Shown here: piece by piece, positions 1 through 64,000 of the stretch
Layout of the letters: every line of letters starts with the position of its first letter
How positions within the stretch are numbered: the stretch's first letter is position 1
Source: a virus
Lineage: Duplodnaviria; Caudoviricetes
Direction: 5' to 3' (one strand)
IMG/VR virus record: IMGVR_UViG_3300033555_000001
Span: 64,001 to 128,000 of that record
Length of the DNA stretch: 64,000 nucleotides
Translations under genes and position numbers: made by a program
Notes under the pieces: generated by a model
The model's database searches: none
Told to the model about the DNA's origin: nothing
Seen by the model: only the letters and a program-made list of their open reading frames with translations

Positions 1-8
1 TTGCTAAC

Positions 9-494
9 ATGATGGTTGTAACTGGTTTACAGTTTGGCGAGCCAGTCAACAGTATTACTCAGCTCAGATTTGGCAAGCTCGTAGTGCTCAGTGATGAAGA
101 TTTAGACGGGTACCATGTTTCTTCTCTTGTGCTGTCATTTTGGGCAAAGTACTGGCCAGAGTTGTTTAAGCTTGGGGTTGTGTACCGCATGAATACACCG
201 CTCTACATTGTCACTACTGGAAAGGGCGAAGTGCATGAGTTCTTTACTGATGAGGATTTTGAAGCGTGGGCACTAACAGCGCCAAAGCACAAAGCTGACC
301 GGTTTAAGGGACTGGGTGGTTTTGATACTGATACGTTTGGCAGGTTTTTAGAAAACCGCGACAAATATCTGACCAGAATTACGGAACTAGAGGCTGCTGA
401 TATGGCAAAATTTGAACTAGCGTTTTCAAATACCAAAGCAGATGCTCGTAAAGAGTGGCTGGACGGCGTTAATTATTTTCAAGTCACAGAATGA
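9..494 (+). CDS. gp39: Type II topoisomerase large subunit, C-terminal TOPRIM part (5' partial)
   Basis: TOPRIM acidic motif LSDEDLDG, TPLY, RFKGLG; frame is open to the window start; immediately upstream of a gp52-like gene. Confidence 0.9.
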   Translation: MMVVTGLQFGEPVNSITQLRFGKLVVLSDEDLDGYHVSSLVLSFWAKYWPELFKLGVVYRMNTPLYIVTTGKGEVHEFFTDEDFEAWALTAPKHKADRFKGLGGFDTDTFGRFLENRDKYLTRITELEAADMAKFELAFSNTKADARKEWLDGVNYFQVTE

Positions 495-676
495 ACTTAG
501 AAGAATTACCAAGGGCAATCAAAATGAGTCATGAAGAATTAAAATTACTACTGGACCTGCTACGCACCTCTCAATTGGCACTTGACGAATTGTTGATGCA
601 AGGGAAACAAGAGTATGCACGAGATCTGGAGCACGGAATCAGAATTCTGAAAGATGAAATTAAAAATAGCTATTAG
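491..676 (+). CDS. Hypothetical protein
   Basis: ATGA overlap with the topoisomerase stop; 61 aa, helical. Confidence 0.65.
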   Translation: MNLEELPRAIKMSHEELKLLLDLLRTSQLALDELLMQGKQEYARDLEHGIRILKDEIKNSY

Positions 677-685
677 GGTTACTCC

Positions 686-1024
686 ATGAATCAACAAAAA
701 GAAACGCTGTACGAGATTTATCAGCGCTCGCCGCAAGAATCACTGGACGAACTTTTTGCTCGTGCAGCACAGAGATGTCCTCTCCATCGCGGCAATAAAA
801 CCGCATTTATTTCTCAAGCTATGTTTGGACTTAACAATAGAACAACGCGGTACGGCGGCTATAAGAATATTTCAAAAGCTTACTTAGCTGAACATCTCCA
901 CAGGATTGAATTTTGGGACGGTGCTCCATCCATATTTTGGCTTGATCTTGTTCACAATGAGCGGACTTATCGGCCTGTTTTACTCTCTGAGGCCGATAAG
1001 TATCTTGATTCAACTGTGATATAA
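686..1024 (+). CDS. Hypothetical protein
   Basis: Fills the gap between co-oriented genes. Confidence 0.7.
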   Translation: MNQQKETLYEIYQRSPQESLDELFARAAQRCPLHRGNKTAFISQAMFGLNNRTTRYGGYKNISKAYLAEHLHRIEFWDGAPSIFWLDLVHNERTYRPVLLSEADKYLDSTVI

Positions 1025-1031
1025 TACTGAC

Positions 1032-2378
1032 ATGACTAAACAAGACAACAAGATCAGCGCCTCAGAGTTCATTGACGAGAAACTTCGCCTGTACTCCGCG
1101 CACTCCAACGTCCGGGGCATTCCATTTATCGGCGATGGTTTTAAGCAATCACACCGCAAAGCGCTTGATGGTATGATGCGCCGCGGCGAAAATGCTGACA
1201 AAGATACAGTGGAACGTATTGCCGCTGCCACTGCCTCGGTAACTGATTATGCGCACGGTGTTGGATCACTTGAGGGCACGATTGTTGGCATGGCGCAGAA
1301 CTTTGCCGGCTCCAATAACCTGCCGCTCTTTGAAGCGCACGGCCAGTTTGGTAACCGGCTCAATAAGAAACCGTCGGCCTCACGGTACATTAAAACCAAG
1401 CTGAGCCCAATGTTCCGTCAGCTCTTCAGAAAAGAAGATGATCTGATTTTTGAGCGGATTAATTCAAACGGCCTGTGGGTAGAGCCAAAGTACTTTACGC
1501 CAATCTTGCCGCTGGTGCTCGTTAATGGCGCAGAGGGTATGGGTACTGGGCACTCGTGCTACATCATGTCCTACAATCCCAAAGACATCAAGTCCTCAAT
1601 TCTAAAACTGCTTGATGGTAAAAGTCTAAAACCTAACTCGTTGCTGCCGTGGTGGCGTGGTTTTAATGGTACAGTAGAGCGTGACAAGGTTACTGGTCAG
1701 ATCGTAATCGAGGGTAAGTACGCGGTGAAAGAGGGCCGCAATGTCATCATCACTGTAACTGAGCTGCCAATTGGTGTACAAAGCGACCAGTACAAAGCGC
1801 ACCTAGAAAAGCTAGAAGATCGCGGCATCATTACTGATTATGATAATTTAAGTGATAAAAACGGTTTTGAGTTCGTAATCAGAGTTCCTAGAAGCACCCT
1901 GGCTCTTCCACCAGACGAGATCAAAAAGCTCTTTAAGCTTATTTCTCGTGAGTCTGAGAACCTCACCGTGTGGAACAGTGATGGTGTTCTTACTCGTTAT
2001 GAGAACGTAGAAGATTTGCTCGGCGATTTTGTGGTGTGGCGTGTAGATCGATATGAAGATCGGCGAGTAGCGCTGATCAAGAAGATAAAAGCGGACATTG
2101 CCTGGGCTGGCTTAAAAATTCGCTTTATACTGTTTTATATTGCAAATTATAAATTCTTCCGAGATACCTCTAACAAAGAGCTGCAGGCTCGGCTTGTTGC
2201 TGAAGGATTCGAGCGGCACGACGAGTTGCTGGGCATGCCAATGCGTAACTTAACGCGTGACAAAATTGCAGAACTTGAAAAAGATGTTAAGGACTTAGAG
2301 GTAGCGCTCAAGGGCCTCATGGCTGATGACGCAATTTCAATGTTTAAACGAGAACTTGAGGAGCTAAAACTACCATGA
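1032..2378 (+). CDS. gp52: Type II topoisomerase medium subunit (GyrA/ParC-like)
   Basis: DGFKQSHRK, YAHG, HGQFG, active-site ASRYI, LVNGAEGMGTG. Confidence 0.95.
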   Translation: MTKQDNKISASEFIDEKLRLYSAHSNVRGIPFIGDGFKQSHRKALDGMMRRGENADKDTVERIAAATASVTDYAHGVGSLEGTIVGMAQNFAGSNNLPLFEAHGQFGNRLNKKPSASRYIKTKLSPMFRQLFRKEDDLIFERINSNGLWVEPKYFTPILPLVLVNGAEGMGTGHSCYIMSYNPKDIKSSILKLLDGKSLKPNSLLPWWRGFNGTVERDKVTGQIVIEGKYAVKEGRNVIITVTELPIGVQSDQYKAHLEKLEDRGIITDYDNLSDKNGFEFVIRVPRSTLALPPDEIKKLFKLISRESENLTVWNSDGVLTRYENVEDLLGDFVVWRVDRYEDRRVALIKKIKADIAWAGLKIRFILFYIANYKFFRDTSNKELQARLVAEGFERHDELLGMPMRNLTRDKIAELEKDVKDLEVALKGLMADDAISMFKRELEELKLP

Positions 2379-2605
2379 TTATTTCATCCCGTCAGGATCC
2401 AGCCGCAGCGCCAGCTGAAATTGTTATCAGCATTACAGAGGACTACACAGTAGATCCACCTGAGCTGCGAGTAATACGGGTTACGCCAAATCAAGATACA
2501 CTGCTCTTGATTAAACATCCCGCTGATAAAATCAGCATGTACGACCTTGTTAATATACTGCATAAGCTTGACGTCAGTATAGAGTACGAAGAGCTCCGCC
2601 CCTAA
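2375..2605 (+). CDS. Hypothetical protein
   Basis: ATGA overlap with gp52 stop. Confidence 0.65.
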   Translation: MIISSRQDPAAAPAEIVISITEDYTVDPPELRVIRVTPNQDTLLLIKHPADKISMYDLVNILHKLDVSIEYEELRP

Positions 2606-2617
2606 TTTAAAGCGCCC

Positions 2618-3430
2618 ATGAGCAACGAACCATATTCAGTACTTGGCATTCCATTTGGCGCAGACGTAGAGGCGGCCAAAGTTGCCTATCGCAAACTAGC
2701 AATGCTGCATCACCCTGACCGAGGTGGCGACGAGGTAATGTTCAAGCGAATAAAGGCAGCTTTTGAAGCAATTGAGGCAGGATGGACACCGCCAAAACAA
2801 TCCGCTCAGCAAGCTCCCCAGCAAGCACGTAAAAGAGCGGCACCCCGCGCGCCAGCGCTGCCAAAAACAACAAAGTACCGCAACACCGTGTACGTGGTGC
2901 TTGAGGTAACGCCGGAGCAAGAGGCCACGGGTTGCACAATACCATTTAACCACGATGGCAGAGTGCTGCAATTCTCAGTTCACCCGGCCATGATTCCGCG
3001 CGACACACTGCAGTACTTTAGGGTGCATAATTTTCGTGAAGATTTGGTAATTGGCATTGAGAATAATGATTTGCTAATCAGTGTTACTCTTAAATTTACA
3101 GTACCACCAACTCATACTTTTAAAGAGGCGTCAGCACTTGACGAAGATCCGCCGTCTGATATGAAGTGCAAGCTTCCAGTCTGCGCGCTTGGGCTGTTTA
3201 CCGGCGGAAAGCTAACAACCCTTGATCACATGAATGAGGAAGTTCAAATTTCCCTGCCGGCAGGATATAATCCAGCTGAGCCTATTGTAGTCAAGGGTCG
3301 CGGTTATGGCGGCCCGCGCGGGCGCGGCGATTTATACGTGCAGATTGAACCAGTTTTCTCGGTGCCAAGTGCACTGAGCGCCAATGATTTAAAACAACTA
3401 CAGCGGCTAAATGAGATGGTAAACACATGA
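2618..3430 (+). CDS. dnaJ: DnaJ-family co-chaperone 1 (J domain + C-terminal domain, no Zn finger)
   Basis: [15 protein letters not shown]; C-terminal [13 protein letters not shown]. Confidence 0.9.
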
Positions 3431-4251
3431 CACAAGATTACTACCGAGTGCTGGGCGTAGAGCGCGGTGCCTCTGAAGAAGCAATTAAAGCAGCGTACCG
3501 TAAGCTGGCAATGGAGCATCACCCTGACCGTGAGGGCGGTGACGAGGCCAAGTTCAAGGAAATAAAAGAGGCGTACGAAGTGCTTAGCGATCCAAGAAAG
3601 CGCGCTAATTACGAGCAGCCAGAATCTAGAGGCTGGGGCGGCACAGGATCATCGATTGACGAACTCGTCAGACGCATGCACGAGCAAATGCGAGCTCAGC
3701 ATCAGCGCGCACAGGAAAACTCAATTCCATTTATTCACATAAAATTAAATTTGGAGCGTGCCTTTAACGGCGCAACGGTTAATTTGCAACTGCATGGTTC
3801 AACTATCCCCTATGCAGTCAGACCCGGAATACCACCGGGCGCCACGTACACGGACTCTGTTAAAATTGGTGATAAAGAGCGCCAAATTCAGGTGCAAATA
3901 ACTATTGACACTGGCGCATTTGACTTTAGGGCAGTTGGATCATCAGACGGGCATTTTTTCTGCGGAGATTTAGAGACCACGGTTAGTGTTGATGCTCTTG
4001 ATATTCTGGCTGGCGGCTGGATTGACGTCACCGATTTCTGTGGTAAAAAGCTAGCAGTCAGAGTTCCTAGTGGTTTTGATTTGCAGCACCGCCTAAAAGT
4101 TGCGGGGCACGGGTACTCGAATTGGAGAGGCGAAAATGCTGCTGAACGCGCAGATTTATACTTGAGAGTACTTCCAGTGTTTAAACCTTTAAAGGCGCTT
4201 GATCTTGCCAAGGTAACAGAACTGCAGCGCCTTGTTAAGGAGGCTCAATGA
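3427..4251 (+). CDS. dnaJ: DnaJ-family co-chaperone 2
   Basis: [35 protein letters not shown]; [13 protein letters not shown]. Confidence 0.92.
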
Positions 4252-4805
4252 AGCTGTACCGCGTAATTTCGGGCGGGCAGACTGGGGCAGATCAGGCTGG
4301 GTTGTTTGCAGCCACTAAATTTAAAGTGCGAACTGGTGGGACTGCTCCAGATAATTGGAATACATCTCGCGGCAGCAATCCACTGCTGGCTGCGTTTGGA
4401 CTGCAGGCCTATGGAAATTTAAACGAACGAACAGAAATAAATATTCGCGATTCTGATGGCACGGTAATTTTTACAGAGCAGTTTGATTCCCCAGGTTCAG
4501 TGATCACTCGATCATTTTGCCTGAAACACAAAAAGCCATTTCTTGATATCGATCTGTCTTGTCATGTTGCCAAAGAATTAAGTGGCGAGCTAACAGCGGT
4601 TGGTGGTGGATTATCAGGCTGCGAAGTAGCGCAGAAAATAGCCGCCTTTTTGCGAGAACATAACATTGGTATTCTTAACGTTGCTGGTAACCGAGAGCGC
4701 CATAAAAATAATCTGACATTCAGACACTCGGCACTGCTCCTGTCTGAAACCTTTTTGTTGCTGGCCCTTGAAAAAGAGCTTGTTCAGGATACCGAACGTT
4801 TTTAA
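4248..4805 (+). CDS. cpYpsA (SLOG superfamily, 'putative molybdenum carrier') protein
   Basis: [34 protein letters not shown]. Confidence 0.85.
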
Positions 4806-4822
4806 TTAGACTAAAATAGTAT

Positions 4823-5350
4823 ATGAAAACACTCTTAGATAAAAGTAAATTCTTGTCCTTTTTGCTCAGGCATAAACCGCAGGTTGCAAAGCTCACTCTT
4901 GACCGTGAGGGCTGGTGCGCAATGTCTACAATTTCGCAGAATACTGACATCACGTTAGATGACTTACTTGAAATTACGCGGTCAGATGATAAAAAACGGT
5001 ATACTATTAAGGGCGATAAAATCCGCGCTAATCAAGGGCACAGTACGCCTCTAGTAGAACTTACTTTTGAAAAACGAGATCCTCCTGCAGTACTCTACCA
5101 CGGCACCACTCTTTCTTCCTGGAACGTTATTAAAACTGACGGCTTGAAGTCAATGAGCAGGCATATGGTGCATCTTACTGACGACCAAGAAATTGCAACT
5201 TCTGTTTCTGGGCGGCGCCGTGGAGGCCGTGTTATTGTTATTGTTGACGCAGCCGCCGCATCTGCAGCCGGATTAGAGTTCTTTGTTTCTGATAATGAGG
5301 TGTGGCTCGTAAAAGAAGTGCCGCCTCAATACATCAAAGGTGAAATTTAA
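4823..5350 (+). CDS. kptA: RNA 2'-phosphotransferase Tpt1/KptA
   Basis: SKFLSFLLRH, DDKKRY, IRANQGHS, LYHGT, SRHMVHL, DNEVWL. Confidence 0.95.
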   Translation: MKTLLDKSKFLSFLLRHKPQVAKLTLDREGWCAMSTISQNTDITLDDLLEITRSDDKKRYTIKGDKIRANQGHSTPLVELTFEKRDPPAVLYHGTTLSSWNVIKTDGLKSMSRHMVHLTDDQEIATSVSGRRRGGRVIVIVDAAAASAAGLEFFVSDNEVWLVKEVPPQYIKGEI

Positions 5351-6348
5351 TGGACCAGGCACTTGAGTATCTAATACCCGCGGTGGTGGTTTTTATAGTA
5401 ATGGGATCTTTGTTGTGGATAGACATTAAACTAATGTTTACTGCGTACAAAGAAACAGGTTGGGAAACTGATTTACAGGAACTGTACGGTAAAATCCTGG
5501 CCAATGGTGAGCTGCGGGCAGATCGCACTGGAACTGGTACTATTGCACTGTTTGGCGAGCGATTAGTAATTGATTTGCGACACGGCTTTCCGGCAGTGAC
5601 AACGAAAAAATTAGCGTTTAAGTCAATGGTGGCAGAGCTCCTGTGGTTTATTGAGGGCTCGGGAGATGAGCGCCGGCTGGCTGAAATTCAGTTTGGAACC
5701 AGAGATGAGGCCAAGCGAACAATTTGGTCCGACAACGCCAATGCCGAGTACTGGAAGTCGCGCGCAAAATTTAAGGGTGATCTTGGCCGGATATACGGCG
5801 TGCAGTGGAGACACTGGGCAACATACACCAGTTATGACACACTGTATCACCCACCGCTTTTTGTTGTTGGCGAGATTGATCAGCTTAAAGAATTGATCAA
5901 TAAACTAAAAACAAATCCTACTGATCGGCGCCTGATTTTGTCCGCTTGGAATGCTGGCGAGCTTGACAGCATGGCGCTGCCGCCCTGCCATATGTTTGCA
6001 CAATTTTACCTGAGCAATGATAACGAACTGTCATGCCAAATGTATCAGAGATCAGCGGACGTTGCACTCGGGATCCCTTTTAATATTGCCTCTTACGCGC
6101 TCTTAACACACATGATTGCCCATGTTATAGCAGCAGACGTTGGAACCCTTACCATGGTGTTGGGTGATGCGCATCTTTATTTGGATCATATTGAAGGAGT
6201 AAAGAAACAGCTTTCTAAAAAACTTTATGCGCCACCAATTTTAAATATTATTCGAAAAGTGGGTAATATTGACGATTTTAAAATGAGTGATTTTGAATTA
6301 TTGAACTATCAACATCATGCAGCAGTTGCTCTAAAAATGTCAATATAA
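5350..6348 (+). CDS. thyA: Thymidylate synthase with hydrophobic N-terminal extension
   Basis: DRTGTGT, RRLILSAWN, ALPPCH, YQRSADVALGIPFNIASY, GDAHLY; uninterrupted. Confidence 0.97.
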   Translation: MDQALEYLIPAVVVFIVMGSLLWIDIKLMFTAYKETGWETDLQELYGKILANGELRADRTGTGTIALFGERLVIDLRHGFPAVTTKKLAFKSMVAELLWFIEGSGDERRLAEIQFGTRDEAKRTIWSDNANAEYWKSRAKFKGDLGRIYGVQWRHWATYTSYDTLYHPPLFVVGEIDQLKELINKLKTNPTDRRLILSAWNAGELDSMALPPCHMFAQFYLSNDNELSCQMYQRSADVALGIPFNIASYALLTHMIAHVIAADVGTLTMVLGDAHLYLDHIEGVKKQLSKKLYAPPILNIIRKVGNIDDFKMSDFELLNYQHHAAVALKMSI

Positions 6349-6357
6349 GCAGACTAT

Positions 6358-7176
6358 ATGGAATCAGGAATCTATGCTATCCGAAATACAATAAACGGAA
6401 AACTGTATATTGGTAGTGCTAAGAATTTTCATAAACGAAAACTAGAGCATTTTAGACGGTTGAGAAAAAAAGAACATTTTAACATTAGATTGCAGAGAAG
6501 CGTTAACAAGCACGGAATAGGCAACTTTGAATTTATCATTCTGGAGCGCGCTGAATACAGCATGTTAATAAAAGACTTAGAAGACAGTTGGATTAATAAA
6601 CTAAACTCTAAAGCAAGTGGGTATAATATTGCTGACGCTACTTTTGGCGATATTTTATCGAGTCATCCAAATAAAGAAAATATTAAAAGGAAAATTTCGG
6701 CTGGACTCTTAAAATTATCAGCGTCAATGACTCCGGAACAAAGAAAAATAAAATATGGAAAATCTGGAGAATTAAACCCTATGTACGGACGCGCCATGCC
6801 GGATTACGTTAAAAGCGCGGCGGCTGAAGGAATTAAAAAATTTGTAGTCCAACACGGGCATGGCCCGACAAAAGGAATTAAGAAAACAACTGTTCATAGA
6901 GAAAAACTGTCAATTATAGCAAAAGCTAGGGTGGGTGAGTTAAATCCATTTTACGGCAGAAGGCATTCTGAAGAAGCTATTCAAAAAATGTCTGAAAGAG
7001 CAACCGGAAGAAGGTGTTCTACTTTAAGACCTGTAGTCGTCTATGGTATAATTTATGAGAGATTAATAGACGCAGAAAAGGCAACTGGAATTAAAGTTTG
7101 TACGCTGCATCATCGTGCGAAATCAAAAAATCCTAAATTCAACTATATCTATCATTTAGACAATCCAAAATCATGA
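6358..7176 (+). mobile_element. Free-standing GIY-YIG homing endonuclease (I-TevI/I-BmoI-like) with NUMOD3 repeats
   Basis: SGIYAIRNTINGKLYIGSA, GYNI, GELNPMYG and GELNPFYGRRHSEE repeats; AT-rich. Confidence 0.92.
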
Positions 7177-7670
7177 GTAAAATTTTCTATCGCTATATTC
7201 GCCCGGCAGTTTTTAATATTACTCGGGCTGAGCTTGAAACAAATCCTCGGGGCGGCATTTGCCTCAGATTTGAAAAGGGTGAAGGCGATTTGTTGTACTT
7301 TTCTCACTCACGCTGTGATGATTCTGAATTATTTTCAAAAGCGGTGGCTAAAAATATTGCAGACCGCCGTGCTATTGAAACTGCTGAGGATGAAAATAGG
7401 CCAACGGTGCAGGCTTCAAAGGACACGCGCGTACTTGTAGAACAAGTTATTGAGGCGTGTCAGCATTGTTGGGAGGTCTCGTCTCAGGCAACAGCTGTTT
7501 ATCGAAAGCTAGAGTCAAGAGAACTGGCAGCTGCGCTGGAAAAAATGATGCTAAAGAATTATGATGTTAAAGCTCGAGCACATATTTGGCGCGCGGGTAT
7601 TGCGGCCACAGGCACAGCAGCGTTCTATTCTAATTGTCAGAACAAAGGTTCTTATCTGTATGAGAGCTAA
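7173..7670 (+). CDS. Hypothetical protein
   Basis: ATGA overlap with the endonuclease stop. Confidence 0.7.
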   Translation: MSKIFYRYIRPAVFNITRAELETNPRGGICLRFEKGEGDLLYFSHSRCDDSELFSKAVAKNIADRRAIETAEDENRPTVQASKDTRVLVEQVIEACQHCWEVSSQATAVYRKLESRELAAALEKMMLKNYDVKARAHIWRAGIAATGTAAFYSNCQNKGSYLYES

Positions 7671-8169
7671 AACTTATACTGGAGACATTTTATCTGTAGA
7701 GTCAGGTGTTATTCTCCAGCAAGTAAATGCGCAGTGCGTGATGGGCTCCGGGGTTGCTAAGGCAATCAAAGCAAAATACCCAAGTGTTTTTGAAGAGTAT
7801 GTTGCTGACCTTGCACCATTACCTGCGCGGCAGCGGCTTGGCCGGCTAGTAATGGTGCAAGTAAATTCTGATTTACACGTTGGTAACTTAGTAGGACAAG
7901 AGTTCTATGGCCGCCAGGTGGTGGCTTATACCGCAGGCGGTCTAGGTACAACTAAGTACACATCGTACGATGCACTTGATAGCGCTCTACTTAAATTTAG
8001 ACGGTGGGCTCTAGGCCCCATCGGTATAAACGAGGCGGTGCACTACCCTCTTTTGGGAGCTGGCCTGGGTGGTGGGCACTGGCCAGTAATCAGAGAAATC
8101 CTAAATTGCAGACTAGACGGGCTTGAGCACCACCTGTGGTTGATGCCAGGGGTTGTAGAACCAGTGTAG
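7660..8169 (+). CDS. Macro domain protein (Poa1/TARG1/DarG-like ADP-ribose hydrolase)
   Basis: GDIL-QQVNAQCVMGSGVAKAIK, YPLLGAGLGGGHW; start moved to ATG 7660. Confidence 0.88.
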   Translation: MRAKTYTGDILSVESGVILQQVNAQCVMGSGVAKAIKAKYPSVFEEYVADLAPLPARQRLGRLVMVQVNSDLHVGNLVGQEFYGRQVVAYTAGGLGTTKYTSYDALDSALLKFRRWALGPIGINEAVHYPLLGAGLGGGHWPVIREILNCRLDGLEHHLWLMPGVVEPV

Positions 8170-8185
8170 CCCAGGTTCAGGTGGC

Positions 8186-8191
8186 TAAATA
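8186..8191 (+). promoter_or_regulatory. T4-like late promoter box TAAATA
   Basis: Intergenic gcTAAATAg, 25 nt before the next start. Confidence 0.75.
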
Positions 8192-8215
8192 GCGCTCTAT
8201 ACAACAATTCTACGT

Positions 8216-8977
8216 ATGCTTACATTCCGTCAATTCCTGCAAGAAACAACAATTGCTAGTTCTAGACTTGGTGCAAAATCCAATAAGGCTACAATGCGCA
8301 GAGTGCTGTCTAGAACTTTTTCAGCAGTGTTCTCAGAGATGGAACCGTATTTTGCGGATGCCACTCCACGCACGTTCAAGCGCGTGTACAATTCTTTTTT
8401 GGCCGAATTTCCGGGTGAGTGCGAAAAGATTGATTCGTACAAAAGCGATGGCGTTGGCCCGGGCGAGTTAATTGCTTATTTTATTTTTAACAATATCACT
8501 ATTGGCGGCGGATCTTCACCAATTGATTTGTTCTTAGACGGCGAGCCATTTGCTGAGGTAAAAGCCGGCGATGGCAGCGGCGACCGAGTTCAAGATTTTA
8601 AGCTTGATACCGAGCACTCTAAATCCTCTAAAATTCTGCTCAAGAACCTTGGGGACTTTAATGATGAGTACCGCCGGTTGACGGGCGAGGATCTGCCTAA
8701 TTGGAATGGGGCCGGAGATGCCGCCACTACTGCACTCCGACAGTGGCGAGGTGTTGATCTGGCAGCACTTGGTTCAGAGGATGATGATCTAAACACAATT
8801 GATGACATTGAGGACAACTGGGTCGCTGCAATTTTGGATGCCTACGTTCGAGATAAATACTTTATGCTTGTGAATCGAAAGACTCTACGAGTAAATTACT
8901 TTGGGCAGCTTGGTGTCGAGATGGTCGACTTGCTGCGCACCACCCGCGGTCAGCCAAAAGCCGCAGTTTCTCCATAG
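8216..8977 (+). CDS. Late protein with capsid-targeting-like leader and PD-(D/E)XK nuclease-like motif
   Basis: N-terminus MLTFRQFLQE; GVGPGE...PIDLFLDGEPFAEVK. Confidence 0.6.
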   Translation: MLTFRQFLQETTIASSRLGAKSNKATMRRVLSRTFSAVFSEMEPYFADATPRTFKRVYNSFLAEFPGECEKIDSYKSDGVGPGELIAYFIFNNITIGGGSSPIDLFLDGEPFAEVKAGDGSGDRVQDFKLDTEHSKSSKILLKNLGDFNDEYRRLTGEDLPNWNGAGDAATTALRQWRGVDLAALGSEDDDLNTIDDIEDNWVAAILDAYVRDKYFMLVNRKTLRVNYFGQLGVEMVDLLRTTRGQPKAAVSP

Positions 8978-8983
8978 GATAGT

Positions 8984-9160
8984 ATGGGCACTCATGTTGA
9001 TACCCGTGACACGCGTAAAAAAGTACGTGAACACGACGAGCTTGCACGTCGCAAGCGCGCGACCTTTAAGCAGTACCTCAGAAATATTGAGGAAGACTTG
9101 CTTGAAGATGATTTAGGGGAAATACAGGAAGAAGATCAGGACGCTGACGGCGAAGAATAA
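8984..9160 (+). CDS. Small acidic-tailed protein (58 aa, not in the ORF track)
   Basis: MGTHVDTRDTRKKVREHDELARRKRATFKQYLRNIEEDLL...; AGGA upstream; fills the gap. Confidence 0.7.
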   Translation: MGTHVDTRDTRKKVREHDELARRKRATFKQYLRNIEEDLLEDDLGEIQEEDQDADGEE

Positions 9161-9181
9161 TGTTTCACCGTGTGTGAAGGC

Positions 9182-9187
9182 TAAATA
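9182..9187 (+). promoter_or_regulatory. Late promoter box TAAATA
   Basis: Intergenic gcTAAATAg followed by GAGG RBS. Confidence 0.75.
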
Positions 9188-9211
9188 GCCCGACACTGAG
9201 GATTTAACATT

Positions 9212-9694
9212 ATGCTGATTGTACCACTCTCTGGTGATAAAGTTTCTACTGGTGGCGAAGAAAGAACTGTTCTTTCGTATTCGCCATTTAGGGGTGCGCC
9301 TTCTGTTCTTGTTGAGATGCCAGCCGGAAAACCTGCTAACGTCCCATTTACTGAAATAACGGCAATTAACGGCACTCCAGTAACTATTACCCCAGGTAAA
9401 GTTTTTAATGCTTCGAGCAAAGTAAATCGGCGCATGCACTTACCACAGCCTGACGATACCATTATGGTAGACGATCAGCGATTAAAAGTTTCCACAGTTA
9501 AAATACACGAGCGCGGCTCTCTCACTACCGGTCTCTTGCTTGTATGCGAAGATACTGAAACAAAAGAGCGGTTAACTGTTAGACTCTCAGATATTGAGCG
9601 ATTAGAGAGGGCTAACGGCTCTCAAGAAAATTTAAAAAATATAATGCGAACTGTCTATCAAGAATACCTAGGATCATCGGGCAGCGCCAAATGA
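9212..9694 (+). CDS. Hypothetical late protein
   Basis: Downstream of TAAATA and GAGG. Confidence 0.75.
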   Translation: MLIVPLSGDKVSTGGEERTVLSYSPFRGAPSVLVEMPAGKPANVPFTEITAINGTPVTITPGKVFNASSKVNRRMHLPQPDDTIMVDDQRLKVSTVKIHERGSLTTGLLLVCEDTETKERLTVRLSDIERLERANGSQENLKNIMRTVYQEYLGSSGSAK

Positions 9695-9894
9695 GCGCGT
9701 TTATTGCTGGACTTGAGCGTGATGCCCTAAAAACTGCGTGGCAAACTTATATCATCAAGCACGGATTTGAAACAATTCAAGTGCTGGTGCCTCTTGAGCG
9801 TACTGCGCAATTTGAAGAACACCTTCCATCTTCGCTTTCTTCTAAACAAGCAGTTCTGTCGTTCGTGCGTGAGCACGGCGGCGAACCAATCTAA
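9691..9894 (+). CDS. Hypothetical protein
   Basis: ATGA overlap. Confidence 0.7.
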   Translation: MSAFIAGLERDALKTAWQTYIIKHGFETIQVLVPLERTAQFEEHLPSSLSSKQAVLSFVREHGGEPI

Positions 9895-9902
9895 GAGGTC
9901 GT

Positions 9903-10511
9903 ATGGCGATCCCATTAAATCTCACACAGCTTTTTAGCAATAATGCCGTCAGTCTTTTAGTTGCCCCAATCTCTGAGCAGAGTACATCGCTTGAGGTAAT
10001 GGCAGGAATGGGCGAATCATTTCCTTCTCCAGGCTCAGGTGAATATTTTTTAATTACACTTGAAGATCAGGCAGCTACCCGCCGCGAAATTATCAAAGTT
10101 ACTGGTCGCGCTGGTGATATTCTTACTTTTGATCTTGCCGACCGCGGGTTAGAGGATACCGAAATAGCTGCTTGGTCAAGTGGCCTGGGCAATGACACAC
10201 TGGTTGATCACAGAATTACCGCTGGCACACTGCGCCGAGCAGCACAGCTGCCACTGGCTCAGTTTACCCCGGGTCAACAATCATTTAATCAGAATTATAC
10301 TCTTATTCCCGGAGCACAAACTGTGCTTGAACTTGAGATCAATATTGCCCCTGGCAGCTCTTGCCTCTATGTGGGTGGTCTCAGACAAAAACTAAACGTG
10401 GATTACGCAGAATCAGCGCCAAACAAATTAACTTTAGCTTATTCGCTGTCAGCTGAAGACATTGCACTTGGCCAGCACATCACCATTGACTTTGTACCAA
10501 TGGCGTCTTAA
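9903..10511 (+). CDS. Virion fibre/adaptor-associated structural protein
   Basis: FPSP-YFLITLED-REIIKVTGRAGDILT-RGLEDT motif; C-terminal LYVGGLRQ-DY domain. Confidence 0.65.
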   Translation: MAIPLNLTQLFSNNAVSLLVAPISEQSTSLEVMAGMGESFPSPGSGEYFLITLEDQAATRREIIKVTGRAGDILTFDLADRGLEDTEIAAWSSGLGNDTLVDHRITAGTLRRAAQLPLAQFTPGQQSFNQNYTLIPGAQTVLELEINIAPGSSCLYVGGLRQKLNVDYAESAPNKLTLAYSLSAEDIALGQHITIDFVPMAS

Positions 10512-10515
10512 CCCA

Positions 10516-10521
10516 TAAATA
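10516..10521 (+). promoter_or_regulatory. Late promoter box TAAATA
   Basis: Intergenic caTAAATAg followed by AAGGA RBS. Confidence 0.75.
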
Positions 10522-10547
10522 GCACGATCACTTAATAAGGAATTAAC

Positions 10548-11960
10548 ATGGCACTGACTAAAATCCGTGGTAATACGCAGATCCTTGATCTTAGCGTAAC
10601 CAATACACAAATTGCTGTAAAAGACGCGCAGAATCCGCTCGGTATTCTGCTCTCAAAAATTGAAGATGGCGAGCTGCTTGTTAAAAGTAATGGCTCAGTG
10701 CCATTTACTGCTCCAGTGTCTGGCGTTGTGCCAACGCTTAACACCCACCTGGCAACAAAGGGCTATGTTGATGGCGTTGCACAGGGTCTTGACATTAAGC
10801 GCTCGGTACGCGTTGTTACACAGGCAAACGTTATTCTGAGTGGAACGCAAACGGTTGACGGTGTTGCGCTTGCTGCAGGCGATCGCGTGTTGGTTGCTGG
10901 ACAAACTGTTGTTAGCGAAAACGGCATCTACACCGTTGGAACTGGTGTATGGGCTCGCGCAGAAGATGCTGACAACACACCAGCCGGAGAAGTAACCTCG
11001 GGCATGTTTACGTTTGTTGAAGAAGGCACCGTTTACGCCAGTTCAGGCTGGGTGCTAACCGCTGCAAACCCAATAGCGCTGGGAACAACTGATCTGACAT
11101 TTGCTCAGTTCTCTCAAGCCGGTGTTTTTATCGGCGGTGCTGGTCTTACTAAGCTTGGAAATACCATTGATGTGGTTTCCGCAAACGGCGGTATTGTTGT
11201 TAGCACTGACAATATTGCTCTTACGTTAGACGGCACTACTCTGGCAGTTGGCGCCACAGGTCTTAAGCTTGCAGACGTTGGCGCTGGCCAGGTACTAGTA
11301 GGCGATGGCGTTGGTCATGCACGTGGCGTAACAATTACCGGTGATATCACAATTGACCAAGCAGGCGTTGCTGTATTGACTGCTGGCTCCGTAGATGGTA
11401 ACGCAGTTGCTAATGGCTCACTGGCTCTGGCTAAGCTTGCCAGCGGTGGAGCTGGCCAATTAGTAGTTGTTGGCGCTGATGGAGTTCCTGCTTATACCAC
11501 TCTCTCAGGTGACGCAACAATTTCGGCAACTGGCTCGTTGCAACTTGGTGCTGGTTCAGTTAGTACAGTTGAACTCGCTGACGCCGCAGTAACACTTGCT
11601 AAGCTCACGCCTCTTGCTGTAGGCCAGGTTATTATCGGCACAACTGGTGGTACTAACACTGCAGTCACGTTAAGTGGTGACGTAACTATTACCGAAGCCG
11701 GAGTGGTGGTAATAAACGCAGCAACTGTTGTTAGAGTTGCAGATATTGTTACTCGTGAAATTCCAACCGGTATAGTAAACGGTATCAACGACACGTTCGT
11801 ACTGGCGTTTGCTCCAAAGGTCGGAAAAGAAACAGTATTCGTGAATGGCATCATGCAGGATTCAGGCGCTGGTAACGATTACACAATCACCGCCGACACA
11901 ATTACTATGCTGTATGCACTTACGGCTGGTGATAAAATCCGCGTGTCGTATTTCAAGTAA
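10548..11960 (+). CDS. Fibre-like structural protein with (S/T)GD(V/A/I)TI repeats
   Basis: Gly/Ala/Thr/Val-rich; ATKGYVD, GDRVLVAGQ-ENGIY; repeats TGDITID, SGDATIS, SGDVTIT; C-terminal VFVNGIMQ-DY domain. Confidence 0.8.
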   Translation: MALTKIRGNTQILDLSVTNTQIAVKDAQNPLGILLSKIEDGELLVKSNGSVPFTAPVSGVVPTLNTHLATKGYVDGVAQGLDIKRSVRVVTQANVILSGTQTVDGVALAAGDRVLVAGQTVVSENGIYTVGTGVWARAEDADNTPAGEVTSGMFTFVEEGTVYASSGWVLTAANPIALGTTDLTFAQFSQAGVFIGGAGLTKLGNTIDVVSANGGIVVSTDNIALTLDGTTLAVGATGLKLADVGAGQVLVGDGVGHARGVTITGDITIDQAGVAVLTAGSVDGNAVANGSLALAKLASGGAGQLVVVGADGVPAYTTLSGDATISATGSLQLGAGSVSTVELADAAVTLAKLTPLAVGQVIIGTTGGTNTAVTLSGDVTITEAGVVVINAATVVRVADIVTREIPTGIVNGINDTFVLAFAPKVGKETVFVNGIMQDSGAGNDYTITADTITMLYALTAGDKIRVSYFK

Positions 11961-11982
11961 TAAGCAATAAGCAGTAGAGATG

Positions 11983-12007
11983 GGGCGGCGTGTTATGCCG
12001 CCCTTTT
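11983..12007 (+). terminator. Intrinsic terminator
   Basis: GGGCGGC/GCCGCCC stem followed by TTTT. Confidence 0.8.
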
Positions 12008-12047
12008 ATGCAACACCTAATTCTAGCCATTAAGACAGAGGACAGCA

Positions 12048-15000
12048 GTGCGTACACAGATCCCAGGCAAGCAAATTCTTGATTCGACGGTCGATACCGC
12101 CGATCTAAAAGACACCGCTGTAACTGATGCTAAGCTATCAGATAGTGGCGTACTTCCAGGCGCGTACACAAAAGTTACCGTCGGCCAAAAGGGCCGTGTG
12201 ACGCTTGGGGAAAACCCGACTACTATAGCTGGATACGGTATTACTGATGCAGTTTCAGAAACTGATCCACGGTTCTTGATTTCTGTTATTACCGCCAAGC
12301 ATGAAGCTGGTAACCCATTGCACCGTCATTTGCACGGTACCCCCAATCAAATTATAACTACAGATGCAGGGCCTGGTCTCTCGCTCGATGTAGGTATTGC
12401 GCCTAACCCAATCATTCCTGGATCTGGCGGTCTTACTTTGCCGATAGGTACAACAGTAGAAAGACTCACTGGTACCAACGGTATGATCAGGTTTAACTCT
12501 GATTCACTCGAAGCTGAAATTTTTAGAGCCGAGTGGGACGCCGTAGTTATGAGCTCGGATAATAGGTTAGCGCCCGGCCAAACACTGATCGTGTCAAAAT
12601 TGCCGGGCAAGGGACAATTTTCCTCTATTGGCGCAGCGCTGGCCTCTATTACCGATAACAGTACGACCAAGCGATACACCATTAAAGTGCGTGCAGGAAC
12701 CTACATTGAATCAACTCTAACAATGAAGCGCTGGGTTTCAGTTGTTGGTGATTCAGGCTCCAGCACAGTTATTGAAAATAGCAATCCTGACTCGCACTTG
12801 ATTATGGGCGCTAATGACGCCAGGGTGCAAGGCGTTACACTAACCGGATCTACGGGAACCGGATTTGCAGCGGTGTATTTTAAAGACGCACCTGAGAATA
12901 CAAGCACTCGCATTATGTTGGTTGAGAATGTTACATTTGGCGCTAACTACCGGCACATGCACGTTGTTTCAACGGGTTCTATTACCGCCATTTTTGCAAT
13001 GACTTGTTTATTCGGCGGCACAGCCGTGTATAATCAGGCGCTTGTTGCTGAATCTTCTAATAATGGCTTTGCGCGAATCTTCTTAAAGAGCGGGCAGACT
13101 GCCAGCGCGACAGCGCCACTGCCGCAGGAATTTGCATATGCGACAGGTAAAGGCGCTGAGCTTGTCATGTCCGCGTGTCTGATTAGAATTTCTACATCAA
13201 CTCCGTCTGGTAAAGGCGTAAGAGTTAGGGATGGAGGTCTTATTAGGATAAGCGGCGTAACCATGCGCGGCTTTGAAATTGGAATCTTTGCCGAGAACGC
13301 CGGTGTTGCTCCCACCGTACAGTGCTATAACGTAGGTATGGAATCCAACACCACAGATTTGATGTTTGATCATCCGGGTACAGTTGGCACTTATTTTGGT
13401 ACGGCGGATCGCACTAAGGTAATAGATAATTCTGGAAAAGTGTCTATTTTGTACCTGGATCCCGTTGATCCAGGTATCAATATTGTGGGTTCTCTTAACA
13501 TTGGCACCACTGCATCTGCACTGACAAACGTAACAGATTTAATTTTAAAAACACCAGCGCTCGGCGTGCTCTCAGGCGGAATTATTTCTAGAGCCAGTGG
13601 GCTAGTAGTAGATGTTACTGGTGGCAAAGGGTACCTGTGGGCTAACAGCATGGTCAAGCGTGTTGTGTTTACCGGCGCGCAGTTTACAATTGCTGCAAGT
13701 ACTTCACCGTACATTTATGTGACCGAAGCTGGAATTATTGCATCGGCACTGTCTAAGCCCGATCCAACCACAACTATGTTAATCGGGCGCGTTGTGGCTG
13801 GAAGTTCAACTATCGCAACCTATGTAGATCTGCGGACGCGACTTGACGGGTGGGGAACAAACGTTGAACAGTACCTTAGAAATGTTATTGGCCCGGTGTT
13901 TATATCTGGTCAGACTGTAAGTGAAGGCACAGCACCGCTAAGCATAAACGTTTCTGCTGGTGTATGGAACTATGGAACACAGACCCGTCTGCCAAGCGAA
14001 ACTCTAGGTGGAGCGTTCTTTGACATGTCACGATCTGGTGGACAAGTTACTGTAATTGCGCGTACTACATTTAGCAATACTACAAGAACCGGCGCTACTG
14101 ACGAAGTGCCGCTGACAGCTGGGTACTTTGCAAAACACACGCTCTTAACTGCGTCTGACGGAGCCGGGCAGGCTTATTTTGTACAGCACGCACGTACTGA
14201 ATACGCAACTCTTGCGGCAGCCGTTGCCGCCCCACTGGATGGATTCTTGCTGGTTCCTGACAGCTCCCCGCCAATCGCATCGATTATTGTACAGCAAGGC
14301 AATCCAAACATTGTGCAGATCATTGACCTGCGCCCGTTTGTTGGGGGTGCACGCAGCGTCAGCTCTGCGGGCGGCGTTACAGTGCACGGCGATTTACTGG
14401 GGCTCTCAGCTGATAATCATTTACAGTACTTGCGAGTAGATGGCGTCAGAGCAATGCTTGGTGATTTGAATTTAGGTGCTAATTCAATCACCAACGTTGG
14501 AACAGTAAATGGTATTTCAATTACTACTCACGCTAGCCGCCATCAACCAAATGGAGCAGACCCGCTCTCTACTGGATCAGCAGTTGGCATTAGCACGAGT
14601 ACAGTAAATGGAATTGGCGTTTCAAACGACTTAGCCAGAGCTGATCACACGCACGCTTTGACTGGAGTGCAAGCCAGCAGCCCGGTTCTTTCGGGTATTA
14701 CTGCGCTCTCTGGAAACGGAATAATTGTAAAGTCTGGTACTGGTGCGGTTACGCGATTAATTGCTGGCACCGCAGGCAGAGTAATACTCTCTAATGCTGA
14801 CGGCGTGCTTGGAGATCCAACGATTGATCTAAGCACAGTAATAGCACCGGGTACGTTTACTACCGTTGCGGTTGATGCGTACGGTCGCGTTACAAGTGGA
14901 AGCGCCACACAGGACTGGACAACAATTACTGGCACTCCAACAACTTTGGCCGGCTATGGCATTGCAAATGCACAACCGTTAGATGCAGATTTAACTGCCC

Positions 15001-16523
15001 TTGCGGCAATAGGCACTACTGGTTTTTACATAATTGCAGGAAACGGTGCCAGCGTAACAAGATCACTAGTGGCGCCAACTGATGGCATCTCAATTGCTAA
15101 TTCAACTGGCCTGGCAGGTGATCCAACATTTAGCCTTACAAATGATCTGGCTGCCGTTGAAGCACTGATAACCACCGGAATTGCGGTACGAACTGGTGCA
15201 GATTCGTGGGCCACGCGAATTATTGCCGGACCAACTAGCGGTATTACAGTATCAAATGGATCTGGTGTTGGTGGAAACCCAACGCTGAATCTTGTTAATG
15301 ACTTAGCAGCACTTGAAGGATTAACAACATTCGGTTTTGCTGTTCGCACCGCCGCAGATACCTGGGCTACGCGAGTTATAGGCGGTACAGCTGGTAATAT
15401 TTTAATTACTAACGGAACCGGCATCAGCGGTGATCTGAGCGTTAACTTATCAACAGTTGGAATTGCTGGATCTTACCACTCGGTCACAACTGACGCATTT
15501 GGGCGTGTTACTGCTGGTACAAACCCGACAACGTTAGCTGGCTATGGTATTACTGATGCACAAGGCCTTGATTCAGATCTGACTGCATTAGCAAATACTG
15601 CAACCACCGGCGCCTATACAATCACTGGTGCAGGCACCAGTGCAACTCGCGTACTTACAGCTGGATCAACAAAAGTTTCTGTTGTAAACGGTTCTGGCGT
15701 TGTTGGTAATCCTACAGTAGACATTGTTGAAACTAATTTGGTGCTGAATAATATCGGCGGCGTACTTAGCACGACAAAGGGCGGCACAGGCTTAGCGGTT
15801 ATTGGCGGTGCAAATTCGTTGCTTGGCGTCAATCTTGCTGGAACTGCGCTTGAGTACAGCGGTTTTACAACTGGCACAAACCTTGTTTTAACGCGCTCAG
15901 CAAATCTTTACAACTTAGTGATTGCGGATAATCCAGTTTTTACCGGAACGGCTGGTATTGTTGTTCCTGCCTCAACTACTGCTGCGCGAGCAAATACCAC
16001 TGGCGCGGTTCGGCTGAATACTACGGTTAGTCAGTTTGAGGGTTTTACTGGCACTCAATGGGTACCGCTTTCAACGGCTGCTTCAGTCACTCAGTACTTT
16101 AAAGGTTCTGTACCGCAGACATCTGGCACCTCAATTGTGCCGTACGGTAATACTGCTCCAACCATAACTCAAGGTACTCAACTCTGGTCGCAAACACTTA
16201 CTCCTTTCTCTAATTCTTCTTCGGTAGAAGTTGAATTTACTACCATTGGGGACTTGTCGAGCTCCTCTGCGTATATAATTTTGTCAGCATTCAGGGGTAA
16301 CACACTTATTGGTATGTCTGTTTTGGCTTCTGGCAAACTAGCTGGTGCAGACTTTACAAGCTCGTTTGTTATTCGGGTTATTGATATACCTGGCACAACT
16401 ACACCGGTAACTTATTCCGTTCGTGTGGGCGGATCAGTAGGTACGTGGTACGTGGGCCGTGGGCAGAACGCAACATTTGGTGGCACTAACCCAAGCTATT
16501 GGACTATAAAGGAATTCTCATGA
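12048..16523 (+). CDS. Long tail fibre with pectin-lyase-like beta-helix region
   Basis: FSSIGAAL-IKVRAGTYIE beta-helix cap; repeats D-YGRVT-G-PTTLAGYGI-DA and NDLAA-E; GTG start after GAGGA; followed by a fibre chaperone. Confidence 0.85.
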   Translation: MRTQIPGKQILDSTVDTADLKDTAVTDAKLSDSGVLPGAYTKVTVGQKGRVTLGENPTTIAGYGITDAVSETDPRFLISVITAKHEAGNPLHRHLHGTPNQIITTDAGPGLSLDVGIAPNPIIPGSGGLTLPIGTTVERLTGTNGMIRFNSDSLEAEIFRAEWDAVVMSSDNRLAPGQTLIVSKLPGKGQFSSIGAALASITDNSTTKRYTIKVRAGTYIESTLTMKRWVSVVGDSGSSTVIENSNPDSHLIMGANDARVQGVTLTGSTGTGFAAVYFKDAPENTSTRIMLVENVTFGANYRHMHVVSTGSITAIFAMTCLFGGTAVYNQALVAESSNNGFARIFLKSGQTASATAPLPQEFAYATGKGAELVMSACLIRISTSTPSGKGVRVRDGGLIRISGVTMRGFEIGIFAENAGVAPTVQCYNVGMESNTTDLMFDHPGTVGTYFGTADRTKVIDNSGKVSILYLDPVDPGINIVGSLNIGTTASALTNVTDLILKTPALGVLSGGIISRASGLVVDVTGGKGYLWANSMVKRVVFTGAQFTIAASTSPYIYVTEAGIIASALSKPDPTTTMLIGRVVAGSSTIATYVDLRTRLDGWGTNVEQYLRNVIGPVFISGQTVSEGTAPLSINVSAGVWNYGTQTRLPSETLGGAFFDMSRSGGQVTVIARTTFSNTTRTGATDEVPLTAGYFAKHTLLTASDGAGQAYFVQHARTEYATLAAAVAAPLDGFLLVPDSSPPIASIIVQQGNPNIVQIIDLRPFVGGARSVSSAGGVTVHGDLLGLSADNHLQYLRVDGVRAMLGDLNLGANSITNVGTVNGISITTHASRHQPNGADPLSTGSAVGISTSTVNGIGVSNDLARADHTHALTGVQASSPVLSGITALSGNGIIVKSGTGAVTRLIAGTAGRVILSNADGVLGDPTIDLSTVIAPGTFTTVAVDAYGRVTSGSATQDWTTITGTPTTLAGYGIANAQPLDADLTALAAIGTTGFYIIAGNGASVTRSLVAPTDGISIANSTGLAGDPTFSLTNDLAAVEALITTGIAVRTGADSWATRIIAGPTSGITVSNGSGVGGNPTLNLVNDLAALEGLTTFGFAVRTAADTWATRVIGGTAGNILITNGTGISGDLSVNLSTVGIAGSYHSVTTDAFGRVTAGTNPTTLAGYGITDAQGLDSDLTALANTATTGAYTITGAGTSATRVLTAGSTKVSVVNGSGVVGNPTVDIVETNLVLNNIGGVLSTTKGGTGLAVIGGANSLLGVNLAGTALEYSGFTTGTNLVLTRSANLYNLVIADNPVFTGTAGIVVPASTTAARANTTGAVRLNTTVSQFEGFTGTQWVPLSTAASVTQYFKGSVPQTSGTSIVPYGNTAPTITQGTQLWSQTLTPFSNSSSVEVEFTTIGDLSSSSAYIILSAFRGNTLIGMSVLASGKLAGADFTSSFVIRVIDIPGTTTPVTYSVRVGGSVGTWYVGRGQNATFGGTNPSYWTIKEFS

Positions 16524-17035
16524 TTGTTGATTACATTACGGTTCTTGCCACTAAGTTCAAAGGTGTCATTGCGTCTGCCACGGATGCTACAGTGTACGAA
16601 AATATTGTTGTTGACAGTAGTGGGCTGCCCCTTCCGTCAAAAGAAGATCTTGATGCGGCGGTGCGCGTTGCAACACGCGAAGAAATGTGGAAACTAATTC
16701 AGGCCGAGCGAGATAAACGCAGCCAGTCCGGTGGCTACAAGGTTGGCACAAATTGGTTTCACTCAGATCAGGCATCGCGCACGCAGCAAATTGCTCTTGT
16801 CATTCTTGGAGCAGGGTTACCGCCAGGAATTATGTGGAAAACCATGGGCGGTACTTTTGTCACTATGACTCAGCAACTCGCAGGTCAGATTTTTAGCACC
16901 GCCGTGCAAACTGATCAACAGATTTTTGCTGCGGCTGAACAGCACCGCGGTGCAATGGCATCAGTTGCAAATCCAGAAACGTATAACTACAAGACTGGTT
17001 GGCCACAGTCGTACGAAGATTCGCTGGCAGTATGA
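16520..17035 (+). CDS. DUF4376-type tail fibre assembly protein
   Basis: AERDKR-GGYKVGTNWFHSDQASR, WKTMGGTFV; ATGA overlap, start moved to 16520. Confidence 0.8.
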   Translation: MIVDYITVLATKFKGVIASATDATVYENIVVDSSGLPLPSKEDLDAAVRVATREEMWKLIQAERDKRSQSGGYKVGTNWFHSDQASRTQQIALVILGAGLPPGIMWKTMGGTFVTMTQQLAGQIFSTAVQTDQQIFAAAEQHRGAMASVANPETYNYKTGWPQSYEDSLAV

Positions 17036-17055
17036 GCCGTTTGAACTAATTTGTT

Positions 17056-17061
17056 TAAATA
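17056..17061 (+). promoter_or_regulatory. Late promoter box TAAATA
   Basis: Intergenic, within a GAACTA/TAGTTC inverted repeat. Confidence 0.65.
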
Positions 17062-17177
17062 GTTCACGCAGTGCAGGATAATTTACTGCGCACAAAGAAT
17101 CCAGAGTATGTGCCAATAAGGTTAGGTGTGTGCTTTATTTTTGCAATTAAATTAGTACGCGTATCAACAGGGTTTAA

Positions 17178-18404
17178 ATGAAATCTTACGGAGAACTTGA
17201 TTTTGAAGGTGGTGGTGGCATTATAGATCTTAGGATTCAGGTTGGCACGGCGTTTCCAACGGGGGTTGAAATAAAGGACGGCTATTTATTTTATCTTAAG
17301 ACCGGCATTATTGCAGATCCTTACGTGTATAGAAATAACACTTGGATTAAAATTCAGGTCAGTGACTTGAATTTAGATCAAGAAGTAAGAGCACTGTTAA
17401 TTCGCGGCGTGCTCTCTAATACCATCACAAATACAGCACAGCAAAAAATACTTCGCACACCAACCGCTGATGTGCCAGGTATGACGCTTACTCCCCGCGC
17501 AGGCTCACACTTAATAACGTTTAACTCGCAATACAAGAGCACCACCAAGGAAATAACCATGCAGGCTGTAGCAGATCTGTTAATGGCGTACACGTATTTG
17601 ATGGCCGTACCAAACACAAACACCACCCATACTGCAACATTTGGCAGCGGAGAAACACTAGACCCAGGCGTGTACCTTGTTGCGGCTGCTGGCTCACTAG
17701 CCGGGGTTTTAACGCTAGACGGCAAAAACAATCCAAACTCCGTGTTTATTTTTAAATTTGGCGGCGCTTTCTCAACAACTGCGACAGCGTCTGTTGTGCT
17801 GATTAACGGTGCGCAAGCGGCAAACGTATATTGGGTTGTTGAGGGTGCTGGCTCGTTAGGCGCCCTAAATAATTTTAAGGGCACTATGTTGGTTCACGAG
17901 GCGGCAGCATCGGCGGCTGACGGGTGTACTATTGAAGGCAGGCTGTTTTCAACGTCTGGAGCTGTTGCAATAACAAACGCAACTATTACTGTCCCGGTAC
18001 TGGGTCCCTTTTCTACACCAAGCTCGGATCTGGGGCTGTTAGAAACCTACGGCATCTTCACTAGCTTGGGCGCGATTTCAAACACTGGTGTAACTTCCAT
18101 AACGGGCGACATTGGCACTAATGGTGGGGCTATTGCAGGTTTTGAAGCTTCGACTATATCCGGCTCGATAACTATTCCTGGGATGAAGGCTGCACTGATT
18201 ACCCTAAGCGTGTATCAAAACAATGTTTTAATTGGTGACTCTGTTAGATTGCTTAATAGTGCTAGTGATGTTGGCGGTGCCGTGGCGCACTTGCAGACTA
18301 CTGCAAATATCCTGGCTGGGCAGAGCATAAGCTTAAAAATACGCGTGTTGTTAGGCGTCATAGAGCTTGGGAACAGAAATTTAACGGCAATAAAATTAGC
18401 GTAA
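17178..18404 (+). CDS. DUF3494 ice-binding-like domain protein (permuted)
   Basis: TLDPGVY, LTLDG-NPNSVFIF, LINGAQAANVYWVV, GRLFST-GAV, ISNTGVTSITGDIG. Confidence 0.85.
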   Translation: MKSYGELDFEGGGGIIDLRIQVGTAFPTGVEIKDGYLFYLKTGIIADPYVYRNNTWIKIQVSDLNLDQEVRALLIRGVLSNTITNTAQQKILRTPTADVPGMTLTPRAGSHLITFNSQYKSTTKEITMQAVADLLMAYTYLMAVPNTNTTHTATFGSGETLDPGVYLVAAAGSLAGVLTLDGKNNPNSVFIFKFGGAFSTTATASVVLINGAQAANVYWVVEGAGSLGALNNFKGTMLVHEAAASAADGCTIEGRLFSTSGAVAITNATITVPVLGPFSTPSSDLGLLETYGIFTSLGAISNTGVTSITGDIGTNGGAIAGFEASTISGSITIPGMKAALITLSVYQNNVLIGDSVRLLNSASDVGGAVAHLQTTANILAGQSISLKIRVLLGVIELGNRNLTAIKLA

Positions 18405-18429
18405 CTAGAAAAGATTAGGAGTTCTAGGT

Positions 18430-19077
18430 ATGAAAAAAATAATCATAAGAGCGTTTTCTAAAGTAGTAACAGCTATTGGCAAGGTAGAGTGGATGTCAAA
18501 GAGCCGGATTTCGGCATCGGATACTGATAAGATAAGAGATTTACTTACATCTAACTATTTTATTATCTTGACCCGTCGTCGCAATCACCTGAGCACGTAC
18601 TTTACTAACCTTGCTGATTTTGTGCTCAGCGGGCGTTGGGGTTACTGGTCGCATGCGCTAATGAACCTGGAAGACGAGGTTAAAAGAGACAGTGACTTTA
18701 AAATTGTGCCACTCTCCAAGACCGCGCTTATAGAGGCAACAAGTGCTGGAGTACATAAGACACCTTTTGAACAGGTGTTTGACGTGCACTCAGCTGTCCT
18801 GATGAAGCCTAAACTGATGCCGCTGGATCATTGGACGTTAATATTAGATCGCGGCAAAGAACAGCTTGGAAAGCCGTACGATACGCTGTTTAATATTGCA
18901 GACGCAAATTCTCTTAGCTGTGTAGAACTGGTACGCTATATATTGCAGGGCGAACCAAACTATGAAATAAATTTTGCTAACTTTGAAGCCCTTATTAAAA
19001 AGAGTAAAAACTTGTCGCCGCAGATGATATTTGACTGTGGTGATTTTGAAGTAGTGTTTGAAACAAGAGTTCGTTAA
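18430..19077 (+). CDS. Permuted papain-like NlpC/P60 enzyme (YiiX/YaeF family)
   Basis: WSHA (His), IEAT-GV, LGKPYD...LSCVELV (Cys after His). Confidence 0.85.
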   Translation: MKKIIIRAFSKVVTAIGKVEWMSKSRISASDTDKIRDLLTSNYFIILTRRRNHLSTYFTNLADFVLSGRWGYWSHALMNLEDEVKRDSDFKIVPLSKTALIEATSAGVHKTPFEQVFDVHSAVLMKPKLMPLDHWTLILDRGKEQLGKPYDTLFNIADANSLSCVELVRYILQGEPNYEINFANFEALIKKSKNLSPQMIFDCGDFEVVFETRVR

Positions 19078-19493
19078 TGGCAATTAATTACTGCACAGTT
19101 TCAGGTTCAACAATCAACACGTTCTGTAGTCCGCAGCGTGCGGCGGTGCTGGCCAGACTGATTGCAGTACTGCACCCAAGTATTGAGCCGCCGATCTTAC
19201 GGCCCGCACACGTCGGCGGCGGTGGTGGGCTGGCTGGTAACCCGGTACGAAACGCGCCAGCTAATCAGCAAAGGTATGCGAACTACCAGCAGTCACCACG
19301 CTGGGAGCCACCGGTTATTTCACCTGAGAGTGACCGAATTATTGTTACCGCCAAATTTCAGAATTTAAGTGGAACTGATCAGCAAGACGTATTGCAGCGT
19401 TTGGATATTGTGTACGTAACTAACCTGCGTGTTGAAGCTGTCACGGTGGATGTAAATATTAACAACCTCACAGTAAATCATTCTCTAGACTAA
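19077..19493 (+). CDS. Hypothetical protein
   Basis: TAATG coupling with the previous stop. Confidence 0.7.
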   Translation: MAINYCTVSGSTINTFCSPQRAAVLARLIAVLHPSIEPPILRPAHVGGGGGLAGNPVRNAPANQQRYANYQQSPRWEPPVISPESDRIIVTAKFQNLSGTDQQDVLQRLDIVYVTNLRVEAVTVDVNINNLTVNHSLD

Positions 19494-19494
19494 T

Positions 19495-20163
19495 ATGCTG
19501 ATTACAAACTCTTCCAATAAACTTACCTTTGACGTAAACATTCAAGGTACTGCAGCGCTGCCAACCGTGCGCTGCATGGTAGGAGAATACCCAAGCTTAT
19601 CATTTGACGCAACACGTCTCCCTACTGGCGAGTATGAAGTAATCATAGATTTGCCAGCAAACTTTCGTGTTGGGCCACAGCCGTTTAAAGTCGAGGTGCT
19701 TTTGAACGGGCGGCTGTTTACGCCAATTAATAAAAGCATTGACGTAAGTGCAGGTGATCTGGCGGAAGAGAGTATTCCTGTCCCAGCGCCAAAGCCAGTG
19801 CCGAGCCCGGAACCAATTAAAGAACCAATTAAAGAACCAATTAAAGAACCAACCCCACAACCACCACCAGTTTCCGCAGCAAAAAAAGAGTCGCTGCTTT
19901 CCGCTCTTGAAAATTCAGTTACTGCAAAAAAAGATAAACACACAGCAGTGCCGTCAGTTGCCGTACAGGAATCAATTAAAAAGAAACCAGCACTGGTTAT
20001 CCCAGCGCAGCAAAAGCCAGTGGCGCCAATTAAGTTTACAATGGCTGACATTGCTAATGAATCGTATACCCCAGCGCCTGCAGTAAAGCGGCCAGTAAAA
20101 AGTGCAGAACATACTAAAAATATCCCAGTTACCCTTATCAAGGGTGAGATCATATACCGGTGA
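19495..20163 (+). CDS. Hypothetical protein with Pro/Lys-rich linker
   Basis: Small beta N-domain followed by low-complexity P/K/A region. Confidence 0.75.
   Translation: MLITNSSNKLTFDVNIQGTAALPTVRCMVGEYPSLSFDATRLPTGEYEVIIDLPANFRVGPQPFKVEVLLNGRLFTPINKSIDVSAGDLAEESIPVPAPKPVPSPEPIKEPIKEPIKEPTPQPPPVSAAKKESLLSALENSVTAKKDKHTAVPSVAVQESIKKKPALVIPAQQKPVAPIKFTMADIANESYTPAPAVKRPVKSAEHTKNIPVTLIKGEIIYR
19810..19851 (+). repeat. Perfect 12-bp tandem repeat (GAACCAATTAAA)x3.5 encoding EPIK
   Basis: Read directly from the sequence. Confidence 0.95.
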
Positions 20164-20166
20164 AAC

Positions 20167-20340
20167 ATGAAAACATTAAGCGACAATGTCGTAACTAAAG
20201 AAGATTTACTCGTCCTTACAGCTGAAGTGGCAAAACAGGCAAAGTTACAAATTGAAGAAACAAATAGGGTAAGAATGCTTACTGCTTTATTTTTTCTGGC
20301 TAATTTAGCATTTACTGCTGCGCTGCGCTTTCTGCCATGA
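20167..20340 (+). CDS. Small protein with C-terminal transmembrane helix (57 aa)
   Basis: MKTLSDNVVT...MLTALFFLANLAFTAALRFLP; stop overlaps the next ATG. Confidence 0.65.
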   Translation: MKTLSDNVVTKEDLLVLTAEVAKQAKLQIEETNRVRMLTALFFLANLAFTAALRFLP

Positions 20341-20645
20341 AATTTTTTCTGCCGGCTCTACTACTGCTGGGTAGCTGCACATCCCTTCCTCCCAAGGCAC
20401 CAGGTGCACCAGTCAATACTACTGTGATTTTTAGGACTTGTGAAACGCAGGCCGCAAAAAACTATCCAGTAATAAAGCGATCAGTTCCTCGCAAACGCGC
20501 AAATATCACATGTAACTTGACTGACATCATACGGTGCGATGAGCAACGACACCCACCCGCCGCTCGGTCTGAAGTTGACGTTAATGAAAAACCTCGCCAA
20601 AACTTTATTCTTACTTGCTTAAGAGCAAAACTGAACGGCGCGTAA
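20337..20645 (+). CDS. Predicted lipoprotein
   Basis: MKFFLPALLLLGS-C lipobox, Pro-rich after Cys, four further Cys. Confidence 0.7.
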   Translation: MKFFLPALLLLGSCTSLPPKAPGAPVNTTVIFRTCETQAAKNYPVIKRSVPRKRANITCNLTDIIRCDEQRHPPAARSEVDVNEKPRQNFILTCLRAKLNGA

Positions 20646-20655
20646 TAGAGGCATT

Positions 20656-20681
20656 AGGTGACAAATAGCGTTTTGTCACCT
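20656..20681. terminator. Stem-loop ending the late operon
   Basis: AGGTGACAAA/TTTGTCACCT 10-bp stem, weak U tract. Confidence 0.55.
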
Positions 20682-20685
20682 CTGT

Positions 20686-20730
20686 ACCGTTACACTTTAA
20701 AATACACTTCTTGGTAATACGTGATATTAT
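20686..20730 (+). promoter_or_regulatory. ACCGTTACACTT box plus -10 TATTAT
   Basis: Box 20686-20697; -10 starts at 20725 (39 bp from box start). Confidence 0.75.
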
Positions 20731-20758
20731 AGCTCTGTCATCCTTATAAGGACACGCT

Positions 20759-20923
20759 ATGAACAAGCTGTATTTTGCCGGAATAATTTATTTCCTATTT
20801 TCCCTGTACAGCGCAGTTACAACCAAGAATTGGTTTGGCGTGGTGGGCTGCATTGGCATGATATTCTTCTGTGCTGCTTGCCTCCACGATCGAACAAAAC
20901 CTCCTTCACCACCAGATTACTAA
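20759..20923 (+). CDS. Small two-TM membrane protein (54 aa)
   Basis: MNKLYFAGIIYFLFSLYSAV...WFGVVGCIGMIFFCAAC; AAGGA RBS; first gene after the box promoter. Confidence 0.75.
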   Translation: MNKLYFAGIIYFLFSLYSAVTTKNWFGVVGCIGMIFFCAACLHDRTKPPSPPDY

Positions 20924-20927
20924 TATC

Positions 20928-20933
20928 TAAATA
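20928..20933 (+). promoter_or_regulatory. Late promoter box TAAATA
   Basis: Intergenic cTAAATAc before the MKLSEILNE gene. Confidence 0.65.
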
Positions 20934-20992
20934 CACCAGAATCATATTAAATCGGGTCATCTGGCGCACACATAATTCTTAAAGGTAAAAAC

Positions 20993-21358
20993 GTGAAATT
21001 ATCAGAAATTTTGAATGAAGGTTTTAAGGGCGATTGGGCTATTCTGCCTGCCACAATGACGCTATATGATAAACGCACCGTTGATATTATCCGCGCGGCC
21101 TCCGAATGGACTGAGTGCACTATTTTAGTCTGCCATAATGAAGATGACAGAATCTGTTTTGTTTCGAGTGCAGGAGATGCGTACAAATATTACGCTGGAG
21201 ATGTAGGTAAGTCTTATTCTACACACCACGATCAAACAGGTGTGTCTAAAGGTCGCTACACAATTAAAAATGTTGTGCACTTTTTTGATGGCGAAATTAA
21301 AAACAAAGTCAATGAAGTTGGATTAAAGGAAAAAGCTTCTCTGTCCGTCTTCAAATAA
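20993..21358 (+). CDS. Probable internal head protein
   Basis: MKLSEILNE leader; late box upstream. Confidence 0.6.
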   Translation: MKLSEILNEGFKGDWAILPATMTLYDKRTVDIIRAASEWTECTILVCHNEDDRICFVSSAGDAYKYYAGDVGKSYSTHHDQTGVSKGRYTIKNVVHFFDGEIKNKVNEVGLKEKASLSVFK

Positions 21359-21395
21359 TTTATATTAGGCCAATACCGCGCCAAAAGGATTACTA

Positions 21396-22535
21396 ATGAG
21401 CCAGTTCCCGGTTATTCGCACGCTGAGCGATATCAGCCCTGCTATCGAAAGCAATCATCAAATCAGAGTAAAAGTTGACGACAGCACCGGACATACTGTT
21501 GTTTGCTATATGGTGCAGGACGAGGATACTTTCTCCGGTGATTCGCCTGAGATAGAGCGGGAGTGCCGCGGTATTACTTTTGACAGCGCTGGTAATATTG
21601 CTGCCCGCACCATGCACAAGTTTTTTAATGTTGGCGAGCGGCCAGAGACCATGCCTGATCAGATTGACTGGTCAAAAGTTGATCGAATCATGGAAAAGCG
21701 TGATGGTTCCATGGTGACTCCAGTGCTGACACCACTCGGCCCGTCGCGGTTTAAGTTTAAAACTAAAAAGACTTTTACTTCTCCAGAATCAATTTGCGCG
21801 GACCAGCAGGCAGTATATCAAATTAGATATGACTGGATCGTTGACATGTTGGAGAAAGGATTGACTCCAACCTTTGAAATGACTTCGCCCCGATTTCCAA
21901 TTGTGGTAATGTACAGCGCAGACGAGCTCACACTGCTGCACATCAGAGAAATGGTATCTGGTCGGTATTTGACTGCGGAAGAAATAGTTTTTACGCACCC
22001 GCCGTTTCCAGTTGTAGAAAATATGGTTGCCCAGTTCTGCAGCGAGAGCACACCAAGTCAAGTACAGTGGGAAAAGCTCCGAGTGTTTGCCGAGACTGCC
22101 ACAGGCATGGAAGGCGTTGTTATTCAGTTTCACGGCGGTGAGATGATGAAACTCAAGACTGCTTGGTACATTAGCTTGCACCACTCGGTTGTGTTTACAC
22201 GCTGGAGAGATGTGGCTCGTACTGTGTGCGCTGATCAGGCTGACGATCTCAAAGCTGCATTTACAATGGTGGGGCGTTCAATTGAACCGATCTTGAAAGT
22301 TGAGCGTCGGATTATGAGCGAGATCTCAAATACACAAAACTCTGTAGAAGAACAGGTTAAAATCGGTCGAGCTCTTGATTGGTCGATCAAAGATATGGCA
22401 CTAGCGTTAAGAGATCATCCGCTATTTCCACTGATCATCCGAGAATTTAAGGGTCAAGAGGTAGACTACATGGAACACTATGTTAAAAACTATCTTGATG
22501 ACGGCTGGAGTTTGGAAGTAATTCCTGCTGTTTAA
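21396..22535 (+). CDS. rnlA: RNA ligase 1 (T4 Rnl1/RnlA family)
   Basis: RECRGITF, HKFFNVGE, motif I EKRDGSM, EGVV, KLKTAWY. Confidence 0.92.
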   Translation: MSQFPVIRTLSDISPAIESNHQIRVKVDDSTGHTVVCYMVQDEDTFSGDSPEIERECRGITFDSAGNIAARTMHKFFNVGERPETMPDQIDWSKVDRIMEKRDGSMVTPVLTPLGPSRFKFKTKKTFTSPESICADQQAVYQIRYDWIVDMLEKGLTPTFEMTSPRFPIVVMYSADELTLLHIREMVSGRYLTAEEIVFTHPPFPVVENMVAQFCSESTPSQVQWEKLRVFAETATGMEGVVIQFHGGEMMKLKTAWYISLHHSVVFTRWRDVARTVCADQADDLKAAFTMVGRSIEPILKVERRIMSEISNTQNSVEEQVKIGRALDWSIKDMALALRDHPLFPLIIREFKGQEVDYMEHYVKNYLDDGWSLEVIPAV

Positions 22536-22570
22536 ACTATATTCAATTTCTTTAATCATTGCAGAAAATC

Positions 22571-23017
22571 ATGAAATCTTTTTTAAAAGCGGTATTATGG
22601 GTTGTTGTTCTTTTTATCGGGGTTATTTTTGCTGCTATTTATGCACAGAAAAAATCGGACGAAGCAGGTGCTAAGAAATATAAAGAGTCTTTTGTGTACG
22701 AACGTAGTTTCAATCCAGCTGATGAAATTTATGTAACTGACTGCATGAAACAGGTCAGTTCGTATTTCTTAACCGGAAATTACATAATGGGATTTGAAAA
22801 ATATTATGTTAAAGTGAAGCGCCACAAGGATGAAGACTATATTTTAGTAGCTATTTCTGGAGCTGAACTTAAAAGATCACGTGTACCCAATGAACTTTTT
22901 ATCGCACCACGCGCTATGGAACCTCAAGCGGGATTATGTATATACCGTGAAGGTACTCAAAATCTTGTTGAGACCCATTACTCAACAGGTGCAAAATGGA
23001 TTGTCAAGCAATATTAA
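22571..23017 (+). CDS. Membrane-anchored hypothetical protein
   Basis: N-terminal TM LWVVVLFIGVIFAAIY. Confidence 0.7.
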   Translation: MKSFLKAVLWVVVLFIGVIFAAIYAQKKSDEAGAKKYKESFVYERSFNPADEIYVTDCMKQVSSYFLTGNYIMGFEKYYVKVKRHKDEDYILVAISGAELKRSRVPNELFIAPRAMEPQAGLCIYREGTQNLVETHYSTGAKWIVKQY

Positions 23018-23134
23018 AATGATTCCACTACAACGGGTTGTTAAAAAAAAAGAAATCAACAGGAGTTAACACCAGAAAGCTGTTAATAGAAAACGGACAC
23101 ATATTTAACCAGTAGAACTAAGGAAAAATAAGCG

Positions 23135-23404
23135 GTGCGACAGTCAAAATATAGAAGTCTTCAAGAGGCCCTGGCACAAGCGTTCTGGGGATTTATTGTA
23201 TCTTTGGCGCTGCAAATTTTTCTGTCTCACAAATACAACATGCAGATCTCCCTCATGGATAATCTGCACATCACATTCCTGTTCGCGTTCGTGGGCATGG
23301 TTAAAAGCTACTTTGTTCGCCGTTATATGTCTAAGGGCGATCAAAAAGAGCAAATCGCAGAAGTAGATAAGTCGTTACACTCTTCTGACACCGTTACACT
23401 TTAA
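23135..23404 (+). CDS. Small two-TM phage membrane protein
   Basis: SLQEALAQAFWGFIVSLALQ...FAFVGMVKSYFVRR; AAGGA RBS. Confidence 0.75.
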   Translation: MRQSKYRSLQEALAQAFWGFIVSLALQIFLSHKYNMQISLMDNLHITFLFAFVGMVKSYFVRRYMSKGDQKEQIAEVDKSLHSSDTVTL

Positions 23405-23435
23405 AGTGTACTTTCATCCTGAACTGGTATATTAT
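23390..23435 (+). promoter_or_regulatory. ACCGTTACACTT box, AGTGTACT -35 and TATTAT -10
   Basis: Box 23390; TGTACT 23407-N17-TATTAT 23430; palindrome TACACTTTAAAGTGTA 23395-23410; second GTTACAC at 23374. Confidence 0.85.
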
Positions 23436-23471
23436 TGTCTCATACGCTGAGAACATGATCAGGAGATAAAA

Positions 23472-23903
23472 TTGAAATCAAAAATCACAGAGCAATCAGT
23501 ATTTCAGATTGAAACCAGTATTGCTCAAATCTCTGCAGCTCGCGCTAAAAATACAGATCCGGCCACGCGCGAGTTCCAGCGCAAGACACTTGAAAATTTA
23601 GAAATCAGGCTGCAGTTCGCTGTCAAAGATCGCAACGCAAAAGCTGAAGAATATTTGCGCGAACATGGCGGTGCAGATTGGTGGCAAGCAATTGCTAAAC
23701 TCTATCCTATTACCTTCAGCGAAGAGCTCTGCAAACACATAGTAACAAGTAAAGCACGAGATTGGGAAGATGAGTTGTGCTGGGAATTTGCTGAAAAATA
23801 CGAGGCAGTTGAAAAAGTGCAGCAGTTAATTGTGTGGCTTAATCAAAATCGTGAACGTGGATTTGGCGATCGCGATGCGGATCTGGTCAAACTTGCGCAG
23901 TAA
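23472..23903 (+). CDS. Hypothetical early protein
   Basis: TTG start after AGGAG; first gene after the promoter. Confidence 0.8.
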   Translation: MKSKITEQSVFQIETSIAQISAARAKNTDPATREFQRKTLENLEIRLQFAVKDRNAKAEEYLREHGGADWWQAIAKLYPITFSEELCKHIVTSKARDWEDELCWEFAEKYEAVEKVQQLIVWLNQNRERGFGDRDADLVKLAQ

Positions 23904-23915
23904 CCGGAGAAGAAA

Positions 23916-24134
23916 ATGTATTCGACAAAAGTGGCGTTTGTATTTGTTGTCAATAACAGCAACAGCAAAATTGTCGTGCACGCGCACGATGAAGAAACTG
24001 CGTTTGAGCTAGCGCAGGAACAAGTTGGTGCGGACGGTGGATTTCGTTATAGCCATTGCGTAAGTGGGCCTGGCAACGATGAAAAGTTCGCTGCACAAAC
24101 TGCTCAATTGGAGAACAGCAATGAAACACGGTAA
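23916..24134 (+). CDS. Hypothetical protein
   Basis: GGAG RBS. Confidence 0.75.
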   Translation: MYSTKVAFVFVVNNSNSKIVVHAHDEETAFELAQEQVGADGGFRYSHCVSGPGNDEKFAAQTAQLENSNETR

Positions 24135-24237
24135 ATTTCTGGCTGCGCTCGCACTAATCAGCGCGCTGTGGATTGGGCTGTACTTTCTCGGAATTAACGT
24201 GGTTTCAACAGTTTTTAAGACTTTGTTAGGATCGTAA
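24121..24237 (+). CDS. Small single-TM peptide (38 aa)
   Basis: MKHGKFLAALALISALWIGLYFLGINVV...; GGAG RBS; ends at the terminator. Confidence 0.65.
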   Translation: MKHGKFLAALALISALWIGLYFLGINVVSTVFKTLLGS

Positions 24238-24239
24238 AG

Positions 24240-24274
24240 TTAAGAGGGGTCAGCAGATCCCTCTTAATTCTTTT
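24240..24274 (+). terminator. Intrinsic terminator (possibly bidirectional)
   Basis: TTAAGAGGG/CCCTCTTAA stem then TTCTTTT. Confidence 0.8.
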
Positions 24275-24395
24275 ACTAAGCGCTCTACAGATTAAAAATT
24301 CGGTGTGAGCCAGGCAGTTCAGATGACTCTACGTGTAGAACTGTTCAACACACGCTGTCTCTAGAGACCGTTTAGTCAAAGTTATACTGGAATGA

Positions 24396-24424
24396 AATTA
24401 AGGGAGCCATTGGCTCCCTTAATT
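24396..24424 (-). terminator. Terminator hairpin downstream of phoH
   Basis: AATTAAGGGAGCCA-T-TGGCTCCCTTAATT near-perfect palindrome. Confidence 0.8.
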
Positions 24425-24443
24425 ATTTTAGTGCTCTAAGAGA

Positions 24444-25229
24444 TTAAGCCGTGCGAGTACCACTGCTAAACGAATGGCGTGTCCTGCTTACTTGACCGCC
24501 TTTAGTTTGCTGCTCGTCTGGACCGTCCAAATGAGTTAACAACTCACGAACCAGTGCTGAACGCTGAATATCGCTGTGGCCAAACTCAATCACATTGATA
24601 TTTTTCGACCGACCGCGCAAGCGTCGAGTTAACCACTCCAAACCGTTTTCCGGCAATCCTCGCAAATCACTCTGGGTTACGTCGCCGTTGACCACAAACG
24701 TTGAATACTCACCGGCTCGGGTGACAAACAGTTTGATCTGTTCGATGGTGGTATTCTGAGCTTCATCAAGAATTACATACGCATTGTTAAACGTGCGACC
24801 GCGCATATAGGCAAGAGGTGCAAATTCAATTTTACCAGTCTCAAGTAACTTTTTAGCCATGGTAACACCAACAAGCTCCTCAAGTGCGTCAAGCAGCGGA
24901 CGCAGATATGGGCTAATCTTTTCCTCAAACGTGCCAGGTAAGAAACCAAGATTTTCACCGGCTTCGCATACTGGGCGAGTCAGAACAATTTTTGAGACGT
25001 CGTTTGCTAGAAGTTTCTCGACGCCTACGGCCATTGCGAGAAAAGATTTACCTGAGCCAGCCGGCCCGGTACCTATGGTAAGTGCGGATCCACGAAGAGA
25101 TTCAAGATAGAACTCCTGTGAAATTGACTTTGCTTGAAGTTGCGTTTTAAGGCGTATTACTTTTGTACCCTCTTGGTTAATTGGCTGCGGATATTTTTGC
25201 TTGGTGGTTGTGGCGAGCTTACGACCCAT
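24444..25229 (-). CDS. phoH: PhoH-like ATPase
   Basis: GTGPAGSGKS, LTRP, LGFLPG, PLAYMRGRTF, ILDEAQN, NGDVTQSD; AGGAGG RBS. Confidence 0.97.
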   Translation of the reverse strand: MGRKLATTTKQKYPQPINQEGTKVIRLKTQLQAKSISQEFYLESLRGSALTIGTGPAGSGKSFLAMAVGVEKLLANDVSKIVLTRPVCEAGENLGFLPGTFEEKISPYLRPLLDALEELVGVTMAKKLLETGKIEFAPLAYMRGRTFNNAYVILDEAQNTTIEQIKLFVTRAGEYSTFVVNGDVTQSDLRGLPENGLEWLTRRLRGRSKNINVIEFGHSDIQRSALVRELLTHLDGPDEQQTKGGQVSRTRHSFSSGTRTA

Positions 25230-25431
25230 ACTATCCTCCTAAGGACTGGGTTCACAAACGGCGTCTTCCTAGAGATCTTTCTCCAGGTGACGAACGGGTT
25301 CAACCAGAGGGGCGTCAGGAAAAAGCTGCGACCACAGAATACGGTCGCTCAAAGTTAGGAGTAAGCCCATGATTGTCTCGAGGACAGCCGCGACGTGATG
25401 CGAGGCTGGGGAGTTTGGTTTTAACAAGATA

Positions 25432-25821
25432 TTAGTCTTGCTTTTGCAGGACAAAATTAATCCACTCTACTACTCCAACCGACCGGTTGTGTAGCAAGCT
25501 TTCACCAGCAACAATACAATCCAGCAAATAACTTGCCAGTCGTACGTGGTCACCGTCGCTGAGCGCCTTTAGCGCGTCTTTGACAGCCGTGGTGGTGGAC
25601 TCATCGCCATAATTAACAGGATTTTCAAAATGTAGGTCTACACTCTTCAAACCATTCTTGAAGAACCCAGCCACGCGGGCCAGGATAAATAGCTGATACG
25701 GATTAGTGATTTTACCAGCGGTAACTATTTCCTGCAGCGTCAAGTCAATTAATTGAGTTGAATGGCCAGGAACACCGTAAATAAATTCGTTTTCGTTAAT
25801 GATTGTTTGATGTAGGTTCAT
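25432..25821 (-). CDS. Hypothetical late protein
   Basis: Probable start MNLHQTIINE at 25821, downstream of TAAATA 25847-25852 (minus strand). Confidence 0.7.
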   Translation of the reverse strand: MNLHQTIINENEFIYGVPGHSTQLIDLTLQEIVTAGKITNPYQLFILARVAGFFKNGLKSVDLHFENPVNYGDESTTTAVKDALKALSDGDHVRLASYLLDCIVAGESLLHNRSVGVVEWINFVLQKQD

Positions 25822-25846
25822 AATAGGCTCTGTGTTCTTGATTATA

Positions 25847-25852
25847 TATTTA
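25847..25852 (-). promoter_or_regulatory. Late promoter box TAAATA
   Basis: gcTAAATA context, as at 8186 and 9182. Confidence 0.6.
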
Positions 25853-25902
25853 GCCACTCTTGCCGGTTCGTGTTACTACTGTATGTCTTTAGGAGAAACA
25901 AA

Positions 25903-26121
25903 ATGTCTGAATCTTGGGTTGACACACCACAGGTTGAAATACCAGCACCACATACGTGGGACACGCTGTCCCTTAATAATTTAATTGATGTAAAAAATCA
26001 GTTATTGAACAAACAAAGTATGGCAAGAGGCGCACCAGCCTACGTTAGTGCTATTAACGATTCACTGGCGCAATTAGAGCAGATTATTTCAGAAAAATCT
26101 AGCGATTCGCGCGGCGCTTAG
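25903..26121 (+). CDS. Hypothetical protein
   Basis: AGGAG RBS, MSESWVD start. Confidence 0.75.
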   Translation: MSESWVDTPQVEIPAPHTWDTLSLNNLIDVKNQLLNKQSMARGAPAYVSAINDSLAQLEQIISEKSSDSRGA

Positions 26122-26725
26122 CGGCAGATTTTGTAACTGCGGGTCCGTCGATATACTCTACCACGCGATCTACAAGGCCATATTTCAAACACTCGGCTGG
26201 GGTTAGATACCGGTCGCTTGGAGAAAATAACACGTCCATGATTTGCTTTTTAGACATTGTAGAGTGCTTTAAAAAGTGCTTTACAAATCTTTCCTCGAGC
26301 TGTGCGTACGCAGCGTGTACTGCAATAAGCTCGTGTTGCTTGCCGGAAAAATAACCACTGAACTGGTGCGCCATTACCTCGGCGTTTTTAGTAAGAGTTC
26401 TGAGACCCCTAGTGCCACCGGAAACAAGCAGCACTCCCATTGACGCCACAGTGCCAATACCTACCGTGCTAATCGGCAGTCTAGAAGTTTCCATGAGATC
26501 GATAATTGAAAAGCCCTCGCCAGTTTCACCGCCCACAGTGTTGATCAATATGGTCAGCGGGTCACTTGAGTTACGGGACAGATTGGATTTTAAGATGAAC
26601 TCACAGGCCGCATAAGAAGTATCTATATCAATCTCTCCAAAGAGCATGTGGCACCCAAGGGACTCTAAACTGTGCATATCGTACGGCAATTGGTCATCTA
26701 TCATTGAATCTGCTGTTTTACGCAT
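26099..26725 (-). CDS. clpP: ClpP-like serine protease subunit
   Basis: LFGEID, INTVGG, VASMG (Ser), MAHQ (His), SDRYLTP-E-LKYGLVD (Asp). Confidence 0.92.
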   Translation of the reverse strand: MRKTADSMIDDQLPYDMHSLESLGCHMLFGEIDIDTSYAACEFILKSNLSRNSSDPLTILINTVGGETGEGFSIIDLMETSRLPISTVGIGTVASMGVLLVSGGTRGLRTLTKNAEVMAHQFSGYFSGKQHELIAVHAAYAQLEERFVKHFLKHSTMSKKQIMDVLFSPSDRYLTPAECLKYGLVDRVVEYIDGPAVTKSAAKRRANR

Positions 26726-26748
26726 GGCGTCTCCTGGTGTGTACAGAC

Positions 26749-26754
26749 TATTTA
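26749..26754 (-). promoter_or_regulatory. Late promoter box TAAATA upstream of clpP
   Basis: gTAAATAg on the minus strand, then AGGAG RBS. Confidence 0.7.
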
Positions 26755-26850
26755 CTGCGGCTAAAACGGTACATGTTAGAGTAATCCTGGTTCTAATTGT
26801 GCTGAACCTGAATAATTATAGGCAGTAAATTCTGATATTACAGCTGGCTC

Positions 26851-26856
26851 TAAATA
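26851..26856 (+). promoter_or_regulatory. Late promoter box TAAATA
   Basis: Intergenic cTAAATAg. Confidence 0.75.
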
Positions 26857-26929
26857 GCAGTGCTCTGCCCTTTAAAGCTAGCAGTGTCAGAGCGCTCTTG
26901 TTTCAGCTAGCGGAACTTAAGGAGTCACA

Positions 26930-28510
26930 ATGTATTCTCTTTTCTGGCGCTCGCCAGCTCTACCATTTCTACAAAAGAACACGGCAATTGCTGTGCCAGC
27001 AGGCTCAATTGTTTCAAACGCGGCGTCACTGCGTTTTACCGGCAAAGGCGCATCAAACTACGGCAAAGTGCAGCAAGAAAATCTCTTGCGGTTGCTTGAA
27101 AATTTTGCTGGGCCAACAGCGCCAGAGTATTCAACCGTTGGCCAGGTTTGGTATGACACAGATGTCACAACGCTTAAAGTAATGGTGCGTTCTGCTCCCG
27201 AGCCTGATGCGTGGCGCTCTCTTAATTCAACACAAATTACTGGTATTGGTGAGGGTCCGCCAAGTCCAGCAAGTTTAGGTGATACTTGGTTTTCGCGAAC
27301 TGGCTCAGCTTCAGGCATTCAGTACGTGTACACGGGAATTGGGCGCTATCCACAAACAGGCAATGAAATCGGCGGGTGGGAGCAAGTATTTCCAACTGTT
27401 GAACGCGCTGCCGGCCGCGAAGAATATGACTACATGCTGGGTCTGTTAAAAACACTGATTGGAGACACGTCTGAATCGGGCGGCAGTGGTGCGTTTAATC
27501 GGGCAATTGCCAATCTTACTGACTTTGATTTGCTTGATGCAAGTTTGGTAGAAAAATTTAACAGCCTCTTGCCTCTTGACAGAAACGTCCTCAGCTCTGG
27601 CGCAAACAGCAGCCTCTTAAAAGTAGACCCAAACTCAAACGACTGGGATTTTTTACTGAGCGCTGCAAAGTACGCAATTAACAGGCTAGACGTGCCGCTT
27701 GGTTATCTTACTGACGTGAGCCCAGTGCCGTTTGTCACTGACGGTCGTGCACCACCGTCAGCTCTTAAGGAGCTGGATCCAATTAACCCACAGTATCCTG
27801 ATGCACTGCGTTTATCCAGCAGAAAAACCGGTACTATTGCGCTTGGGCGGTACTACCAAGAAACGGTAAACGTCTTGCGCACGGCTGAACGAGTCAGATA
27901 CTTGTTAAAAGGCATGCAAGGAGCCAGTTTTTCTGACACTGTAGAGCCCACCTCTGTTGGCGCGTTTACTTATTCTGGTCAGTTTACAACTCCGGTAACT
28001 CACGGGCTGTTGTACCGGTTTGACCAGGCCAGTCGCGCACGGTTCTTTTTTGCAGGTGGCGCTCTCACATTTGCTGGTACACACGCACCAGGTTCAGCGC
28101 CAACTGCTGCTGACATTGACCTTAAAACTATACTGGAAACTCACGGCAGAATTAGATTTACTGCTGATAGAACTTTTATACTTGACGGTGCTAACTCGCC
28201 AGCGCTTGCTGTACAGCCAATAAACTTAGGATTCAATGATCTGACCCTGGGATCAACGGTACTTGCGGTGTTTAACGTTGGTGCTGCCACAATCAGATTC
28301 TCTGCAAACCTCGTTGATGGTGTGGAGTCTGGGATTGAGGATGGCGTTAACCTGGTAATTGAAATCACCACAACGGCGGGAACCACTGGCGTAACAACCG
28401 TTGAGTGCGGCTATATTAGCGATGGTGAACTCTTTAACAGCCCGCCAGTTCGCGTGTATCCACAACCGCTGGCTCTTACTGCAACTGACAGGACTGGTCA
28501 GTTCGCATAA
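26930..28510 (+). CDS. Virion structural (baseplate/tail-associated) protein
   Basis: GKG-SNYG-VQQENLLRLLENFA-P-VGQVWYD N-terminal motif seen in large-myophage structural proteins; late box; AAGGAG. Confidence 0.7.
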   Translation: MYSLFWRSPALPFLQKNTAIAVPAGSIVSNAASLRFTGKGASNYGKVQQENLLRLLENFAGPTAPEYSTVGQVWYDTDVTTLKVMVRSAPEPDAWRSLNSTQITGIGEGPPSPASLGDTWFSRTGSASGIQYVYTGIGRYPQTGNEIGGWEQVFPTVERAAGREEYDYMLGLLKTLIGDTSESGGSGAFNRAIANLTDFDLLDASLVEKFNSLLPLDRNVLSSGANSSLLKVDPNSNDWDFLLSAAKYAINRLDVPLGYLTDVSPVPFVTDGRAPPSALKELDPINPQYPDALRLSSRKTGTIALGRYYQETVNVLRTAERVRYLLKGMQGASFSDTVEPTSVGAFTYSGQFTTPVTHGLLYRFDQASRARFFFAGGALTFAGTHAPGSAPTAADIDLKTILETHGRIRFTADRTFILDGANSPALAVQPINLGFNDLTLGSTVLAVFNVGAATIRFSANLVDGVESGIEDGVNLVIEITTTAGTTGVTTVECGYISDGELFNSPPVRVYPQPLALTATDRTGQFA

Positions 28511-28528
28511 TCATCCTTATCTCCTGAG

Positions 28529-28557
28529 TGTACTTTAGTGCTGACTTATCTTAAAAT
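28529..28557 (+). promoter_or_regulatory. sigma70-type promoter TGTACT-N17-TAAAAT
   Basis: Same AGTGTAC -35 as 23407, 42049 and 54489. Confidence 0.75.
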
Positions 28558-28589
28558 CAGCATGACTGCACACAAAGGAGATATATCTT

Positions 28590-28877
28590 ATGAAACGTGT
28601 TCCAATTATCAGCGTTGGCCAAGTTTACTTACACGGCGATTTAAATCAGTATTTGGTTGTTACTAAATCGACTGGCGGAGACGTTCAGTTCAGGGGGATT
28701 GGCTTTAGTGGTATGAACGAAGCTGAAGTATTTCTTGGACGATTCCTGCCAGTAGATCCCTGCGATCTCTCAGACGACGAGTGTATTGAGCTAGTAAACC
28801 TGTTACCAGAGCAATACGACACCCTGTTAATGGGTTGGATACACGGCTGGACTGGTGAGGATGAGGACGAATTGTGA
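28590..28877 (+). CDS. Hypothetical protein
   Basis: AAGGAG RBS. Confidence 0.8.
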   Translation: MKRVPIISVGQVYLHGDLNQYLVVTKSTGGDVQFRGIGFSGMNEAEVFLGRFLPVDPCDLSDDECIELVNLLPEQYDTLLMGWIHGWTGEDEDEL

Positions 28878-29035
28878 TTAGTGCAGTCTCAATTTTTGTT
28901 CTAGCTGCGCACTCCGCCGTTATTGCGACCTGTGCCGCACGTTGCGGCCATGACACATTTGCTGCAGTGGCGTTTTACGTATCGGCCGCAGTGTTTAGCC
29001 TGTCCAGCGCTGCTGGAATAGCAGGAATTCTTTAG
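28874..29035 (+). CDS. Small hydrophobic protein (53 aa)
   Basis: GTGA overlap; two hydrophobic segments. Confidence 0.55.
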   Translation: MISAVSIFVLAAHSAVIATCAARCGHDTFAAVAFYVSAAVFSLSSAAGIAGIL

Positions 29036-29043
29036 GAAAAAAT

Positions 29044-29544
29044 ATGGCTCGCAAAATACTCTCTAGCCGCCCGACAGAGGACAGCAATCTTTCAATTTTG
29101 CAGGAGCTGTTGTTTGCGGTGAAACAAATGCTTGACTACGAGGATGATCCAATTCCTGGTGACTTGGACGCCACCATCTTGGCGCTGGATGAAGATGTTA
29201 TTGAACTGTTAGTAGAATACAGCGATCTGCACCATGACTATTCAAACGCCAGGGGCGACAACATGGTGATGACCATACGAAATAGCGCGCTTGAAATAAA
29301 TCTGGAGCAAAAAACCGCAGTGATGGATGAGTTGTTAAAGCCAATAGATCCCAATGGAGAAATTTTATCTGACGCGCTGGGTGTCCTTATTTATTCGGGC
29401 AGCGCAAAAACAGAAACGGAACTATCAGAAGACGGCTCTGTTACTGCAGTGTTTTCTTTTACTGAAGAGGATCTGCGTCAAGCACTGGCGCAGGCAATAG
29501 AGTCGTATGTGGTTGATACACAAAACGAGTTTACTGGCAAATAG
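29044..29544 (+). CDS. Acidic hypothetical protein
   Basis: AGGA RBS; long ORF. Confidence 0.75.
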   Translation: MARKILSSRPTEDSNLSILQELLFAVKQMLDYEDDPIPGDLDATILALDEDVIELLVEYSDLHHDYSNARGDNMVMTIRNSALEINLEQKTAVMDELLKPIDPNGEILSDALGVLIYSGSAKTETELSEDGSVTAVFSFTEEDLRQALAQAIESYVVDTQNEFTGK

Positions 29545-29593
29545 CACAGTACCACCAAAAATAAAATAAGGCTCTTTGAGCAGAAAAGAAATC

Positions 29594-30700
29594 ATGCACA
29601 CGCTTATCGTACTGTGTCACCTGCGCTGGGATTTTGTTTGCCAGCGCCCGCAGCACTTGCTCACACGACTGTCACAGTTCTACAATGTAGTTGTAATAGA
29701 AGAGCCGGTTTTTAACGATAAATCAGAGAGCGCTGTTGATTTTTTAAAGATCATGCGGCCCGCTGACAACATCACAGTGTACCAGCCGCATACGTCAGTA
29801 AGCGAATTTGGTTTTCATGACGAGCAACTCGCGGCAATGCGGCCACTGCTGCAGAATCTAATAGCTGATGGCAGCCCGCAGGTTGTATGGTTTTACACCC
29901 CAATGGCGCTGCCATTGTTGGACTGCTTTAACGCTGAAGCAATTGTATACGATTGCATGGACGAGCTCAGCGCGTTTAATAACCCACCACCGCAATTGCT
30001 GGAGCGTGAGGCTGTCCTGTTAAAAATCGCAGATTTAGTCTTTACTGGTGGGCCAAGCTTGTACAAAGCCAAACGCGACCGCGCTAAAAGCGTGCACTGC
30101 TTTTCAAGTAGTGTTGATGTTGCGCACTTTAAGCGAGCACTAAATCGCTCGGAACCGCATGAAGCGCTTGCAAATATTCCTGGCCCACGCCTTGGATTTT
30201 ACGGCGTAATTGATGAACGGTTTGACCTTGAACTAATAAAAACTCTTGCTGATCTAAAACCAGACTGGCAAATAATTCTAATAGGCCCAGTGGTAAAAAT
30301 AGATCCGGTAACTCTGCCACAACGCGCTAATATTCACTATTTGGGCCAGCGCACTTACGACGAGTTACCACTGTTACTTGCGGGCTGGGATGTGTGCCTG
30401 CTGCCGTTTGCACTTAACGCGGCAACAAAATTTATTAGCCCAACAAAAGTGCTTGAGTACATGGCTGCTGAACTGCCAATTGTGAGCACCAAAATTACAG
30501 ACGTTTATGAACCATACGGCCACGTGGTGCAGATTGCGGATGACGCTATTAGCTTTGTGGAATGCTGCCACCGCGCGCTAGACATGACAGTACCTGAAAA
30601 AAGAGAAATGGTTGCAAAGATGAGGATAGTGTTGTCACGCACTTCATGGGATAAGACCTCAAAGGAAATGCAAGTTCTGATAGAAGCCAGTTTAGCTTAA
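29594..30700 (+). CDS. GT-B fold glycosyltransferase (GT4-like)
   Basis: HLRWDFVCQRPQHL, VYDCMDELSAF, LGFYGVIDERFD, FISPTKVLEYMAA-PIVST. Confidence 0.9.
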   Translation: MHTLIVLCHLRWDFVCQRPQHLLTRLSQFYNVVVIEEPVFNDKSESAVDFLKIMRPADNITVYQPHTSVSEFGFHDEQLAAMRPLLQNLIADGSPQVVWFYTPMALPLLDCFNAEAIVYDCMDELSAFNNPPPQLLEREAVLLKIADLVFTGGPSLYKAKRDRAKSVHCFSSSVDVAHFKRALNRSEPHEALANIPGPRLGFYGVIDERFDLELIKTLADLKPDWQIILIGPVVKIDPVTLPQRANIHYLGQRTYDELPLLLAGWDVCLLPFALNAATKFISPTKVLEYMAAELPIVSTKITDVYEPYGHVVQIADDAISFVECCHRALDMTVPEKREMVAKMRIVLSRTSWDKTSKEMQVLIEASLA

Positions 30701-30714
30701 TTATTAGATCAAAT

Positions 30715-30752
30715 AAAAACGCCTGAACTATTTTACTAGTTCAGGCGTTTTT
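30715..30752. terminator. Bidirectional intrinsic terminator
   Basis: AAAAACGCCTGAACTA/TAGTTCAGGCGTTTTT 16-bp stem between convergent genes. Confidence 0.9.
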
Positions 30753-30769
30753 AGTATTGAGAAAAAGAA

Positions 30770-31246
30770 TCAGGGACTTGGCAGTTTCTTGGGATTAGAC
30801 AGTACGTTCTCAGCGCCATATTGATTTCTTAAAGCAAGAGCAAGATTTGCTTCAAGCCTTTTGGCTTCTTTTACGGTCAAATTTGTCTGCAGCACTGCCA
30901 TCTCAACAGTGATGGCAGTCACGCCCTGCAAGTACGCCTCATCAAAAATTTTAATAAAGCAACCAGTAAAACTAACCCTATTGATACTGGAAATATGCTT
31001 TTGAAGCCGAATCTTTGGCTTACCCGTGGTTTCACCAGCGTAATAAAGCTCTCTATTAGAACCGCCGTGTAAAGTTAATTTAAGCTGGTATACAGAGCTT
31101 GTATTCTCTATTACTAAATGCTCGCCGATAATTTTACGCCCGACAGGAATGCCCATCATATAATCAATCCATGGTGATTGGAAAGATGTTAGGCGTTGCG
31201 GTATCTTACTGGGCTGATCACGTACAATTTTTAAATTTCTTTTCAT
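30770..31246 (-). CDS. Divergent GIY-YIG-like nuclease domain protein
   Basis: SVYQL...LYYAGET...IRLQKH...RLEANL; TATAAT (minus strand) at 31281-31286. Confidence 0.55.
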   Translation of the reverse strand: MKRNLKIVRDQPSKIPQRLTSFQSPWIDYMMGIPVGRKIIGEHLVIENTSSVYQLKLTLHGGSNRELYYAGETTGKPKIRLQKHISSINRVSFTGCFIKIFDEAYLQGVTAITVEMAVLQTNLTVKEAKRLEANLALALRNQYGAENVLSNPKKLPSP

Positions 31247-31303
31247 TGCCGTACTCTATTAGTTAACTCGGCATAGCTCTATTATACTGTTTCAGCGCTG
31301 GCA

Positions 31304-31349
31304 ACCGTTACACTTTTCTTGGATCATTAACCCGAAATGGTGTTAAGAT
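31304..31349 (+). promoter_or_regulatory. ACCGTTACACTT box plus extended -10 TG-T-TAAGAT
   Basis: Box 31304; -10 at 31344 (40 bp). Confidence 0.7.
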
Positions 31350-31383
31350 GTCTCTATTGCAGCTAACAAATACTGAGAAAATC

Positions 31384-31683
31384 ATGCAAATAGCAGAACG
31401 AATTAATTCTAAACTGTTCGCGTTTGACAGTGTAAAGCGCCAGTTTAAAGCTCGTCATGATGTGCTGCGTATCATGGGGCACAAGCCCTTTGCTCGGCTC
31501 TATTCTGAGAATGCGCGCATTTCAGAAATTGGTTTTTTCTTAGCATCACAGCGCACCGGCGTAGCACAGTGCTTTTTATTTGTGCGTGTACTTCGCAGTG
31601 GTGATCGTGTAACTGGTTGGTTGTTTAAGCCACTGCTCAACACTGGTGCAACTGGCGTAGAGTTAATTATTACTAACGATTAA
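31384..31683 (+). CDS. Hypothetical early protein
   Basis: Start moved from 31348 to 31384 because the predicted -10 overlaps ATG 31348. Confidence 0.7.
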   Translation: MQIAERINSKLFAFDSVKRQFKARHDVLRIMGHKPFARLYSENARISEIGFFLASQRTGVAQCFLFVRVLRSGDRVTGWLFKPLLNTGATGVELIITND

Positions 31684-31718
31684 ACCTGTGATAAGATGCC
31701 TGAACACACGGAGGACTC

Positions 31719-32999
31719 ATGCTTTTAAATGTGGCTAATCTTCAGAATTATTATCGGCTCGGATACAACGTCTTGCTTGAGGGTGAAGCGGGCGTGGGTA
31801 AAACCGCGGTAATTTCTCAGGTGTTTGAAGGGCTGAACTGGAAGTATTTCAGCGCAAGTACACTTGACCCATGGGTAGATTTTGTCGGCATTCCACGCCA
31901 CGTAAAAGATGAAAAACTAGGTGATGTGATTGACCTAGTGCGGCCGCGATTTATTGTTGAAGATAATGTTGAGGCTATTTTCTTGGATGAGCTGAACCGC
32001 GCGCCGGACAAAGTGCTCAACGCGGTGATGGAGCTTATTCAGTTTAAAAGTATCAACGGTCGTAAACTGCATAACTTAAAAGTAATCTGGGCTGCCATTA
32101 ACCCAGCGGACGATCAGGGTGATTACACCGTATCGCACCTGGACAAGGCACTGCGTGATCGGTTCCACGTGCAAATTCAGGTTCCGTATAAATTAGACGA
32201 GAATTATTTCAAGACAAAGTATCCTCAGACTGCTGATGCGTTTATTGCTTGGTGGTGCGATTTACCAACAGCAGTGCAGAAAACAGTATCGCCACGGCGG
32301 TTGGATTACGCGGCGGCGGCCCATGAGAACGGCTGTTTACTCTCGGACTTTTTGCCGGCTGAATCTAACATAGGCAAGCTTAAAAAGGCAATCAAGGCTA
32401 TTCCATTTCAGGAACAGCTCTCAGAATTACTGAGCAAAAACGATGCCACCTCTGCTGGTAATTTCCTGGCCGAAATTAACCACGCCACAAAACTGCTCTT
32501 GCTGATCAATCAAAAAGATCCTACTGCGGTTCAGTTTTATAAGAAGTTCGGCGCTGTGTTGCCAAAAGAGCTGGTAAACGCGCTGGCGCCGCAGATTAGC
32601 GCTTTTGAATCCGGCGCGCGAATTACTACCTTCAATGAACTACTGCCAGTGCTGAATGGAAAAGCTGGTGAAGTTGCTATTACGCAAGAGATTAATAGCG
32701 TTGCGTTTGCGTACTCAAATGAAACACTGCACGATGCAGTAAAACGCGAGGTTGCCAGCCCCTCCATCGGGCTTAGAAAATTAGTCAACCATATGACTCT
32801 TGTAATGTCTAGAGCACCCGAGCCAGTATTGCGGGCTGCAATGTTTAAGCCAGGTACTTGCGAGCGGTCTAATTTTGCCGCATTGGCGCTGTTTATTGCT
32901 GACGCTGACAAAACTTTTGCCCTGTTTTCTAGAGAGGATCGCAAGAAAATTAACTCACACACGTATGCCTTGAAGTGCGCCGCGTCAAAGTGGATGTAA
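31719..32999 (+). CDS. MoxR-like AAA+ ATPase
   Basis: VLLEGEAGVGKT, IFLDELNRA, AAINP, LDKALRDRF; GGAGG RBS. Confidence 0.9.
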   Translation: MLLNVANLQNYYRLGYNVLLEGEAGVGKTAVISQVFEGLNWKYFSASTLDPWVDFVGIPRHVKDEKLGDVIDLVRPRFIVEDNVEAIFLDELNRAPDKVLNAVMELIQFKSINGRKLHNLKVIWAAINPADDQGDYTVSHLDKALRDRFHVQIQVPYKLDENYFKTKYPQTADAFIAWWCDLPTAVQKTVSPRRLDYAAAAHENGCLLSDFLPAESNIGKLKKAIKAIPFQEQLSELLSKNDATSAGNFLAEINHATKLLLLINQKDPTAVQFYKKFGAVLPKELVNALAPQISAFESGARITTFNELLPVLNGKAGEVAITQEINSVAFAYSNETLHDAVKREVASPSIGLRKLVNHMTLVMSRAPEPVLRAAMFKPGTCERSNFAALALFIADADKTFALFSREDRKKINSHTYALKCAASKWM

Positions 33000-33000
33000 T

Positions 33001-34323
33001 ATGAAGAGCACATTTAACTCAAGTGACACTGTAGCTCTTACCAGAGAAGAACTGCTTAAAATCAGTTTGGACTTGGAGCAGTATCACCGGGTATTCGACG
33101 CATTTTGGAACATGAGCCAGGTATTTTTTACTACTCGCGCGAATATCCGCACTGCAGCCGTGTGCTTTCCGCCGCATCAAAAGCCTCACATGCTGCTTAA
33201 CCGTAAATTCTGGGACTCACTAGACAACAACGGCCAGCTGTTTGTGATCTTGCATGAGTGCCTACACGTTATGTTGGACCATGGGCTCAGGAACGCACGT
33301 CATGTCACAGGAGCTACCGCACGCAAAATCAACATTGCTCAAGACATTACCATTAACGAGATGATTGCCGGGTTGTTTGGTTTTCCGCGCGGCTTGCTGC
33401 TAGGCTGGGAAAAATACTGCTGGATTGACACATGTTTTAAGAACCCAGAAACTATTGAGCACAATCAAGTATTTGAGTACTACCTTAGAAAGCTGATTGA
33501 ACAGGGTGCAGATCCTGAGGTGAGCACCGTTGATGATCACCGCGGATCCGGCGAGGATAGCGGTCCTGTTGATGATGAGGCCAACACTGCTGATGGCAGT
33601 CAAGAGGTTGAAAATAGCGATGATGGCGATCCAGATGACGCAGCGCAGGAGCTCGGTACTTACCTGTCTGCCGACGAGCTTGAGGCTCTACTGAAGCGCA
33701 CAGGTCCTGAGGGCGGCGCAGGTATTAAACACTCGCCATTTAGAACGGTGCTAGAAAAAATGGTGCCACCACGGTTAGATTTCAACACCATTGTGCAGCG
33801 CCTTAAACGCTCAGCAAAATCAAAAGAACAGCGCGCTGACCAGTCTTTTACTCGTGAAGACAGGCGCTTTAATTCTCTGCCCCGCAGCCTAAGCTTGCCA
33901 GGTAGTATTGATCGCAAACCAAATAACAACAAGCTTATTACGGCCGTGTTCTTTGACGTGTCTGGGTCGTGCATGCAACACATAAACGCATTCTCTGCAG
34001 TTAAAGATGCCTTTGAAAAAGAGACAAAGTTATTTGAAATGCGTGCGTACACCTTTGATACTGCGATTGCACCGGTAGATTTATCTGGCGATATTAGGAT
34101 TGGCGGTGGCACAGCATTTCATATTATTGAAGCAGAGTGCCAGCGAATAATGATGGAAGATGGCCGGTATCCTGATTGCGTGGTTGTTATTACCGATGGT
34201 TACGGCACTGCAGTTCACCCCGCTTACCCTGGTCGGTGGGTCTGGTTGCTCACGCCTGATGCAACTACCAAATTTATTCATAGTGCGTCCGGCGCTTGGG
34301 CAATCTCAAAGGTTACTTTTTAA
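33001..34323 (+). CDS. DUF2201-type metallopeptidase-like + VWA-like protein
   Basis: LHECLH (HEXXH), NIAQDITIN, FDVSGS MIDAS-like, GGGTAF, VITDGY. Confidence 0.88.
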   Translation: MKSTFNSSDTVALTREELLKISLDLEQYHRVFDAFWNMSQVFFTTRANIRTAAVCFPPHQKPHMLLNRKFWDSLDNNGQLFVILHECLHVMLDHGLRNARHVTGATARKINIAQDITINEMIAGLFGFPRGLLLGWEKYCWIDTCFKNPETIEHNQVFEYYLRKLIEQGADPEVSTVDDHRGSGEDSGPVDDEANTADGSQEVENSDDGDPDDAAQELGTYLSADELEALLKRTGPEGGAGIKHSPFRTVLEKMVPPRLDFNTIVQRLKRSAKSKEQRADQSFTREDRRFNSLPRSLSLPGSIDRKPNNNKLITAVFFDVSGSCMQHINAFSAVKDAFEKETKLFEMRAYTFDTAIAPVDLSGDIRIGGGTAFHIIEAECQRIMMEDGRYPDCVVVITDGYGTAVHPAYPGRWVWLLTPDATTKFIHSASGAWAISKVTF

Positions 34324-34333
34324 TCGCAGCCTT

Positions 34334-34397
34334 GTTACACTTTTCAAGAAACCGTTACACTTCTCTAGTTTTCTCTGGCCGGATCCTGAGATATAAT
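34334..34397 (+). promoter_or_regulatory. Tandem GTTACACTT boxes plus -10 TATAAT
   Basis: GTTACACTT at 34334 and ACCGTTACACTT at 34351; TATAAT at 34392 (41 bp). Confidence 0.8.
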
Positions 34398-34427
34398 TCT
34401 TCTTGTCAACAAGAGAGGAATTAAAGA

Positions 34428-35426
34428 ATGTCTAAATCATGCGCCGTACAATTCAATCAAACCGCAGGTCGCTGGGAAGCGATTTTCGCCGGTAAAGTTC
34501 TCTCCTCAAGCACGGATGTTGTTGGTGGTAAAGACTATATTATTCGCGTTATTGAGGGCGGCTTCAGCAAGAAAGCTCGCGTGCACAGTGTTACTAAATG
34601 CCAAATTATTGAATCCCAAATAACACCAAGTGCTGGTATTGAAACCTCCGCCCCAGTTGCTGTTGAAGTCTGCGCAGTTGAAAAAGAGTTCTTAATTAAC
34701 GAACGCTTCCAGATCATGGAAGACTATGTTGACATGGTTGCTGCACGCAGCCTTGCATCTACCATTGTTACTGGCGAGGGCGGCCTTGGTAAGACGTACA
34801 CCGTGATGAAAGCGCTGCGAAACAGCGGATTAAAAGACATTACTAAAATGGACATTGGCGCCAAATTTGACGGCCAGCGTGGTTATGTGGTTGTAAAGGG
34901 CTACAGTACTCCTAAGGGTTTGTTCCGCACTCTCTACGAGAATCGCAATCAAATCATTGTGTTTGATGATTGCGACAGCGTGCTCAGAGATCCAGTCGCC
35001 GTAAACATTCTAAAAGCCGCGCTTGATTCGTATGAAGAGCGTGTGGTAACGTGGAACGCAGAGAGCTGGAGCAACAGCGAAGATTTGCAAAAGAGCTTTG
35101 AGTTCACTGGTGGTGTGATCTTTATCTCAAACATGCCAAAAGCCAAAGTGCCGCAAGCAATTCGCTCACGCGCCATGTGTGCCGATGTTGGCATGACACG
35201 TGATGAGGTAATTGAGCGCATGCAGGTAATTGTTAACTCTGAAGAGTTCATGCCTGAGTTTGACGCTGAAATGAAAGAGGAAGCACTACAATTTGTTACT
35301 GAACACGCTTACCACCCGCTTATTACCGAACTTAACCTGCGATCCCTTGTAAACGTGATTAAGGCACGAGCTGCAAAGCCTGATTCTTGGAAGCGGCTGG
35401 GATTATATTCAATGGCCAACGGCTGA
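34428..35426 (+). CDS. AAA-family ATPase with N-terminal extension
   Basis: TGEGGLGKT, IIVFDDCDS, IFISN, AIRSR. Confidence 0.85.
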   Translation: MSKSCAVQFNQTAGRWEAIFAGKVLSSSTDVVGGKDYIIRVIEGGFSKKARVHSVTKCQIIESQITPSAGIETSAPVAVEVCAVEKEFLINERFQIMEDYVDMVAARSLASTIVTGEGGLGKTYTVMKALRNSGLKDITKMDIGAKFDGQRGYVVVKGYSTPKGLFRTLYENRNQIIVFDDCDSVLRDPVAVNILKAALDSYEERVVTWNAESWSNSEDLQKSFEFTGGVIFISNMPKAKVPQAIRSRAMCADVGMTRDEVIERMQVIVNSEEFMPEFDAEMKEEALQFVTEHAYHPLITELNLRSLVNVIKARAAKPDSWKRLGLYSMANG

Positions 35427-35440
35427 TGTTTGGAGGAACT

Positions 35441-35659
35441 ATGAATCTTTCTAGAAGCCAGTTAAAAGATCATGCACTGCACTTGAAGTGCACAACCTGC
35501 GGCCATGAACAGACCGTTATTCCGGCCGCAGGAATTGTGGAAGAAGACGGCGACATCTGTTTTTACTTTGGTTCTTCAGCTCACTTCTGCGATGAATGCG
35601 ATGGTGGTGTGTTAGACGGAATGCGGGTGACCCACTGCGATTTTAAAAAGAGGAACTGA
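35441..35659 (+). CDS. Small Zn-ribbon protein
   Basis: CTTCG...CDECD; GGAGG RBS. Confidence 0.75.
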   Translation: MNLSRSQLKDHALHLKCTTCGHEQTVIPAAGIVEEDGDICFYFGSSAHFCDECDGGVLDGMRVTHCDFKKRN

Positions 35660-35660
35660 T

Positions 35661-36146
35661 ATGCTCTATACCCCTCAAGAACCGTGTGAGCCTGGCACCC
35701 CTGGCAAGTGCCCGCTCTCTCACGATGCAGTCACCCACATGCCTCCCGGCAAGTATTTCATCGGAGATCCTGGACTGGTACTTGATAGCCTATGGGACGA
35801 GGTACTTGAAGCAACTCAAGTTTTTGATCAACACCGAACTTCACTCGCTGGATTCGAGCTTTGGGGCGCACGCACAGCTCAGTCCTTCAAACACGTCTTC
35901 ACAGATCAAAATGATGCCGAGTATTATGTCTATGATGGTGTACTTGGCTGTGTTCCTATTGAGCTCATCGAAGATCCGCACGGAGAGGATTTTGGCACGG
36001 TTGTCGATGCTCCTCTTGGGCTAGAAATATCAGTCTTTAAGGGCGTGTTTAGATTTGGCGATATTGTTATCAACACTAATCTGCCTCAAGAAGACAGTAA
36101 TAATGGGCACGACCTTGATCCAGAGGACGACCGGTTGGTGCCGTAG
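35661..36146 (+). CDS. Hypothetical phage protein
   Basis: PGKYFIGDPGLV, GVLGCVP; GAGGA RBS. Confidence 0.8.
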   Translation: MLYTPQEPCEPGTPGKCPLSHDAVTHMPPGKYFIGDPGLVLDSLWDEVLEATQVFDQHRTSLAGFELWGARTAQSFKHVFTDQNDAEYYVYDGVLGCVPIELIEDPHGEDFGTVVDAPLGLEISVFKGVFRFGDIVINTNLPQEDSNNGHDLDPEDDRLVP

Positions 36147-36170
36147 AGGGGCAATAAATATCCTAAACAC

Positions 36171-36602
36171 TTGGAGAATATTTTGCCTGAAAAATTGCGG
36201 AACAGCCTTATTCACAAAGCGGCGGCGGGTTTATTAGTTATTGGTTATCAATTAAAAGAACTCCTAGATGCCTATGATTTTTTTGCTGAGCGCTATCCGC
36301 CCGAATCGCTGTCAGACGAAATGGTGCTGCGAGATCTAGAAATTTCTATTATTGCGCTTGGCTATTTGCCGCATCAAGTAGCTGCTACAGTAACTGCGTG
36401 GCAGAAAAACGAGGAGCAAGAGCTCAGCGTTATGGGGTTTGAAGTCAATGTGCTCAACGAGCTAGCAGTGCACTTGCATACTATTTCAAGCTTCATGACT
36501 ACTCGCGACGTTAAAATAGATTACAAACCGCTGTTGATCAATGAAGCTTTTACGGCACTTAGAGTTGCAAATAGACTAATTGCGCACTCCAGAACTGCGT
36601 AG
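36171..36602 (+). CDS. Hypothetical protein
   Basis: TTG start 10 nt after TAAATA 36155-36160. Confidence 0.7.
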   Translation: MENILPEKLRNSLIHKAAAGLLVIGYQLKELLDAYDFFAERYPPESLSDEMVLRDLEISIIALGYLPHQVAATVTAWQKNEEQELSVMGFEVNVLNELAVHLHTISSFMTTRDVKIDYKPLLINEAFTALRVANRLIAHSRTA

Positions 36603-36677
36603 ACCTGAATTCTCTTAAACCATTTACTGCTGCAAGTTGTTAAAATTAATCTTTCAATAACCTACTGAGAGATACAA

Positions 36678-36971
36678 ATGGCGCGCGCTAAAACTGGGTA
36701 CCCACGGGGCAGGCAACGCAATGGTGAAACCCGGCCAACGATCCCAAAAAACGTGCGGCGCTGCGCGCGTCGTGCTGAACGTATCGCTGCTGAACCAAAT
36801 TACGCTGGGAAATTAGCAGAAAATATGCGCACCTGGCGTGCTAATAATCCAGAGCGCGCGAAAGAGATCTCAAGGAATGCTTATCTTCGCAAGAAAAATT
36901 GGGACACCTGTGGCAATAAGTTTGGGGTAGCTGGTGACTTCACCGTTAAACGAAAAGCTAAAAAGGCTTAA
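36678..36971 (+). CDS. Highly basic small protein
   Basis: Arg/Lys-rich; RTWRANNPER motif. Confidence 0.7.
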   Translation: MARAKTGYPRGRQRNGETRPTIPKNVRRCARRAERIAAEPNYAGKLAENMRTWRANNPERAKEISRNAYLRKKNWDTCGNKFGVAGDFTVKRKAKKA

Positions 36972-37001
36972 TTAATTTCTTGCACCTAAATCAAAAATAA
37001 A

Positions 37002-37790
37002 ATGTCAACAGATAAAACCACGCTAGGTGACCGCATTAAATCGTATGAGGCCGCCTCTACCTCTAGGTGTGCCGTTAAAGGCGAACCAATTATTGCCAGA
37101 TTAGACGGCCGCGCCTTTCATACTTTTACTCAAGGGCTAGAGCGGCCATATGACGCACGGCTCTCAGCGCTTATGAGCGAGACGCTCAAGGCTCTGGTAG
37201 AAAATACTGGGGCAAAGATTGGCTACCAACAAAGCGATGAAATATCGCTGGTTTGGTATGTACCCGCTGATTCTACAACGCAGTACCCGCACGGCGGTCG
37301 CTTTCAAAAATTAGACAGCTTGCTTGCCGCCTACGCAAGCTCGTACTTTAACAGCAGAATTCCAAAGTTGCTGCCTGAGAAAAGTGGAACACTGGCACTC
37401 TTTGATGCGCGCACCTTTTCAGTACCTGATTTGCAGACAGCGTATGAGTGCCTGCTCTGGAGGCAGCGAGATTCTTTGAAAAATTCAATCAGCATGGCGG
37501 CTCAATCAGTGTGTAGCCACCGTGAGCTACAGGGTCTTAACGGCCTGCAAATGAAGACCCTAATGGCGGAACGAGGTTTAGAATACAGCCGTCTTCCAGA
37601 GTTCTTTAAATTAGGAGTTTTTGCACAGCGCACAAAGGTGAGTAGACGGCTCTCTGTAGAAGAACTAGCAAAATTGCCGGAGTGTGCCAGGACGGATGGT
37701 CTGGTAGTGCGGCCGGTGACTTCATTAGTGCATATTAATCTAGAGCATCTTGCAGATCCAATAGAGCAGCTATTTGGGTTGCAATTGTAA
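37002..37790 (+). CDS. thg1: tRNA(His) guanylyltransferase Thg1-like 3'-5' polymerase
   Basis: LGDRIKSYE, RLDGRAFH, QSDEISL, GRFQK, FDAR, WRQRD-KNSI. Confidence 0.95.
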   Translation: MSTDKTTLGDRIKSYEAASTSRCAVKGEPIIARLDGRAFHTFTQGLERPYDARLSALMSETLKALVENTGAKIGYQQSDEISLVWYVPADSTTQYPHGGRFQKLDSLLAAYASSYFNSRIPKLLPEKSGTLALFDARTFSVPDLQTAYECLLWRQRDSLKNSISMAAQSVCSHRELQGLNGLQMKTLMAERGLEYSRLPEFFKLGVFAQRTKVSRRLSVEELAKLPECARTDGLVVRPVTSLVHINLEHLADPIEQLFGLQL

Positions 37791-37848
37791 CGGACTAAAA
37801 CCACCGTTACAATTTAGTCAAGCACTATTTCCTGGTTCATGATATTAT
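37783..37848 (+). promoter_or_regulatory. ACCGTTACAATT box (in an inverted repeat) plus -10 TATTAT
   Basis: AATTGTAACGG 37783/CCGTTACAATT 37804; -10 at 37843 (40 bp); TGATATTAT(A/G)GCTCTGT shared with the 20722 region. Confidence 0.8.
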
Positions 37849-37877
37849 GGCTCTGTGCTAAACAACCAGGGAACAAT

Positions 37878-37967
37878 ATGTTAAAAGTTTTAAAACTCCA
37901 GGCCGAAATTTTTGTGATTGATGTGCAACTGGCTGTTAACTCGTTTCTGACTTTTATCTATTTGTAA
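37878..37967 (+). CDS. Very small hydrophobic peptide (29 aa)
   Basis: MLKVLKLQAEIFVIDVQLAVNSFLTFIYL; AGGGA RBS; first ORF after the box promoter. Confidence 0.5.
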   Translation: MLKVLKLQAEIFVIDVQLAVNSFLTFIYL

Positions 37968-37968
37968 C

Positions 37969-38277
37969 ATGACTAATGAGACGCAGTTAAGCGCGCAGGA
38001 ACTGATAGACCGTGGTTATCGCATGGTCTCTAATTCCGGTCGAATGGTTGCAAGAATCGACCGAGAAGACTGGGTTGGTTCAATGGCCAGAAGGATGAGA
38101 GTAAACCCAAGGGATTTTTATGATCATCGCGGATTTCCAAGTAGCCAATGGTGTGATTATTATCGCAGAATGTTCAGCAGAGATGTGCTGATCGTTAACG
38201 AGGAAATTCTTAGTAAGATTCCAACATCTGGGCATGATCCAGTTGGATATGTGAAGTGCCAGGTTAACCCTGAATAA
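37969..38277 (+). CDS. Hypothetical protein
   Basis: Ends before the hairpin at 38298. Confidence 0.75.
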   Translation: MTNETQLSAQELIDRGYRMVSNSGRMVARIDREDWVGSMARRMRVNPRDFYDHRGFPSSQWCDYYRRMFSRDVLIVNEEILSKIPTSGHDPVGYVKCQVNPE

Positions 38278-38297
38278 AGAATGTAGCGCATACTAAT

Positions 38298-38319
38298 CGA
38301 GGGACCACTTGGTCCCTCG
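38298..38319. terminator. Hairpin between convergent genes
   Basis: CGAGGGACC-ACTT-GGTCCCTCG. Confidence 0.75.
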
Positions 38320-38339
38320 GCTGTTTCTAGTGCTGAGAA

Positions 38340-38888
38340 TTACTTCTTCATTGATTTGATATCGTCTTCATCAAAATACAAGACGTCGTAGGCGGAAATA
38401 TCTCCATCGCCTGCATGCTCTGCACTTAACTCATCAGCTCGTTCAAATGCAGCGCCCTTTTGCATTGGGCCTTCAACTGGCTTGTCCATGTGATCAACAA
38501 CATAATGACCAGGTTCAGTAACTTTAAAATGCTCGGCGCCCTCTTTAATTCCAAGCTTTTTACGGATGCGATCTGCTTCTTTGTCGCGCCATGCGTCGTC
38601 TTTTGCTAAAAATTTACGATCATTGGATCCAAGCGCCGCTTGAAGATCTTTATCAAGAATAACTCCTGGCTTTTTGCCTGCTGCCAAGTTCTTAAGAGCA
38701 ATATCGAGTGCGTCTTCTTTGTTACCAGTAACGCCAGCGCGCTTGGCCTTTAGCCGCTCACGCTCTTTTTTCAATTTCTCAAGCTTGTCATTATTTTTGA
38801 ACAGACCAAATATCTCAGTGATTTGTTCGTCAGAGGTCTCGGGGCCATCTATAAAGAGCGAGAATTTTTTAAAAGAAATATCGGACAT
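38340..38888 (-). CDS. Probable internal head protein (charged, late)
   Basis: TAAATA (minus strand) 38916-38921; ITE and IKE protease-like sites. Confidence 0.65.
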   Translation of the reverse strand: MSDISFKKFSLFIDGPETSDEQITEIFGLFKNNDKLEKLKKERERLKAKRAGVTGNKEDALDIALKNLAAGKKPGVILDKDLQAALGSNDRKFLAKDDAWRDKEADRIRKKLGIKEGAEHFKVTEPGHYVVDHMDKPVEGPMQKGAAFERADELSAEHAGDGDISAYDVLYFDEDDIKSMKK

Positions 38889-38915
38889 GCTGTCAACCTA
38901 GAGAGTTAGATCAAT

Positions 38916-38921
38916 TATTTA
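38916..38921 (-). promoter_or_regulatory. Late promoter box TAAATA
   Basis: gcTAAATAa on the minus strand, intergenic. Confidence 0.7.
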
Positions 38922-38950
38922 GCGGAATAGGCAGTGATCCCACCACCGGC

Positions 38951-38980
38951 TGTACAGCTACAGGGATTTAGATTTAGAAT
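38951..38980 (+). promoter_or_regulatory. Promoter TGTACA-N18-TAGAAT
   Basis: Matches the TGTAC -35 class; upstream of 39012. Confidence 0.55.
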
Positions 38981-39011
38981 AACAGTATTAAAATAAAGTC
39001 TGGAGCCAGAC

Positions 39012-39443
39012 ATGAGCGTTGAAAATTTAGTACAAGACGGCGAGAACCAGGCAGTACGAGTATTCTTGAGATTTTACCATCCTGACAATTGCGCCACAAC
39101 TGAGTTTATGCGCGAGATGATGGCCGGGTCAGGCTATCCGCACTGGCCAGAGTGGGCTTTTGAAAATGAACTGCTCACAAAAGCTAGTGCTCAAGCGTGG
39201 ATTAGATACCTGTTTAGCCTAGAGCCAGCAAAGTCAGAAACCCAGAGCACTGAGTTTTACAAGGGAATACAGCACGCACTGCATATTGCGGAAGATGAAA
39301 AAGCTAACATAACACAAAAATACATTGATCGCATCAATCAAGACAGAGCAGAAATGAATGGAAATATGAATTGGGCCAGGCTTGAGGGCGCAGTCTGCGT
39401 TGTGGAAAAACTAAAACAGTCTTTGGGTTTATCAACACTATGA
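39012..39443 (+). CDS. Hypothetical protein
   Basis: GGAG RBS within a GTCTG/CAGAC mini-hairpin. Confidence 0.75.
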   Translation: MSVENLVQDGENQAVRVFLRFYHPDNCATTEFMREMMAGSGYPHWPEWAFENELLTKASAQAWIRYLFSLEPAKSETQSTEFYKGIQHALHIAEDEKANITQKYIDRINQDRAEMNGNMNWARLEGAVCVVEKLKQSLGLSTL

Positions 39444-39766
39444 CGCGTCAATTTGTACTTGTTAAAGCCACAATCAGCGAACAGGGTTTTGCTGACAGGC
39501 AGGGCAGCGGAATCTGCAAATTAAAGCGTAACCAGAACTTATCAGAGTTTATAACGCAGTACACACTTGATCGTGGGTTTAGTAATCTAGAACTGTACGA
39601 GCGTGGCAGTAGTACAGCCGCTATTTTTAGAACTGACACTCAGATCATGACTTGGAACTTTACAGTGTACGGCGAAGATGATATAATGCAGGCTATAGTT
39701 AATCTTTCTCGCGAAGAGCTTATTAGAGATCTGCAGGAAATCCTTCCATTAAAGGAATTACAATGA
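39440..39766 (+). CDS. Hypothetical protein
   Basis: ATGA overlap. Confidence 0.75.
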   Translation: MTRQFVLVKATISEQGFADRQGSGICKLKRNQNLSEFITQYTLDRGFSNLELYERGSSTAAIFRTDTQIMTWNFTVYGEDDIMQAIVNLSREELIRDLQEILPLKELQ

Positions 39767-40383
39767 CTAAAGTTTTTGGAATTAGCGGTGCACAGGGCGC
39801 TGGCAAATCAACTTTGCTGGCAGGTCTGGAAAAACGGCTGTACGTTGTAGACAATTTTAAAGTATCGCGAGCTGTGCAAGAACAACTGGGTTGGAGTTCA
39901 CTTGATCGAGTCATGGATTCACCAGAGAGCATGATGGAGTTTCAGCGAGCGGTGTTTGATCAAAAGTACAAAAACGACCGAGCACTATTGCAGCGCTCAA
40001 AGATAACCTCTGACGTGATTTTAACCGAGCGCACGTTTGCAGACATTTCCGCGTATACTTCGCATTGGGTGTGGGAGTTTGTGCATACTGACCGCCTTGA
40101 TATTGAAGAAGGCCTGAAGTTTTTAAGAATTTTTAATGTTGATTGCAGCGCAGCTCATACTGAGATTTATGCTGGCACACTTTTACTTCCACTGATGCCG
40201 CACGTGCAGTTTGAAAACGATCCAAACCGCGCCAAGGAAAGAGACGCCAGTAAAATATACGCTGACGTCTTTAGGTTCTGCGAAAAGAAACTTTCAATAC
40301 GGCATCCAAGGTTTGAAATAACTGCAAAGACTACTGAGGATCGTGTTAAGCAAGTAGTAACATTCATTAATGGAGTTGCATAA
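39763..40383 (+). CDS. P-loop nucleotide kinase (dNMP kinase/AAA_28-like)
   Basis: GISGAQGAGKST, LTERTFAD. Confidence 0.8.
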   Translation: MTKVFGISGAQGAGKSTLLAGLEKRLYVVDNFKVSRAVQEQLGWSSLDRVMDSPESMMEFQRAVFDQKYKNDRALLQRSKITSDVILTERTFADISAYTSHWVWEFVHTDRLDIEEGLKFLRIFNVDCSAAHTEIYAGTLLLPLMPHVQFENDPNRAKERDASKIYADVFRFCEKKLSIRHPRFEITAKTTEDRVKQVVTFINGVA

Positions 40384-40384
40384 T

Positions 40385-40582
40385 ATGAAGTCCGTTCAGA
40401 CGCTACTGCTGTTTGTGCTGGCATGCCTGGCGATTGTTGGTGTTGGTATGTTTGCGCTCATGAGTGTGCAGGGTGCTACTCAGTTATATCACTTAGTTCA
40501 ACTAAAAGAAAACTGTCGAGAAACCGACAGGGCCCTGATAAAATCAGGTGGTAAATTAATTTGCGCGGCACCCGAGCGCTAA
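40385..40582 (+). CDS. Small membrane protein
   Basis: N-terminal TM LLLFVLACLAIVGVGMF. Confidence 0.7.
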   Translation: MKSVQTLLLFVLACLAIVGVGMFALMSVQGATQLYHLVQLKENCRETDRALIKSGGKLICAAPER

Positions 40583-40612
40583 TACCAACTTTAAGTGCTT
40601 AAGGAGAATGCT

Positions 40613-40795
40613 ATGGGTAAAGACCGAGGATTCAAAGAAATTACGGGTGCAATGATCACAAAAATTAATGTCTCAGCTGTCAATGAGGTAATTTTGTATG
40701 ACAGCAACACAAATACACGATACATTATAGAAGCAGAAATAGGGCCGTTAGGTATTCCAGAAATTTCCCTAAGGGTTGACAATAATGTCTCCTGA
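40613..40795 (+). CDS. Hypothetical protein
   Basis: AAGGAG RBS; start MGKDRGF. Confidence 0.7.
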   Translation: MGKDRGFKEITGAMITKINVSAVNEVILYDSNTNTRYIIEAEIGPLGIPEISLRVDNNVS

Positions 40796-40973
40796 AAAAT
40801 TCAGAAAATTTTTATTTGCGGTGTGGTTGCTGTTGGTACTTAGCTTTGTAATAGGAGTAACTGTGCTGATGGTAGTCACACAACATCGCATTACTGACGC
40901 CGCGCTGTTACGCAGCGCCATGAGCAGCGCTGCGTTTGGTGGCACTGCGGGCATACCTCTAGAAAGAAAATAA
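40785..40973 (+). CDS. Small membrane protein
   Basis: TM FLFAVWLLLVLSFVIGVTVLMVV. Confidence 0.65.
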   Translation: MSPEKFRKFLFAVWLLLVLSFVIGVTVLMVVTQHRITDAALLRSAMSSAAFGGTAGIPLERK

Positions 40974-41593
40974 TGGCGTACACTAAAGCATATTCAAGAC
41001 ATCATCCCGGAAAATTTGCGCTTTTAATTGATTGGGAAACAAGTGGTGCAGAATTTGGCGCTGACTCGTCAAAGCGCTTTCAGGGCCTGGCGTACGGTGC
41101 CATTATTTTTGACACCACGACCTTTGAAGCAGTTGATGAAGTTTACTGCGAAATGCACTTTGACGACACCAAGTACGAGTGGACTGAAGCTGCCGAAAAA
41201 ATTCATGGCCTGAGCCGTGAGCATTTGTTGGCAAATGGCGTCTCCCGTGAAGAAGGACTTGCACTGTTGCTTGAGCTCATTCTCAAATACATTCCGCCTG
41301 GTTCCAAGGTTATGATTGGTGGTCATAACTGTAATTTTGACATGGACTTTACTAATCAGCTCTTTGCTGATTTTGGGCTAGAGATTGTATTTCACCACGT
41401 GGTGCTTGATACCAGTTCTTTAGCCTTTACTCTGATTGGTGAGTACAAATCAGATGTGGTGTTTGACTTGCTGGGTGGTATTGAAAAACGTAATCTGCAC
41501 AATGCCTTAGAAGACGCCAAGGCCACTCTTGCTGTGCTCAGAAACGCGCGTCAAATCTTTGAAAAAGGTCTTGCAGCTGATATTGCAGGGTGA
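40973..41593 (+). CDS. DEDDh 3'-5' exonuclease (DnaQ/oligoribonuclease-like)
   Basis: LIDWETSG, IHGL, GHNCNFD, LDTSSL, HNALEDA. Confidence 0.9.
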   Translation: MAYTKAYSRHHPGKFALLIDWETSGAEFGADSSKRFQGLAYGAIIFDTTTFEAVDEVYCEMHFDDTKYEWTEAAEKIHGLSREHLLANGVSREEGLALLLELILKYIPPGSKVMIGGHNCNFDMDFTNQLFADFGLEIVFHHVVLDTSSLAFTLIGEYKSDVVFDLLGGIEKRNLHNALEDAKATLAVLRNARQIFEKGLAADIAG

Positions 41594-41605
41594 GGTGAAC
41601 AAATC

Positions 41606-41851
41606 ATGAACGCACAGCGCGGTATAACTTTGTCTGCTCAAGAGGTTGATTTTGCGGCGGGGGCTATTAAATCCTTACGTGAATCTCTTGAACAGCACGC
41701 TTCATGGCTTAAAAATCATCAGGGCATACCTCTTCCAGGAACAGGTATTGCAATTAGCGAAATTAACAGTGAAGTCTGTGCTTTACTAACTTTAGAATTA
41801 AAGCTGATGAAAACATGCTTTAGTTTTGCAACACCTAATGATTCAATATGA
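41606..41851 (+). CDS. Hypothetical protein
   Basis: GAGGTG RBS. Confidence 0.7.
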   Translation: MNAQRGITLSAQEVDFAAGAIKSLRESLEQHASWLKNHQGIPLPGTGIAISEINSEVCALLTLELKLMKTCFSFATPNDSI

Positions 41852-42039
41852 CACGCTCAATTATCCATCGCGAGCGTGGTGTGTTCAAATTCCAATGCTT
41901 ATTCCGACACGCATGGGGTAAGTTTTGTAGTCCTAAAATTCGGGACTGCCCATTTCCATCGCTTGATACGTACATCTGGCAACAGCGCACCTGCTCTAGA
42001 TGCGGCGCTGAGCACGGAATTGAGACGGACAACGCTTAG
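41848..42039 (+). CDS. Small Cys/His protein
   Basis: CLFRHAW...RTCSRCG; ATGA overlap. Confidence 0.7.
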   Translation: MTRSIIHRERGVFKFQCLFRHAWGKFCSPKIRDCPFPSLDTYIWQQRTCSRCGAEHGIETDNA

Positions 42040-42048
42040 ACAGAATAG

Positions 42049-42077
42049 TGTACACCTAACCCGGCCCGTGTTATAAT
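42049..42077 (+). promoter_or_regulatory. Promoter TGTACA-N17-TATAAT
   Basis: AATAGTGTACA identical to 54484-54494; TG extended -10. Confidence 0.85.
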
Positions 42078-42104
42078 AATTCTTTTGATGATGAGGCTAA
42101 GCAA

Positions 42105-42329
42105 ATGACTCTAAAAGACACGGTTGGTCGATACGTAATGGGCGATGCAGAGGTACGGCTTACTGGAAGAGTTGCCACTCGCCCAATGCCGGGTGGCAGA
42201 TCTCAAGAACTGGTAGAAATTACTCCCGCTGATGAAAATGAAGGTACCTGGAAGAAGTGGGTACCAGAAGCGTCCTTGTTTAAAATTTCAGGCGAAGCAC
42301 CAGCAATTTTAAAGGAGAGCTCAAAATGA
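42105..42329 (+). CDS. Hypothetical protein
   Basis: GAGG RBS after the promoter. Confidence 0.8.
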   Translation: MTLKDTVGRYVMGDAEVRLTGRVATRPMPGGRSQELVEITPADENEGTWKKWVPEASLFKISGEAPAILKESSK

Positions 42330-42571
42330 GTACACGCTATACGACACTTACGTACTTTCAAGTTTTCCTCTTGGCGCTCTTAACCGGCTTTATTGCTGGA
42401 GCAGTAGTGCTTGCTTATACGCAGTACACCGCCTATCGAGTTCTGCCACAGGTTGTCTCGGGTGCAGACGGCAAGTGCGTTAAGGTGGTGAACTTTGAAA
42501 ACGGCCATGCCTTTGGCTGCCCTGATGTTGACGTGTTGCTACGCCGCTACCGACCGGTGTCTGGTTTTTAA
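42326..42571 (+). CDS. Small membrane-anchored protein
   Basis: TM segment then CVKVV...GC motif. Confidence 0.75.
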   Translation: MSTRYTTLTYFQVFLLALLTGFIAGAVVLAYTQYTAYRVLPQVVSGADGKCVKVVNFENGHAFGCPDVDVLLRRYRPVSGF

Positions 42572-42587
42572 GGAACCCCTGACCCAG

Positions 42588-42593
42588 TAAATA
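42588..42593 (+). promoter_or_regulatory. Late promoter box TAAATA
   Basis: Intergenic gTAAATAg. Confidence 0.7.
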
Positions 42594-42622
42594 GGGTATA
42601 CTTTACCTTAAAGAGGCATGAT

Positions 42623-43786
42623 CTGAAGCGCTACGTTACTCTCCAGTGCAATACCTGCCAGCGCAGCAAAGACGCGCTGATTAACCTGACGCATTACGCG
42701 CCAGATCGATGCACAATTACGCTTGGTTGCGAGGGGCGGCTGTCTCCTACTGGCTACACCAGCGACGGCAATGCTGCTCTTAGCGTGCCACCAGCCGGAC
42801 TTACTAACTGGTACCCACGCGGTTCGGTTATTACCGGAACACAGGCTCTTCAGCCCTCGCTGCTCTACAACACTAGTACTGGAACTCTGCAACAACTGGT
42901 TATTGCAGTACCAATAACAGAGCTTGGATTTACTCCTGGCGCACGTGCCACAGCGCGTCTTGTGCTGGTATCCGAACAGCAAACCGCAAAAGATTACCGC
43001 CAGTACACTTACAGAAAAAGTGGTGCCTTTACTGCGGTGAACGGTGTTGAAGACGGTGCAGCCCAAAAAGTCCTGAGATACAATATTACTGGCCCCTCAC
43101 CAGACAGCGTAGAAGTCTATGTGAACGGCGTGAAGCGAGATGCTGGCACTGGCAGTACTGAGTATCAACTTTTTTTAGGGCCTGATTCTGCCGCACCACC
43201 AAACTCAGTGCTCTTTAATACTGCGCTCTCTGATTCAACCACGCAAGTTGATGTGATTATTACTCAGGCCTCGTCCGTGAGTTCAGTTGAGCTTAAATTT
43301 AAACGCGTGATTGACAACGATGCTCGAACCGGCACAGGAGCCTGGGAAGGTGTAGATGCTGTTTCATCTCCAGCGCTGGGACGGCTGTGTTTATTTTACC
43401 TGGATTTCTCCGAGATCTCGGCTACACTTGCCCTTGACATTAAATTAAAGTTTGGCACCGGTTCCGTTTTGCAAGTACAAGACGAGGCACAGTCCGGAAC
43501 TGCACGACCTGTGATACTATTATCACGTAGCGGATTGTTTACTGAACTAGACAGGCTGCGATCAAGAGTAATTAATTTTGCTGAACTGTCAAGTGCTACT
43601 GATTACTTAATTGTTAAGCTAGTAAACAAGGTCAGGATCCTGTTTGTAACTGAGGATTCAGCAAAGGATATTTTCCCAGCACTACAGATTCACCGGTATA
43701 ACAAGCCTGTGTTACAGACCCAACTGGCTGGAAATTCAGACGGTGCACAGTTAGAAAACTCTATCATTATAGGTCCTGATCAGTGA
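42623..43786 (+). CDS. Late structural protein, probable CTG start
   Basis: Frame open from 42572; AAGAGG then CTG AAG CGC TAC; CNTC...C...C N-terminus; VYVNGV...EY domain. Confidence 0.7.
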   Translation: MKRYVTLQCNTCQRSKDALINLTHYAPDRCTITLGCEGRLSPTGYTSDGNAALSVPPAGLTNWYPRGSVITGTQALQPSLLYNTSTGTLQQLVIAVPITELGFTPGARATARLVLVSEQQTAKDYRQYTYRKSGAFTAVNGVEDGAAQKVLRYNITGPSPDSVEVYVNGVKRDAGTGSTEYQLFLGPDSAAPPNSVLFNTALSDSTTQVDVIITQASSVSSVELKFKRVIDNDARTGTGAWEGVDAVSSPALGRLCLFYLDFSEISATLALDIKLKFGTGSVLQVQDEAQSGTARPVILLSRSGLFTELDRLRSRVINFAELSSATDYLIVKLVNKVRILFVTEDSAKDIFPALQIHRYNKPVLQTQLAGNSDGAQLENSIIIGPDQ

Positions 43787-44247
43787 TTACACCGCCTGTT
43801 GGAACTGAAAGTTACTACACCGCAATGCTTGAAACTGACGCAGCGCGCTATGTAATTAATTTACTTGTTGGAGAAGCTGCTGCGCAGGACGTTGCGCACG
43901 TAATGTTAACGTCCAAAGACATGGGCTCCGAGCTTGAGGCCGCGCACGAACTTCGCACGGGTGCCGAAATAGTTATTGGCGCGGTATCAAGTGGTGAAGT
44001 ACCAGTAATTAATATGAACTTTAATCCGCTGTACTTGCCCAACATCGAGACGTTCCAACACATGGATGTGGACGAAGAGGGTGACATTATTGAGATTGAC
44101 GGCTTTCAAAATCCGTTTATTGCGGTAACTTTTAAAGTCCAAAATGAAAATCAGCGCACCAGCATTGACTGTAAGATAAATTGGAAGCAGTTCACGCTGC
44201 CCGACATGCACGAAATGATTAATGACCGGCCACAGTTACTCTCATGA
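43783..44247 (+). CDS. Hypothetical late protein
   Basis: GTGA overlap. Confidence 0.75.
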   Translation: MITPPVGTESYYTAMLETDAARYVINLLVGEAAAQDVAHVMLTSKDMGSELEAAHELRTGAEIVIGAVSSGEVPVINMNFNPLYLPNIETFQHMDVDEEGDIIEIDGFQNPFIAVTFKVQNENQRTSIDCKINWKQFTLPDMHEMINDRPQLLS

Positions 44248-44654
44248 TTACATACTCTACTCCTCCGCTGTATCGGTACGCCATAAATTTAAAGCTGAGC
44301 CAAGTTCTTGCCAGCACTCAGATTAACGGCGTATTTCCAAACATTGAAGATGTGATGATTAGCTCAAGGGATTTTACTGAATTTGAAGAGGCAGTAACAA
44401 GCACTACTGCACTTGCAAAACAACTGACGCTGTCGCTTAATGTAGCAGTGCAAGCTGAAAAGTACAAACTTGTGTCTGAAGTAAATCCGAAAATATCAGG
44501 AACCGATACCGTGTCTAAAGAGTGGGCAGACAACGAACTGCTTAAAATTTGGATTTTAGATAACGCTGACGGCGTTCTCCTAGACGGTTCAATGCCAGCC
44601 ATTGGTCTTGCCCAGCTAATTGAAATCGACAGTCCGCCAGTATTTATTAACTAA
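44244..44654 (+). CDS. Hypothetical late protein
   Basis: ATGA overlap. Confidence 0.75.
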   Translation: MITYSTPPLYRYAINLKLSQVLASTQINGVFPNIEDVMISSRDFTEFEEAVTSTTALAKQLTLSLNVAVQAEKYKLVSEVNPKISGTDTVSKEWADNELLKIWILDNADGVLLDGSMPAIGLAQLIEIDSPPVFIN

Positions 44655-44731
44655 CGTCCCACGTTAGCTCAACCCGGTACCCCAACTCTGGGGTACAATC
44701 TCTTACCATCAACACATCACCGGAGTCTTGA

Positions 44732-45088
44732 ATGAACACCCTTGTCAATGCTGAAAACAAAAAACAGAACACGAAATTCCGCGCGATTCAGGACATTATG
44801 AATAATCCTGCTCTTAAAGCCAAGCTCAATAACTTGGTTGACGAGGCAGTGCGCACTAAGCAAAAAATCTTTGAAGAGCAGCTTACAATTAAAACGCTGC
44901 GTGAAGTAGCGCTCAATGATGTAGGCCTGAACCCAAAGCTGTTTAACTACTATGTTGCCGCGGTATTCAACAACGACTACGCCATGCGCAAAGACAGTTT
45001 GACGGAATTGTCAGACTTGATTGACAACGTAATGGCGCTCCTGCCAGCCACAAATTCAAACTTCCAAAACGGTCCAGACGAGGACTAA
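44732..45088 (+). CDS. T4 DsbA-like dsDNA-binding protein
   Basis: VDEA...IKTLREVA...GLNPKLFN-YV-DY pattern recalls T4 DsbA. Confidence 0.55.
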   Translation: MNTLVNAENKKQNTKFRAIQDIMNNPALKAKLNNLVDEAVRTKQKIFEEQLTIKTLREVALNDVGLNPKLFNYYVAAVFNNDYAMRKDSLTELSDLIDNVMALLPATNSNFQNGPDED

Positions 45089-45255
45089 TGAGCGCACTTA
45101 TGGCAGGGCATGAAGCCTATTATCAGTGGTGTGAAAATGGTTTTGAAGACTATCCCACACCACCGGTAGATTTTACGCCTGAACAAGTCATAGATTGGGA
45201 AATTGGATTTGATGACGCCATGGATTATTACCTTTACTATCAATATGGCGAGTGA
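45088..45255 (+). CDS. Small acidic aromatic protein (55 aa)
   Basis: TAATG coupling; GHEAY...W-IGFDDA. Confidence 0.65.
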   Translation: MSALMAGHEAYYQWCENGFEDYPTPPVDFTPEQVIDWEIGFDDAMDYYLYYQYGE

Positions 45256-45307
45256 TAAACAGTACAAAGTGGTTGAGACGAAGACTGATTATTAACCCAA
45301 TTATCGT

Positions 45308-46018
45308 ATGTCAATACCTAAAAAGCCCAGGATACACGTACTGTATAAAATCACGTCTCTCACTGACGCGTACTACTATATTGGCATTCACAGCACCTTT
45401 GACATAAATGACGATTATTTGGGCAGCGGTAGAATTATAAGAAGGGCGATTAAAAAGCACGGTAAAGAAAATTTCAGAAAAGAAATTTTGGAAATTTGTG
45501 CTAGTAGAAGCAAGCTGCTTGCAAGAGAAAAAGAAGTAGTGAACGCTGATTTATTAAATGATCCTCTCTGCACTAACTTAAAGATAGGAGGTTCCGGAAC
45601 CGATTCTGCCACCTGGCTTAGAATATGGGATAGACCAGGTTATAGGGAAAATCAAAGTAATAATTTAAAAGCTAGATGGGCTAATCCTGATAACGCGCTT
45701 TCAATGGGTAAAGCCCTATCAAATACTATTAGCGGTTTATCGGAAGAAGAAAAAATCAAAAGACTGCGAATGTCATGCTGGTCAGGAGATCAAGAAAAAA
45801 GAGCACTGAGTATTAAGCGCGGAAAATCATCCTTAATGCAAGTCACAAAGCCAGATGGAACTAAGATAGAATTTAATTCTTTAGATTCTGAAAGTATTGC
45901 GGGCATCACATATGCTAAAATAAAATACTTTCTCAGATATTACGGTGGTGTTGATAAATCCACTAATAATCTATACTCATACATTAAAAAATATGGCGAA
46001 CATGCAGCAAAAAACTAA
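45308..46018 (+). mobile_element. Free-standing Seg-like GIY-YIG homing endonuclease
   Basis: VLYKIT-YYYIGIHST-DDYLGSG-AIKKHGKENFRKEILE; AT-rich; overlaps the polymerase start. Confidence 0.9.
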
Positions 46019-48983
46019 TTATATTTCCTCAATCCACGACTGGGATTCAGACCAAATTGCGGTGTGGGAGCGGCCAGTAGAGGGTGGGGCTAGAACAATG
46101 AGCTACTACAAACCTCCACGGTATTTTTATGTTCCAGATGAAGATGGTGAATTTACCTCTGTTACTGGTGAAAAGCTTAAAAAAATAGTCTGCGATTCTA
46201 AGGATGAATTTACGGCTGAAACAAAAAAATATCGTAAACGGTTTGAATCCGACTTTCAACCCGAGGCCCGCCTGCTTATGGACGAATATTATGGCAGAGA
46301 AACTCCAGTTATTAACTATGCTTTTCTGGATATTGAAAACGACTATTCGTCAAAGCTTGGCTGGAGTTCACCAGAGAATCCGTACGCTCCAATTAATGCC
46401 ATTACCATTTATCAGAGCTGGACTAAAAAGTACATCACCTATGCCGTGCCTCCAAAAGGTTGGAAGGGCAATAAAGTTGAGTTAATGGCGCAGTGCCAGG
46501 CTCTGTGGACAGAACATAAACTTGGGTTTGTGCCTGATATCACGATCTGCGATACTGAGCGAGATCTTTTGCTGTACATGCTCGGCGACATTGAAGATGC
46601 TGATATTATCAGTGGTTGGAACTCCGAGTTCTTTGATAATCCGTACATCATTAAGCGACTGGAGCGGGTGCTTGGCAAGAAAGGTCCGGCTGGCATGTGC
46701 TTTAAGGGTGCCAGGCCACCAGCAGAAAAGATCGTTAATCGCTTTGGTTCCCCATCTATTACATACACGCTGTACGGCCGCACTCATCTGGACTACCTTG
46801 ACCTGTTTAAGAAGTTCACGTTTGAGGGTCGGGTTTCCTATTCCTTGGCTAATATTTCGGCAGAAGAACTGGACACGCCTAAGCTTGATTATCCTGGCAC
46901 ACTTGAGCAGCTGTACCACAATGACTTTGCGCACTTTATTTGTTACAACGCACGTGACGTCGAGGTCATTGTTCAACTAGATGCTAAGTTTAATTTAATG
47001 CAGCTTGTAAATCAAATGGCGCATGAGAACACCGTGCCGTTCACCGCTATTCTTGGTACCGTGCGATATGTTGAAACTGGTATTACTAATCGTGCGCACA
47101 ACACGCACAAGTTAATTGTCAGCGACAAAAATATCTCTGGTGAAGAGAATGAAAAAGTTGAGGGTGCCATTGTTATGACGCCGCGTGCCGGGCTACATGA
47201 GTGGGTAGGCTCTGTAGATATTACGTCACTATATCCGTCAGTTGCCCGTGCGCTTAACATGTCTATTGAAACCTTTAAAGGTCAGTTTGTTCAAGAGGAA
47301 AAAGCATGGGAAGGTATTAGAGCAGCTGACAATAACACTTGGGAGGCCGAGTTAACTGAGGCTCCAGGAGAATTGGTTGCTGCTACTGGCAAAGAATGGA
47401 GTGCTTATCTCAAAGAACAGAATTATGCTATTTCTGCGTTTGGCACGGTCTTTGATCAAAACAAACCGGGTATGGTTGCTGACACGCTTACATATTGGTT
47501 TGAAGAGCGTAAACGGCTGCAGGCTGAGAAGAAAAAATATTCTAAGAAATTAGCAGAACTGCATTTGGCGTTCAGCAATGATGTCAAAAAGCATGGCATG
47601 GGGTCATTTGCATTTGATGAATTCTTAGATGTGGAAGATGACCCTAAATCCGAATATCCTAAAAAATTAGATGGGGCTATGGAACTAGCAACTAAAAAAT
47701 GGGGCGCTCAAATTGCAGAATGCAAGAGACTTAAAGATCACTATGACCTTCTTCAGCTTACCAAAAAAATTCAGCTGAACTCAGCGTACGGCGCGTTGCT
47801 CAATGAAAATTTTAGATGGGGACGCAGAGAAATTGGCGCCTCTATTACTGGTAGCGGGCGGCAAATTACAAAGCACATGGGTCAGACGATTGCGGCAGTT
47901 ATTACTGAAAAGAAGTGGGAATTTGAAAAACGTTTTGCTCACACCAATACTGCTGGAAATGGTTGCACTTTTGTTCCCGGTGAAACTTTTGCCAAAGCTC
48001 AGTTCCGTGGTGATTATGAATGGTTAAGAAATCATCCTACTGAATCCGCTTATACTATGAAGTGGAATAAAGACAAGGGTGTTGAACAAAAAGTCTGGTC
48101 AGGCGCGATATGGTTTACCGAATGTCCTGCAATCATCTACGGTGATACCGACTCATGCTACTTTCTAACATATGGTAAGAACTATGAGGATGCGGTAGCA
48201 AGGGCTGACAGCATTGCAGAGCGAACTAACGCTACATTCCCGGAGTTTATGGCATCTGCGTTTAATTGCACGGGTGGTCGTGAAAAGTTAATTAAGGCTG
48301 CGCGAGAAATTGTTGCCGAGCGCGGGTTGTTCATGTTTGCCAAAAAGAAATACACGCTGCGAGTTGTTAATCTAGATGGCTTTGACATGCAAGACAAGCC
48401 TAAGCTGAAGTCCATGGGCTCTGAGATTAAAAAAGCCGATACCCCAAAAGCTATTCAGGACTTCTTAAAAGAGCTCATGAATTTAATCTTAACCGGTAAA
48501 CAATATCCGGAAATAGAAAAGTTCGTAAATCAGCATCGTGGCAGCATGATCAATAAAGACTCAGACGTGCTTGCCCTGGCACCGGCAAAACAGGTAAACA
48601 ATCTTGATGCGCTCTATGCAGAGTATTGCCGTACTGAAAAAGTAGCCAATGGTAAAATGAAACACTGTCCTGGCCACGTGCGTGCAGCTATTAACTACAA
48701 TGAAATGTCAGAGCTGTTTGAACCAGGGATTGCTAAGCCCCTTAAAGCTGGCGATAAAGTTGCAATCTTGTATTTGCGGCCTAATCAGAGTGGAATTAAA
48801 TCAATTGGTTTTCCAGCAGAGATGTTGCACTTGCCAGAGTGGTTTAAGGAGAATTTCGAAGTTGACATGAAACTTACCGAACAAAAGATGATTGATTCAA
48901 AAATCGAGGGCATCTTTGAAGTACTTGGCGAGAACGTGCCGTCACCTCAGAACTCTCACCTGAATTCAACGTTTGTGTTTTGA
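45993..48983 (+). CDS. gp43: Family B DNA polymerase (gp43-like)
   Basis: Exo DIE, GWNSEFFD, YNARD; pol SVDITSLYPS, KIQLNSAYG, YGDTDS, KKKY; start at 45993 or 46002. Confidence 0.97.
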   Translation: MANMQQKTNYISSIHDWDSDQIAVWERPVEGGARTMSYYKPPRYFYVPDEDGEFTSVTGEKLKKIVCDSKDEFTAETKKYRKRFESDFQPEARLLMDEYYGRETPVINYAFLDIENDYSSKLGWSSPENPYAPINAITIYQSWTKKYITYAVPPKGWKGNKVELMAQCQALWTEHKLGFVPDITICDTERDLLLYMLGDIEDADIISGWNSEFFDNPYIIKRLERVLGKKGPAGMCFKGARPPAEKIVNRFGSPSITYTLYGRTHLDYLDLFKKFTFEGRVSYSLANISAEELDTPKLDYPGTLEQLYHNDFAHFICYNARDVEVIVQLDAKFNLMQLVNQMAHENTVPFTAILGTVRYVETGITNRAHNTHKLIVSDKNISGEENEKVEGAIVMTPRAGLHEWVGSVDITSLYPSVARALNMSIETFKGQFVQEEKAWEGIRAADNNTWEAELTEAPGELVAATGKEWSAYLKEQNYAISAFGTVFDQNKPGMVADTLTYWFEERKRLQAEKKKYSKKLAELHLAFSNDVKKHGMGSFAFDEFLDVEDDPKSEYPKKLDGAMELATKKWGAQIAECKRLKDHYDLLQLTKKIQLNSAYGALLNENFRWGRREIGASITGSGRQITKHMGQTIAAVITEKKWEFEKRFAHTNTAGNGCTFVPGETFAKAQFRGDYEWLRNHPTESAYTMKWNKDKGVEQKVWSGAIWFTECPAIIYGDTDSCYFLTYGKNYEDAVARADSIAERTNATFPEFMASAFNCTGGREKLIKAAREIVAERGLFMFAKKKYTLRVVNLDGFDMQDKPKLKSMGSEIKKADTPKAIQDFLKELMNLILTGKQYPEIEKFVNQHRGSMINKDSDVLALAPAKQVNNLDALYAEYCRTEKVANGKMKHCPGHVRAAINYNEMSELFEPGIAKPLKAGDKVAILYLRPNQSGIKSIGFPAEMLHLPEWFKENFEVDMKLTEQKMIDSKIEGIFEVLGENVPSPQNSHLNSTFVF

Positions 48984-49023
48984 CTAATGTGTTATAATTA
49001 CTCATTATTTTAAAGGATTAATC

Positions 49024-49224
49024 ATGGCCTCAGTAAACTTAGAACTCTCCCCATTTGCAGTTCCAACCGAAGTATCTATCCGTGTTCCGGGTGGTGGCAA
49101 GCGTGAAGATGGAATTCAAGCAGCAATGACCATGAAACTAGCGCAGCTCGACGAAGAAACTCTGGCCGCTCTCTGTGAAGAATTCACAACTGCCGTGTTT
49201 GCGGCGGCTGGTAAGTCCCTGTGA
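49024..49224 (+). CDS. Hypothetical protein
   Basis: AAGGA RBS; TATAAT upstream. Confidence 0.75.
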   Translation: MASVNLELSPFAVPTEVSIRVPGGGKREDGIQAAMTMKLAQLDEETLAALCEEFTTAVFAAAGKSL

Positions 49225-49952
49225 AATTAACGACCGAAGATAATCGCAAGCTACGAGCGGCCATTGCGGCGTGTAAGCTCGCTGATATTGATCTGGCCGT
49301 GATTGCTGAAGGCAAGATCCGCGGGCTGAGCGAAAGCAGAAATGCCGTGATCTTTAGCGATCTTGTACTCTCTATTGACCCTGAGATTCAGCTTGGAATT
49401 ACACGACTTTCAGAACTGGACAAACGGCTCGCCTTGTTTGGTGATGACATTCTTGTTGAGGGTGACCTCACAGACGCCAAGAAAGTCCGCAAGCTAGCCA
49501 TTCGCGGCAAAGCCGGTAAGATTGAATTTCGCTGTACTGACGTTGCAATGCTTGACAAAAAGTACCCGAAAGAAAATCACGATGTGCCAGGCACAGTGAT
49601 CACGTTTAGCAAAGCTGAAATAGCTCTTATTTCGCGCGGTGTAAAAACGCTGGGCGCTGAACAGCTTACCATTCAAGTAAAGCGTGATGGTGCCGTACAT
49701 ATTGAAAGTTTAGATACTTCAAACGACAGATTTGAAACTGATTTAGTAACAAACGCGGACTTTATCGATGATGCAGTATCCTCAGTGTTCTCGTATAATT
49801 CTTCAAGCTCTGGTGTTTTGCTAGGACTGCTGGAGCACACGGTAAAAGATGCTGAGAGTTCGCAAATCATACTCATGAAATCAGGCAACATTGGCGTAAC
49901 AGTTTTTGGATTTGATATTATTGCTATTCCACGTATTATTACAGGAGTTTAA
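49221..49952 (+). CDS. Possible sliding clamp (gp45-like)
   Basis: About 240 aa two-domain alpha/beta pattern, MKLT start, next to the polymerase. Confidence 0.45.
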   Translation: MKLTTEDNRKLRAAIAACKLADIDLAVIAEGKIRGLSESRNAVIFSDLVLSIDPEIQLGITRLSELDKRLALFGDDILVEGDLTDAKKVRKLAIRGKAGKIEFRCTDVAMLDKKYPKENHDVPGTVITFSKAEIALISRGVKTLGAEQLTIQVKRDGAVHIESLDTSNDRFETDLVTNADFIDDAVSSVFSYNSSSSGVLLGLLEHTVKDAESSQIILMKSGNIGVTVFGFDIIAIPRIITGV

Positions 49953-49953
49953 A

Positions 49954-50322
49954 TTGGACAACTACGACATCGAAAAAACGCGCGTGGACTATGTGCAGAC
50001 TATGGAAATCCAGGTGCGGCACCTACAGACTGAGCTTGACAAATATAAAGCAATTGCTGAAAAATGGGAACCGCGCTTTACAGCCCAGAGTGATGCTGCG
50101 ACACAGATGCTTGCTATTGGGCTTGAGTTTGGCGGCAAACGTGCTAATGTAAAAGTCAGTGAAAACTTTCTGCATCAAATGGACGCTACTGGAGCCACCA
50201 GCGAGCTGCTGCACGCGCTGATTAACGGACTTGTTAAAGACCAACTGCACGCTGTCCTTAAACCAATAGTTGAGCGCGCGCAAAAGAATGTTAACAGCGT
50301 GGGTGGTGCTGGACAATGGTAA
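49954..50322 (+). CDS. Hypothetical protein
   Basis: TTG start after AGGAG. Confidence 0.7.
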   Translation: MDNYDIEKTRVDYVQTMEIQVRHLQTELDKYKAIAEKWEPRFTAQSDAATQMLAIGLEFGGKRANVKVSENFLHQMDATGATSELLHALINGLVKDQLHAVLKPIVERAQKNVNSVGGAGQW

Positions 50323-50690
50323 GCTGGTTTAAAAAGCTGCTGGCCAGGGGCTCCAGGAAATCTAATTTTCTGGATCCAGATGGCGGACTTGCTTTGCGCG
50401 AAAAATTCTTAGAGGCCCAGGTAAAGACCACTGAGCCGTGGGCCATGTTTGAAGTTGCTGGCTTTGACGAAAAAGAAGAGCGCATAAAGATGGTGTTCAA
50501 TTGGAACAGCGCTTTTATTGAACACCTAAATGGCATGGGCTTTACTGGCGAAACTGAAGACGATACAGTGCAAGCGTTCTTCTTTACAAGTCAAATGGCG
50601 CCTGCAGGTTCAGATCCTGACGGTGACGAATCTGTTCAAGTTGAAGACTTGCCTAATTTGTCAAACCGAGTAAACAAGGTTTCCAGATAA
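50316..50690 (+). CDS. Conserved hypothetical phage protein
   Basis: EPWA...FNWNSAFIEHL-GF-GETEDD pattern. Confidence 0.75.
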   Translation: MVSWFKKLLARGSRKSNFLDPDGGLALREKFLEAQVKTTEPWAMFEVAGFDEKEERIKMVFNWNSAFIEHLNGMGFTGETEDDTVQAFFFTSQMAPAGSDPDGDESVQVEDLPNLSNRVNKVSR

Positions 50691-50726
50691 CTGTGGTATA
50701 ATGCAGATTGACCAACCGGGTAAATT

Positions 50727-51788
50727 ATGAAACAAAAACGCTTAGTGGTTGACGTATCAAATATCTTTTGGCGGGCGGTATCGGCTCTACAGCGGTACGG
50801 TCCCGTTGACACCGCTGATTCTGCCGGACTAGGCTTGCATGGTTGCCTGATGTCGCTTAAAAAGCACTACAATAATATCAAACCGCATAAGCTAGCAATA
50901 GTGTTTGAGGGCAAACAAAACTGGCGCAAAGAGTATACAAAGAGCGCAGCGTGCGTTTCCAGGCGCCTCTACAAGGGTAACAGGGTTGCGGATCCTAGTA
51001 TGGCAGTGCTCTTTGATGTGATGCGATCTTTTGAAGATTTGGCACGTAACCACACTAACATTGTAACGCTGGTTCATCCACGCCTGGAGGGTGATGATCT
51101 AATTGGCGGGTACGCGGATTATTTCGCTAGCCCGCACGACGGTTCCTCGGATGGCGACGAAGTGTTTATACTGTCAGGTGACAAGGACTTTGTGCAGTTA
51201 CTTGGCAATCCAAATATTCACCTTGTAAACCCAGACGACGGGCTAGAGCGCACGCTGACTAAAGTATGCGATGTTGATGACGCCGGATATTTTATGTTTG
51301 AGAAATGTTTCCGAGGAGATTCAGGCGATAACGTACTGCCTGCGCTGCCGCGCGTCCGCAAAACAAAACTGCACAAGGCGTACGGCGTTAAAGATGGCAA
51401 GGTTGATGCGTCACTGGCGGACTCATTTGAAATGAGTAATTTGCTAAATTCTACGTGGGAGTTCATGGATCCGGAGACTGGCGACAAGCGCATGATGTCA
51501 GTTGCTGAGATGTACGAAGAAAATAGTCTGTTAATGAACTTGCGCGGCCAGCCACAGGAAATCAGAGACCTGATCAAAGAAGTAATTGAGCACGAGAGCG
51601 ACAATCACGGCCAGTTTAACTTTTTTAACTTTTCAAAATTTCTGGGCAAATACAAGCTACAGCAAATTGCTGATAAATCAGCGGACTTTGTTCCAATGCT
51701 CAGTGGCAAGGGATTTAAAATGGCCGCAACACCGACCGCCGAACCTGTTGCTGACGAGCAGCCAGCACTTGGAGGTCTGCAATTTTAA
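50727..51788 (+). CDS. rnh: RNase H / 5'-3' exonuclease (T4 Rnh-like)
   Basis: VVDVSNI, FEG, R-YKGNR, EGDDLI, SGDKDFVQL, GDSGDNV. Confidence 0.92.
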   Translation: MKQKRLVVDVSNIFWRAVSALQRYGPVDTADSAGLGLHGCLMSLKKHYNNIKPHKLAIVFEGKQNWRKEYTKSAACVSRRLYKGNRVADPSMAVLFDVMRSFEDLARNHTNIVTLVHPRLEGDDLIGGYADYFASPHDGSSDGDEVFILSGDKDFVQLLGNPNIHLVNPDDGLERTLTKVCDVDDAGYFMFEKCFRGDSGDNVLPALPRVRKTKLHKAYGVKDGKVDASLADSFEMSNLLNSTWEFMDPETGDKRMMSVAEMYEENSLLMNLRGQPQEIRDLIKEVIEHESDNHGQFNFFNFSKFLGKYKLQQIADKSADFVPMLSGKGFKMAATPTAEPVADEQPALGGLQF

Positions 51789-51861
51789 AACTCAGGGTTA
51801 GCCACTGGTTAAGGGCTCTAATAACCGGTATATAATAGCTTATCATCAACCGGAGACCGTA

Positions 51862-52947
51862 ATGTCGTACATGATTAAGATCGCGCTGTTTTTATTAGCA
51901 TGTACGGCAGCTGTACTATTTGCGGGTTATAAATCTTTTGCTGTATCTTACTTTGATCATTCCCCAAACTGGGGAACCGTGGTCAGAGTCCAACAAGAGG
52001 CCGACCGGTCGGCGGTGGTTGTTTCTGTAAAAAAGACCGCTGAAAAACAGATTGAAGTTCTTACTGACGAAGTTAACGGGTTACTCAAAAAAAGTGCCAT
52101 GTACGTGGCACATGAGAAATCACTGTACCTCTTGTTATTCACTGCAGTAATTACGCTTGAAGAACAGTCAGCTCTATCAACCGCAGCACTTGCTAAATTT
52201 GGCCCGCTTACAACTCTTTACCTAAAAGACTTTACTGGCACTGATGTTGCAAGTAACGCGGTCTCACAGTTTGAAAGCACAATTGTTGGTGAAGCACTCT
52301 CTGAGCGCTCGCAGGCGTCTGAGCTGCGAATGAACTTTAGAGCAGTTGTAGATTTTAGAACTGAGTTTCTAGAAAAGATAAACGCCAAACACGCGCAAGA
52401 CTTTGCTGGAGAAGTAGAGCTGTTTACTGCTGCCCAGCCGCCGGTGAGTGATCAGTATAATCAGTACGACCCAAGTACCATGACATTTGCGCCCTTTGAA
52501 CAGATGCGGCACCGGGGCTGGGATGTCAGTGATGAGGATGCGCATCTCCTGTACAATGCGCACAAACTAATAAGTGACATAGACACAGTACAAACCAGGC
52601 TGGCCACTGCTACAGCCAGTGCCGCGCAAAAACTAATTTTAATCTCTGAGTACCGGGCGCAGCTCGCGGACTCAACTGAGAGCGGTGGAGTAAAAGCGCT
52701 GCTGTTCATGCAGAACAAATCAAGAGGTGTAGTTAAAGAGGGTGATAAGCTGTACCGCTGTACACTAGGAGTGTTCAGGTGCACACCAGTAGCAGAAGTT
52801 AAAGTGCTCTTTGACGATGTGTTTTCAACACCACACCCAACCAGCGGTAAAGTCGTGCCAGGTTTTTTGATTAAAATTGAATTTTTTAACCGGGCAAACA
52901 GCGGACCCGGCCAGTTGTACCTTTTGCCGCCAACATTAAAGAGGTGA
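51862..52947 (+). CDS. Signal-anchored coiled-coil protein
   Basis: N-terminal hydrophobic segment; helical middle; beta C-terminus. Confidence 0.75.
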   Translation: MSYMIKIALFLLACTAAVLFAGYKSFAVSYFDHSPNWGTVVRVQQEADRSAVVVSVKKTAEKQIEVLTDEVNGLLKKSAMYVAHEKSLYLLLFTAVITLEEQSALSTAALAKFGPLTTLYLKDFTGTDVASNAVSQFESTIVGEALSERSQASELRMNFRAVVDFRTEFLEKINAKHAQDFAGEVELFTAAQPPVSDQYNQYDPSTMTFAPFEQMRHRGWDVSDEDAHLLYNAHKLISDIDTVQTRLATATASAAQKLILISEYRAQLADSTESGGVKALLFMQNKSRGVVKEGDKLYRCTLGVFRCTPVAEVKVLFDDVFSTPHPTSGKVVPGFLIKIEFFNRANSGPGQLYLLPPTLKR

Positions 52948-52950
52948 GCC

Positions 52951-53199
52951 ATGATAGTATTTGGATGGGTTGGATCTTTTTTACTGGCAATCTGCGCACT
53001 GCCACAGGCGTGGATGTCTTATAAACAGGGGAACTCTAACGGCGTGTCTCATGGGCTCTTGTGGCTGTGGGCCAGTGGAGAAGTTGTCACGCTTGTTTAC
53101 GTTGGTGATAAAATGGACCTGCCGTTAATTATGAACTACGCGACAAACATAGTTCTTATTTCAATTGTAATTTGGTACAAATATAGACCGCGAACATGA
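52951..53199 (+). CDS. SemiSWEET/PQ-loop three-TM protein
   Basis: GW-GS-LLAICALPQAWMSYK...GVS. Confidence 0.85.
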   Translation: MIVFGWVGSFLLAICALPQAWMSYKQGNSNGVSHGLLWLWASGEVVTLVYVGDKMDLPLIMNYATNIVLISIVIWYKYRPRT

Positions 53200-53501
53200 A
53201 AGTATATCTTGATGACGAGCGTAAGACGCCTGTGGGTTGGGTGCGCGCGTATTGGCCGGATGAAGTGCAAGAGCTCTTGCAAAATAATGATGTTACCGAA
53301 CTCAGTCTTGATCACGATTTAGGTGATGACGAGCGCGGTACTGGCTATGATGTAGTGCTGTGGATTGAGGAACAGGTAGCGCTCTATAACTTTGTGCCGC
53401 CAATTATTACTGTGCACTCTGCTAATTCATCAGCACGAGATAAGATGCTAAATGGTATTGAATCAATTCAGCGGTTTGACGCCATCAATCTACTGAAATA
53501 A
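53196..53501 (+). CDS. Cyclic-phosphate-processing receiver domain protein
   Basis: VYLDDER-TP-GW, LSLDHDLG-GTGYD, VHSAN. Confidence 0.88.
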   Translation: MKVYLDDERKTPVGWVRAYWPDEVQELLQNNDVTELSLDHDLGDDERGTGYDVVLWIEEQVALYNFVPPIITVHSANSSARDKMLNGIESIQRFDAINLLK

Positions 53502-53826
53502 CAAGCTCGTGCCGGCGACATGCCAGTACTGACCAACCCGCAGACGGCCCACGAGTAATGGGCCGTTGGTCGTTAAAGTTCGCACGGTTTCTCAGTGAGT
53601 AGTAATTAAGCCCGTGCGCAACGCAAAAGTTATTCATCTCAGCAGTTCTTACTAATTCCCCGGTTGGCGACAGTAGTATCCATACTTTGGCTGCCCAGTG
53701 CGCGGTGCCGCTTATTGAGGCACCTTGCTTTGCGCGGGACTCTGTGCTGCGAGTAACACCCCTTTTTGCGGTGGCCATTTTCTCTCGTGTTTCTGCAGTA
53801 AGTGCGGGTTTGGGTTTAGTGCTCAT
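53485..53826 (-). CDS. NUMOD3-type DNA-binding protein lacking a nuclease domain
   Basis: TAETREKMATAKRG, STESRAKQ, WILLSPTGE-NFC-HGL; resembles the C-terminus of HNH 55635-56456. Confidence 0.75.
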   Translation of the reverse strand: MSTKPKPALTAETREKMATAKRGVTRSTESRAKQGASISGTAHWAAKVWILLSPTGELVRTAEMNNFCVAHGLNYYSLRNRANFNDQRPITRGPSAGWSVLACRRHELVISVD

Positions 53827-53835
53827 TATAAGTGA

Positions 53836-53865
53836 TCTCCAGTTCTGTTATTTATCGACTGGAGA
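53836..53865 (-). promoter_or_regulatory. RBS-sequestering hairpin with a late promoter in the loop
   Basis: TCTCCAGT/ACTGGAGA stem; TAAATA (53849-53854, minus strand) in the loop; GGAG 10 nt before ATG. Confidence 0.75.
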
Positions 53866-53881
53866 GTGCGTAGATCCGGCG

Positions 53882-53887
53882 TAAATA
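53882..53887 (+). promoter_or_regulatory. Late promoter box TAAATA
   Basis: Divergent partner of the 53849 box. Confidence 0.7.
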
Positions 53888-53987
53888 ACCCGAGAGCATA
53901 AATTATGCCTCACTAAAGGGTTCCAGCGAGCGTTAGGCTCAACGGTTAAAACGTCGAACGTCTTCCCACACCTCAAGGAGTACTCTC

Positions 53988-54422
53988 ATGGCCGTAACAA
54001 AAATTGAAAAACGCGCAACTAATCTTCAACACATTTTTGTAGTAGATTGGAATGATGATGGCATGCTAAAAGAGATCGCTGTTGTTATGGAAACACAGGA
54101 CGGTACACTGTTTGGTATTGAAGTAGATCGTCTGCATCCAATCGACAAGCAACGCCTTAAAAAGGTTATTACTTCAGTGCACGCGGACAAGTACCCACTA
54201 TGGGAACTGTTATCGCAGGGCAGACTGAACAACGGCATGAACGCCTTGGATTTCTTCCACGCTAACTACGTTAAAGTAAAGCGCCCACGCGGTGCGGTTA
54301 TCGGCGGTGGACTGGCCTCAGTTGAGCTTGACCTGGACGACGGCAAGCAAATTGGATCTAACTTCAGTGATCCGCGCGGTGGAGTTGTTTCAAGCGAATC
54401 GCCACCAATGTCCTCGTTCTAA
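53988..54422 (+). CDS. Conserved hypothetical phage protein
   Basis: AAGGAG RBS; own terminator. Confidence 0.85.
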   Translation: MAVTKIEKRATNLQHIFVVDWNDDGMLKEIAVVMETQDGTLFGIEVDRLHPIDKQRLKKVITSVHADKYPLWELLSQGRLNNGMNALDFFHANYVKVKRPRGAVIGGGLASVELDLDDGKQIGSNFSDPRGGVVSSESPPMSSF

Positions 54423-54443
54423 AATCTAAATCACAGTAACTTG

Positions 54444-54468
54444 AGGGGTCGCGAGCGCGACCCCTTTT
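54444..54468 (+). terminator. Intrinsic terminator
   Basis: GGGGTCGC-GAGC-GCGACCCC then TTTT. Confidence 0.9.
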
Positions 54469-54488
54469 CTATTGCGCCGAGATAATAG

Positions 54489-54517
54489 TGTACATGCCTC
54501 GACTTATACAGTATAAT
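54489..54517 (+). promoter_or_regulatory. Promoter TGTACA-N17-TATAAT
   Basis: Same class as 42049. Confidence 0.85.
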
Positions 54518-54573
54518 TGCACAACTCTGACCAATAGGCGGTATGTTTACTGCCAACACACTAAGGAGATATT

Positions 54574-55206
54574 ATGTACAAGACTTTTACTGCTCTTGGC
54601 GTTGTTGTTGCACTGGTTTCAACCGTGTTTGTAAAACTGATTCAGCTCGAGCCAGAGCCACGAGGAAATGTTGTTATTGCCGAAAAATCAGACGTAATCA
54701 AAGGCGGGCAAATGGCGGTAGTGGTACCAGCTAATTTGTCAAACACGCAGCACCAACTCCTGAACGATGCGTATAAAATTGCCAGGGAAGACGGTCATAA
54801 AAACCCTGAATTAGTACAAGGTGTTATTTTACAGGAAACCCGGGCTGGTGCAATGAGCGTGTACAAAGTCGCTGGAAATCCGGGTGATCTGTACTACGGG
54901 ATAGGCCAAATTAAAATTGGAGCGGCCAGGGACGTGATGTCCGCATTCCCAAAGCTGTGGGCAAAGTATAAATTTCATACTCGAACCGACGACGAGCTCA
55001 AGGCTAACTTGATTTTAAATCAACTCTTCAACATTGAGATCACCTCAAAGTACTTAAAGCTATTACAGACTAGGTACGGCTACAGCGGCAGAGAACTTGT
55101 AAATGCCTATAACCGCGGACCGACCGGTGTCAAGGCCGTTGATAATCAATTTCACTATGCGCGTGGAGCCGAGTCAAAGCTAGCTGCATTTAAGCGAGGT
55201 CCGTAA
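54574..55206 (+). CDS. SLT lytic transglycosylase with N-terminal signal anchor
   Basis: VILQET (catalytic Glu), YGIGQIK, NIE-TSKYL, AYNRGP. Confidence 0.88.
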   Translation: MYKTFTALGVVVALVSTVFVKLIQLEPEPRGNVVIAEKSDVIKGGQMAVVVPANLSNTQHQLLNDAYKIAREDGHKNPELVQGVILQETRAGAMSVYKVAGNPGDLYYGIGQIKIGAARDVMSAFPKLWAKYKFHTRTDDELKANLILNQLFNIEITSKYLKLLQTRYGYSGRELVNAYNRGPTGVKAVDNQFHYARGAESKLAAFKRGP

Positions 55207-55292
55207 GATATTGGCAGGGCGTGAACCACTGAAGCACCACTTAAAATATTTCCGACAGTATAGAATTACAGTATTACTTCTAGAAAGTGCCT

Positions 55293-55484
55293 ATGTTTTT
55301 TCTGTTTATTGCTTTTACACTTGGTTCCGCCTTGGCGGCATTCTATAACATCACGCCATTCATTATTGCCTGCGCATTAATCGCCGGTGTGTGTTTGGCC
55401 TTTTCAGTATTTCAGACGCTCTATGGACTGCTCGTAGAGGAAGAGGAATATTCTGAAAACACTGATCGCGATCAGCGAGGATAA
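55293..55484 (+). CDS. Small two-TM protein
   Basis: Two hydrophobic segments, charged C-terminal tail. Confidence 0.7.
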   Translation: MFFLFIAFTLGSALAAFYNITPFIIACALIAGVCLAFSVFQTLYGLLVEEEEYSENTDRDQRG

Positions 55485-55488
55485 AATA

Positions 55489-55638
55489 ATGATTGCACTG
55501 TTTGTCATCTTCGTCTTGGCAGCCATGGCCGCAGCGGTTGCAGAAGACTCAGGCTCGCGGGCTATGTGTGCGGCATTTTTAGCCACGTCTACAATTTCTT
55601 TACTTGCATCTGGTTATTTGTTTTTGAAAGTTTACTAA
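55489..55638 (+). CDS. Small two-TM protein (49 aa)
   Basis: MIALFVIFVLAAMAAAVAEDSGSRAMCAAFLATSTISLLASGYLFLKVY; GAGGA RBS. Confidence 0.65.
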   Translation: MIALFVIFVLAAMAAAVAEDSGSRAMCAAFLATSTISLLASGYLFLKVY

Positions 55639-56456
55639 TAAGATGCACGGCAAGTAGATCTACACGCGTAAACTGAGGCGCATTTTTGAGCCAACCAACC
55701 AGTGGTATTTGCTCTGTGTTTGGCAGTATATTTATACGCGTGGTGAGGTGGAACAGGTAGCCCGCTTACTGAAGTTACCGTGAGAGTTGGAGCGTGGAGA
55801 CTGTGCTCCTTACAAAAGTAATTAAGGTGATTTATTTTATACTGCTCGCCGGTTGGGGAAGTAATAATCCATTTTGGACCTTCAACTCTTTTAGGAATAG
55901 TACTTCCGTATTTTTCAATTCTAGTAGCAGACATTTTAGCTCTGGTTTCCACGCTATGTAAGCGCCCGAGGGCTGAAGCTCTTTTCCTAGCACTTACTTC
56001 TGGAGTTACAGCCTTCATTGCAGCGGCTCTACGTTCTTCCGTAGTTCTCATATTGCACTTATCCCTAAAAATTGGATCATTCCACATAGCTTTAACCCTG
56101 ATCCCTGTTCTCTCTGCGTGTCTAGTCCTCAGCTCTTCAAACAATCTCGAGGTAATTCTGATAGAATTTGACCTTTTACCTTTACCAGTAGGATCCATAA
56201 AAACCATCAATCTTAATCCAGCCCAAGCCTTCATCAAATTTTCGCCAGAGGTCATTTTTACTAATAGCCAATGGCACACATAATGTTCTTTTGCAGTAAG
56301 CTTTACTAAATTATCTTTATTGTTTGAGCCGCCCATTGATCCTGGGATGATGTGGTGCCGTTCGTAGTAACCTTCTTTTAGGATAACTCTTTCGCGGGCT
56401 CTTGTTACAATAGAAAAATAAATCTTTGTATACTTACTATTATTAAAAATGTCCAA
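55635..56456 (-). mobile_element. Free-standing HNH homing endonuclease with NUMOD3-like tail
   Basis: ERHHIIP-SMGGSN-DNLVKLTAKEHYVCH, HSVETRAKMS; TTG start after GGAGG; AT-rich. Confidence 0.9.
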
Positions 56457-57489
56457 AGCGCAAACCCTCCAGGAGTTAATTCAAGACCGTATACCATTGG
56501 GCCGGCAAAATGCGGCGGGGTGGCATGCAGTAAGATGTGCAGTCTGCCACGATCATAGTGAGAGAGCAGCTTTTAAATTTGATAGTATTTATGCCGGGGC
56601 AAGCTGCTTTAATTGCGGGATCAAATTCAGATACGAAGAGGGCTCTGGCAAATTAAGCAGAGATGCTAAGCTTATTCTACAGGCGTTTGGAATTACAACG
56701 CAGGAGCTTGATAAGATTACAAGCTCTGCGTTTTTTAATAAAGCGCCAGTTGAAAAAGACATTACGGTAGAATCACTAAAACCAAAGCTGCAGTTGTTTA
56801 CGCCCGTAATTGAGCTGCCGCCAAAATCACATTTGCTAGGTTCACCTTTTTCTGAAGAGCTCCAAGTACCGCTTATTGAGTATATTACTGGGCGAGCGCT
56901 GGATCCACTAGAGCTTAACGCGCACTTTAGTTTAGATAAAAAATTTCTGGGCCGCGTCATTTTGCCGTGCATGAGAGATGGAAAAGTAATTTACTGGCAG
57001 GCACGTACTGTTATTTCTGGAGACACTCGAGCTCGCTATCTTTCACCGCCCGTAAACAAAGATGCAGTAATGTGGGGCTATGATAATATTTGGCGCAGAT
57101 CAGATGAGCCGCTGTTTATTACTGAGGGTATTTTCGATGCCGCATCAATTAATGGTGTTGCTCTGTTAGGCTCGACGCTCAATGAAGCCAAGCTTGAAGT
57201 GCTGAACAAGTGCAAGCGCAGGAAAATTGTTGTGGTTGACAGAGACTCTAATGGCGGTGCGCTTGCAGTACTGGCCCTGCAAAACGGTTGGGAAATTACA
57301 TTCCCGCCTAAGGGTGTAGAAGATGTAAATGGCAGTGTTAGAAAATTTGGTCGATTGGTAACAATTTGGACGCTGTTAAAAGAGGCCACCGTCCCAACTG
57401 GTCTAAAAACTGCGGATGGTCTAGGTGTACAATCAAAGTTAAATCTGGGCATGGAGCTCATGCTTGCAAACCTCTCAAGGAGAAAATAA
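56449..57489 (+). CDS. gp61: DNA primase (gp61-like)
   Basis: Zn finger CAVC-H...CFNC; TOPRIM ITEGIFDA, VVVDRDSNG. Confidence 0.92.
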   Translation: MSKAQTLQELIQDRIPLGRQNAAGWHAVRCAVCHDHSERAAFKFDSIYAGASCFNCGIKFRYEEGSGKLSRDAKLILQAFGITTQELDKITSSAFFNKAPVEKDITVESLKPKLQLFTPVIELPPKSHLLGSPFSEELQVPLIEYITGRALDPLELNAHFSLDKKFLGRVILPCMRDGKVIYWQARTVISGDTRARYLSPPVNKDAVMWGYDNIWRRSDEPLFITEGIFDAASINGVALLGSTLNEAKLEVLNKCKRRKIVVVDRDSNGGALAVLALQNGWEITFPPKGVEDVNGSVRKFGRLVTIWTLLKEATVPTGLKTADGLGVQSKLNLGMELMLANLSRRK

Positions 57490-57490
57490 A

Positions 57491-57664
57491 ATGGCAAAGT
57501 ATTCAATCAGCATTGCATTTGACGTCACGGCAAAAGACTACGAGGACGCGCATGAAAAGCGTGATGCAATTATGTATCTGGTGAAATCAGAAAAGATGTG
57601 CTCTGATTCTCAGGAAATTGACGTTGAGCTCACAGAAGATGATGAGGAAGAAGGCGAAGAATGA
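57491..57664 (+). CDS. Small acidic protein
   Basis: AAGGAG RBS; MAKYSISIAFDV. Confidence 0.75.
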   Translation: MAKYSISIAFDVTAKDYEDAHEKRDAIMYLVKSEKMCSDSQEIDVELTEDDEEEGEE

Positions 57665-57876
57665 AATTGCCAAGACTGCTTCCGGTTTATACGATCAGAC
57701 TTGTGTATAAGTCTGGGTATACACATAACTTTGAAGTATACACTTTTTCTATTGACGACAATAATACGTGGAAATGGAGCGCTGTGTCTAAGAGAAACTC
57801 GCCGGTTGCAATAGGGATTACGGATATTGTTGCTATTTGGACGATCGGAGTGCGCAAGAAGCTGTGTTTTATTTAA
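57661..57876 (+). CDS. Hypothetical protein
   Basis: ATGA overlap. Confidence 0.7.
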   Translation: MKLPRLLPVYTIRLVYKSGYTHNFEVYTFSIDDNNTWKWSAVSKRNSPVAIGITDIVAIWTIGVRKKLCFI

Positions 57877-57910
57877 AACACATTGTAAGTCAGTTGGTTA
57901 AAGGAGTCAC

Positions 57911-59257
57911 ATGAGTGAGTTAATGATTGATGACGTTGCGCAAAGACTGTACATTAGCTCAATGTTAGGAGACCCCGGGCTGTTTGCCCGGGTGCAACAC
58001 CTATTAAAGCCGTCGTATTTTGATGCAAACATGCAGGGTGGTATTAAGTTTTTACAGGATTTTTACAGGGAACACAGAGGTGTTCCGTCAGCACCTGTGT
58101 TTTTTGCGGGTACAAAGCTTGACTTGCCAGCGCAGCCACTGCAAAAACAAGATGTGGCGTTCATCTCAGAACAGATTGCAAAATTTTGTCAGATCCGAGC
58201 GGTGACTGAGGCAGTACTGGCGTCTCCTGCACTGATTGAAAAAGGCGACTTTGGTGCGCTAGTGGCCAGTGTAAAGTTAGCAACGCAAGTACAACTGCAC
58301 ACTGATTTAGGCTTGGATTACTTTGCTGATCCAGTTGCGCGGCTTACTGAGAGTGAGAGCCAAGAAGTGCTGATGCCACTTGGGTGGGATTCTGTCGATG
58401 AAATGATTGGCGGTGGAGTTGGTCGGCAGGAATTAATACTTTTTACCGCAAATTCAGGTGGTGGTAAGTCCGTAGCAATGCTGAACGTTGGTTTTAATAT
58501 GCTCAGCCGAGGACTCAATGGCGTCTATATCACTCTTGAAATGCGAGATCGAGTTGTAGCAAAACGGCTGGACTCAATGATCAGTCGTATTAGCGGCAAA
58601 AATATTAACGCCAATAAACTAAAAGTTGGTCAGGATATTGAGTGCGCCAAAGAGCAGGGTTTTGGCCGGTTTTTTGTAAAGCGAATGAGAGAGGGCAGCA
58701 CAAACGCCGATCACATTATTTCGTACTTGAGAGAGCTAGAAGCGGTTCATGGCTTTAGACCGGACTTTGTTATTGTTGACTACATTGATCTCTGCGCCTC
58801 AGTTCAAAAACACGATGGCGGTAATATGTTTACCAAGGACAAGTACGTAACAGAAGAAATTAGAGCCATTGGTTTTGACTTTGACTGTCTCATGATTAGC
58901 GCGTCTCAACTTGGTCGCGGTGCTATTGTTGCAACCCGAGAAGATAAATCCCTGGGTCAAGATCATATCCAAGGTGGTATATCTAAAATCAATACTTCTG
59001 ACTTAGTTATTGCGCTTGTAAAAGATGAGGCAATGGATGCTGCGGGCGAATACAGATTTGAATTTTTAAAAGCCAGAAATTCAAATGCAGTAAACAAAAA
59101 GCTAATTATGGCCTGGGACTCTGAGAGTCTGCGCATTTCCGATGTAGGGTTAAAACTTATGGCTCCGCGACAAAAGCCACGGTCTGGTCTGACGCTTGGT
59201 GACACTGTTCCAGGAAAAACTCTCGGGTTAAGTGATTTACTGGGCAGATCGCAGTAA
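57911..59257 (+). CDS. gp41: Replicative helicase (gp41/DnaB-like)
   Basis: ANSGGGKS, YITLEM, VIVDYID, SASQLGR, FLKARN. Confidence 0.93.
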   Translation: MSELMIDDVAQRLYISSMLGDPGLFARVQHLLKPSYFDANMQGGIKFLQDFYREHRGVPSAPVFFAGTKLDLPAQPLQKQDVAFISEQIAKFCQIRAVTEAVLASPALIEKGDFGALVASVKLATQVQLHTDLGLDYFADPVARLTESESQEVLMPLGWDSVDEMIGGGVGRQELILFTANSGGGKSVAMLNVGFNMLSRGLNGVYITLEMRDRVVAKRLDSMISRISGKNINANKLKVGQDIECAKEQGFGRFFVKRMREGSTNADHIISYLRELEAVHGFRPDFVIVDYIDLCASVQKHDGGNMFTKDKYVTEEIRAIGFDFDCLMISASQLGRGAIVATREDKSLGQDHIQGGISKINTSDLVIALVKDEAMDAAGEYRFEFLKARNSNAVNKKLIMAWDSESLRISDVGLKLMAPRQKPRSGLTLGDTVPGKTLGLSDLLGRSQ

Positions 59258-59300
59258 GAATAATCTGATAATAAATAAGACGACACGACACGGAGGAATT

Positions 59301-59549
59301 ATGGATCAAACAAATTCAATTACAGTAGATGGTATTAGCTATGATGCAGGGCAATTCACACAAAGCGTGCAGCAAGCCGTAAGCATTTATAAAAACTTTC
59401 AGGCTGATTTGCAAAAAGAGCAGCTTGCGGTTATTAAGACTCAGGCTGCACTTGACAATATTGGCAAGCAAATTGGCGAAGCTGTTAAAACAGAACTGGC
59501 TGAGAAACTTGCAAACGCGTCAAAGGTAGAAACTGGGTCAGCCGCCTAA
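59301..59549 (+). CDS. Small coiled-coil protein
   Basis: GGAGG RBS; TAAATA 59272-59277; ITVDG-Y N-terminus. Confidence 0.8.
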   Translation: MDQTNSITVDGISYDAGQFTQSVQQAVSIYKNFQADLQKEQLAVIKTQAALDNIGKQIGEAVKTELAEKLANASKVETGSAA

Positions 59550-59609
59550 GTAGAATTAACAGCATATCACTTTGGCCGGCTGTTTGTCTGCCAGAGGTTG
59601 TTTCCGGCA

Positions 59610-59615
59610 TAAATA
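59610..59615 (+). promoter_or_regulatory. Late promoter box TAAATA
   Basis: caTAAATAg, only 4 nt before ATG 59620. Confidence 0.7.
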
Positions 59616-59619
59616 GAAG

Positions 59620-61929
59620 ATGACTACAAATCAACAATCCAGCAGTATCTCGCACATTGAAGACCTGAGTGTAGATGAGTTTTTAAACTTGCTCCGAAAT
59701 ATCTCTACCCAGCACGCCACTGAGAAAATGGACGGCTCTAATCTGTGGATTGGGGTAGACGAAAACAACACGCTCTTTACTTCGAGAGAGGGCAAGCGCT
59801 CGGGCTCTAGCCGGTGCTATTCTCTGGATGACTGGCCTGATGTGGCCGCCTTTAATCAATTTAAAGCAGCTCATGCTGCACTCGAATTAAAATCCGCTGA
59901 CATCACCAAAATCATGCCGCCTGGCTCCATGGTTGAGGCCGAGGTGTTGTTTGGCAGGCAACCTAATAGCGTCATTTACGGCAGTGGAAATAAGTCCTAC
60001 ATCGCCTTTCTGCGCGGTGTAAATGGTACCTCAGACGCAGTGGTTGATAATTTAAATTCCCAGTTACAAAATCAAGAAGTAGAAGTCACGGTTGAGCTGC
60101 TTGACACCTCAGACGGTGAAACGCTGGATAAAACACGTGAAAGTTTTCGGGTACAGTTCACAACACCACAAAAAATCGATTCAGCCAGTTTGCAGGGTGC
60201 GGATGTTACTGAGCAATTAACGGCTCTTGAGGCTTTTTTGCGGGCTGAGTCTGCTGTTGCCGGGTTGAATAACAAAGAGCTCATGCTGACGTCGCTGACA
60301 CAAGTTAAAAAAGATGCGCGGCCAGAAGTAAAGGCTGCCAGAGAGGCAGTGCTGGCCCAAGTGCAGCGCGAATTTAAGATTCCAATCAAGCAAGTACTGC
60401 TGGACAAGATTGTAAAAAAGCTTAAATCGGCTCTCAGTGATGAACCGGATGCAGGAATTGGAATTGAGGGCATTGTGCTGCGTGACCCAACCACTGGCCG
60501 ACAGGTTAAAATTGTTGACAGAGATACGTTCAGCATTATTAACCGATTCAATCAAGCAGTACGTGGTGAGATTCAAGGCGCGCTGAACACAACTGATCCT
60601 GATTCACCGCTTGAATCGCGGGGCGGTTTAGTTGGAACACTGCGAATTAGAATTGCAGACGTGCTTGGTAACAGAGAGCTTGCTCGGCCGGGTGCAGTAA
60701 AGAAAATTCTGGAACCAATTAAAGGTGAAACACCAGAGCAGGCAATTAGAAACTTTGCTGACACAATGGCCGGTATTAATGATTACACGGCGATAAAGAA
60801 AAAAGTACTTGCAATGACTGCTGGTACTGCCACTGAGTTAAAAGAAAAGCTTGAGGATTTTAAAGAGAACCAGAGCGGTTATTCGCTTAAATTAAAAAAT
60901 GGCACTGAGCTTAAACTGTCTCCTGAAGTAATAAAGCGTACACTGCTCTCTTTTGCTGAGGCAAAGAAAAATCTTACCGTGCTGTTTGATAAAGTAAAAG
61001 TAACAACATCTCTGGCGCAGCTCTTGGCAATTTTATACGGGGTGCAGGCCAAAAAAGTTCACCAGCAAGTACCGGTTGAAGAGCGTCTCTTGGAAAATCG
61101 TGGGCACGGTGAAATTGACCGGGTTGAGTACAACAAAAAAGATCAGTACATGTTATTGAACTCTTATTTGGCCACTGTGCTGATGACAATGCTTATTCAC
61201 CACGAACACGACACAATTGGCGCGCGACGGCTCAGAGACAGAAAAAATTACATGATAAAGCGCTGGCACAGCGACATGAGCCCGCTGAATTTCTGGGGAT
61301 ACGTGATCTGGAGAAATGAAAAGCCTGATATTAAAAAGCAACTTGCCACTCGAACTCAGCAAGCGCTTGAACTTGCAACAAAGAAGATTATGCCGGTTGC
61401 CTGGAAAATGCTGCACATGCAGTTCTCCTACAATAAAGAACTAAAAATCAGGTGGGTTGAGCATCAAAAAATGTTGCACCGGTTGATCGACGTTGCTGGT
61501 CTTCGCTCTGAAAGACTAAATACGATGCTTGATAACATGATTGAATGGCCGGCACTGACGTCTGACGAAAAGAACAAGACCATAAATCGACTGTATCTGT
61601 ACGCGCAACAGTTTGTACCACGCTCTAGCCTGTTTGCTCGGTTGCGTGTGATACAGACAAATCTGCTGTTAAATGCTACTGGAACTAATACCCAAATGGT
61701 AGAAAGTCTATTAAAAGCTGTTACTTCAATTCCTGAAGAAGAGGGTGATGGCGGACCGCCAAGTGGCGTTTCAGTCTCTACACCTGCTTCAACACACACC
61801 GGTGCCAGCAGCATAGCCGCTCTTCCAACTCGTATTGGTGATAGTAAAACTATCATTAAGCGCAAGCGCAATCCAGGCGCAAAATTGACAACTCTAAAAT
61901 TCCCAGATCCCAGGAAAGCCGCTAAATGA
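59620..61929 (+). CDS. Large late protein with N-terminal ligase-like nucleotidyltransferase fold
   Basis: TEKMDGSN (motif I), FTSR, EAEVL, IEGIVL, VKIV. Confidence 0.7.
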   Translation: MTTNQQSSSISHIEDLSVDEFLNLLRNISTQHATEKMDGSNLWIGVDENNTLFTSREGKRSGSSRCYSLDDWPDVAAFNQFKAAHAALELKSADITKIMPPGSMVEAEVLFGRQPNSVIYGSGNKSYIAFLRGVNGTSDAVVDNLNSQLQNQEVEVTVELLDTSDGETLDKTRESFRVQFTTPQKIDSASLQGADVTEQLTALEAFLRAESAVAGLNNKELMLTSLTQVKKDARPEVKAAREAVLAQVQREFKIPIKQVLLDKIVKKLKSALSDEPDAGIGIEGIVLRDPTTGRQVKIVDRDTFSIINRFNQAVRGEIQGALNTTDPDSPLESRGGLVGTLRIRIADVLGNRELARPGAVKKILEPIKGETPEQAIRNFADTMAGINDYTAIKKKVLAMTAGTATELKEKLEDFKENQSGYSLKLKNGTELKLSPEVIKRTLLSFAEAKKNLTVLFDKVKVTTSLAQLLAILYGVQAKKVHQQVPVEERLLENRGHGEIDRVEYNKKDQYMLLNSYLATVLMTMLIHHEHDTIGARRLRDRKNYMIKRWHSDMSPLNFWGYVIWRNEKPDIKKQLATRTQQALELATKKIMPVAWKMLHMQFSYNKELKIRWVEHQKMLHRLIDVAGLRSERLNTMLDNMIEWPALTSDEKNKTINRLYLYAQQFVPRSSLFARLRVIQTNLLLNATGTNTQMVESLLKAVTSIPEEEGDGGPPSGVSVSTPASTHTGASSIAALPTRIGDSKTIIKRKRNPGAKLTTLKFPDPRKAAK

Positions 61930-64000
61930 CATCTCTTATTAAAGAATTCAACAAGGGCGATCAGCAGCAGAGCCTCAAGTCTGCCGACGGCAGTGATGCC
62001 GGTGCTGCAGATTTAAACAAGGCAGTAGACGTCAAATTCTCACTAATGAGAAATATGATTAACCGAGACGGCGATGTTACTGGCGCTGACGTTCACGACT
62101 ATCTGGAGCGTGCTAAAGACCTCAACAATGAAATTGATACCGTTGGATTTGCAATTGAAACCGACGACGGCGAAATCATAAAAATATATGTTAACGCAGA
62201 ACAGGCCACGGCCTTTGAAGCTGAAATGTCTACCTTGTTAGGTTTAGAGGGCGATTCAGAAGAAGCAATCAATACACTGGCGCAGAAATTTGACATTGTT
62301 GACGTGGTTTGGCCAGATGATCCGGCTGATCCGGCCACTGACCCAGACGGCGAGTTGGGTATTGACGATGATCTCTCTGATCTTATGGGAGACGACGAAG
62401 TTGAAGTTACAGATGCTGACGCCGTGACTGACGCAGACGCTGCTCCTGAAGCCGACGCTGTTGCACCAAAGAAATCGCTTATGAAGTCCGTGCTTGGCAA
62501 TAAAGACGAGCCAGCAAACGACGAAATTACAGATGATTCCGACAAAGAAGCTGACGCGGATGAAGAATCAGATGAAGAGCCAGAATTAGACGATGATGGA
62601 AATCCGGTAATTGATGACAATGGAGATCCTGTTCTCAAGAAGAAAAAGAAAAAAGAAGAGCCAGCAAAAGTTAAAACTGAAGGCTTATCTCGCCTCTCAA
62701 AAATTTCAGAAGATGCCAAGGCTGAAATACAACAACACGTGCAGCAAGCAGAAGAACGTGGTAACAAAGGAAAGTACTGTATTGCTGCGGTTGTTACGGG
62801 CGGCATACGCGGTAGAGTTCAGTTTGATGTCAAGAAAAGTGGTCAGGTTCAGTGTTTTGACGACAAAGAATTAGCTGTAAAAGAGGCCAGCCGGCTTAAC
62901 ACAGAGCGTAATATGGCTGGCGCAAAAGCGCACTTCAGCTATTCACCAAAACTTATCGAGGGAAATATGAAAATTACTGAACTGACGCAGAGCACGCAGC
63001 CAATCATGGAAGCTGAAGGCGAAGATATGAAGCTTGATACGGCGTGGAAGGGTTTGGCAAACAGACTCAAGCGTCCGTACGAGAAAAAAATCGTTGCTCT
63101 TTTGAGCGCAATTGGTATTCCCGGCCGCATTGCAGCAAATGCTGAAGGTATCAAAGAAAGCATTGAAGCAGGCGGAGATGTTATTCGTCGTGCTGGTCGT
63201 AAACAAGGGCTGTTTAATCAGTTCTTTGATCAGTACACTGGTGGTGGTGCTGAAGCAGTTACCGAAGCTAAAAAGCGCGGTGGCCGTGTTCAAAAGATTT
63301 TAGAATCAGTGCTGGTAAGGTTGGGCCTGCCAGAGTCAATGACTACAACTGATGGCGCTGGTATGCTTGCAGCAGTATTTTCCCGCGCAGCTGCTAAAGT
63401 TTCGGCTGATGGCGAGTTAGAAACAACGCTTATGCAGTTAGCAAAAGCTATGGGTGTTACCACAGCCGAAGTAAACGAAGATGTTGTTACTGAAGAAGTA
63501 GATGTTGGAAATGATGAATATGCACAAAGCGTAATTAAACTGTGTATGGCACTTGGTATCCCTGAGCGTCAACTACAATTTCAACGTCCTACATTAATCA
63601 AGAGCCTGCGCGACATGCGCACAAAGCTACAGAGCCGCGGTACTATAATGCAGCGTATGGACGCTCTTGTTGCACTGCTAGACAAGAATACGCGTAAAGG
63701 CCCAGCTCCAGCAATGGAGAGTTTAACAGAAGCTTTTGGTCAGCTCAAAAAATTCTCTGACGCGGCTATGAGTGCGCGCGATGGTGGTGGTTATTTGGAT
63801 ACTCCTTCTGCAGGGCCTGCCCTGATAGCAAAATATGATGGTGAGGATCCAAATAATACTGTTTTAATTCTGGCAATTGACAGTGACCACAGCAATAAAA
63901 ACAAGCTTTTAAGAGTTGCCATTGAAGATGACATGGACGGTACTCTTAAGGCAAAGTACTTTACAGATGACAAAGAAGGATACGCATTAGCTCTTGACTA
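61926..64000 (+). CDS. Very acidic probable prohead core/internal protein (3' partial, not in the ORF track)
   Basis: Frame open from ATG 61926 to the window end (read by eye); D/E-rich tract, K6 run, repeated x-x-E junctions (KTE, IME, VTE, LTE). Confidence 0.75.
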   Translation, partial: MTSLIKEFNKGDQQQSLKSADGSDAGAADLNKAVDVKFSLMRNMINRDGDVTGADVHDYLERAKDLNNEIDTVGFAIETDDGEIIKIYVNAEQATAFEAEMSTLLGLEGDSEEAINTLAQKFDIVDVVWPDDPADPATDPDGELGIDDDLSDLMGDDEVEVTDADAVTDADAAPEADAVAPKKSLMKSVLGNKDEPANDEITDDSDKEADADEESDEEPELDDDGNPVIDDNGDPVLKKKKKKEEPAKVKTEGLSRLSKISEDAKAEIQQHVQQAEERGNKGKYCIAAVVTGGIRGRVQFDVKKSGQVQCFDDKELAVKEASRLNTERNMAGAKAHFSYSPKLIEGNMKITELTQSTQPIMEAEGEDMKLDTAWKGLANRLKRPYEKKIVALLSAIGIPGRIAANAEGIKESIEAGGDVIRRAGRKQGLFNQFFDQYTGGGAEAVTEAKKRGGRVQKILESVLVRLGLPESMTTTDGAGMLAAVFSRAAAKVSADGELETTLMQLAKAMGVTTAEVNEDVVTEEVDVGNDEYAQSVIKLCMALGIPERQLQFQRPTLIKSLRDMRTKLQSRGTIMQRMDALVALLDKNTRKGPAPAMESLTEAFGQLKKFSDAAMSARDGGGYLDTPSAGPALIAKYDGEDPNNTVLILAIDSDHSNKNKLLRVAIEDDMDGTLKAKYFTDDKEGYALALD

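Follow-up and report, generated by a model that had tools for sequence, protein, structure and literature searches.

The gene at positions 8216..8977 (+ strand) of the window, the stretch of 64,000 nt analysed here, encodes a precursor of 253 aa (P0001) in which a ten-residue leader, predicted to be a T4-type capsid-targeting sequence (CTS), is followed by a PD-(D/E)XK-type body. In the window sequence, its ATG is at 8216 and its stop codon at 8975-8977. The genome containing the gene is a metagenomic contig of 310,728 bp (~311 kb) from an uncultivated jumbo phage of the T4 superfamily. With moderate confidence, we read the product as a nuclease that would be expressed late, packaged by means of its CTS, cut after E10 and injected with the DNA. 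The preliminary description had already proposed such an injected nuclease, and the proposal is supported by features computed from the sequence, all of them favourable: a late promoter, a leader found only at N-termini, protease, scaffold-like and capsid genes, an invariant E-D-ExK signature and the gain or loss of leader and promoter among orthologues.

The late promoter and the leader

A CTAAATA box of the T4 late type is located at 8185..8191 (+ strand), 31 nt upstream of the ATG. The TAAATA that it contains (8186-8191) is the late box noted in the preliminary description; it is present at the canonical spacing and the motif is enriched genome-wide. In the whole genome, 17 of the 48 copies of CTAAATA were followed by an ORF start at a distance of 26-37 nt, where 2% would be expected (an enrichment of about 18-fold at this spacing), and control heptamers gave 0-1 in the same spacing test. 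The genes driven by CTAAATA include those encoding an endolysin and a tail-fibre protein. Read from this motif, late expression of the nuclease gene is supported. The next CTAAATA box (9181..9187, + strand) lies 31 nt before a 160-aa ORF which opens the tail-fibre block, and marks the end of the neighbourhood of the nuclease transcription unit. The orthologue of this 160-aa ORF is also preceded by (C/A)TAAATA in L014 and L016. In addition, an [LI]xE motif within residues 3-13 was found in 11/17 promoter-driven ORFs versus 55/432 (Fisher p = 2e-6).

The leader, M1-E10 (MLTFRQFLQE; 8216..8245, + strand), is a predicted capsid-targeting propeptide with a predicted cut after E10. It was compared with the T4 CTS, MKTYQEFIAE (PMC8442874), which is the N-terminus of both IPIII and IPII as read from AF158101. 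In the T4 sequence, residues 4 and 7 are responsible for targeting and residues 8 and 10 for processing, and the gp21 protease cleaves after L/I-x-E (PMC9026906), a motif that the end of the present leader, L8-Q9-E10, fits. When 26 leaders drawn from the phage itself, its relatives and the homologues of the family were tabulated, F4 was found in 25/26, position 7 was always F or Y, position 8 was L or I and position 10 was E in 26/26, and position 9 was free; the resulting consensus is MITFKQFLxE. The resemblance to the T4 CTS claimed in the preliminary description thus holds at positions 4, 7, 8 and 10. In the AF2 model the leader forms a helix (residues 4-11) of lower pLDDT (74-77).

The leader pattern gave six matches in the six-frame translation of the 310,728-bp genome, all of them directly after a start codon, in ORFs of 144-525 aa, and none internal, while 20 codon-block shuffles gave 0; because the pattern was derived from these same six ORFs, the telling point is that it does not occur internally. 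The bodies of the six ORFs are mutually unrelated, one of them being an amidoligase and another an HD + polynucleotide-kinase-like protein. A further 10 leader-bearing ORFs (168-323 aa) were found in the related records G001, G003 and G004, with 0 matches for the reversed-pattern control. The identification of the leader as a T4-type CTS, with a predicted cut after E10, is supported at the level of sequence.

The genome also encodes head machinery of the T4 type. A gp21-type prohead protease (Peptidase_S77, PF03420, 81.5 bits) is located at genome positions 178427-179041 on the minus strand, and a Gp23 capsid protein was identified with PF07068 (303.6 bits). Between both genes lies an acidic ORF of 295 aa with 12 [LI]xE sites, whose scaffold-like identity is deduced from its position and composition only.

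Comparison with IPI, IPII, IPIII and Alt of T4 revealed T3, aromatic residues at 4 and 7, I/L at 8, E10 and an L/I-x-E end in common. In both systems, several proteins of one genome that have nothing else in common carry the leader, and the gp21-type protease, the gp23-type capsid protein, a scaffold-like protein and a late TAAATA-type promoter are found here too. The differences are that the leader consensus is MITFKQFLxE here instead of MKTYQEFIAE, that packaging and cleavage are predictions here, and that the body is unrelated, a 27-kDa acidic enzyme-like protein where those of T4 are small and basic. No homology of the body to IPI, IPII, IPIII or Alt was found with PHROG, Pfam or tblastn of 50,697 phage records including T4; such homology is not required, since the T4 internal proteins are themselves mutually unrelated (PMC9026906). 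The predicted mature protein, T11-P253 (8246..8974, + strand), would have 243 aa, a mass of 26.9 kDa and a pI of 4.86, and the N-termini of leaderless homologues lie a few residues past T11. Its acidity (pI 4.9) is unlike the highly basic nature of the T4 internal proteins (PMC8442874) and is a point against packaging.

The ejection proteins of phiKZ-like and SPN3US-like jumbo phages are processed after S/A-x-E, the protease being a diverged homologue of gp21 (PMC9026906, PMC7411985). These giant phages provide a parallel in which many head-packaged proteins are processed after Glu by a protease of the gp21 family, although their propeptides are longer, their motif is another and they lack the T4-type decapeptide, whereas the T4-type leader and L/I-x-E are found here.

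The predicted nuclease body

The motif GVGPGE (residues 79-84; 8450..8467, + strand) contains the invariant G81 and E84, and is at the start of the helix 84-90. The second motif, PIDLFLDGEPFAEVK (residues 102-116; 8519..8563, + strand), has D104 just before the strand 105-107 and E114-x-K116 within the strand 110-121. G81, E84, D104, E114 and K116 were the only invariant columns in an alignment with 48 homologues of 20-65% identity. According to DSSP of the models (pLDDT 94 and 96), the E-D-ExK residues follow the order of the PD-(D/E)XK fold, with the signature on the helix, strand 2 and strand 3 and a D-to-E spacing of 10. The AF2 model (pLDDT 94.3, pTM 0.88) presents the topology helix(E84)-strand-strand(D104)-strand(ExK)-helix-strands. 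The PD-(D/E)XK pattern that had been proposed for the body is therefore borne out, since E84, D104 and E114-x-K116 are invariant in the 48 homologues and are on the right secondary-structure elements.

A Foldseek search had been suggested as a check of the fold; it gave no significant PDB match, while PD-(D/E)XK enzymes almost filled the top ranks of the Z-scored structure comparisons. Foldseek of the full and core models against PDB gave no match at E <=0.001 (E 0.09 or worse), BFVD gave only uncharacterised viral proteins and the AFDB clusters only unnamed relatives. When the core-only model was compared with 48,161 PDB representatives, the top eight matches (Z 3.6-4.3) were all PD-(D/E)XK nucleases, namely HhaI, I-Ssp6803I, NhoI, a Holliday-junction resolving enzyme (1ob8), HinP1I, MspI, Eco15I and PvuII, and the best match of the full model was 3ndh (Z 4.4, 134 residues, 3.8 A), which we take to be ThaI; all these matches are weak and fall short of what the tools count as reliable, as Z is <=4.4 where unrelated models typically reach 7-8. 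The structure rows of the Atlas were PDDEXK_5, DpnI, PDDEXK_14 and PDDEXK_16, with a TM by row of 0.51-0.57.

Sequence searches gave no family name. The Pfam, PHROGs, NCBIfam and PADLOC profile libraries had no match to the protein, and Pfam on all 48 homologues produced scattered single weak matches, such as a faint DUF559 in 1/48 (E = 0.008). A PDB profile search by sequence returned only chance-level CBF3 matches, and neither megablast nor tblastn found a match in the 50,697 phage records. The family consists of 49 representative homologues or clusters, all from metagenomes or viral contigs.

The body shares the E...D...E-x-K signature with the solved PD-(D/E)XK nucleases (HhaI, HinP1I, MspI, NhoI, PvuII, DpnI, 3ndh, I-Ssp6803I and Hjc-type enzymes), but with a Z of only 3.2-4.4, an identity of 9-17% and no HMM match. 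It also differs from them by an N-terminal domain of helices that is specific to the family (residues 24-74), by a long insertion, likewise helical (136-211), and by the C-terminal motif R-x-x-R-G-Q-P, which is conserved but was not traced to any known family. On the basis of the models, its assignment as a divergent PD-(D/E)XK (restriction-endonuclease-like) nuclease is supported as a prediction.

Two more specific functions were considered and rejected. There is no adjacent DNA methyltransferase in the window, as would be expected for a type II restriction-modification system; in L009 the next gene encodes a Methyltransf_24 protein, not identified as a DNA methyltransferase. A homing endonuclease was discarded because several phages have the gene at the same syntenic position.

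Proposed course and competing readings

A late promoter and a T4-type tag on a nuclease argue for an enzyme that is probably packed together with the DNA and then injected into the next host. According to this model, the precursor of the PD-(D/E)XK nuclease would be expressed late, and residues 1-10 of its leader would bind it to the scaffolding core during prohead assembly. The gp21-type protease would then cut after E10, at the L-Q-E motif, and the 27-kDa mature enzyme would remain in the head beside the DNA and enter the next host with it. Once injected, it could cleave nucleic acid ahead of all phage gene expression, the candidate targets being the DNA of the host, a plasmid or prophage residing there, or a defence element. 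All the steps, from core binding and cleavage to presence in the virion and injection, are inferred, as are the catalysis and the target, and an anti-defence role of the protein is a guess.

Foreign nucleases (staphylococcal nuclease and EcoRI) fused to the T4 CTS/IPIII have been packaged into T4 heads and delivered by them (PMC3012670, PMC9026906). In these constructs, as here, a CTS precedes a DNA nuclease that would lie beside modified phage DNA. However, those were made in the laboratory, whereas the present fusion is apparently natural and has leaderless orthologues at the same position as natural controls. Literature searches for natural CTS-tagged nucleases in T4-like phages yielded only reviews and engineering papers. 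An active DNA nuclease beside the genome would require a protection mechanism, which is a point against the model. The phage's own DNA would probably be shielded by base modification, and this self-protection is plausible from the gene content, as the genome encodes a second protein of the thymidylate-synthase family and a homologue of the T4 beta-glucosyltransferase (phrog_7922, E = 2.7e-50). The ThyA of the window was discarded as a DNA-modifying enzyme, since it matches canonical thymidylate synthase above the TIGR03284 cut-off.

In the window, the nuclease gene is flanked by a Macro-domain gene and by an acidic ORF of 58 aa. The N-terminal half of the latter (8984..9160, + strand) is basic and its C-terminal half very acidic, and inside it is a motif that resembles the leader (ATFKQYLRNIEE). 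This ORF is tightly linked to the family gene, which it follows at -8 to +27 nt in L010, L012, L014, L016 and L017 as well as in the window; L009 and L013 lack it. The complex prediction of the mature protein with this ORF had a score of 0.00, which speaks neither for nor against binding.

The gene context offers another reading, unlikely in our judgement but with several points in its favour, in which the protein would be a repair or processing nuclease grouped with Tpt1, Macro and RNA-ligase genes and acting on RNA ends or on ADP-ribosylated nucleic acid. It could, for example, undo tRNA cleavage by the host or DarT-type DNA ADP-ribosylation, and it might be packaged all the same, with a target other than host DNA. 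The order Tpt1-ThyA-x-Macro-family gene is common to the window and L010, at ~31% protein identity. The last two of these genes overlap by 4 nt in L010, where an RNA ligase of the T4 Rnl1 type is also encoded three genes downstream. The Macro protein has a partial match to DarG (E = 1.8e-10), the HD + polynucleotide-kinase-like protein also bears the leader, and an Atlas cluster of 875-aa viral proteins with an RNA_ligase domain matched the whole model (TM by query 0.60, 229 residues), although this fusion is a structural lead without alignment or E-value. This context, together with the Atlas fusion, hints at RNA or ADP-ribose-linked substrates instead of host DNA. However, related phages are colinear over the entire region between topoisomerase II and the tail-fibre genes, so the synteny may be mere inherited order. 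Moreover, the closest homologue, P0003, is in a different neighbourhood, and the best structural matches are DNA endonucleases.

Syntenic orthologues in G003, G004 and G005, placed after the Macro gene and before the acidic ORF, have neither the leader nor an upstream TAAATA, and both elements are used on other genes in G003 and G004. Conversely, the leader-bearing L012 and L013 have (G/A)TAAATA 26-27 nt upstream. Leader and late promoter thus occurred together in 3/3 leader-bearing members checked versus 0/3 distinct leaderless ones, and both were lost or gained among syntenic orthologues. Close orthologues do without the leader, so that packaging is no inherent part of what the family does.

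The fact that the body works untagged also favours a purely cytoplasmic late nuclease, as does the contrast between the acidic mature protein and the basic T4 internal proteins. In that case the enzyme would act in the infected cell only, for instance in the breakdown of host DNA or in DNA processing before packaging, and the shared leader would serve translation initiation or stability, or would mark proteins for some other late assembly. We consider this quite unlikely. The leaders vary in their choice of codons yet are conserved as protein, they agree with T4 at the experimentally mapped positions 4, 7, 8 and 10 and have the protease motif at their end (PMC9026906), and the matching protease is encoded in the genome. 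The co-occurrence of leader and late promoter also speaks against it.

It is improbable that the protein is packaged as an inactive nuclease-fold binder, a decoy or inhibitor of host defence like IPI* of T4. The known packaged counter-defence protein of T4 is indeed an inhibitor and not an enzyme (PMC3012670), and an acidic pI would be compatible with a nucleic-acid mimic. However, the sole invariants in the 48 homologues are the metal-binding or catalytic E, D and E-x-K plus G81 and, because they are exactly this set, an active enzyme under selection is to be expected.

The public gene call (P0002, 227 aa) begins at M27 (ATG at 8294..8296, + strand) and misses the leader, and the ESM Atlas record likewise begins at residue 27. 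This start was judged too far downstream: K24, which lies upstream of it, is near-invariant across the 48 homologues and residues 1-26 are kept as protein in P0003, P0004, P0006 and P0015, so that M1 is, from this conservation, the true start. That translation begins at M27 and that the upstream 'leader' is untranslated is hardly credible, despite both automatic calls and an AAGG 7-10 nt before the M27 ATG where M1 has no clear Shine-Dalgarno sequence, given this conservation and a promoter-to-ATG spacing of 31 nt that fits M1 and agrees with that of 16 other genes.

Meaning for T4-type head cargo

The CTS of T4 is a classic mechanism, for which the natural cargo known so far comprises Alt and a few small proteins. 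The predicted tag on a restriction-enzyme-like nuclease and on five other proteins of this genome, as well as on many in related jumbo phages, would add a new kind of T4-type cargo. The nuclease itself represents a family of 49 representative clusters, all viral and without annotation anywhere. Automatic gene calling stripped the leader here; databases probably contain more such tags than are annotated.

A broader interpretation, possible but rather doubtful, is that jumbo phages of the T4 superfamily add a late promoter and a ten-residue leader in place and so recruit cytoplasmic enzymes to the injected arsenal. Its product would be the first natural active restriction-like endonuclease in a virion beside a modified genome, where it would serve to destroy host, plasmid or rival-phage DNA ahead of gene expression. 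If this is true, the locus catches the event, with one orthologous gene at one position being untagged and without late box in some phages and late and capsid-tagged in others. With the tagged and the untagged form of the gene occupying one position in different phages, cargo recruitment can be tested directly. If the tagged proteins are packaged, a ready-made enzyme set would be delivered with the DNA, which bears on how these phages may overcome the defences of the host during the first seconds of infection.

Leader decapeptide and its distribution

The source record, an IMG/VR virus entry whose bases 64001–128000 form the window, comprises 310,728 bp with a G+C content of 45% and an estimated completeness of 87%. 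The gene encoding the 253-aa candidate nuclease (P0001) is located at 8216–8977 on the plus strand of the window, and its product begins with MLTFRQFLQE. The preliminary description had likened this decapeptide to the T4 leader MKTYQEFIAE, which is the N-terminus of both IPIII and IPII (record AF158101) and is likewise given in PMC8442874. In T4, ten N-terminal residues are enough for packaging, residues 4 and 7 being the main targeting determinants and residues 8 and 10 those of processing, and gp21 cleaves after L/I-x-E (PMC9026906).

A six-frame scan of the whole genome with the pattern M-x-[TS]-F-x-[QED]-[FY]-[LI]-x-E identified six ORFs, at genome positions 36499, 72216 (P0001), 200788, 202950, 215890 and 222668. 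The pattern was found neither away from start codons in the genome nor in 20 codon-block shuffles. Codon choice varies among the six copies, indicating that selection acts on the peptide. The bodies behind them are mutually unrelated: besides the nuclease-type protein there are an Amidoligase_2 protein (525 aa), an HD plus AAA_33/polynucleotide-kinase-like protein (375 aa) and three proteins without known function. Two of the five other loci (L003–L007) have leader-bearing counterparts in related phages (L021 and L020), their N-terminal regions being similar by eye. In addition, a degenerate DNA version of the pattern revealed 10 further ORFs (168–323 aa) in three related viral records, where the reversed pattern gave none; positions left free in this search were still I2 in 8 of the 10 and K5 in all 10. 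The consensus of 26 leaders is M-I-T-F-K-Q-F-L-x-E, with T or S at position 3, F at 4 (25/26), F or Y at 7, L or I at 8 and E always at 10, position 9 being free. All four positions mapped in T4 (4, 7, 8 and 10) are among the constrained ones, which bears out the proposed likeness.

The genome also encodes a Peptidase_S77 (gp21-type) protease, present as well in the related records G003, G004 and G005, and a Gp23-family capsid protein with three L-x-E sites in its N-terminal region. These two genes flank an ORF of 180 aa and an acidic, scaffold-like one of 295 aa with 12 [LI]xE sites.

Probable late promoter and translation start

In T4, late promoters have TATAAATA as their −10 element. A late box had been proposed ahead of the P0001 gene, and CTAAATA is indeed found at window 8185–8191, with the ATG 31 nt further on. 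Throughout the genome, 17 of the 48 CTAAATA copies are followed, 26–37 nt downstream, by the earliest start codon of an ORF of at least 60 aa, against about 2% expected from the density of ORF starts and 0–1 for three control heptamers. An endolysin gene and a tail-fibre gene are among those so preceded, as is the ORF opening the tail-fibre block, whose orthologue in related phages follows (C/A)TAAATA at equal spacing. This element behaves like a T4-type late promoter.

Among ORFs of at least 100 aa, [LI]xE occurs within residues 3–13 in 11 of the 17 following CTAAATA, against 55 of 432 others, a comparison set that contains spurious ORFs (odds ratio 12.6, Fisher p = 2e-6). The segments ending in [LI]-x-E after CTAAATA include MKLSEIIGE, MILKQLLQITE, MKLSDLKPIFE and MLTDGLTLIE; examples of such ORFs are at genome positions 210934, 187935, 187412, 49571–51877 and 8688. 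This enrichment suggests that the phage has additional types of leader and processes a wider range of late proteins. Two adjacent minus-strand genes, at genome 188301 and 187904, share near-identical upstream promoter and leader DNA (GATCATAGAGGGCTAAATA[C/T]CTGATCTTACAGG), as if a late-promoter cassette had been duplicated locally.

M27 is the start chosen in the gene call that accompanies the genome (P0002, 227 aa) and also in the ESM Atlas record. This is too far downstream, because residues 1–26 are conserved in the closest relatives and K24 is near-invariant across the 48 aligned homologues. The start is M1, as its 31-nt distance from the promoter fits that seen in 16 other genes of the phage; a weakness of this start is the lack of a clear Shine-Dalgarno sequence ahead of it.

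Nuclease-type body and gene neighbourhood

Sequence searches grouped the homologues of P0001 into 49 representative clusters, none of which has a functional name in any of the sources searched; those checked for origin come from viral or metagenomic contigs. In the alignment of 48 rows (20–65% identity to the query) the sole invariant columns are G81, E84, D104, E114 and K116. They fall within GVGPGE (residues 79–84) and PIDLFLDGEPFAEVK (residues 102–116), the two motifs on which a PD-(D/E)XK nuclease fold had been proposed, and both are present as described. The AlphaFold2 model (full length: pLDDT 94.3, pTM 0.88; residues 76–253: pLDDT 96.0) places E84 at the start of helix 84–90, D104 just before strand 105–107 and E114-x-K116 within strand 110–121, followed by a long helix and more strands. 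As modelled, this is the canonical PD-(D/E)XK order.

Foldseek gave no significant match of the models to the PDB, and VIA-align Z scores were 4.4 or less, weak in absolute terms. The ranking is nonetheless one-sided: of 48,161 representative chains, the eight that came first against the core model were HhaI, I-Ssp6803I, NhoI, 1ob8 (a Holliday-junction resolving enzyme), HinP1I, MspI, Eco15I and PvuII, followed by 3ndh, Hjc and DpnI; for the full-length model, 11 of the first 36 rows were restriction enzymes and MutH. Atlas structure rows included PDDEXK_5, DpnI, PDDEXK_14 and PDDEXK_16. No curated HMM matched P0001. Given its motif and predicted topology, and with structural scores that stay weak, the protein can provisionally be classed with the PD-(D/E)XK type as a divergent member.

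Upstream of the gene lie topoisomerase II, two related PHROG 14336 ORFs, a 185-aa ORF and Tpt1 (RNA 2'-phosphotransferase), then the gene of a canonical ThyA, followed by an inserted ORF, one of 165 aa and a gene with a Macro domain. On the downstream side an acidic ORF of 58 aa comes first, then another CTAAATA box (9181) and the block of tail-fibre genes. The order Tpt1, ThyA, small ORF, Macro is kept between distant relatives (window 4823–8169; L010 3443–5724), and the Macro domain has a partial DarG-like match. This block may serve as a module for RNA repair or for the processing of ADP-ribose. ThyA (5350–6348, plus strand) carries about 40 extra, strongly hydrophobic N-terminal residues (IPAVVVFIVMGSLLWI...), its family match beginning at residue 42; either this segment would anchor ThyA in a membrane, which would be unusual, or the start codon has been misassigned. 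The 272-aa ORF between thyA and the 165-aa ORF (6358–7176, plus strand) has by eye a GIY...YIG-like N-terminus and no counterpart at the equivalent site of L010, and is likely an inserted homing endonuclease. The listed 165-aa (7173–7670) and Macro (7561–8169) ORFs, both on the plus strand, overlap by 110 nt; since the PHROG match to Macro begins at residue 23, translation of Macro probably starts from an ATG further inside the ORF.

The small ORF of 55–65 aa after the nuclease gene (window 8984–9160, plus strand; L010 6625–6816; L012 10969–11163; L014 10863–11030; L016 10822–11019; L017 10860–11036) lies −8 to +27 nt from it in the six phages. It has a basic N-half, a very acidic C-half and an internal leader-like motif, ATFKQYLRNIEE in the window and VTFKNYIRE or VTFKNYLRE in relatives. 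T4 gp67 is a precursor of acidic internal peptides; the small ORF could be a similar precursor, or a partner of the nuclease.

Tagged and untagged orthologues and the proposed route

G003 (257 kb), G004 (350 kb, 97% complete) and G005 have an orthologue at the matching position, after Macro and ahead of the acidic ORF and the ML(V/I)VPLKGD ORF. Even if translation begins at the earliest start available, the protein has no leader (MSIGFNPQ..., MVSFNPQF... and MSLILDTS..., respectively), and no TAAATA lies upstream in any of the three. In G003 and G004 the leader is present on other genes, and a TAAATA box stands before the next gene. The leader-bearing members at L012 and L013 have GTAAATAG and ATAAATAT 26–27 nt ahead of the ATG. 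Leader and late box therefore co-occur in this small sample, in 3/3 tagged against 0/3 distinct leaderless loci. The leaderless proteins start a few residues past the leader end of the tagged ones, so that the tag amounts to 10–13 residues added cleanly at the N-terminus. A maximum-likelihood tree with 53 family members puts P0001 in a fully supported clade of three, all with the leader, and the 15-member clade with the three syntenic orthologues is entirely leaderless. Well-supported branches require at least three leader gains or losses, a count in which some leaderless database entries may be gene calls truncated at the N-terminus, as happened for P0002.

Late synthesis, capsid packaging and delivery is the most economical reading of this gene. 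The precursor would be made late and bound by its leader to the prohead core; after cleavage behind E10, the mature product (26.9 kDa, pI 4.86) would be kept with the DNA in the head and delivered at infection. This mechanism would be that of T4 capsid-targeted cargo, all computable features of which were found here. The low pI counts against a simple analogy with the T4 internal proteins; those of T-even phages are a diverse set with only the targeting sequence in common (PMC3012670).

A resident DNA nuclease would need an immune phage genome. A second, divergent thymidylate-synthase-family gene (genome 39404–40429; L030 1429–2454) and a T4 beta-glucosyltransferase homologue (genome 45652–46803; L028 1501–2652) make sugar-modified hydroxymethyl pyrimidines plausible in the phage DNA. 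Packaged staphylococcal nuclease and EcoRI fusions are tolerated by T4 (PMC3012670, PMC9026906). In place of host DNA, the substrate could be RNA or a modified nucleic acid, as suggested by the conserved Tpt1 and Macro neighbours, joined in L010 by a T4 Rnl1-type RNA ligase further downstream, although this gene order may be mere inheritance and the closest homologue of P0001 sits in another neighbourhood. The same possibility draws on an Atlas cluster of 875-aa viral proteins with RNA_ligase (PF09414), matched by the whole P0001 model (TM by query 0.60 over 229 residues); in other phages, such a nuclease fold may be fused to RNA ligase. Whichever the substrate, the packaged-cargo reading concerns a protein that is itself new and unannotated, and whose orthologues supply both the tagged and the untagged states.

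What the first reader, a model, noticed from the sequence alone, without database searches (positions are those of the whole stretch)
17178..18404. Circularly permuted DUF3494 ice-binding domain in a late (virion) gene
Canonical DUF3494 begins with the LG...F-SNTG-T-ITGDIG segment and continues to TL-PGVY...GRL. Here the order is reversed: about 17553-18000 holds AVADL...PGVY...GRLFST and about 18027-18182 holds LGLLETYGIF...ISNTGVTSITGDIG. The unit is inserted between two halves of a beta-sandwich (DVPGMTLTP...FNSQY / ITLSVYQN...GNRNLT). A phage-displayed ice- or surface-binding protein next to the tail fibres would be unusual.
Basis: partly seen in the sequence, partly recalled or inferred. 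Interest (0 to 1): 0.72.

Follow-up and report, generated by a model that had tools for sequence, protein, structure and literature searches.

The report
Rearranged ice-binding domain on phage fibre
A giant T4-like phage from an ice sample encodes, next to its tail-fibre genes, a three-fold knob protein carrying a complete but re-ordered copy of the fold that cold-loving microbes use to grip ice, so the virus may stick to ice itself, though this is untested.

Summary
ORF 17178-18404 (408 aa) matches Pfam Ice_binding/DUF3494 (E 2e-42) in two pieces in reversed order. Residues 121-274 match canonical positions 48-200, and residues 284-325 match positions 1-43. Re-ordering the pieces in silico gives one end-to-end match.

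The permuted domain (aa 123-335) sits in a loop of a TNF/C1q-like jelly roll (aa 79-122 plus 336-408). The best structural match for that jelly roll is the PLTL lectin (Z 14.4). It is predicted to trimerise through sandwich residues only.

The domain is 42-47% identical to IBPv, a proven antifreeze protein. It keeps IBPv's flat ice-binding rows of Ala and Ser. The genome is a 311-kb T4-related phage whose only sequencing-run holder is an ice metagenome.

The gene follows three fibre genes and a DUF4376 tail gene. Virion location and ice binding are inferred, not shown.

The module is not unique. At least 116 further 50%-identity clusters end in it. They include secreted Bacteroidota "phage tail-like trimer" proteins, and at least 9 IMG/VR phage loci also carry it.

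This scan reached the same architecture before on other phage DNA. The papers I searched describe viral PF11999 genes only as host-protecting auxiliary genes, and none mentions the permutation or a fibre tip. I class it as a new variant of a known kind.

The parts
17178..18404 (+). Whole gene: 408 codons plus stop. It has no signal peptide.
   Evidence: GC 46.4% and GC3 43.4%, like its neighbours.
17178..17411 (+). N-terminal region, aa 1-78. The model is of low confidence here. I presume it is the stalk or attachment part. It is not a PTL_trimer domain.
   Evidence: pLDDT is below 60. A PTL-like HMM gives no hit. P0075 aligns from aa 31.
17412..17543 (+). First half of the TNF/C1q-like jelly roll, aa 79-122 (four strands).
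   Evidence: sandN HMM E 4.5e-16.
17544..18002 (+). Permuted DUF3494 part 1, aa 123-275: the long alpha-helix plus solenoid coils 2-6, matching canonical profile positions about 48-208.
   Evidence: VIA-align against 5uyt_B: Z 21.9, rmsd 1.2.
18003..18026 (+). Linker, aa 276-283, joining the old C-terminus to the old N-terminus. It is colinear with the inter-domain linker of two-domain IBPs.
   Evidence: query 126-331 aligns to 5uyt_A 56-264.
18027..18182 (+). Permuted DUF3494 part 2, aa 284-335: canonical first coil and cap, matching profile positions 1 to about 45.
   Evidence: Block-mean pLDDT 87-97.
18183..18401 (+). Second half of the TNF/C1q-like jelly roll, aa 336-408 (five strands). 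It carries most of the predicted trimer interface.
17056..17061 (+). TAAATA, a possible T4-type late promoter core, 122 nt upstream of the ATG.
   Evidence: The distance is atypical, so this is weak support only.
9903..17035 (+). Upstream same-strand fibre module: genes 9903-10511, 10548-11960 and 12048-16523 (1491 aa), plus the DUF4376 tail gene 16499-17035.
   Evidence: PHROG tail-fibre and tail hits. Pfam DUF4376 E 2e-16.
21396..22535 (+). T4 gp63-type RNA ligase / tail-fibre attachment catalyst, downstream on the same strand.
   Evidence: phrog_562 E 4.8e-58.

Best explanation
The gene encodes a homotrimeric fibre-tip (knob) protein of the virion. A TNF/C1q-like jelly roll makes the three-fold core. 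From one of its loops (after the fourth strand) each subunit projects a complete DUF3494 beta-solenoid. The chain order of that solenoid is circularly permuted, so that its two ends meet at the insertion point.

The solenoid is the ligand-binding part. Its most likely ligand is ice. Three flat Ala/Ser faces per knob, on several fibres per particle, would tether virions to ice-crystal or brine-vein surfaces. Ice-adhering Bacteroidota live there, and local control of ice growth might also protect the particle.

Shown here: the gene, the permutation, the insertion, the folds, the family and the ice-metagenome origin.

Inferred: trimer formation (prediction only), virion location (neighbourhood only) and ice binding (homology and conserved face only).
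For: Permutation and insertion

Folds
- The ice-binding part aligns to 5uyt_B with Z 21.9 and rmsd 1.2.
- The split sandwich aligns to 9ib6_A (PLTL lectin) with Z 14.4.
- The sandwich also matches phage fibre heads: cyanophage A4 (9k09, Z 12.2), the A-1(L) short tail fibre CBD (8ke9, Z 11.8), the phage 1358 RBP and PRD1 P5.

Trimer
- Score 0.70 against a best control of 0.00.
- That mark was reached by 20 of 30 proteins solved as pairs of one chain, and by 1 of 23 solved as single chains.
- The three runs agree in at least 90% of contacts, and the partner pLDDT is at least 90.
- All confident contacts lie in the sandwich, apart from residue 330.
- TNF-like trimers are solved structures, so this pass may only reflect likeness.

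Relation to real antifreeze proteins
- phmmer against 5uyt_A (IBPv) gives E 5e-71 at 42-44% identity.
- IBPv shows thermal hysteresis of 2.11 C at 50 uM (PMC5673226).

Ice-binding site, mapped by hand from the alignment and the paper's numbering
- IBPv's first row (A41-A212-A193-L174-A147 in domain A; A253-G429-A410-A391-A364 in domain B) corresponds to A299-A262-A243-A224-A197 in this protein.
- Position 224 is Ala, where the weak domain A has the hindering Leu174.
- The second row is S301, A264, S245, S226 and S199.
- Four of the row-1 Ala are near-invariant: 133-139 of the 146 modules have Ala there. A299 is Ala in 85 of them.

Pattern of variation
- The ice-binding core is more conserved (1.7-1.8 bits) than the sandwich (2.2 bits).
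- The most variable spots are a sandwich loop (aa 362-368) and the two domain junctions, not the flat face.
- This fits an unchanging ligand.

Origin and context
- The only run holding this DNA is labelled ice metagenome.
- The gene lies in the fibre module.
- It has no signal peptide, unlike its bacterial homologues.
- In other proteins the module always sits at the extreme C-terminus, on proteins of up to 1731 aa.
- It occurs after a tape-measure gene in L007 and near a portal gene in L014.
Against: - There is no measurement of ice binding, expression or virion content.
- The small-residue rows are a general feature of DUF3494. They could be kept for folding or packing.
- PMC5673226 notes that ice-binding-site sequences diverge between family members, so activity cannot be read from sequence.
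- Bacterial members of the permuted family come largely from temperate freshwater Bacteroidota MAGs.
- Those members form multi-paralogue arrays, which looks like an adhesin repertoire.
- Distal heads of phage fibres normally bind host surface molecules.
- The orientation of the flat face relative to the trimer axis could not be read, because the tools gave no coordinates.
- The TAAATA motif lies at an atypical distance from the start codon.
Confidence: 0.42

Rival explanations
1. It has the same trimeric fibre-tip architecture, but it is an ordinary receptor-binding protein. The solenoid, or the sandwich loops, would recognise a host (probably Bacteroidota) surface polysaccharide or protein, and ice would play no part.
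For: - The gene lies in the fibre module.
- TNF/C1q-like heads serve as lectins and phage receptor-binding domains: 9ib6, 2wq4, 8ke9, 4l92.
- Bacterial homologues form arrays of five paralogues with swappable heads behind a 'phage tail like trimerisation' domain.
- Many members come from temperate lakes.
- DUF3494 is attached to many adhesin-type scaffolds, such as autotransporters, collagen and Ig domains.
- Sandwich loop 362-368 is the most variable site, as expected for a diversifying receptor contact.
Against: - The inserted domain is the most conserved part, and its flat face carries no aromatic or charged sugar-binding residues.
- Its closest characterised relatives are all true ice binders.
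- The phage comes from ice.
Confidence: 0.35
2. It is not a virion part. It would be an auxiliary gene made during infection to cryoprotect the host cell or the lysate, as proposed for viral PF11999 genes in polar viromes.
For: PMC11515562 reports three Arctic vOTUs with PF11999 genes and reads them as host cryoprotection. This phage also comes from ice.
Against: - There is no signal peptide or lipobox, so the protein would stay in the cytoplasm. Bacterial homologues are secreted.
- The trimeric head architecture and C-terminal tip position are typical of fibres.
- The gene sits between fibre genes and the fibre-attachment ligase.
Confidence: 0.1
3. The solenoid is only a rigid structural decoration or spacer of the knob and has no ligand of its own.
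For: Beta-solenoids are common structural elements of tailspikes.
Against: - Over 146 diverged modules the exposed rows stay conserved as small residues.
- The complete fold, including the first coil, has been kept through a permutation.
Confidence: 0.06

Closest known systems
IBPv, the two-domain DUF3494 antifreeze protein of Flavobacteriaceae isolate 3519-10 (PDB 5UYT; PMC5673226)
   Same: - It is the best sequence and structure match: E 5e-71, 42-44% identity, Z 21.9.
- It has the same helix-plus-triangular-solenoid fold.
- The same Ala row and Ser/Thr row lie on the ice-binding face.
- The query runs colinear with IBPv from domain A's helix, across the linker, into domain B's first coil.
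   Different: - IBPv is a secreted monomer with two canonical-order domains.
- Here one domain's worth of sequence is in permuted order, nested in a trimeric jelly roll, in a phage, without a signal peptide.
- Neither the tree nor the HMM scores show a special affinity to domain A or domain B.
TNF-like lectins PLTL (PDB 9IB6) and BC2L-C N-terminal domain (2WQ4), and C1q/TNF-like heads of phage fibres (cyanophage A-1(L) short tail fibre CBD 8KE9, cyanophage A4 9K09, PRD1 P5 1YQ5)
   Same: The split sandwich superposes on them (Z 14.4 to 9.7, with 110-120 residues aligned). A homotrimer through the same sheet is predicted.
   Different: Sequence identity is only 10-17%. In none of these matches does the aligned jelly roll (about 130-150 residues) carry a comparable insert; here a 213-residue domain sits in one of its loops. 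Sugar-binding residues were not compared.
Bacteroidota secreted proteins annotated PF26696 PTL_trimer + PF11999 Ice_binding (e.g. P0063, Flavobacterium sp. W20_MBD1_R3)
   Same: They have the same sandwich / permuted ice-binding domain / sandwich module, at 37-50% identity over aa 87-407.
   Different: They have a signal peptide and the 'phage tail like trimerisation' N-domain, and they lie in chromosomal paralogue arrays. The phage protein has neither N-terminal feature.
Virus-encoded ice-binding-like (PF11999) genes in Central Arctic vOTUs (PMC11515562)
   Same: These are viral genes of the same Pfam family from icy habitats.
   Different: They are reported as auxiliary metabolic genes that cryoprotect the host. 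The passages I searched (terms PF11999, ice-binding, antifreeze) mention no domain order, trimeric head or fibre context.
MpIBP, the RTX ice adhesin of Marinomonas primoryensis (from my own knowledge, not checked here)
   Same: The concept is shared: an ice-binding domain at the distal tip of a long surface fibre, used to hold the bearer to ice rather than to prevent freezing.
   Different: The ice-binding fold is unrelated (a Ca-dependent RTX solenoid). It is bacterial and not trimeric.

Membership tests
DUF3494 / Ice_binding (PF11999) | Sequence match above Pfam's gathering score | tested here: met
   145.5 bits against a cut-off of 28.7, E 2.3e-42. The whole-genome scan gives the same two pieces.
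DUF3494 / Ice_binding (PF11999) | Right-handed triangular beta-solenoid with a long alpha-helix alongside | tested here: met
   AF2 block-mean pLDDT is about 90 or higher through aa 121-270. VIA-align gives Z 21.9, rmsd 1.2 and 154 aligned residues against 5uyt_B, and Z 18-20 against 7bwx, 3wp9 and 6bg8. This is a predicted model, not a solved structure.
DUF3494 / Ice_binding (PF11999) | Canonical chain order: first coil, helix, coils 2-6 | tested here: not met
   The order here is helix, coils 2-6, linker, first coil. It is a circular permutant, so it is a variant of the family and not a canonical member.
DUF3494 / Ice_binding (PF11999) | Flat exposed face built of small residues (Ala/Gly row plus Ser/Thr row), as mapped by mutagenesis in IBPv | tested here: met
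   By alignment, row 1 is A299/A262/A243/A224/A197 and row 2 is S301/A264/S245/S226/S199. Flatness itself was not measured, because no coordinates were available.
DUF3494 / Ice_binding (PF11999) | Ice binding (thermal hysteresis, recrystallisation inhibition, ice shaping) | not testable with these tools
   This needs the recombinant protein and ice assays.
TNF/C1q-like jelly-roll trimers | Two-sheet jelly-roll fold | tested here: met
   Z 14.4 against 9ib6_A (118 of 134 residues, rmsd 2.4). Z 10-12.8 against Pgp3 C-terminal domain, EDA-A1, C1q heads and BAFF. Foldseek probability 1.00 against 2wq4.
TNF/C1q-like jelly-roll trimers | Homotrimer through the inner sheet | tested here: met
   This is a prediction only. 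Score 0.70 against a best control of 0.00. The mark was reached by 20 of 30 solved one-chain pairs and by 1 of 23 single chains. Runs agree in at least 90% of contacts, and pLDDT is at least 90. The pass may rest on likeness to solved TNF-like trimers.
PTL_trimer (PF26696) fibre-like proteins of Bacteroidota | N-terminal 'phage tail like trimerisation' domain after a signal peptide | tested here: not met
   An HMM built from 40 bacterial N-domains gives no hit in P0001 at E<=1. The precomputed Pfam list for P0001 shows only PF11999. The N-terminus has no hydrophobic stretch.
Phage tail-fibre / receptor-binding tip proteins | Encoded in the tail-fibre module | tested here: met
   The gene follows three fibre-type genes and a DUF4376 tail gene, and precedes a gp63-type fibre-attachment ligase, all on the same strand.
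Phage tail-fibre / receptor-binding tip proteins | Present in the virion, at the distal end of a fibre | not testable with these tools
   The phage is uncultured. P0001 matches no PHROG family, and tblastn finds nothing in 50,697 phage records.

The most novel reading that the evidence does not exclude
Ice itself is the 'receptor'. The phage would use trivalent ice-binding fibre tips to anchor virions on ice-crystal and brine-vein surfaces. That would make this a virus structural protein that targets the solid phase of its habitat rather than a host molecule. The permuted, trimer-displayed DUF3494 module would then be a large undescribed class of ice adhesins shared by phages and Bacteroidota.
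Probability: 0.3. Interest if true: 0.85.

Novelty: new variant of a known kind. Interest (0 to 1): 0.6.

Why it matters
DUF3494 is the most widespread ice-binding fold. In the papers I could search it is treated as a canonical-order domain that is soluble, secreted or carried on a surface scaffold. In viruses it appears only as a supposed host-protecting auxiliary gene.

Here the fold is re-ordered, nested in a trimerising TNF-like head and placed where phages keep their adhesins, in a phage that comes from ice.

If the knob binds ice, phage particles could concentrate at ice surfaces together with ice-adhering hosts. That would change how virus-host encounter in glacier, lake and sea ice is pictured.

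It would also offer a compact natural trivalent ice-binding scaffold. The permutation is a clean natural example of how a domain is made insertable by bringing its termini together.

The question is directly testable with one recombinant protein.

Tried and rejected
Searches among known phages and structure libraries
- megablast of 12000-20200 and tblastn of P0001 against 50,697 phage records gave no match. The window's own record may be hidden there.
- PHROGs has no family for P0001.
- BFVD and AFDB cluster searches found DUF3494 and C1q parts separately. Neither found a representative with the whole architecture at TM above 0.4.

Origin by duplication of a tandem IBP
- The colinear alignment across the IBPv linker suggested it.
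- An ML tree of 163 C-part domains left the permuted group unresolved at the base.
- Permuted-family HMMs score tandem domains A and B alike.
- The route therefore stays a hypothesis.

Searches within this genome and the related loci
- The phage genome has no paralogue of any part of the gene.
- The other DUF3494 loci show no synteny with this window.
- GC and GC3 show no sign of recent acquisition.

Promoter
- There is no TATAAATA near the gene.
- A sigma-70 scan was at chance level.
- The only candidate is TAAATA at -122.

Calls that failed or gave nothing useful
- The search for related loci on genome contigs with alignments A1 and A2 failed for lack of a conserved stretch. The single protein P0063 worked.
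Habitats of the other phage loci are therefore unknown.
- A paper search for strain and sample names returned only unrelated hits.
- Paper searches for DUF3494 with 'circular permutation', 'phage' or 'tail fiber' found nothing relevant.

Not possible with these tools
- The position of the flat face relative to the trimer axis could not be read from the tool output. I make no claim about its exposure beyond noting that no confident contact involves it.

Full report
**The gene**

Window 17178-18404 (+) is an open frame of 408 codons. Its composition matches its neighbours (GC 46.4%, GC3 43.4%). The window is bases 64001-128000 of a linear IMG/VR virus record of 310,728 bp, estimated 87% complete. 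Earlier notes of this scan call it a T4-related jumbo phage. The one sequencing run that holds the region is labelled "ice metagenome". It is probably the source sample.

**The permutation**

- Pfam Ice_binding (PF11999) matches at E 2.3e-42 in two stretches. Residues 115-271 cover profile positions 51-208. A downstream piece covers the start of the profile.
- Against the PDB the best hit is 5uyt_A (E 5.4e-71), the two-domain antifreeze protein IBPv. Query residues 126-331 run colinear with chain residues 56-264. That span covers the helix and later coils of domain A, the inter-domain linker and the first coil of domain B.
- I built an HMM from canonical-order domains. The native protein gives HMM 48-200 at aa 121-274, then HMM 1-43 at aa 284-325. 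A string re-ordered in silico gives one end-to-end hit at 212 bits.
- The core residues of the first coil listed for IBPv domain B (I247, L254, N256, V262, V266; PMC5673226) align with I293, I300, N302, I308 and I312 here. The moved coil should therefore still cap the solenoid. I mapped this by hand.
- In IBPv the first coil stacks on the last coil: Ala41 lies next to Ala212 in the ice-binding row. Joining the old ends is therefore natural. Cutting between the first coil and the helix leaves the new ends together, which is what an inserted domain needs. This last step is inference.

**The host domain**

- An AF2 model built on 47 homologues has mean pLDDT 82. Block means are mostly above 85 from residue 81 on, with one loop near 361-370 at 59.
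- VIA-align against 48,161 chains puts residues 125-326 on IBPv (Z 21.9, rmsd 1.2).
- Over model range 79-408 the two flanks align together on TNF/C1q-like jelly rolls. Matches include PLTL lectin 9ib6_A (Z 14.4, 118 of 134 residues), the Pgp3 C-terminal domain, EDA-A1, C1q heads and BclA.
- Phage receptor heads also match: cyanophage A4, the A-1(L) short tail fibre CBD, the phage 1358 RBP and PRD1 P5. Foldseek agrees.
- The sandwich exists without the insert. In P0121 and P0247 its two halves lie 8-19 residues apart. Residues 123-335 are therefore a domain insertion after the fourth strand.
- Three copies of residues 78-408 are predicted to form a trimer. The score is 0.70 against a best control of 0.00. 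That mark was reached by 20 of 30 solved one-chain pairs and by 1 of 23 single chains. The runs agree in at least 90% of contacts, and pLDDT is at least 90.
- Every confident contact lies in the sandwich, apart from residue 330. TNF-like trimers are solved structures, so the pass may only reflect likeness.

**The family**

- Of 120 first-search hits, 50 share the order sandwich half / IBP C-part / IBP N-part / sandwich half. Another 34 are canonical tandem IBPs.
- A profile of the junction unique to the permuted form (first coil plus second sandwich half) finds 449 cluster representatives at E<=1e-10. Of the best 145 new ones, 116 end in the module, and in 106 of these it lies within 5 residues of the C-terminus. 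Protein lengths run from 167 to 1731 aa.
- Fifty of them carry the Bacteroidota N-domain PF26696. The ESM Atlas names it "phage tail like trimerisation region".
- Flavobacterium sp. W20_MBD1_R3 has five such paralogues in a row.
- In IMG/VR, 178 viral contigs encode a DUF3494 relative. Nine loci have the permuted module, and L010 has it twice.
- L007 carries the module after a tape-measure gene. L014 carries it near a portal gene, and L013 near a fibre gene.
- The phage protein has neither a signal peptide nor a PTL-like domain.
- The tree of C-part domains does not resolve where the permuted group arose.

**Context in the window**

- Upstream on the same strand lie three fibre-type genes and a DUF4376 tail gene. 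Downstream lies a gp63-type RNA ligase / fibre-attachment catalyst.
- A TAAATA motif lies 122 nt upstream. In this genome the motif peaks 30-39 nt before starts. Late expression is therefore plausible but not shown.

**What it binds**

For ice:
- The closest characterised relatives are all ice binders.
- IBPv's first ice-binding row aligns with A299, A262, A243, A224 and A197.
- Position 224 is Ala, where IBPv's weak domain A has the hindering Leu174 (PMC5673226).
- The second row is Ser, Ala, Ser, Ser, Ser.
- Four of the row-1 Ala are near-invariant across 146 modules. The solenoid is more conserved than the sandwich. The most variable sites are sandwich loop 362-368 and the two junctions.
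- This pattern suits a ligand that does not evolve.
- The phage comes from ice.

Against ice:
- The small-residue rows are general to DUF3494.
- Activity cannot be read from sequence (PMC5673226).
- Many bacterial members are from temperate lakes.
- Fibre heads usually bind host molecules.

My estimates are about 0.42 that it is an ice-binding virion knob and 0.35 that it is an ordinary host-receptor binder. I give 0.1 to a non-virion cryoprotectant and 0.06 to a purely structural part.

**Novelty**

- The searched papers hold no account of a permuted DUF3494 or of the fold on a phage fibre.
- Viral PF11999 genes are reported only as auxiliary genes for host cryoprotection (PMC11515562).
- This scan's earlier agents reached the same architecture on other phage DNA. 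I confirmed the architecture independently here.
- It is a new variant of a known kind, not a unique oddity.

Noticed in passing
proteins P0121 (3737 aa) and P0247 (2103 aa), not in the window: The TNF/C1q-like sandwich without the ice-binding insert occurs in groups of three tandem copies. In P0121 these are 101-213, 223-339 and 348-460, and again at 778-1138 and 1456-1810. They may be single-chain pseudo-trimers.
   Followed up: partly
window 12048-16523 (+): This 1491-aa fibre protein has recurring ...TLAGYGITDA... motifs and multiple PHROG structural or fibre hits. By eye, its last ~150 residues also look like a jelly-roll head.
   Followed up: no
window 18430-19077 (+): The gene directly downstream gives a weak, below-cut-off hit to Peptidase_C92, the YaeF/YiiX permuted papain-like amidase (E 2.6e-5). 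It might be a cell-wall or lipid amidase linked to the fibre module.
   Followed up: no
window 19495-20163 (+): This 222-aa ORF has a Pro-rich linker containing EPIK repeated three times. It matches no Pfam or PHROG family.
   Followed up: no
window 21396-22535 (+): A T4 gp63-type RNA ligase / tail-fibre attachment catalyst (phrog_562, E 4.8e-58) closes the fibre region.
   Followed up: no
IMG/VR loci L016-L087: IMG/VR holds 178 viral contigs that encode DUF3494 relatives. Most of the 80 loci fetched show no permuted order; the N-part HMM, where it hits, lies before the C-part. Several are very large proteins with two ice-binding domains: L017 (1134 aa), L068 (1637 aa) and L070 (2621 aa). L010 has two adjacent permuted paralogues.
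   Followed up: partly
genome C1:49574-51889 (-), outside the window: A 772-aa ORF matches the second half of the HMM built from Bacteroidota PTL-type N-domains (E 2.5e-9). It may be another fibre with Bacteroidota-like stalk repeats.
   Followed up: no
ESM Atlas clusters: An Actinomycetota cluster joins collagen triple-helix repeats to Ice_binding. A Verrucomicrobiota cluster joins an autotransporter to Ice_binding. These are other ways of displaying DUF3494 on a stalk or surface anchor; the collagen form would be trimeric.
   Followed up: no
locus L004 (Flavobacterium sp. W20_MBD1_R3): The array holds two PTL_trimer-only genes and five PTL_trimer + permuted-IBP paralogues. It lies directly after a gene for a protein with a T9SS sorting domain.
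   Followed up: partly

Follow-up and report, generated by a model that had tools for sequence, protein, structure and literature searches.

What reads a nine-letter box that stands some 40 bp ahead of the -10 hexamer in one promoter after another of a large phage? The question is raised by a 64-kb stretch of DNA (the window) from an uncultured T4-related jumbo phage of an ice metagenome, whose genome of about 310 kb (310,728 bp) is the basis of all genome-wide counts given here. A first-pass annotation had described five promoters in the window that share this box and had proposed that they form an activator regulon of small-gene operons. Among T4-related phages, the early-to-middle switch is, to our knowledge, understood only for T4 itself, and most relatives lack MotA and AsiA. 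The five promoters and their transcription units are laid out as follows (G003 is a complete relative of the source phage; all five boxes were also recovered with a position weight matrix, PWM).

20686–20694, plus strand: box 1, exact ACCGTTACA; PWM composite 41.7 against a control maximum of 15; core at about -48
20722–20730, plus strand: extended -10 of promoter 1, TGaTATTAT, offset 39, without a -35-like hexamer
20759–20923, plus strand: first gene of unit 1, 54 aa, no assigned function; Shine-Dalgarno site and ATG 23 nt past the inferred start zone
23374–23379, plus strand: second half-site of promoter 2, direct GTTACA, at about -68
23390–23398, plus strand: box 2, exact match; a box promoter is kept at the G003 orthologue of the downstream gene
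23395–23410: palindrome TACACTTTAAAGTGTA, made of the 3' end of box 2 and the TGTACT region of promoter 2
23407–23412, plus strand: -35-like TGTACT of promoter 2, 17 bp before the -10
23430–23435, plus strand: -10 of promoter 2, TATTAT, offset 40
23472–23903, plus strand: first gene of unit 2, 143 aa, TTG start, no family match
31304–31312, plus strand: box 3, exact match
31341–31349, plus strand: extended -10 of promoter 3, TGtTAAGAT, a weak hexamer, offset 40
31384–34323, plus strand: unit 3, first gene 99 aa
31719–32999, plus strand: MoxR-like AAA+ ATPase of unit 3
33001–34323, plus strand: DUF2201_N protein of unit 3
34334–34339, plus strand: second half-site of promoter 4, direct GTTACA, at about -70, invariant in five of five phages
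34351–34359, plus strand: box 4, exact match
34392–34397, plus strand: -10 of promoter 4, TATAAT, offset 41
34428–35426, plus strand: 332-aa AAA+ protein that opens unit 4, its 60-aa N-terminal domain without fold match
37786–37794, minus strand: inverted half-site TCCGTTACA of promoter 5 (TGTAAC at 37786), at about -69
37803–37811, plus strand: box 5, exact match
37840–37848, plus strand: extended -10 of promoter 5, TGaTATTAT, offset 40
37878–38277, plus strand: unit 5, a 29-aa ORF followed by a 102-aa ORF, neither with an assigned function

The five exact copies of ACCGTTACA, all on the plus strand (20686, 23390, 31304, 34351 and 37803), are followed by -10-like hexamers at 20725 (TATTAT), 23430 (TATTAT), 31344 (TAAGAT), 34392 (TATAAT) and 37843 (TATTAT), which confirms the reported offsets of 39, 40, 40, 41 and 40. 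The mean over shuffled sequences, 0.36, is also the number expected in the window, and none of 100 shuffles reached five. Because copies with one mismatch occur at chance level in the window (12 versus 11.3), the enrichment is carried by the exact ones. Across the whole genome, ACCGTTACA is found 18 times, 16 of them at promoters, versus three times for the reversed control. The genome-wide motif scan that the first-pass annotation had called for, run as a PWM composite, returned 22–23 box promoters scoring above 20, where the control did not exceed 15; 21 of these lie on the plus strand, in step with the genes.

The aligned promoters define the element more closely. GTTACA is exact in 19 of 21, followed by c or a and then by T, so that the box takes the form GTTACA(c/a)TTT at -49 to -40, with an A/T-rich 3' flank and a conserved 5' ACC ahead of it (consensus ACCGTTACAcTTT). 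The information content is concentrated in the box and in the -10, and the stretch of about 20 bases between them shows no conservation. Two window promoters also have TGATATTAT(A/G)GCTCTGT in common, as had been noticed. When the 9-mer was sought in the literature, the matches listed were all unrelated primer sequences; scanning viral contigs for the box plus -10 gave single chance matches per contig and was uninformative, and megablast of the region against the phage collection gave no match.

Spacing in these promoters is regular. The distance from GTTACA to a good -10 peaks sharply at 30–32 nt in the source phage (23 versus 0 in the control) and again in G003 (14 versus 2), and genome-wide the core falls at -49 ± 1 relative to the inferred start. 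Spacers of 20 or 42 nt occur in single promoters and place the box one helical turn nearer or farther (about -38 or -60); between these values and the main peak nothing rises above the control. The upstream site is thus found on one helix face only, as at class I-type promoters. A Shine-Dalgarno site and a start codon follow each of the five window -10s after 25–35 nt. The view that a good -35 is mostly missing extends to the genome, where none of 22 box promoters has TTGACA within one mismatch at the -35 position; 12 of the 22 have an extended -10 (TGn) and seven a TGTACA-like hexamer. A scan for canonical TTGACA-17-TATAAT was not enriched (33 versus 28.3) and flagged none of the five window promoters. 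Promoters with an extended -10 are able to fire without an activator.

The additional half-sites reported for the window proved real, both as direct repeats (23374 and 34334) and in inverted form (TGTAAC at 37786; the palindrome at 23395–23410). Genome-wide, 14 of 22 promoters carry a second upstream half-site, direct or inverted (15 sites versus 0.32 expected by chance). Most distances fall close to 10 or 20 bp (12 of 16, p = 0.0036), with direct-repeat periods of 10, 14, 18, 19, 20, 20, 21 and 30 bp and eight inverted partners, and half-sites in both orientations reach up to -78. One clear tandem direct repeat with a 10-bp period exists in the phage (genome 248265/248275); most boxes are single, or have a partner that is 18–21 bp away or inverted. 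Orientation and spacing are more variable than in well-studied dimeric activators.

Four related IMG/VR phages (67–71% protein identity) keep the boxes and their spacing before the orthologous gene, and the flanking DNA diverges. At box 4, none of the five phages deviates from the GTTACA core, in an aligned region with a mean column identity of 58%. In G003, the box promoter is kept at all six testable orthologous first genes. The architecture is absent from more distant relatives, including Ralstonia phage RsoM2USA, and among 63 loci from other jumbo phages it appears in only two, which belong to the known relatives G001 and G002. What the sequences show directly is the element itself, set at a constant phase and repeated, and its conservation across a clade of five phages.

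The phage has at least four promoter forms: besides the box promoters there are TGTACA-N17-TATAAT, TGTTACAAT and a T4-like late form (CTAAATA). There are about 45 CTAAATA sites and a gp55-like gene, the latter being the only, and weak, match of a Sigma70_r2 search; the host polymerase is therefore used throughout infection. TGTTACAAT is likely an extended -10 elsewhere in the genome, where GTTACA itself forms the -10. Homologues of the T4 dCMP hydroxymethylase and beta-glucosyltransferase are present, which suggests that the cytosines of the phage DNA are modified.

We consider it probable that a sequence-specific, DNA-binding activator docks at the box and helps a host sigma70-type RNA polymerase. 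Docked some 49 bp ahead of the start, or in single promoters near -38 or -60 without leaving that helix face, such an activator would help the polymerase at phage promoters that have a good, often extended (TGn), -10 and lack a canonical -35. More copies would be recruited by the extra half-sites, which lie about 10 or 20 bp upstream of the box. Some 23 promoters, including the five in the window, would then make up a pre-late regulon distinct from the T4-like late class. Protein binding, its effect and the positions of the start sites are inferred from the DNA; the sequence by itself would fit repression as well as activation. A look for RNA sequencing runs turned up none for the ice metagenome and none that contain the phage. 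Of the regulon proposed in the first-pass annotation, the promoter class, helix face, repeats and conservation stand, whereas a phage-encoded activator was not found. Its description as small-gene operons holds in part, since the units also encode a MoxR-like AAA+ ATPase, a DUF2201-type protein and the 332-aa AAA+ protein.

The search for a binding factor covered known domains and individual candidates. MotA_activ, MotCF and AsiA (PF09114, PF09158 and PF09010) had no match at E ≤ 10 in the source phage genome, and Sigma70_r4, Trans_reg_C, LytTR (PF04397) and AP2 had none in the five phage genomes. Pfam screens of 150 proteins conserved with G003, and of 10 further proteins picked as basic or conserved, showed no transcription-factor domain among the matches listed, which in two of the screens were the best 25 of 28 and the best 25 of 32 families. 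A basic 216-aa protein (genome 267491–268141, behind a box-less promoter) was set aside, having no family match, a poor Atlas model and a low-complexity tail, as was a 210-aa protein (window 54574–55206) that matched only phrog_600 and had no PDB relative. The 332-aa AAA+ protein was picked because two to three boxes stand in its own promoter in each of the five phages. The body of the protein has a generic AAA+ fold; its N-terminal domain, although confidently modelled (pLDDT 86), had a best Z of 4.5, which amounts to no fold match (AP2 reached only Z 3.4, rank 20), so DNA binding by this protein is without support and it was rejected.

Whether the factor would be a new phage protein, functionally analogous to T4 MotA, or a host response regulator of the OmpR/RpaB family appears about evenly balanced. 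The former is a tentative proposal: an activator of a new family, working class I-like from -49 on DNA that probably carries glucosyl-hydroxymethyl-cytosine, would serve a middle regulon of T4-related jumbo phages that form a new clade and would possibly also silence TGTTACAAT promoters. The latter, equally tentative and a variant of the same docking model, has a host winged-helix regulator bind the boxes, tying pre-late transcription to a host two-component system. It is a real alternative because the box resembles OmpR/RpaB half-sites in both sequence and position: the E. coli OmpR motif is KWWGTTACAT, in tandem GTTACATTTTGTTACAT (PMC5438342), close to the phage GTTACA(c/a)TTT, and RpaB HLR1 sites centred about 50 nt upstream activate (PMC6525291), close to -49 to -40 here. 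The at least four tandem pairs 9–12 bp apart in G003 fit it too, as do the missing Trans_reg_C in the phages and the lack of a transcription-factor domain among the matches listed for the 150 conserved proteins. However, most boxes are lone half-sites with nothing conserved 10 bp upstream, half of the second sites are inverted, and the conserved 5' ACC lies outside both the OmpR and HLR1 motifs. The suggested cytosine modification may hinder host factors, and agreement over six bases with one motif out of the many known is weak evidence.

Other readings dispense with an activator. The box could be read by RNA polymerase itself, phage-modified or through the alpha C-terminal domain, which reads the UP element as an A/T-rich tract at -60 to -40. 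We regard this as unlikely: the box region (-52 to -38) overlaps the UP-element zone, an A/T-rich tract follows and no activator was found, but ACCGTTACA is 44% G+C with an A/T-rich stretch only at -43 to -38, half-sites occur in both orientations as far as -78, the box shifts by whole helical turns in single promoters, and within the tested part of T4 no homologues of Alt, ModA or ModB were found. A shut-off operator, through which a later-made phage protein silences early promoters, is decidedly unlikely, since the core promoter does not include the main site and such strict helical phasing to the -10 typically accompanies activation, even if multiple half-sites could nucleate a repressive complex and a protein bound to the GTTACA of TGTTACAAT promoters would block polymerase. 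It is highly improbable that the box serves another promoter, located upstream, as its -10-like hexamer (TACAcT/TACAaT, with G at -14). A T does occupy hexamer position 6 in the majority of the 22 boxes, and TGTTACAAT would offer a precedent; however, G003 and other relatives usually have GTTACAgA, without the essential final T, and independent promoters would not hold a 40-bp spacing. Least probable, and disfavoured, is that one promoter cassette was spread by duplication or recombination and that the box itself does nothing. Outside the window, several promoters do resemble one another all the way from the box to about +15. Yet the box-to--10 spacer is unconserved, and related phages retain GTTACA in its place although the DNA around it has diverged.

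The clade offers a clean promoter design for finding what replaces MotA and AsiA, which could be a new phage activator or a captured host two-component regulator; the latter, if true, would tie phage development to the physiological state of the host. The element also aids transcription-unit annotation in uncultured 300-kb phages, and the five window promoters can be tested directly with reporters.

Several known systems share parts of this design. The Rak2-like phages CBB and GAP32 likewise have several predicted promoter classes (sigma70-like, one with a divergent -35, and a T4-like late ATAAATA with a gp55-like gene), but CBB has a TGAAACG -35 and its own sigma70-like factor, and an upstream box at -49 is not described there (PMC5259590); the source phage has no sigma70 region 4 match. 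LytTR regulons (PlnC/PlnD, AgrA), like the phage promoters, have 9-bp repeats directly upstream of the -35, of which the proximal one is better conserved, and the plantaricin consensus TACGTTAAT has its central CGTTA in common with the phage box (PMC2714321); some promoters of the phage also show a 12-bp spacer. Their strict 12–13 bp spacing contrasts with the mostly 18–21 bp, variable and partly inverted arrangement here, and the LytTR domain is absent from the five phages. OmpR (ompF/ompC) and RpaB (HLR1) sites resemble those of the phage in their half-site core GTTACA, its A/T flank and the weakness of the -35 (PMC5438342, PMC6525291), as well as in an activating position that ends near -40 or is centred near -50, the start being inferred here; their 10-bp phasing of tandem repeats has one clear counterpart in the source phage. 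HLR1, (G/T)TTACA(T/A)(T/A) with a 10-bp period, has been reported in cyanophage genomes (PMC6525291). Here, a family search found no Photo_RC (psbA), and therefore no sign of a cyanophage; in contrast to these systems, the phage boxes are mostly single with many inverted partners and a conserved 5' ACC, and the phage encodes no such regulator.

A further parallel is found in the T4 middle promoters, served by MotA and AsiA through sigma appropriation. The T4 MotA box, TGCTTtA, has its centre near -30 and a distance of 12 ± 1 bp to the -10; in the phage, GTTACA stands at -49, with repeated half-sites and no MotA or AsiA homologue, which bears out the first-pass view that it sits upstream of the -35 and differs from the MotA box. 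Both systems nonetheless use the host polymerase at a sigma70-type -10 with no canonical -35, and in both a phage-specific box marks a pre-late class beside a gp55-type late class.

Five exact copies of the box, the 9-mer ACCGTTACA with its GTTACA core, lie in the window against an expectation of 0.36, at the positions claimed in the first-pass annotation and all on the plus strand:

window 20686, plus strand: box 1
window 23390, plus strand: box 2
window 31304, plus strand: box 3
window 34351, plus strand: box 4
window 37803, plus strand: box 5

As was also claimed, every copy is followed 39-41 bp downstream by a TATAAT-like hexamer. A Shine-Dalgarno site and start codon lie downstream of each of these five -10 hexamers. 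The additional half-sites (a further GTTACA or TGTAAC), the palindrome at 23395-23410 and the common sequence TGATATTAT(A/G)GCTCTGT described there could all be located. A scan for standard TTGACA-17-TATAAT promoters found no enrichment in this region and did not pick up the five box promoters. A hairpin (GGTGACAAA...TTTGTCACC, window 20657-20680) stands immediately 5' of box 1, so that promoter 1 comes after a terminator-like stem; this order of stem then promoter is reminiscent of the promoter-stem-loop cassettes of T4-type phages.

The genome-wide motif check proposed in the annotation reveals a larger class. Exact box copies number 18 in the genome, compared with 3 for the reversed control, and a two-block weight-matrix scan returned 22-23 promoters with scores >20, where the control reaches at most 15; all except one of these promoters are on the plus strand, matching gene direction. 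When the distance from any GTTACA to a good -10 is plotted, the spacer histogram peaks at 30-32 nt (23 cases vs 0 in the control). With the start site set at 7 nt past the -10, 21 of 23 promoters would have a GTTACA core beginning between -48 and -50, and one would have it at -60. Two single promoters fall one helical turn off the spacer peak, the one at genome 245776 with a spacer of 20 nt and the one at genome 58692 with 42 nt. A second GTTACA or TGTAAC is found within 31 nt upstream in 14/22 promoters; 15 such half-sites were counted where 0.32 are expected, the maximum in 2000 trials being 3, and their distances from the main box gather near 10 and 20 bp (12/16, p = 0.0036). None of the 22 box promoters carries a TTGACA-like -35. 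The -10 is of the extended type (TGn) in 12 of them, and in seven the -35 position is occupied by a TGTACA-like hexamer. The proposal that these promoters control small-gene operons holds in part: most of the genes are small and without assigned function, but AAA+ ATPases, an SprT-like protein, HNH and RNA ligase genes are also included. About eight box promoters have CTCATCGAC(TA) in common right past the -10, around the inferred start (among them those at genome 5782, 248321, 250079, 263919 and 266708, beyond the window), which may represent a signal in the start region or a conserved 5' leader. An inverted box, TGTAACGGT (genome 252040-252048, minus strand, outside the window), adjoins the TGTACA hexamer of the ATP-dependent DNA ligase promoter, a layout unlike that of the 22 standard box promoters.

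The element is conserved in close relatives. Orthologues of the AAA+ protein encoded behind box promoter 4 (window 34428-35426) share 67-71% identity in four related IMG/VR contigs (G001-G004), and two or three GTTACA boxes precede the gene in all four; the proximal box lies 30-31 nt ahead of the -10 in three of them and 42 nt ahead in G003. In the promoter-4 alignment both GTTACA hexamers and the -10 are invariant, against a mean column identity of 58% for the whole region. G003, which is nearly complete (336 kb, 45% G+C), builds its box promoters in the same way: the box reads GTTACAgATT, and TGTACA, N17 and TATGAT often come after it. Its spacer histogram peaks at the same place, and a box promoter is kept at all six testable orthologous first genes. 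No box enrichment was detected across the whole genome of the more distant Ralstonia phage RsoM2USA, and among 63 jumbo-phage loci derived from MoxR-like ATPases the architecture occurred only in those of G001 and G002. Together, this conservation and these absences mark the box, at the level of sequence, as specific to a small clade and under selection there. The first-pass observation as a whole is confirmed and extended.

The source genome (310,728 bp, completeness estimate 87% in the IMG/VR record), of which the window covers bases 64001-128000, derives from an ice metagenome assembly; no RNA sequencing run was found to contain it. Since its replication genes are of the T4 type (family B DNA polymerase, topoisomerase II, DnaB-like helicase and primase) and its DNA polymerase has RsoM2USA as closest database relative (43.7% identity), we assign it by gene content to an uncultured T4-related jumbo phage. 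A 408-aa protein (window 17178-18404) contains an ice-binding-like domain (PF11999, E = 2e-42). Besides the box class, the phage carries other promoter forms. CTAAATA occurs at ~45 genome sites, mainly intergenic and ~30 nt ahead of start codons; the late motif of RsoM2USA is ATAAATA. These sites and a gp55-like gene would constitute a T4-type late class, implying that the host polymerase is in use throughout infection. Approximately 15 intergenic TGTACA-N16-18-TATAAT promoters lack a box, and those of the window precede nucleotide-metabolism and replication genes; TGTACA differs from the canonical -35. TGTTACAAT, in which the GTTACA of the box recurs, likely acts as an extended -10. The features concerned, with two modification genes, are:

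window 8185, 9181, 20927, 26850, plus strand: CTAAATA late-motif sites
window 25853, 38922, minus strand: CTAAATA late-motif sites
genome 169752-170378, outside the window: gp55-like gene
window 28529-28557, 38951-38980, 42049-42077, 54489-54517: TGTAC(A/T)-N17/18-TATAAT-like, second sigma70-like form, no upstream box
window 56403-56411: TGTTACAAT, ahead of the primase gene
genome 192479, 193257, 227688, 231831, 265124: further copies of the TGTTACAAT form
genome 39404-40429, outside the window: homologue of T4 gp42 (dCMP hydroxymethylase family), E = 3e-22
genome 45652-46803, outside the window: beta-glucosyltransferase homologue, E = 2e-40

The latter two homologues suggest hypermodification of the cytosines in the phage DNA, which would favor a factor adapted to such DNA.

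Searches for this factor returned no match to MotA, AsiA, sigma70 region 4, OmpR-type, LytTR or AP2 domains in the phage genomes searched. Among the Pfam matches listed for the 150 proteins common to the phage and G003 there were enzymes and structural proteins and no transcription-factor domain, and Pfam found nothing in ten more hand-picked candidates. Conserved proteins shared by the phage and G003 and missing from RsoM2USA number 100, which leaves plenty of scope for a factor that has escaped recognition. One candidate, chosen for the several boxes in its promoter, was the AAA+ protein at 34428-35426. The body of this protein is generic AAA+, and its N-terminal 60 residues (window 34428-34625) are confidently modeled (pLDDT 86) as a three-strand, two-helix, one-strand domain with no significant match among the solved structures compared; the model does not support DNA binding.

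On balance, we lean towards the box being an upstream site for an activator that acts on the host polymerase from one helix face, with start sites, binding and timing all inferred from sequence. It is less likely that the polymerase itself reads the box, that the box serves as a shut-off operator, or that it forms an upstream -10-like promoter. Passive copying of a single cassette could also make the boxes alike, but this too is less likely: the information content picks out two conserved blocks, ACCGTTACAcTTTa and tgaTATaAT with ctc after it, and the ~20 unconserved bases between them indicate that the promoters are not merely recent copies of each other. If the box is indeed an activator site, the activator is about as likely to be a host regulator of the OmpR/RpaB type as a new phage protein.

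Compared with the T4 MotA box, the phage box has another sequence and another position. Its layout is reminiscent of LytTR sites, and its core and 3' flank agree with the half-sites of both OmpR, KWWGTTACAT (PMC5438342), and cyanobacterial RpaB, (G/T)TTACA(T/A)(T/A) (PMC6525291). Simple membership in either group is opposed by the phage boxes being mostly single, by the lack of conservation at 10 bp upstream of them, by the inverted orientation of half of the partner sites and by a 5' ACC foreign to those motifs. RpaB sites centred ~50 nt upstream activate transcription (PMC6525291).

Follow-up and report, generated by a model that had tools for sequence, protein, structure and literature searches.

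The locus lies in a 64,000-nt window that corresponds to bases 64001-128000 of a 310.7-kb (310,728 nt) IMG/VR virus genome; all coordinates of the element described below refer to the minus strand of this window. phoH occupies 24444-25229 (minus strand) and encodes a 261-aa protein that matches Pfam PF02562 (E = 1e-71), phrog_170 and the NCBIfam PhoH model. The start of the protein, MGRK, is kept in all relatives, and the Shine-Dalgarno (SD) sequence in front of it is conserved too. That the phage is related to T4 is consistent with a homologue of the gp63 family of T4 (phrog_562) encoded at 21396-22535. Upstream of phoH on the same strand is a gene of an unnamed family, here called X' (25432-25821, minus strand, 129 aa; stop codon at 25432-25434). 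Judging from an alignment with 25 homologues, X' probably starts at the ATG at 25821 (MNLHQ...) and not at the GTG at 25857 given in the ORF list. No match to X' was found in Pfam, PHROGs, NCBIfam or the protein Atlas, and its Atlas model is poor (pLDDT 0.42). X' is the constant upstream neighbour of phoH in all 26 related phages except one (L001); this constant pairing suggests that protein X works together with PhoH, and X' may be a functional partner of PhoH.

A TATAAT-like hexamer is present immediately upstream of X'. Between X' and a ClpP-like gene (26099-26725, minus strand), a small plus-strand ORF (25870-26121) with its own SD (AGGAGAAACAAAATG) and a start at about 25903 diverges from X', indicating that X'-phoH is served by a separate divergent promoter region, at about 25822-25902. 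At the other end, a strong and perfect 13-bp palindromic hairpin (AATTAAGGGAGCC-ATT-GGCTCCCTTAATT, 24396-24424) lies 20 nt past the phoH stop codon and looks like a two-way terminator that closes the X'-phoH operon against convergent plus-strand genes. ARAGORN found no tRNA or tmRNA gene in 24000-26500. Because X' lies upstream on the same strand, the 202-nt stretch between the two genes is an intercistronic spacer of an X'-phoH operon and not a 5' leader. A sequence-only reading of the window had described this stretch as a structured leader of phoH; the structure directly before the phoH start is genuine and conserved, but the term leader does not hold.

To collect relatives, we located 17 viral and 62 metagenomic loci with back-translated PhoH peptides, and a motif scan of IMG/VR added two more. 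They yielded 17 distinct spacer sequences of 166-205 nt with a common layout, always directly before phoH and all from uncultured jumbo phages. The element persists across phages whose PhoH proteins are 65-84% identical to that of the window, and in L001 the same element stands behind a different upstream region. In a sister group (L006-L010 and L037-L044), only 39-51 nt separate X, the homologue of X', from phoH. The motif scan of IMG/VR returned 15 stretches in all, comprising seven true members, all at phoH, and eight chance matches in GC-rich coding DNA. A second scan, in which the anti-SD and the loop were left free, gave three more chance matches and no new variant, so it added no covariation for the CCUAC:GUAGG contact described below. 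A spacer profile (nhmmer) found a single copy in the phage's own 310-kb genome, and a repeated element was rejected on this ground.

The sequence-only reading had recognized no known riboswitch in the spacer, and database searches bear this out. The one match to Rfam 15 in window 24900-25800 is a chance hit to snoU30 on the opposite strand, scoring 16.8 bits where the threshold is 45 (E = 5); eleven homologous loci gave nothing at E <= 1. A blastn search of cultured phage genomes returned matches to phoH coding sequence only and no homologue of the spacer, and papers naming phoH together with riboswitches contained no description of such an element.

Single-sequence folding of the window was not better than that of shuffled sequences (z = -1.23), so the case for a structure rests on comparison with relatives. 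By this comparison, the spacer shows a conserved, uncatalogued predicted fold of four helices followed by a hairpin over the SD and AUG of phoH, and the helices are kept with differing sequences in the 17 distinct homologous spacers. P1, P3 and P4 are hairpins, and P2 is a long-range helix that encloses P3. From 5' to 3', the layout begins with the P1 hairpin between CUC and GAG, the 5' strand of P2 (NNNNCA-A-GGGC), a joint with UCCUAC, and the P3 hairpin. It continues with a pyrimidine-rich joint starting with AGCA, the 3' strand of P2 (GCCC-CKC-UGNNNN) and the P4 hairpin, and it ends with the local hairpin that covers the SD and AUG, ACCCA-GUCCU-[GUAGG]-AGGAU-NNNN-UGGGU.

In the window, P1 (25385-25408) reads CAGCC.CG-CAUCACGU-CG.GGCUG and can be closed by the flanking CUC (25411-25413) and GAG (25377-25379). 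The strands of P2 are CAAUCA-U-GGGC at 25365-25375 and GCCC-CUC-UGGUUG at 25301-25313, the latter carrying the family motif GCCCCKCUG. P3 (25328-25348) reads GCGACCGU-AUUCU-GUGGUCGC and is followed by the pyrimidine-rich joint J3/2, AGCUUUUUCC, at 25318-25327. P4 (25262-25292) has the base CGUC...GACG with CCUGGAGA/UCUCUAGG inside, and a conserved GGAG in its 5' strand. Several stems picked out earlier from the letters recur here: the CAGC/GCTG hairpin is P1 (CAGCC...GGCTG), the 9-bp stem GCGACCGT/GTGGTCGC followed by AGCTTTTTCC is P3 with its downstream joint, and the GAGA/TCTC stem is part of CCTGGAGA...TCTCTAGG within P4. The TGACG/CGTCA stem can be drawn, but it is not the conserved pairing: GACGCCCC contains the 3' strand of P2, and CGTC pairs with GACG at 25262-25265 to form the base of P4. 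P2 and the local hairpin over the SD and AUG (25224-25251) were absent from that first description.

Across the 17 sequences, 91.2% of the cells of P2 are paired against 78.9% in shuffles, and its covariation score is 0.367 against 0.174; none of 500 shuffles reached the observed covariation, and slid controls scored 0.155 or less. Without guidance, RNAalifold recovered P2 as well as the outer pairs of the start hairpin, and nested folding of each whole spacer found P2 independently in 13/17. When P1, P2, P3 and the SD/AUG hairpin were taken together in the 10 closer sequences, 91.3% of cells were paired compared with 77.0% in shuffles, 16 of the 28 pairs had changed on both sides, and again 0/500 shuffles reached the covariation. 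Both-side changes were seen in 7/8 pairs of P1 among the 10 close relatives and in 5/6 aligned pairs of P3, and P1 is predicted in both the long- and the short-spacer groups. As MAFFT could not register P3 and P4 across all members, and P4 is not in register, these two helices, and P1 in the distant members, were judged by per-sequence folding and not by column counts: a hairpin is found at the position of P3 in 17/17 and at that of P4 in 17/17, in both cases built from unrelated sequences, with a mean z of -2.6 for P4. G-U pairs favour the sense strand of phoH, on which 155/170 cells pair compared with 143/170 on the complement, indicating that the feature is one of RNA and not of DNA.

Three of the distant members (L012, L014 and L050) have an extra short helix that flanks P3 inside P2 (CUUAG/CUAAG, CUAAG/CUUAG, CUAG/CUAG); this helix covaries among the three, and the closer group lacks it. 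The 5' strand of P4 (25280-25287) carries a conserved GGAG or GGAGG (CTGGAG, CAGGAGG, GTGGAGG, ATGGAGG and others) that falls in differing reading frames and is paired with CUCC of the 3' strand. This motif could serve as a decoy SD or as another pairing partner for the anti-SD; in a relative of T4, a GGAG site of the RegB type is a further possibility. A role of the element as an RNase III site was set aside, because the helices are interrupted by joints of 13-17 nt.

The initiation region of phoH itself is predicted to be closed by the local hairpin at 25224-25251, ACCCA-GUCCU-[UAGG]-AGGAU-AGUA-UGGGU in the window, which pairs the 3' half of the SD and the AUG. This hairpin is predicted in 26/26 long- and short-spacer relatives; its inner helix covaries (GUCCU:AGGAU, UUCCU:AGGAA, GUUCU:AGAAC, AUCC:GGAU), and the last two bases of the SD core (AG of GGAG) are paired with a probability of 0.9 or more in 14/17. 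With compensatory helices in the fold and both the SD and the start codon paired, the element classes as a putative start-masking cis-RNA. The SD region itself (25234-25242, UUAGGAGGA) is unusually strong for the window phage. AGGAGG occurs 21 times on both strands of the 310-kb genome and GTAGGAGG does not occur at all; this rarity makes the phoH SD (UAGGAGGA) exceptional for the phage, and an SD of such strength may need masking.

A second sequence with the capacity to close the SD lies in the joint between P2 and P3. The sequence-only reading had pointed out an anti-SD upstream of phoH, CTCCTAA at 25355-25361, and it is indeed exactly complementary to TTAGGAG at 25236-25242 (duplex energy -7.6 kcal/mol). 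In the family this CUCCUAA takes the form UCCUAC, complementary to the loop and the 5' half of the SD. The core CCUAC is invariant in 16/17, the exception being the window with CCUAA. It sits 3, 4, 5 or 6 nt after GGGC and so falls in all three reading frames; its conservation therefore cannot be at the level of a peptide. Throughout the long-spacer group, the window aside, the loop of the start hairpin is GUAGG, the exact complement of CCUAC. GUAGG is found only where CCUAC occurs, and the short-spacer group lacks both. In the window, CCUAA is accompanied by a one-base deletion in the SD loop (UAGG), and its 7-bp duplex of -7.6 kcal/mol equals the -7.7 of the family. We infer that CCUAC and the 5-nt GUAGG loop pair with each other, in a pseudoknot or a kissing contact, on the basis of their co-occurrence in one clade and the single compensating event in the window, in a type of structure (a pseudoknot) that RNAfold cannot score. 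With this contact, the entire stretch GUAGGAGGA...AUG would be base-paired, although a 5-nt loop with all five bases paired is sterically tight. Only 6/9 members of the short-spacer group have an anti-SD (CCUCC).

The spacer also contains an open reading frame. In the window it runs from a UUG at 25425-25427, 7 nt past the X' stop, to a UAG at 25269-25271 inside P4 (25269-25427, minus strand). The corresponding frame (..SP..VLE.IKG..AQQ..APL..) is free of stops over the first ~150 nt in 10/10 close relatives, against 35 stops in the other two frames, and such openness has a probability of about 1.5e-5 over seven lineages when the variable bases are shuffled. The start of the ORF overlaps or abuts the X' stop in 9/9 (TAATG, TGATG, GTGA, TTGA, or 7 nt downstream), and its stop lies in or just past P4, 30-43 nt before the phoH AUG. 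Of the seven relatives that stand further off, three keep the frame open and four (L012, L014, L050 and L047) have it interrupted shortly past CCUAC; in L001 it is shifted. In one relative (L002, 2790-3012), the spacer ORF lacks a stop codon and is continuous with the phoH frame, which could yield an N-terminally extended PhoH with about 67 extra residues. A programmed frameshift from X' into the spacer ORF was rejected because the relative frame varies, being +1 in the window and L002 and -1 in others.

The spacer turned out to have a counterpart in coding sequence. When the spacers, without their SD, were run as an nhmmer profile, the short-spacer phages gave hits in the final ~150 nt of X, with E values of 4e-7 to 2e-3 at seven loci and of 0.02 at an eighth. 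The two sequences run colinearly: the 5' strand of P2 is matched by GAG...AUCAAGAGC, the base of P3 by AAGGUG and CACAGCAC, and the 3' strand of P2 by GCUCCKCUGAUUGG. In an alignment of 26 homologues, the X proteins of the long- and short-spacer groups are homologous over their full length. Together with the match between spacer and X, this indicates that the long-spacer phages carry an intact X' followed by a remnant of the 3' end of X. These alignments show that the spacer descends from the 3' coding end of X.

The fold is also predicted inside X itself in 9/9 short-spacer phages, where P1 is closed by CUC...GAG, P2 is present, P3 is long with a base of GUGAA:UUCAC, and P4 spans the X stop codon. 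Eight X genes have 43 codons for invariant amino acids, only 11 of which use a single codon throughout, and nine of these 11 are the codons of P2 and of the base of P3. Synonymous sites are frozen in 9/10 codons of the helix motifs compared with 2/33 elsewhere (Fisher P = 9e-7, for codon classes picked after the homology had been seen). L001 (2563-3000) has the RNA element without X', with a ClpP-like gene and about 300 nt of other sequence upstream. In L039 (1214-1500), X is degenerate and shortened, its frame runs over the phoH start, and P3 is shortened as in the long-spacer group; this locus looks like an evolutionary intermediate. The RNA thus persists without the gene, whether X' is absent, as in L001, or degenerate, as in L039.

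The reading we favour, and consider moderately probable, is that the fold masks the phoH start and couples PhoH synthesis to translation of the upstream gene. The spacer would be a cis-acting fold on the X'-phoH messenger that keeps the ribosome-binding site of phoH shut, with P2 and P3 forming a scaffold that presents the invariant CCUAC to the GUAGG loop, and ribosomes passing through the mask would open it. In the ancestral, short-spacer state, the fold would lie within the last ~65 codons of X, and every ribosome finishing X would melt it. In the group of the window, a partial duplication would have left an intact X' followed by the old 3' end of X, freed from coding. This remnant would no longer be selected as a protein and would stay translatable from the X' stop, so that re-initiation at that stop would let ribosomes still run through P1-P4. 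The net effect would be to restrict PhoH synthesis to messages with ribosomes translating X'. Several observations bound this reading. The frame is broken in four of the seven distant relatives, so ribosome passage through the whole fold cannot be universal. In the window, the spacer ORF starts with a weak UUG without an SD, and the gap of 30-43 nt between the ORF stop and the phoH AUG exceeds that of classical termination-reinitiation coupling.

The strongest competitor, which we nevertheless hold to be unlikely, is a riboswitch that senses a ligand, or an operator to which a protein, for instance PhoH or X', binds; P1-P4 would bind the effector and set the availability of CCUAC. A multi-helix fold with conserved joints beside an SD-sequestering platform is what such a sensor might look like, a new class is possible given that no known RNA family matches, and the four distant relatives with a broken frame need another opener. 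A weak relation of PhoH to the RNA helicase PhoH2 in NCBIfam, far below the cut-off of the model, points in the same direction. On the other hand, few invariant unpaired bases are left beyond the anti-SD, P2 and the coding-derived motifs, and the fold also lies inside a translated frame in the short-spacer phages, which would be unusual for an aptamer. These two results lower the odds of the sensing of phosphate, nucleotides or PhoH that the sequence-only reading had put forward. We would give slightly less credence still to the full form of this idea, a new sensor RNA that sets PhoH synthesis by a metabolite or by PhoH itself, with the CCUAC:GUAGG contact as the switch.

It is improbable that the element acts as an intrinsic terminator or attenuator between X' and phoH, or as an RNA thermometer that opens the SD on warming. 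The sequence-only reading had seen a terminator-like stem, and a consensus scan also calls P3 with its UUUUU a terminator in the window. However, AGC separates the U-run from the stem, the U-run is missing from most of the 16 relatives, and J3/2 gives P3 its terminator look in the window phage only. The stem and U-run are thus real in this one phage, while as a conserved intrinsic terminator the element was rejected; P3 is a structural hairpin whose U-run is not conserved. The hairpin over the SD and AUG, at -10 to -11 kcal/mol, is of the type that thermometers use, but a thermometer would have no need of P1-P4 or of the open frame. Release by an internal promoter of the T4 late type is not indicated either, as no TATAAATA was seen in the spacer of the window or in those spacers of the relatives that were read.

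We consider it highly improbable that a small protein accounts for the conservation. The sequence-only reading had named translation of an overlapping 61-aa ORF as a rival explanation of the conservation; this ORF is the spacer frame counted from an earlier TTG at 25454. The frame is indeed open in 10/10 close relatives and starts at the X' stop, but its peptide shows no selection and so does not account for the conservation. Substitutions between close pairs are flat over the three codon positions in the spacer (14/11/10, 19/14/18, 19/21/15 and 22/26/24), unlike those in the flanking genes, which have the third-position excess of coding sequence (4/3/48, 28/25/85, 21/9/94 and 26/18/119 in phoH; for example 8/6/23 in X'). 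Moreover, CCUAC and GGAG are conserved in differing frames, L001 has the frame shifted and L012, L014, L050 and L047 have it interrupted, and the product belongs to no Pfam or PHROG family. What selection keeps in this frame appears, from these substitution patterns, to be the passage of ribosomes and not the peptide. Finally, a decaying remnant of a duplicated X without present function would account for the significant homology, at the level of DNA, between the spacer and the 3' coding end of X, for peptide-like motifs such as VLE.IKG, which resembles AIESIKS, and for the lack of purifying selection on the peptide, but we find it the least credible reading of all, given compensatory changes in four helices, hairpins that persist despite complete sequence turnover, and an element retained although PhoH is only 65-84% identical to that of the window and still present when X' is missing (L001) or degenerate (L039).

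Few auxiliary genes are as common in phages as phoH, which serves widely as a marker gene, and we know of no account of its role and control during phage infection. A conserved, uncatalogued RNA element dedicated to phoH would be the first candidate regulator of a phage phoH; if the sensor reading were true, the element would be the first dedicated regulator of this kind and a direct handle on the signal to which PhoH responds. Under the favoured reading of start masking opened by ribosomes, the type of mechanism, coupling by unmasking, is known and the RNA family is uncatalogued; the transfer of a structure from coding to noncoding sequence adds to its interest. It offers an evolutionary case of unusual clarity, in which an RNA structure is embedded in a frame in one clade and has been freed by partial duplication in its sister clade; in the resulting spacer, selection to stay translatable can be told apart from selection on what is translated.

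Starts closed by RNA structure are familiar from other systems. In T4, long early transcripts hide the starts of e, soc, 49 and I-TevI in a hairpin, and shorter late transcripts leave them accessible. The phoH element shares with them a T4-related phage as host and a local hairpin over the SD and AUG, and it differs in that no TATAAATA late-promoter motif was seen inside the structure. SAM-II and preQ1-II are riboswitches in which a pseudoknot sequesters the SD. As in these, a distal loop or joint would pair with the SD, a contact that for phoH is deduced from sequence comparison; unlike them, the phoH fold has no Rfam match and no evident ligand pocket, and it tolerates a reading frame.

In the RNA phages MS2 and Q-beta, ribosomes translating the coat gene open long-range pairings that close a downstream start. 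Translational coupling by unmasking has been described for Q-beta RNA (PMC2978339). The likeness to phoH is that a downstream SD and AUG are predicted to be shut by structure that includes distant, upstream translated sequence, and that ribosome passage is the proposed opener. In phoH, by contrast, the masking sequence sits in a four-helix domain, this domain has in one clade been copied from the upstream gene into the spacer, and the spacer is kept translatable without constraint on its peptide. Control through a leader ORF has been reported for E. coli iraD (PMC5574718), and termination-reinitiation has been surveyed (PMC6728339). As in such coupling, the spacer ORF starts on or beside the X' stop, and being translated seems to be all that it is selected for. 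Unlike in those systems, it ends 30-43 nt before the phoH AUG without overlap, and it crosses a conserved multi-helix fold.
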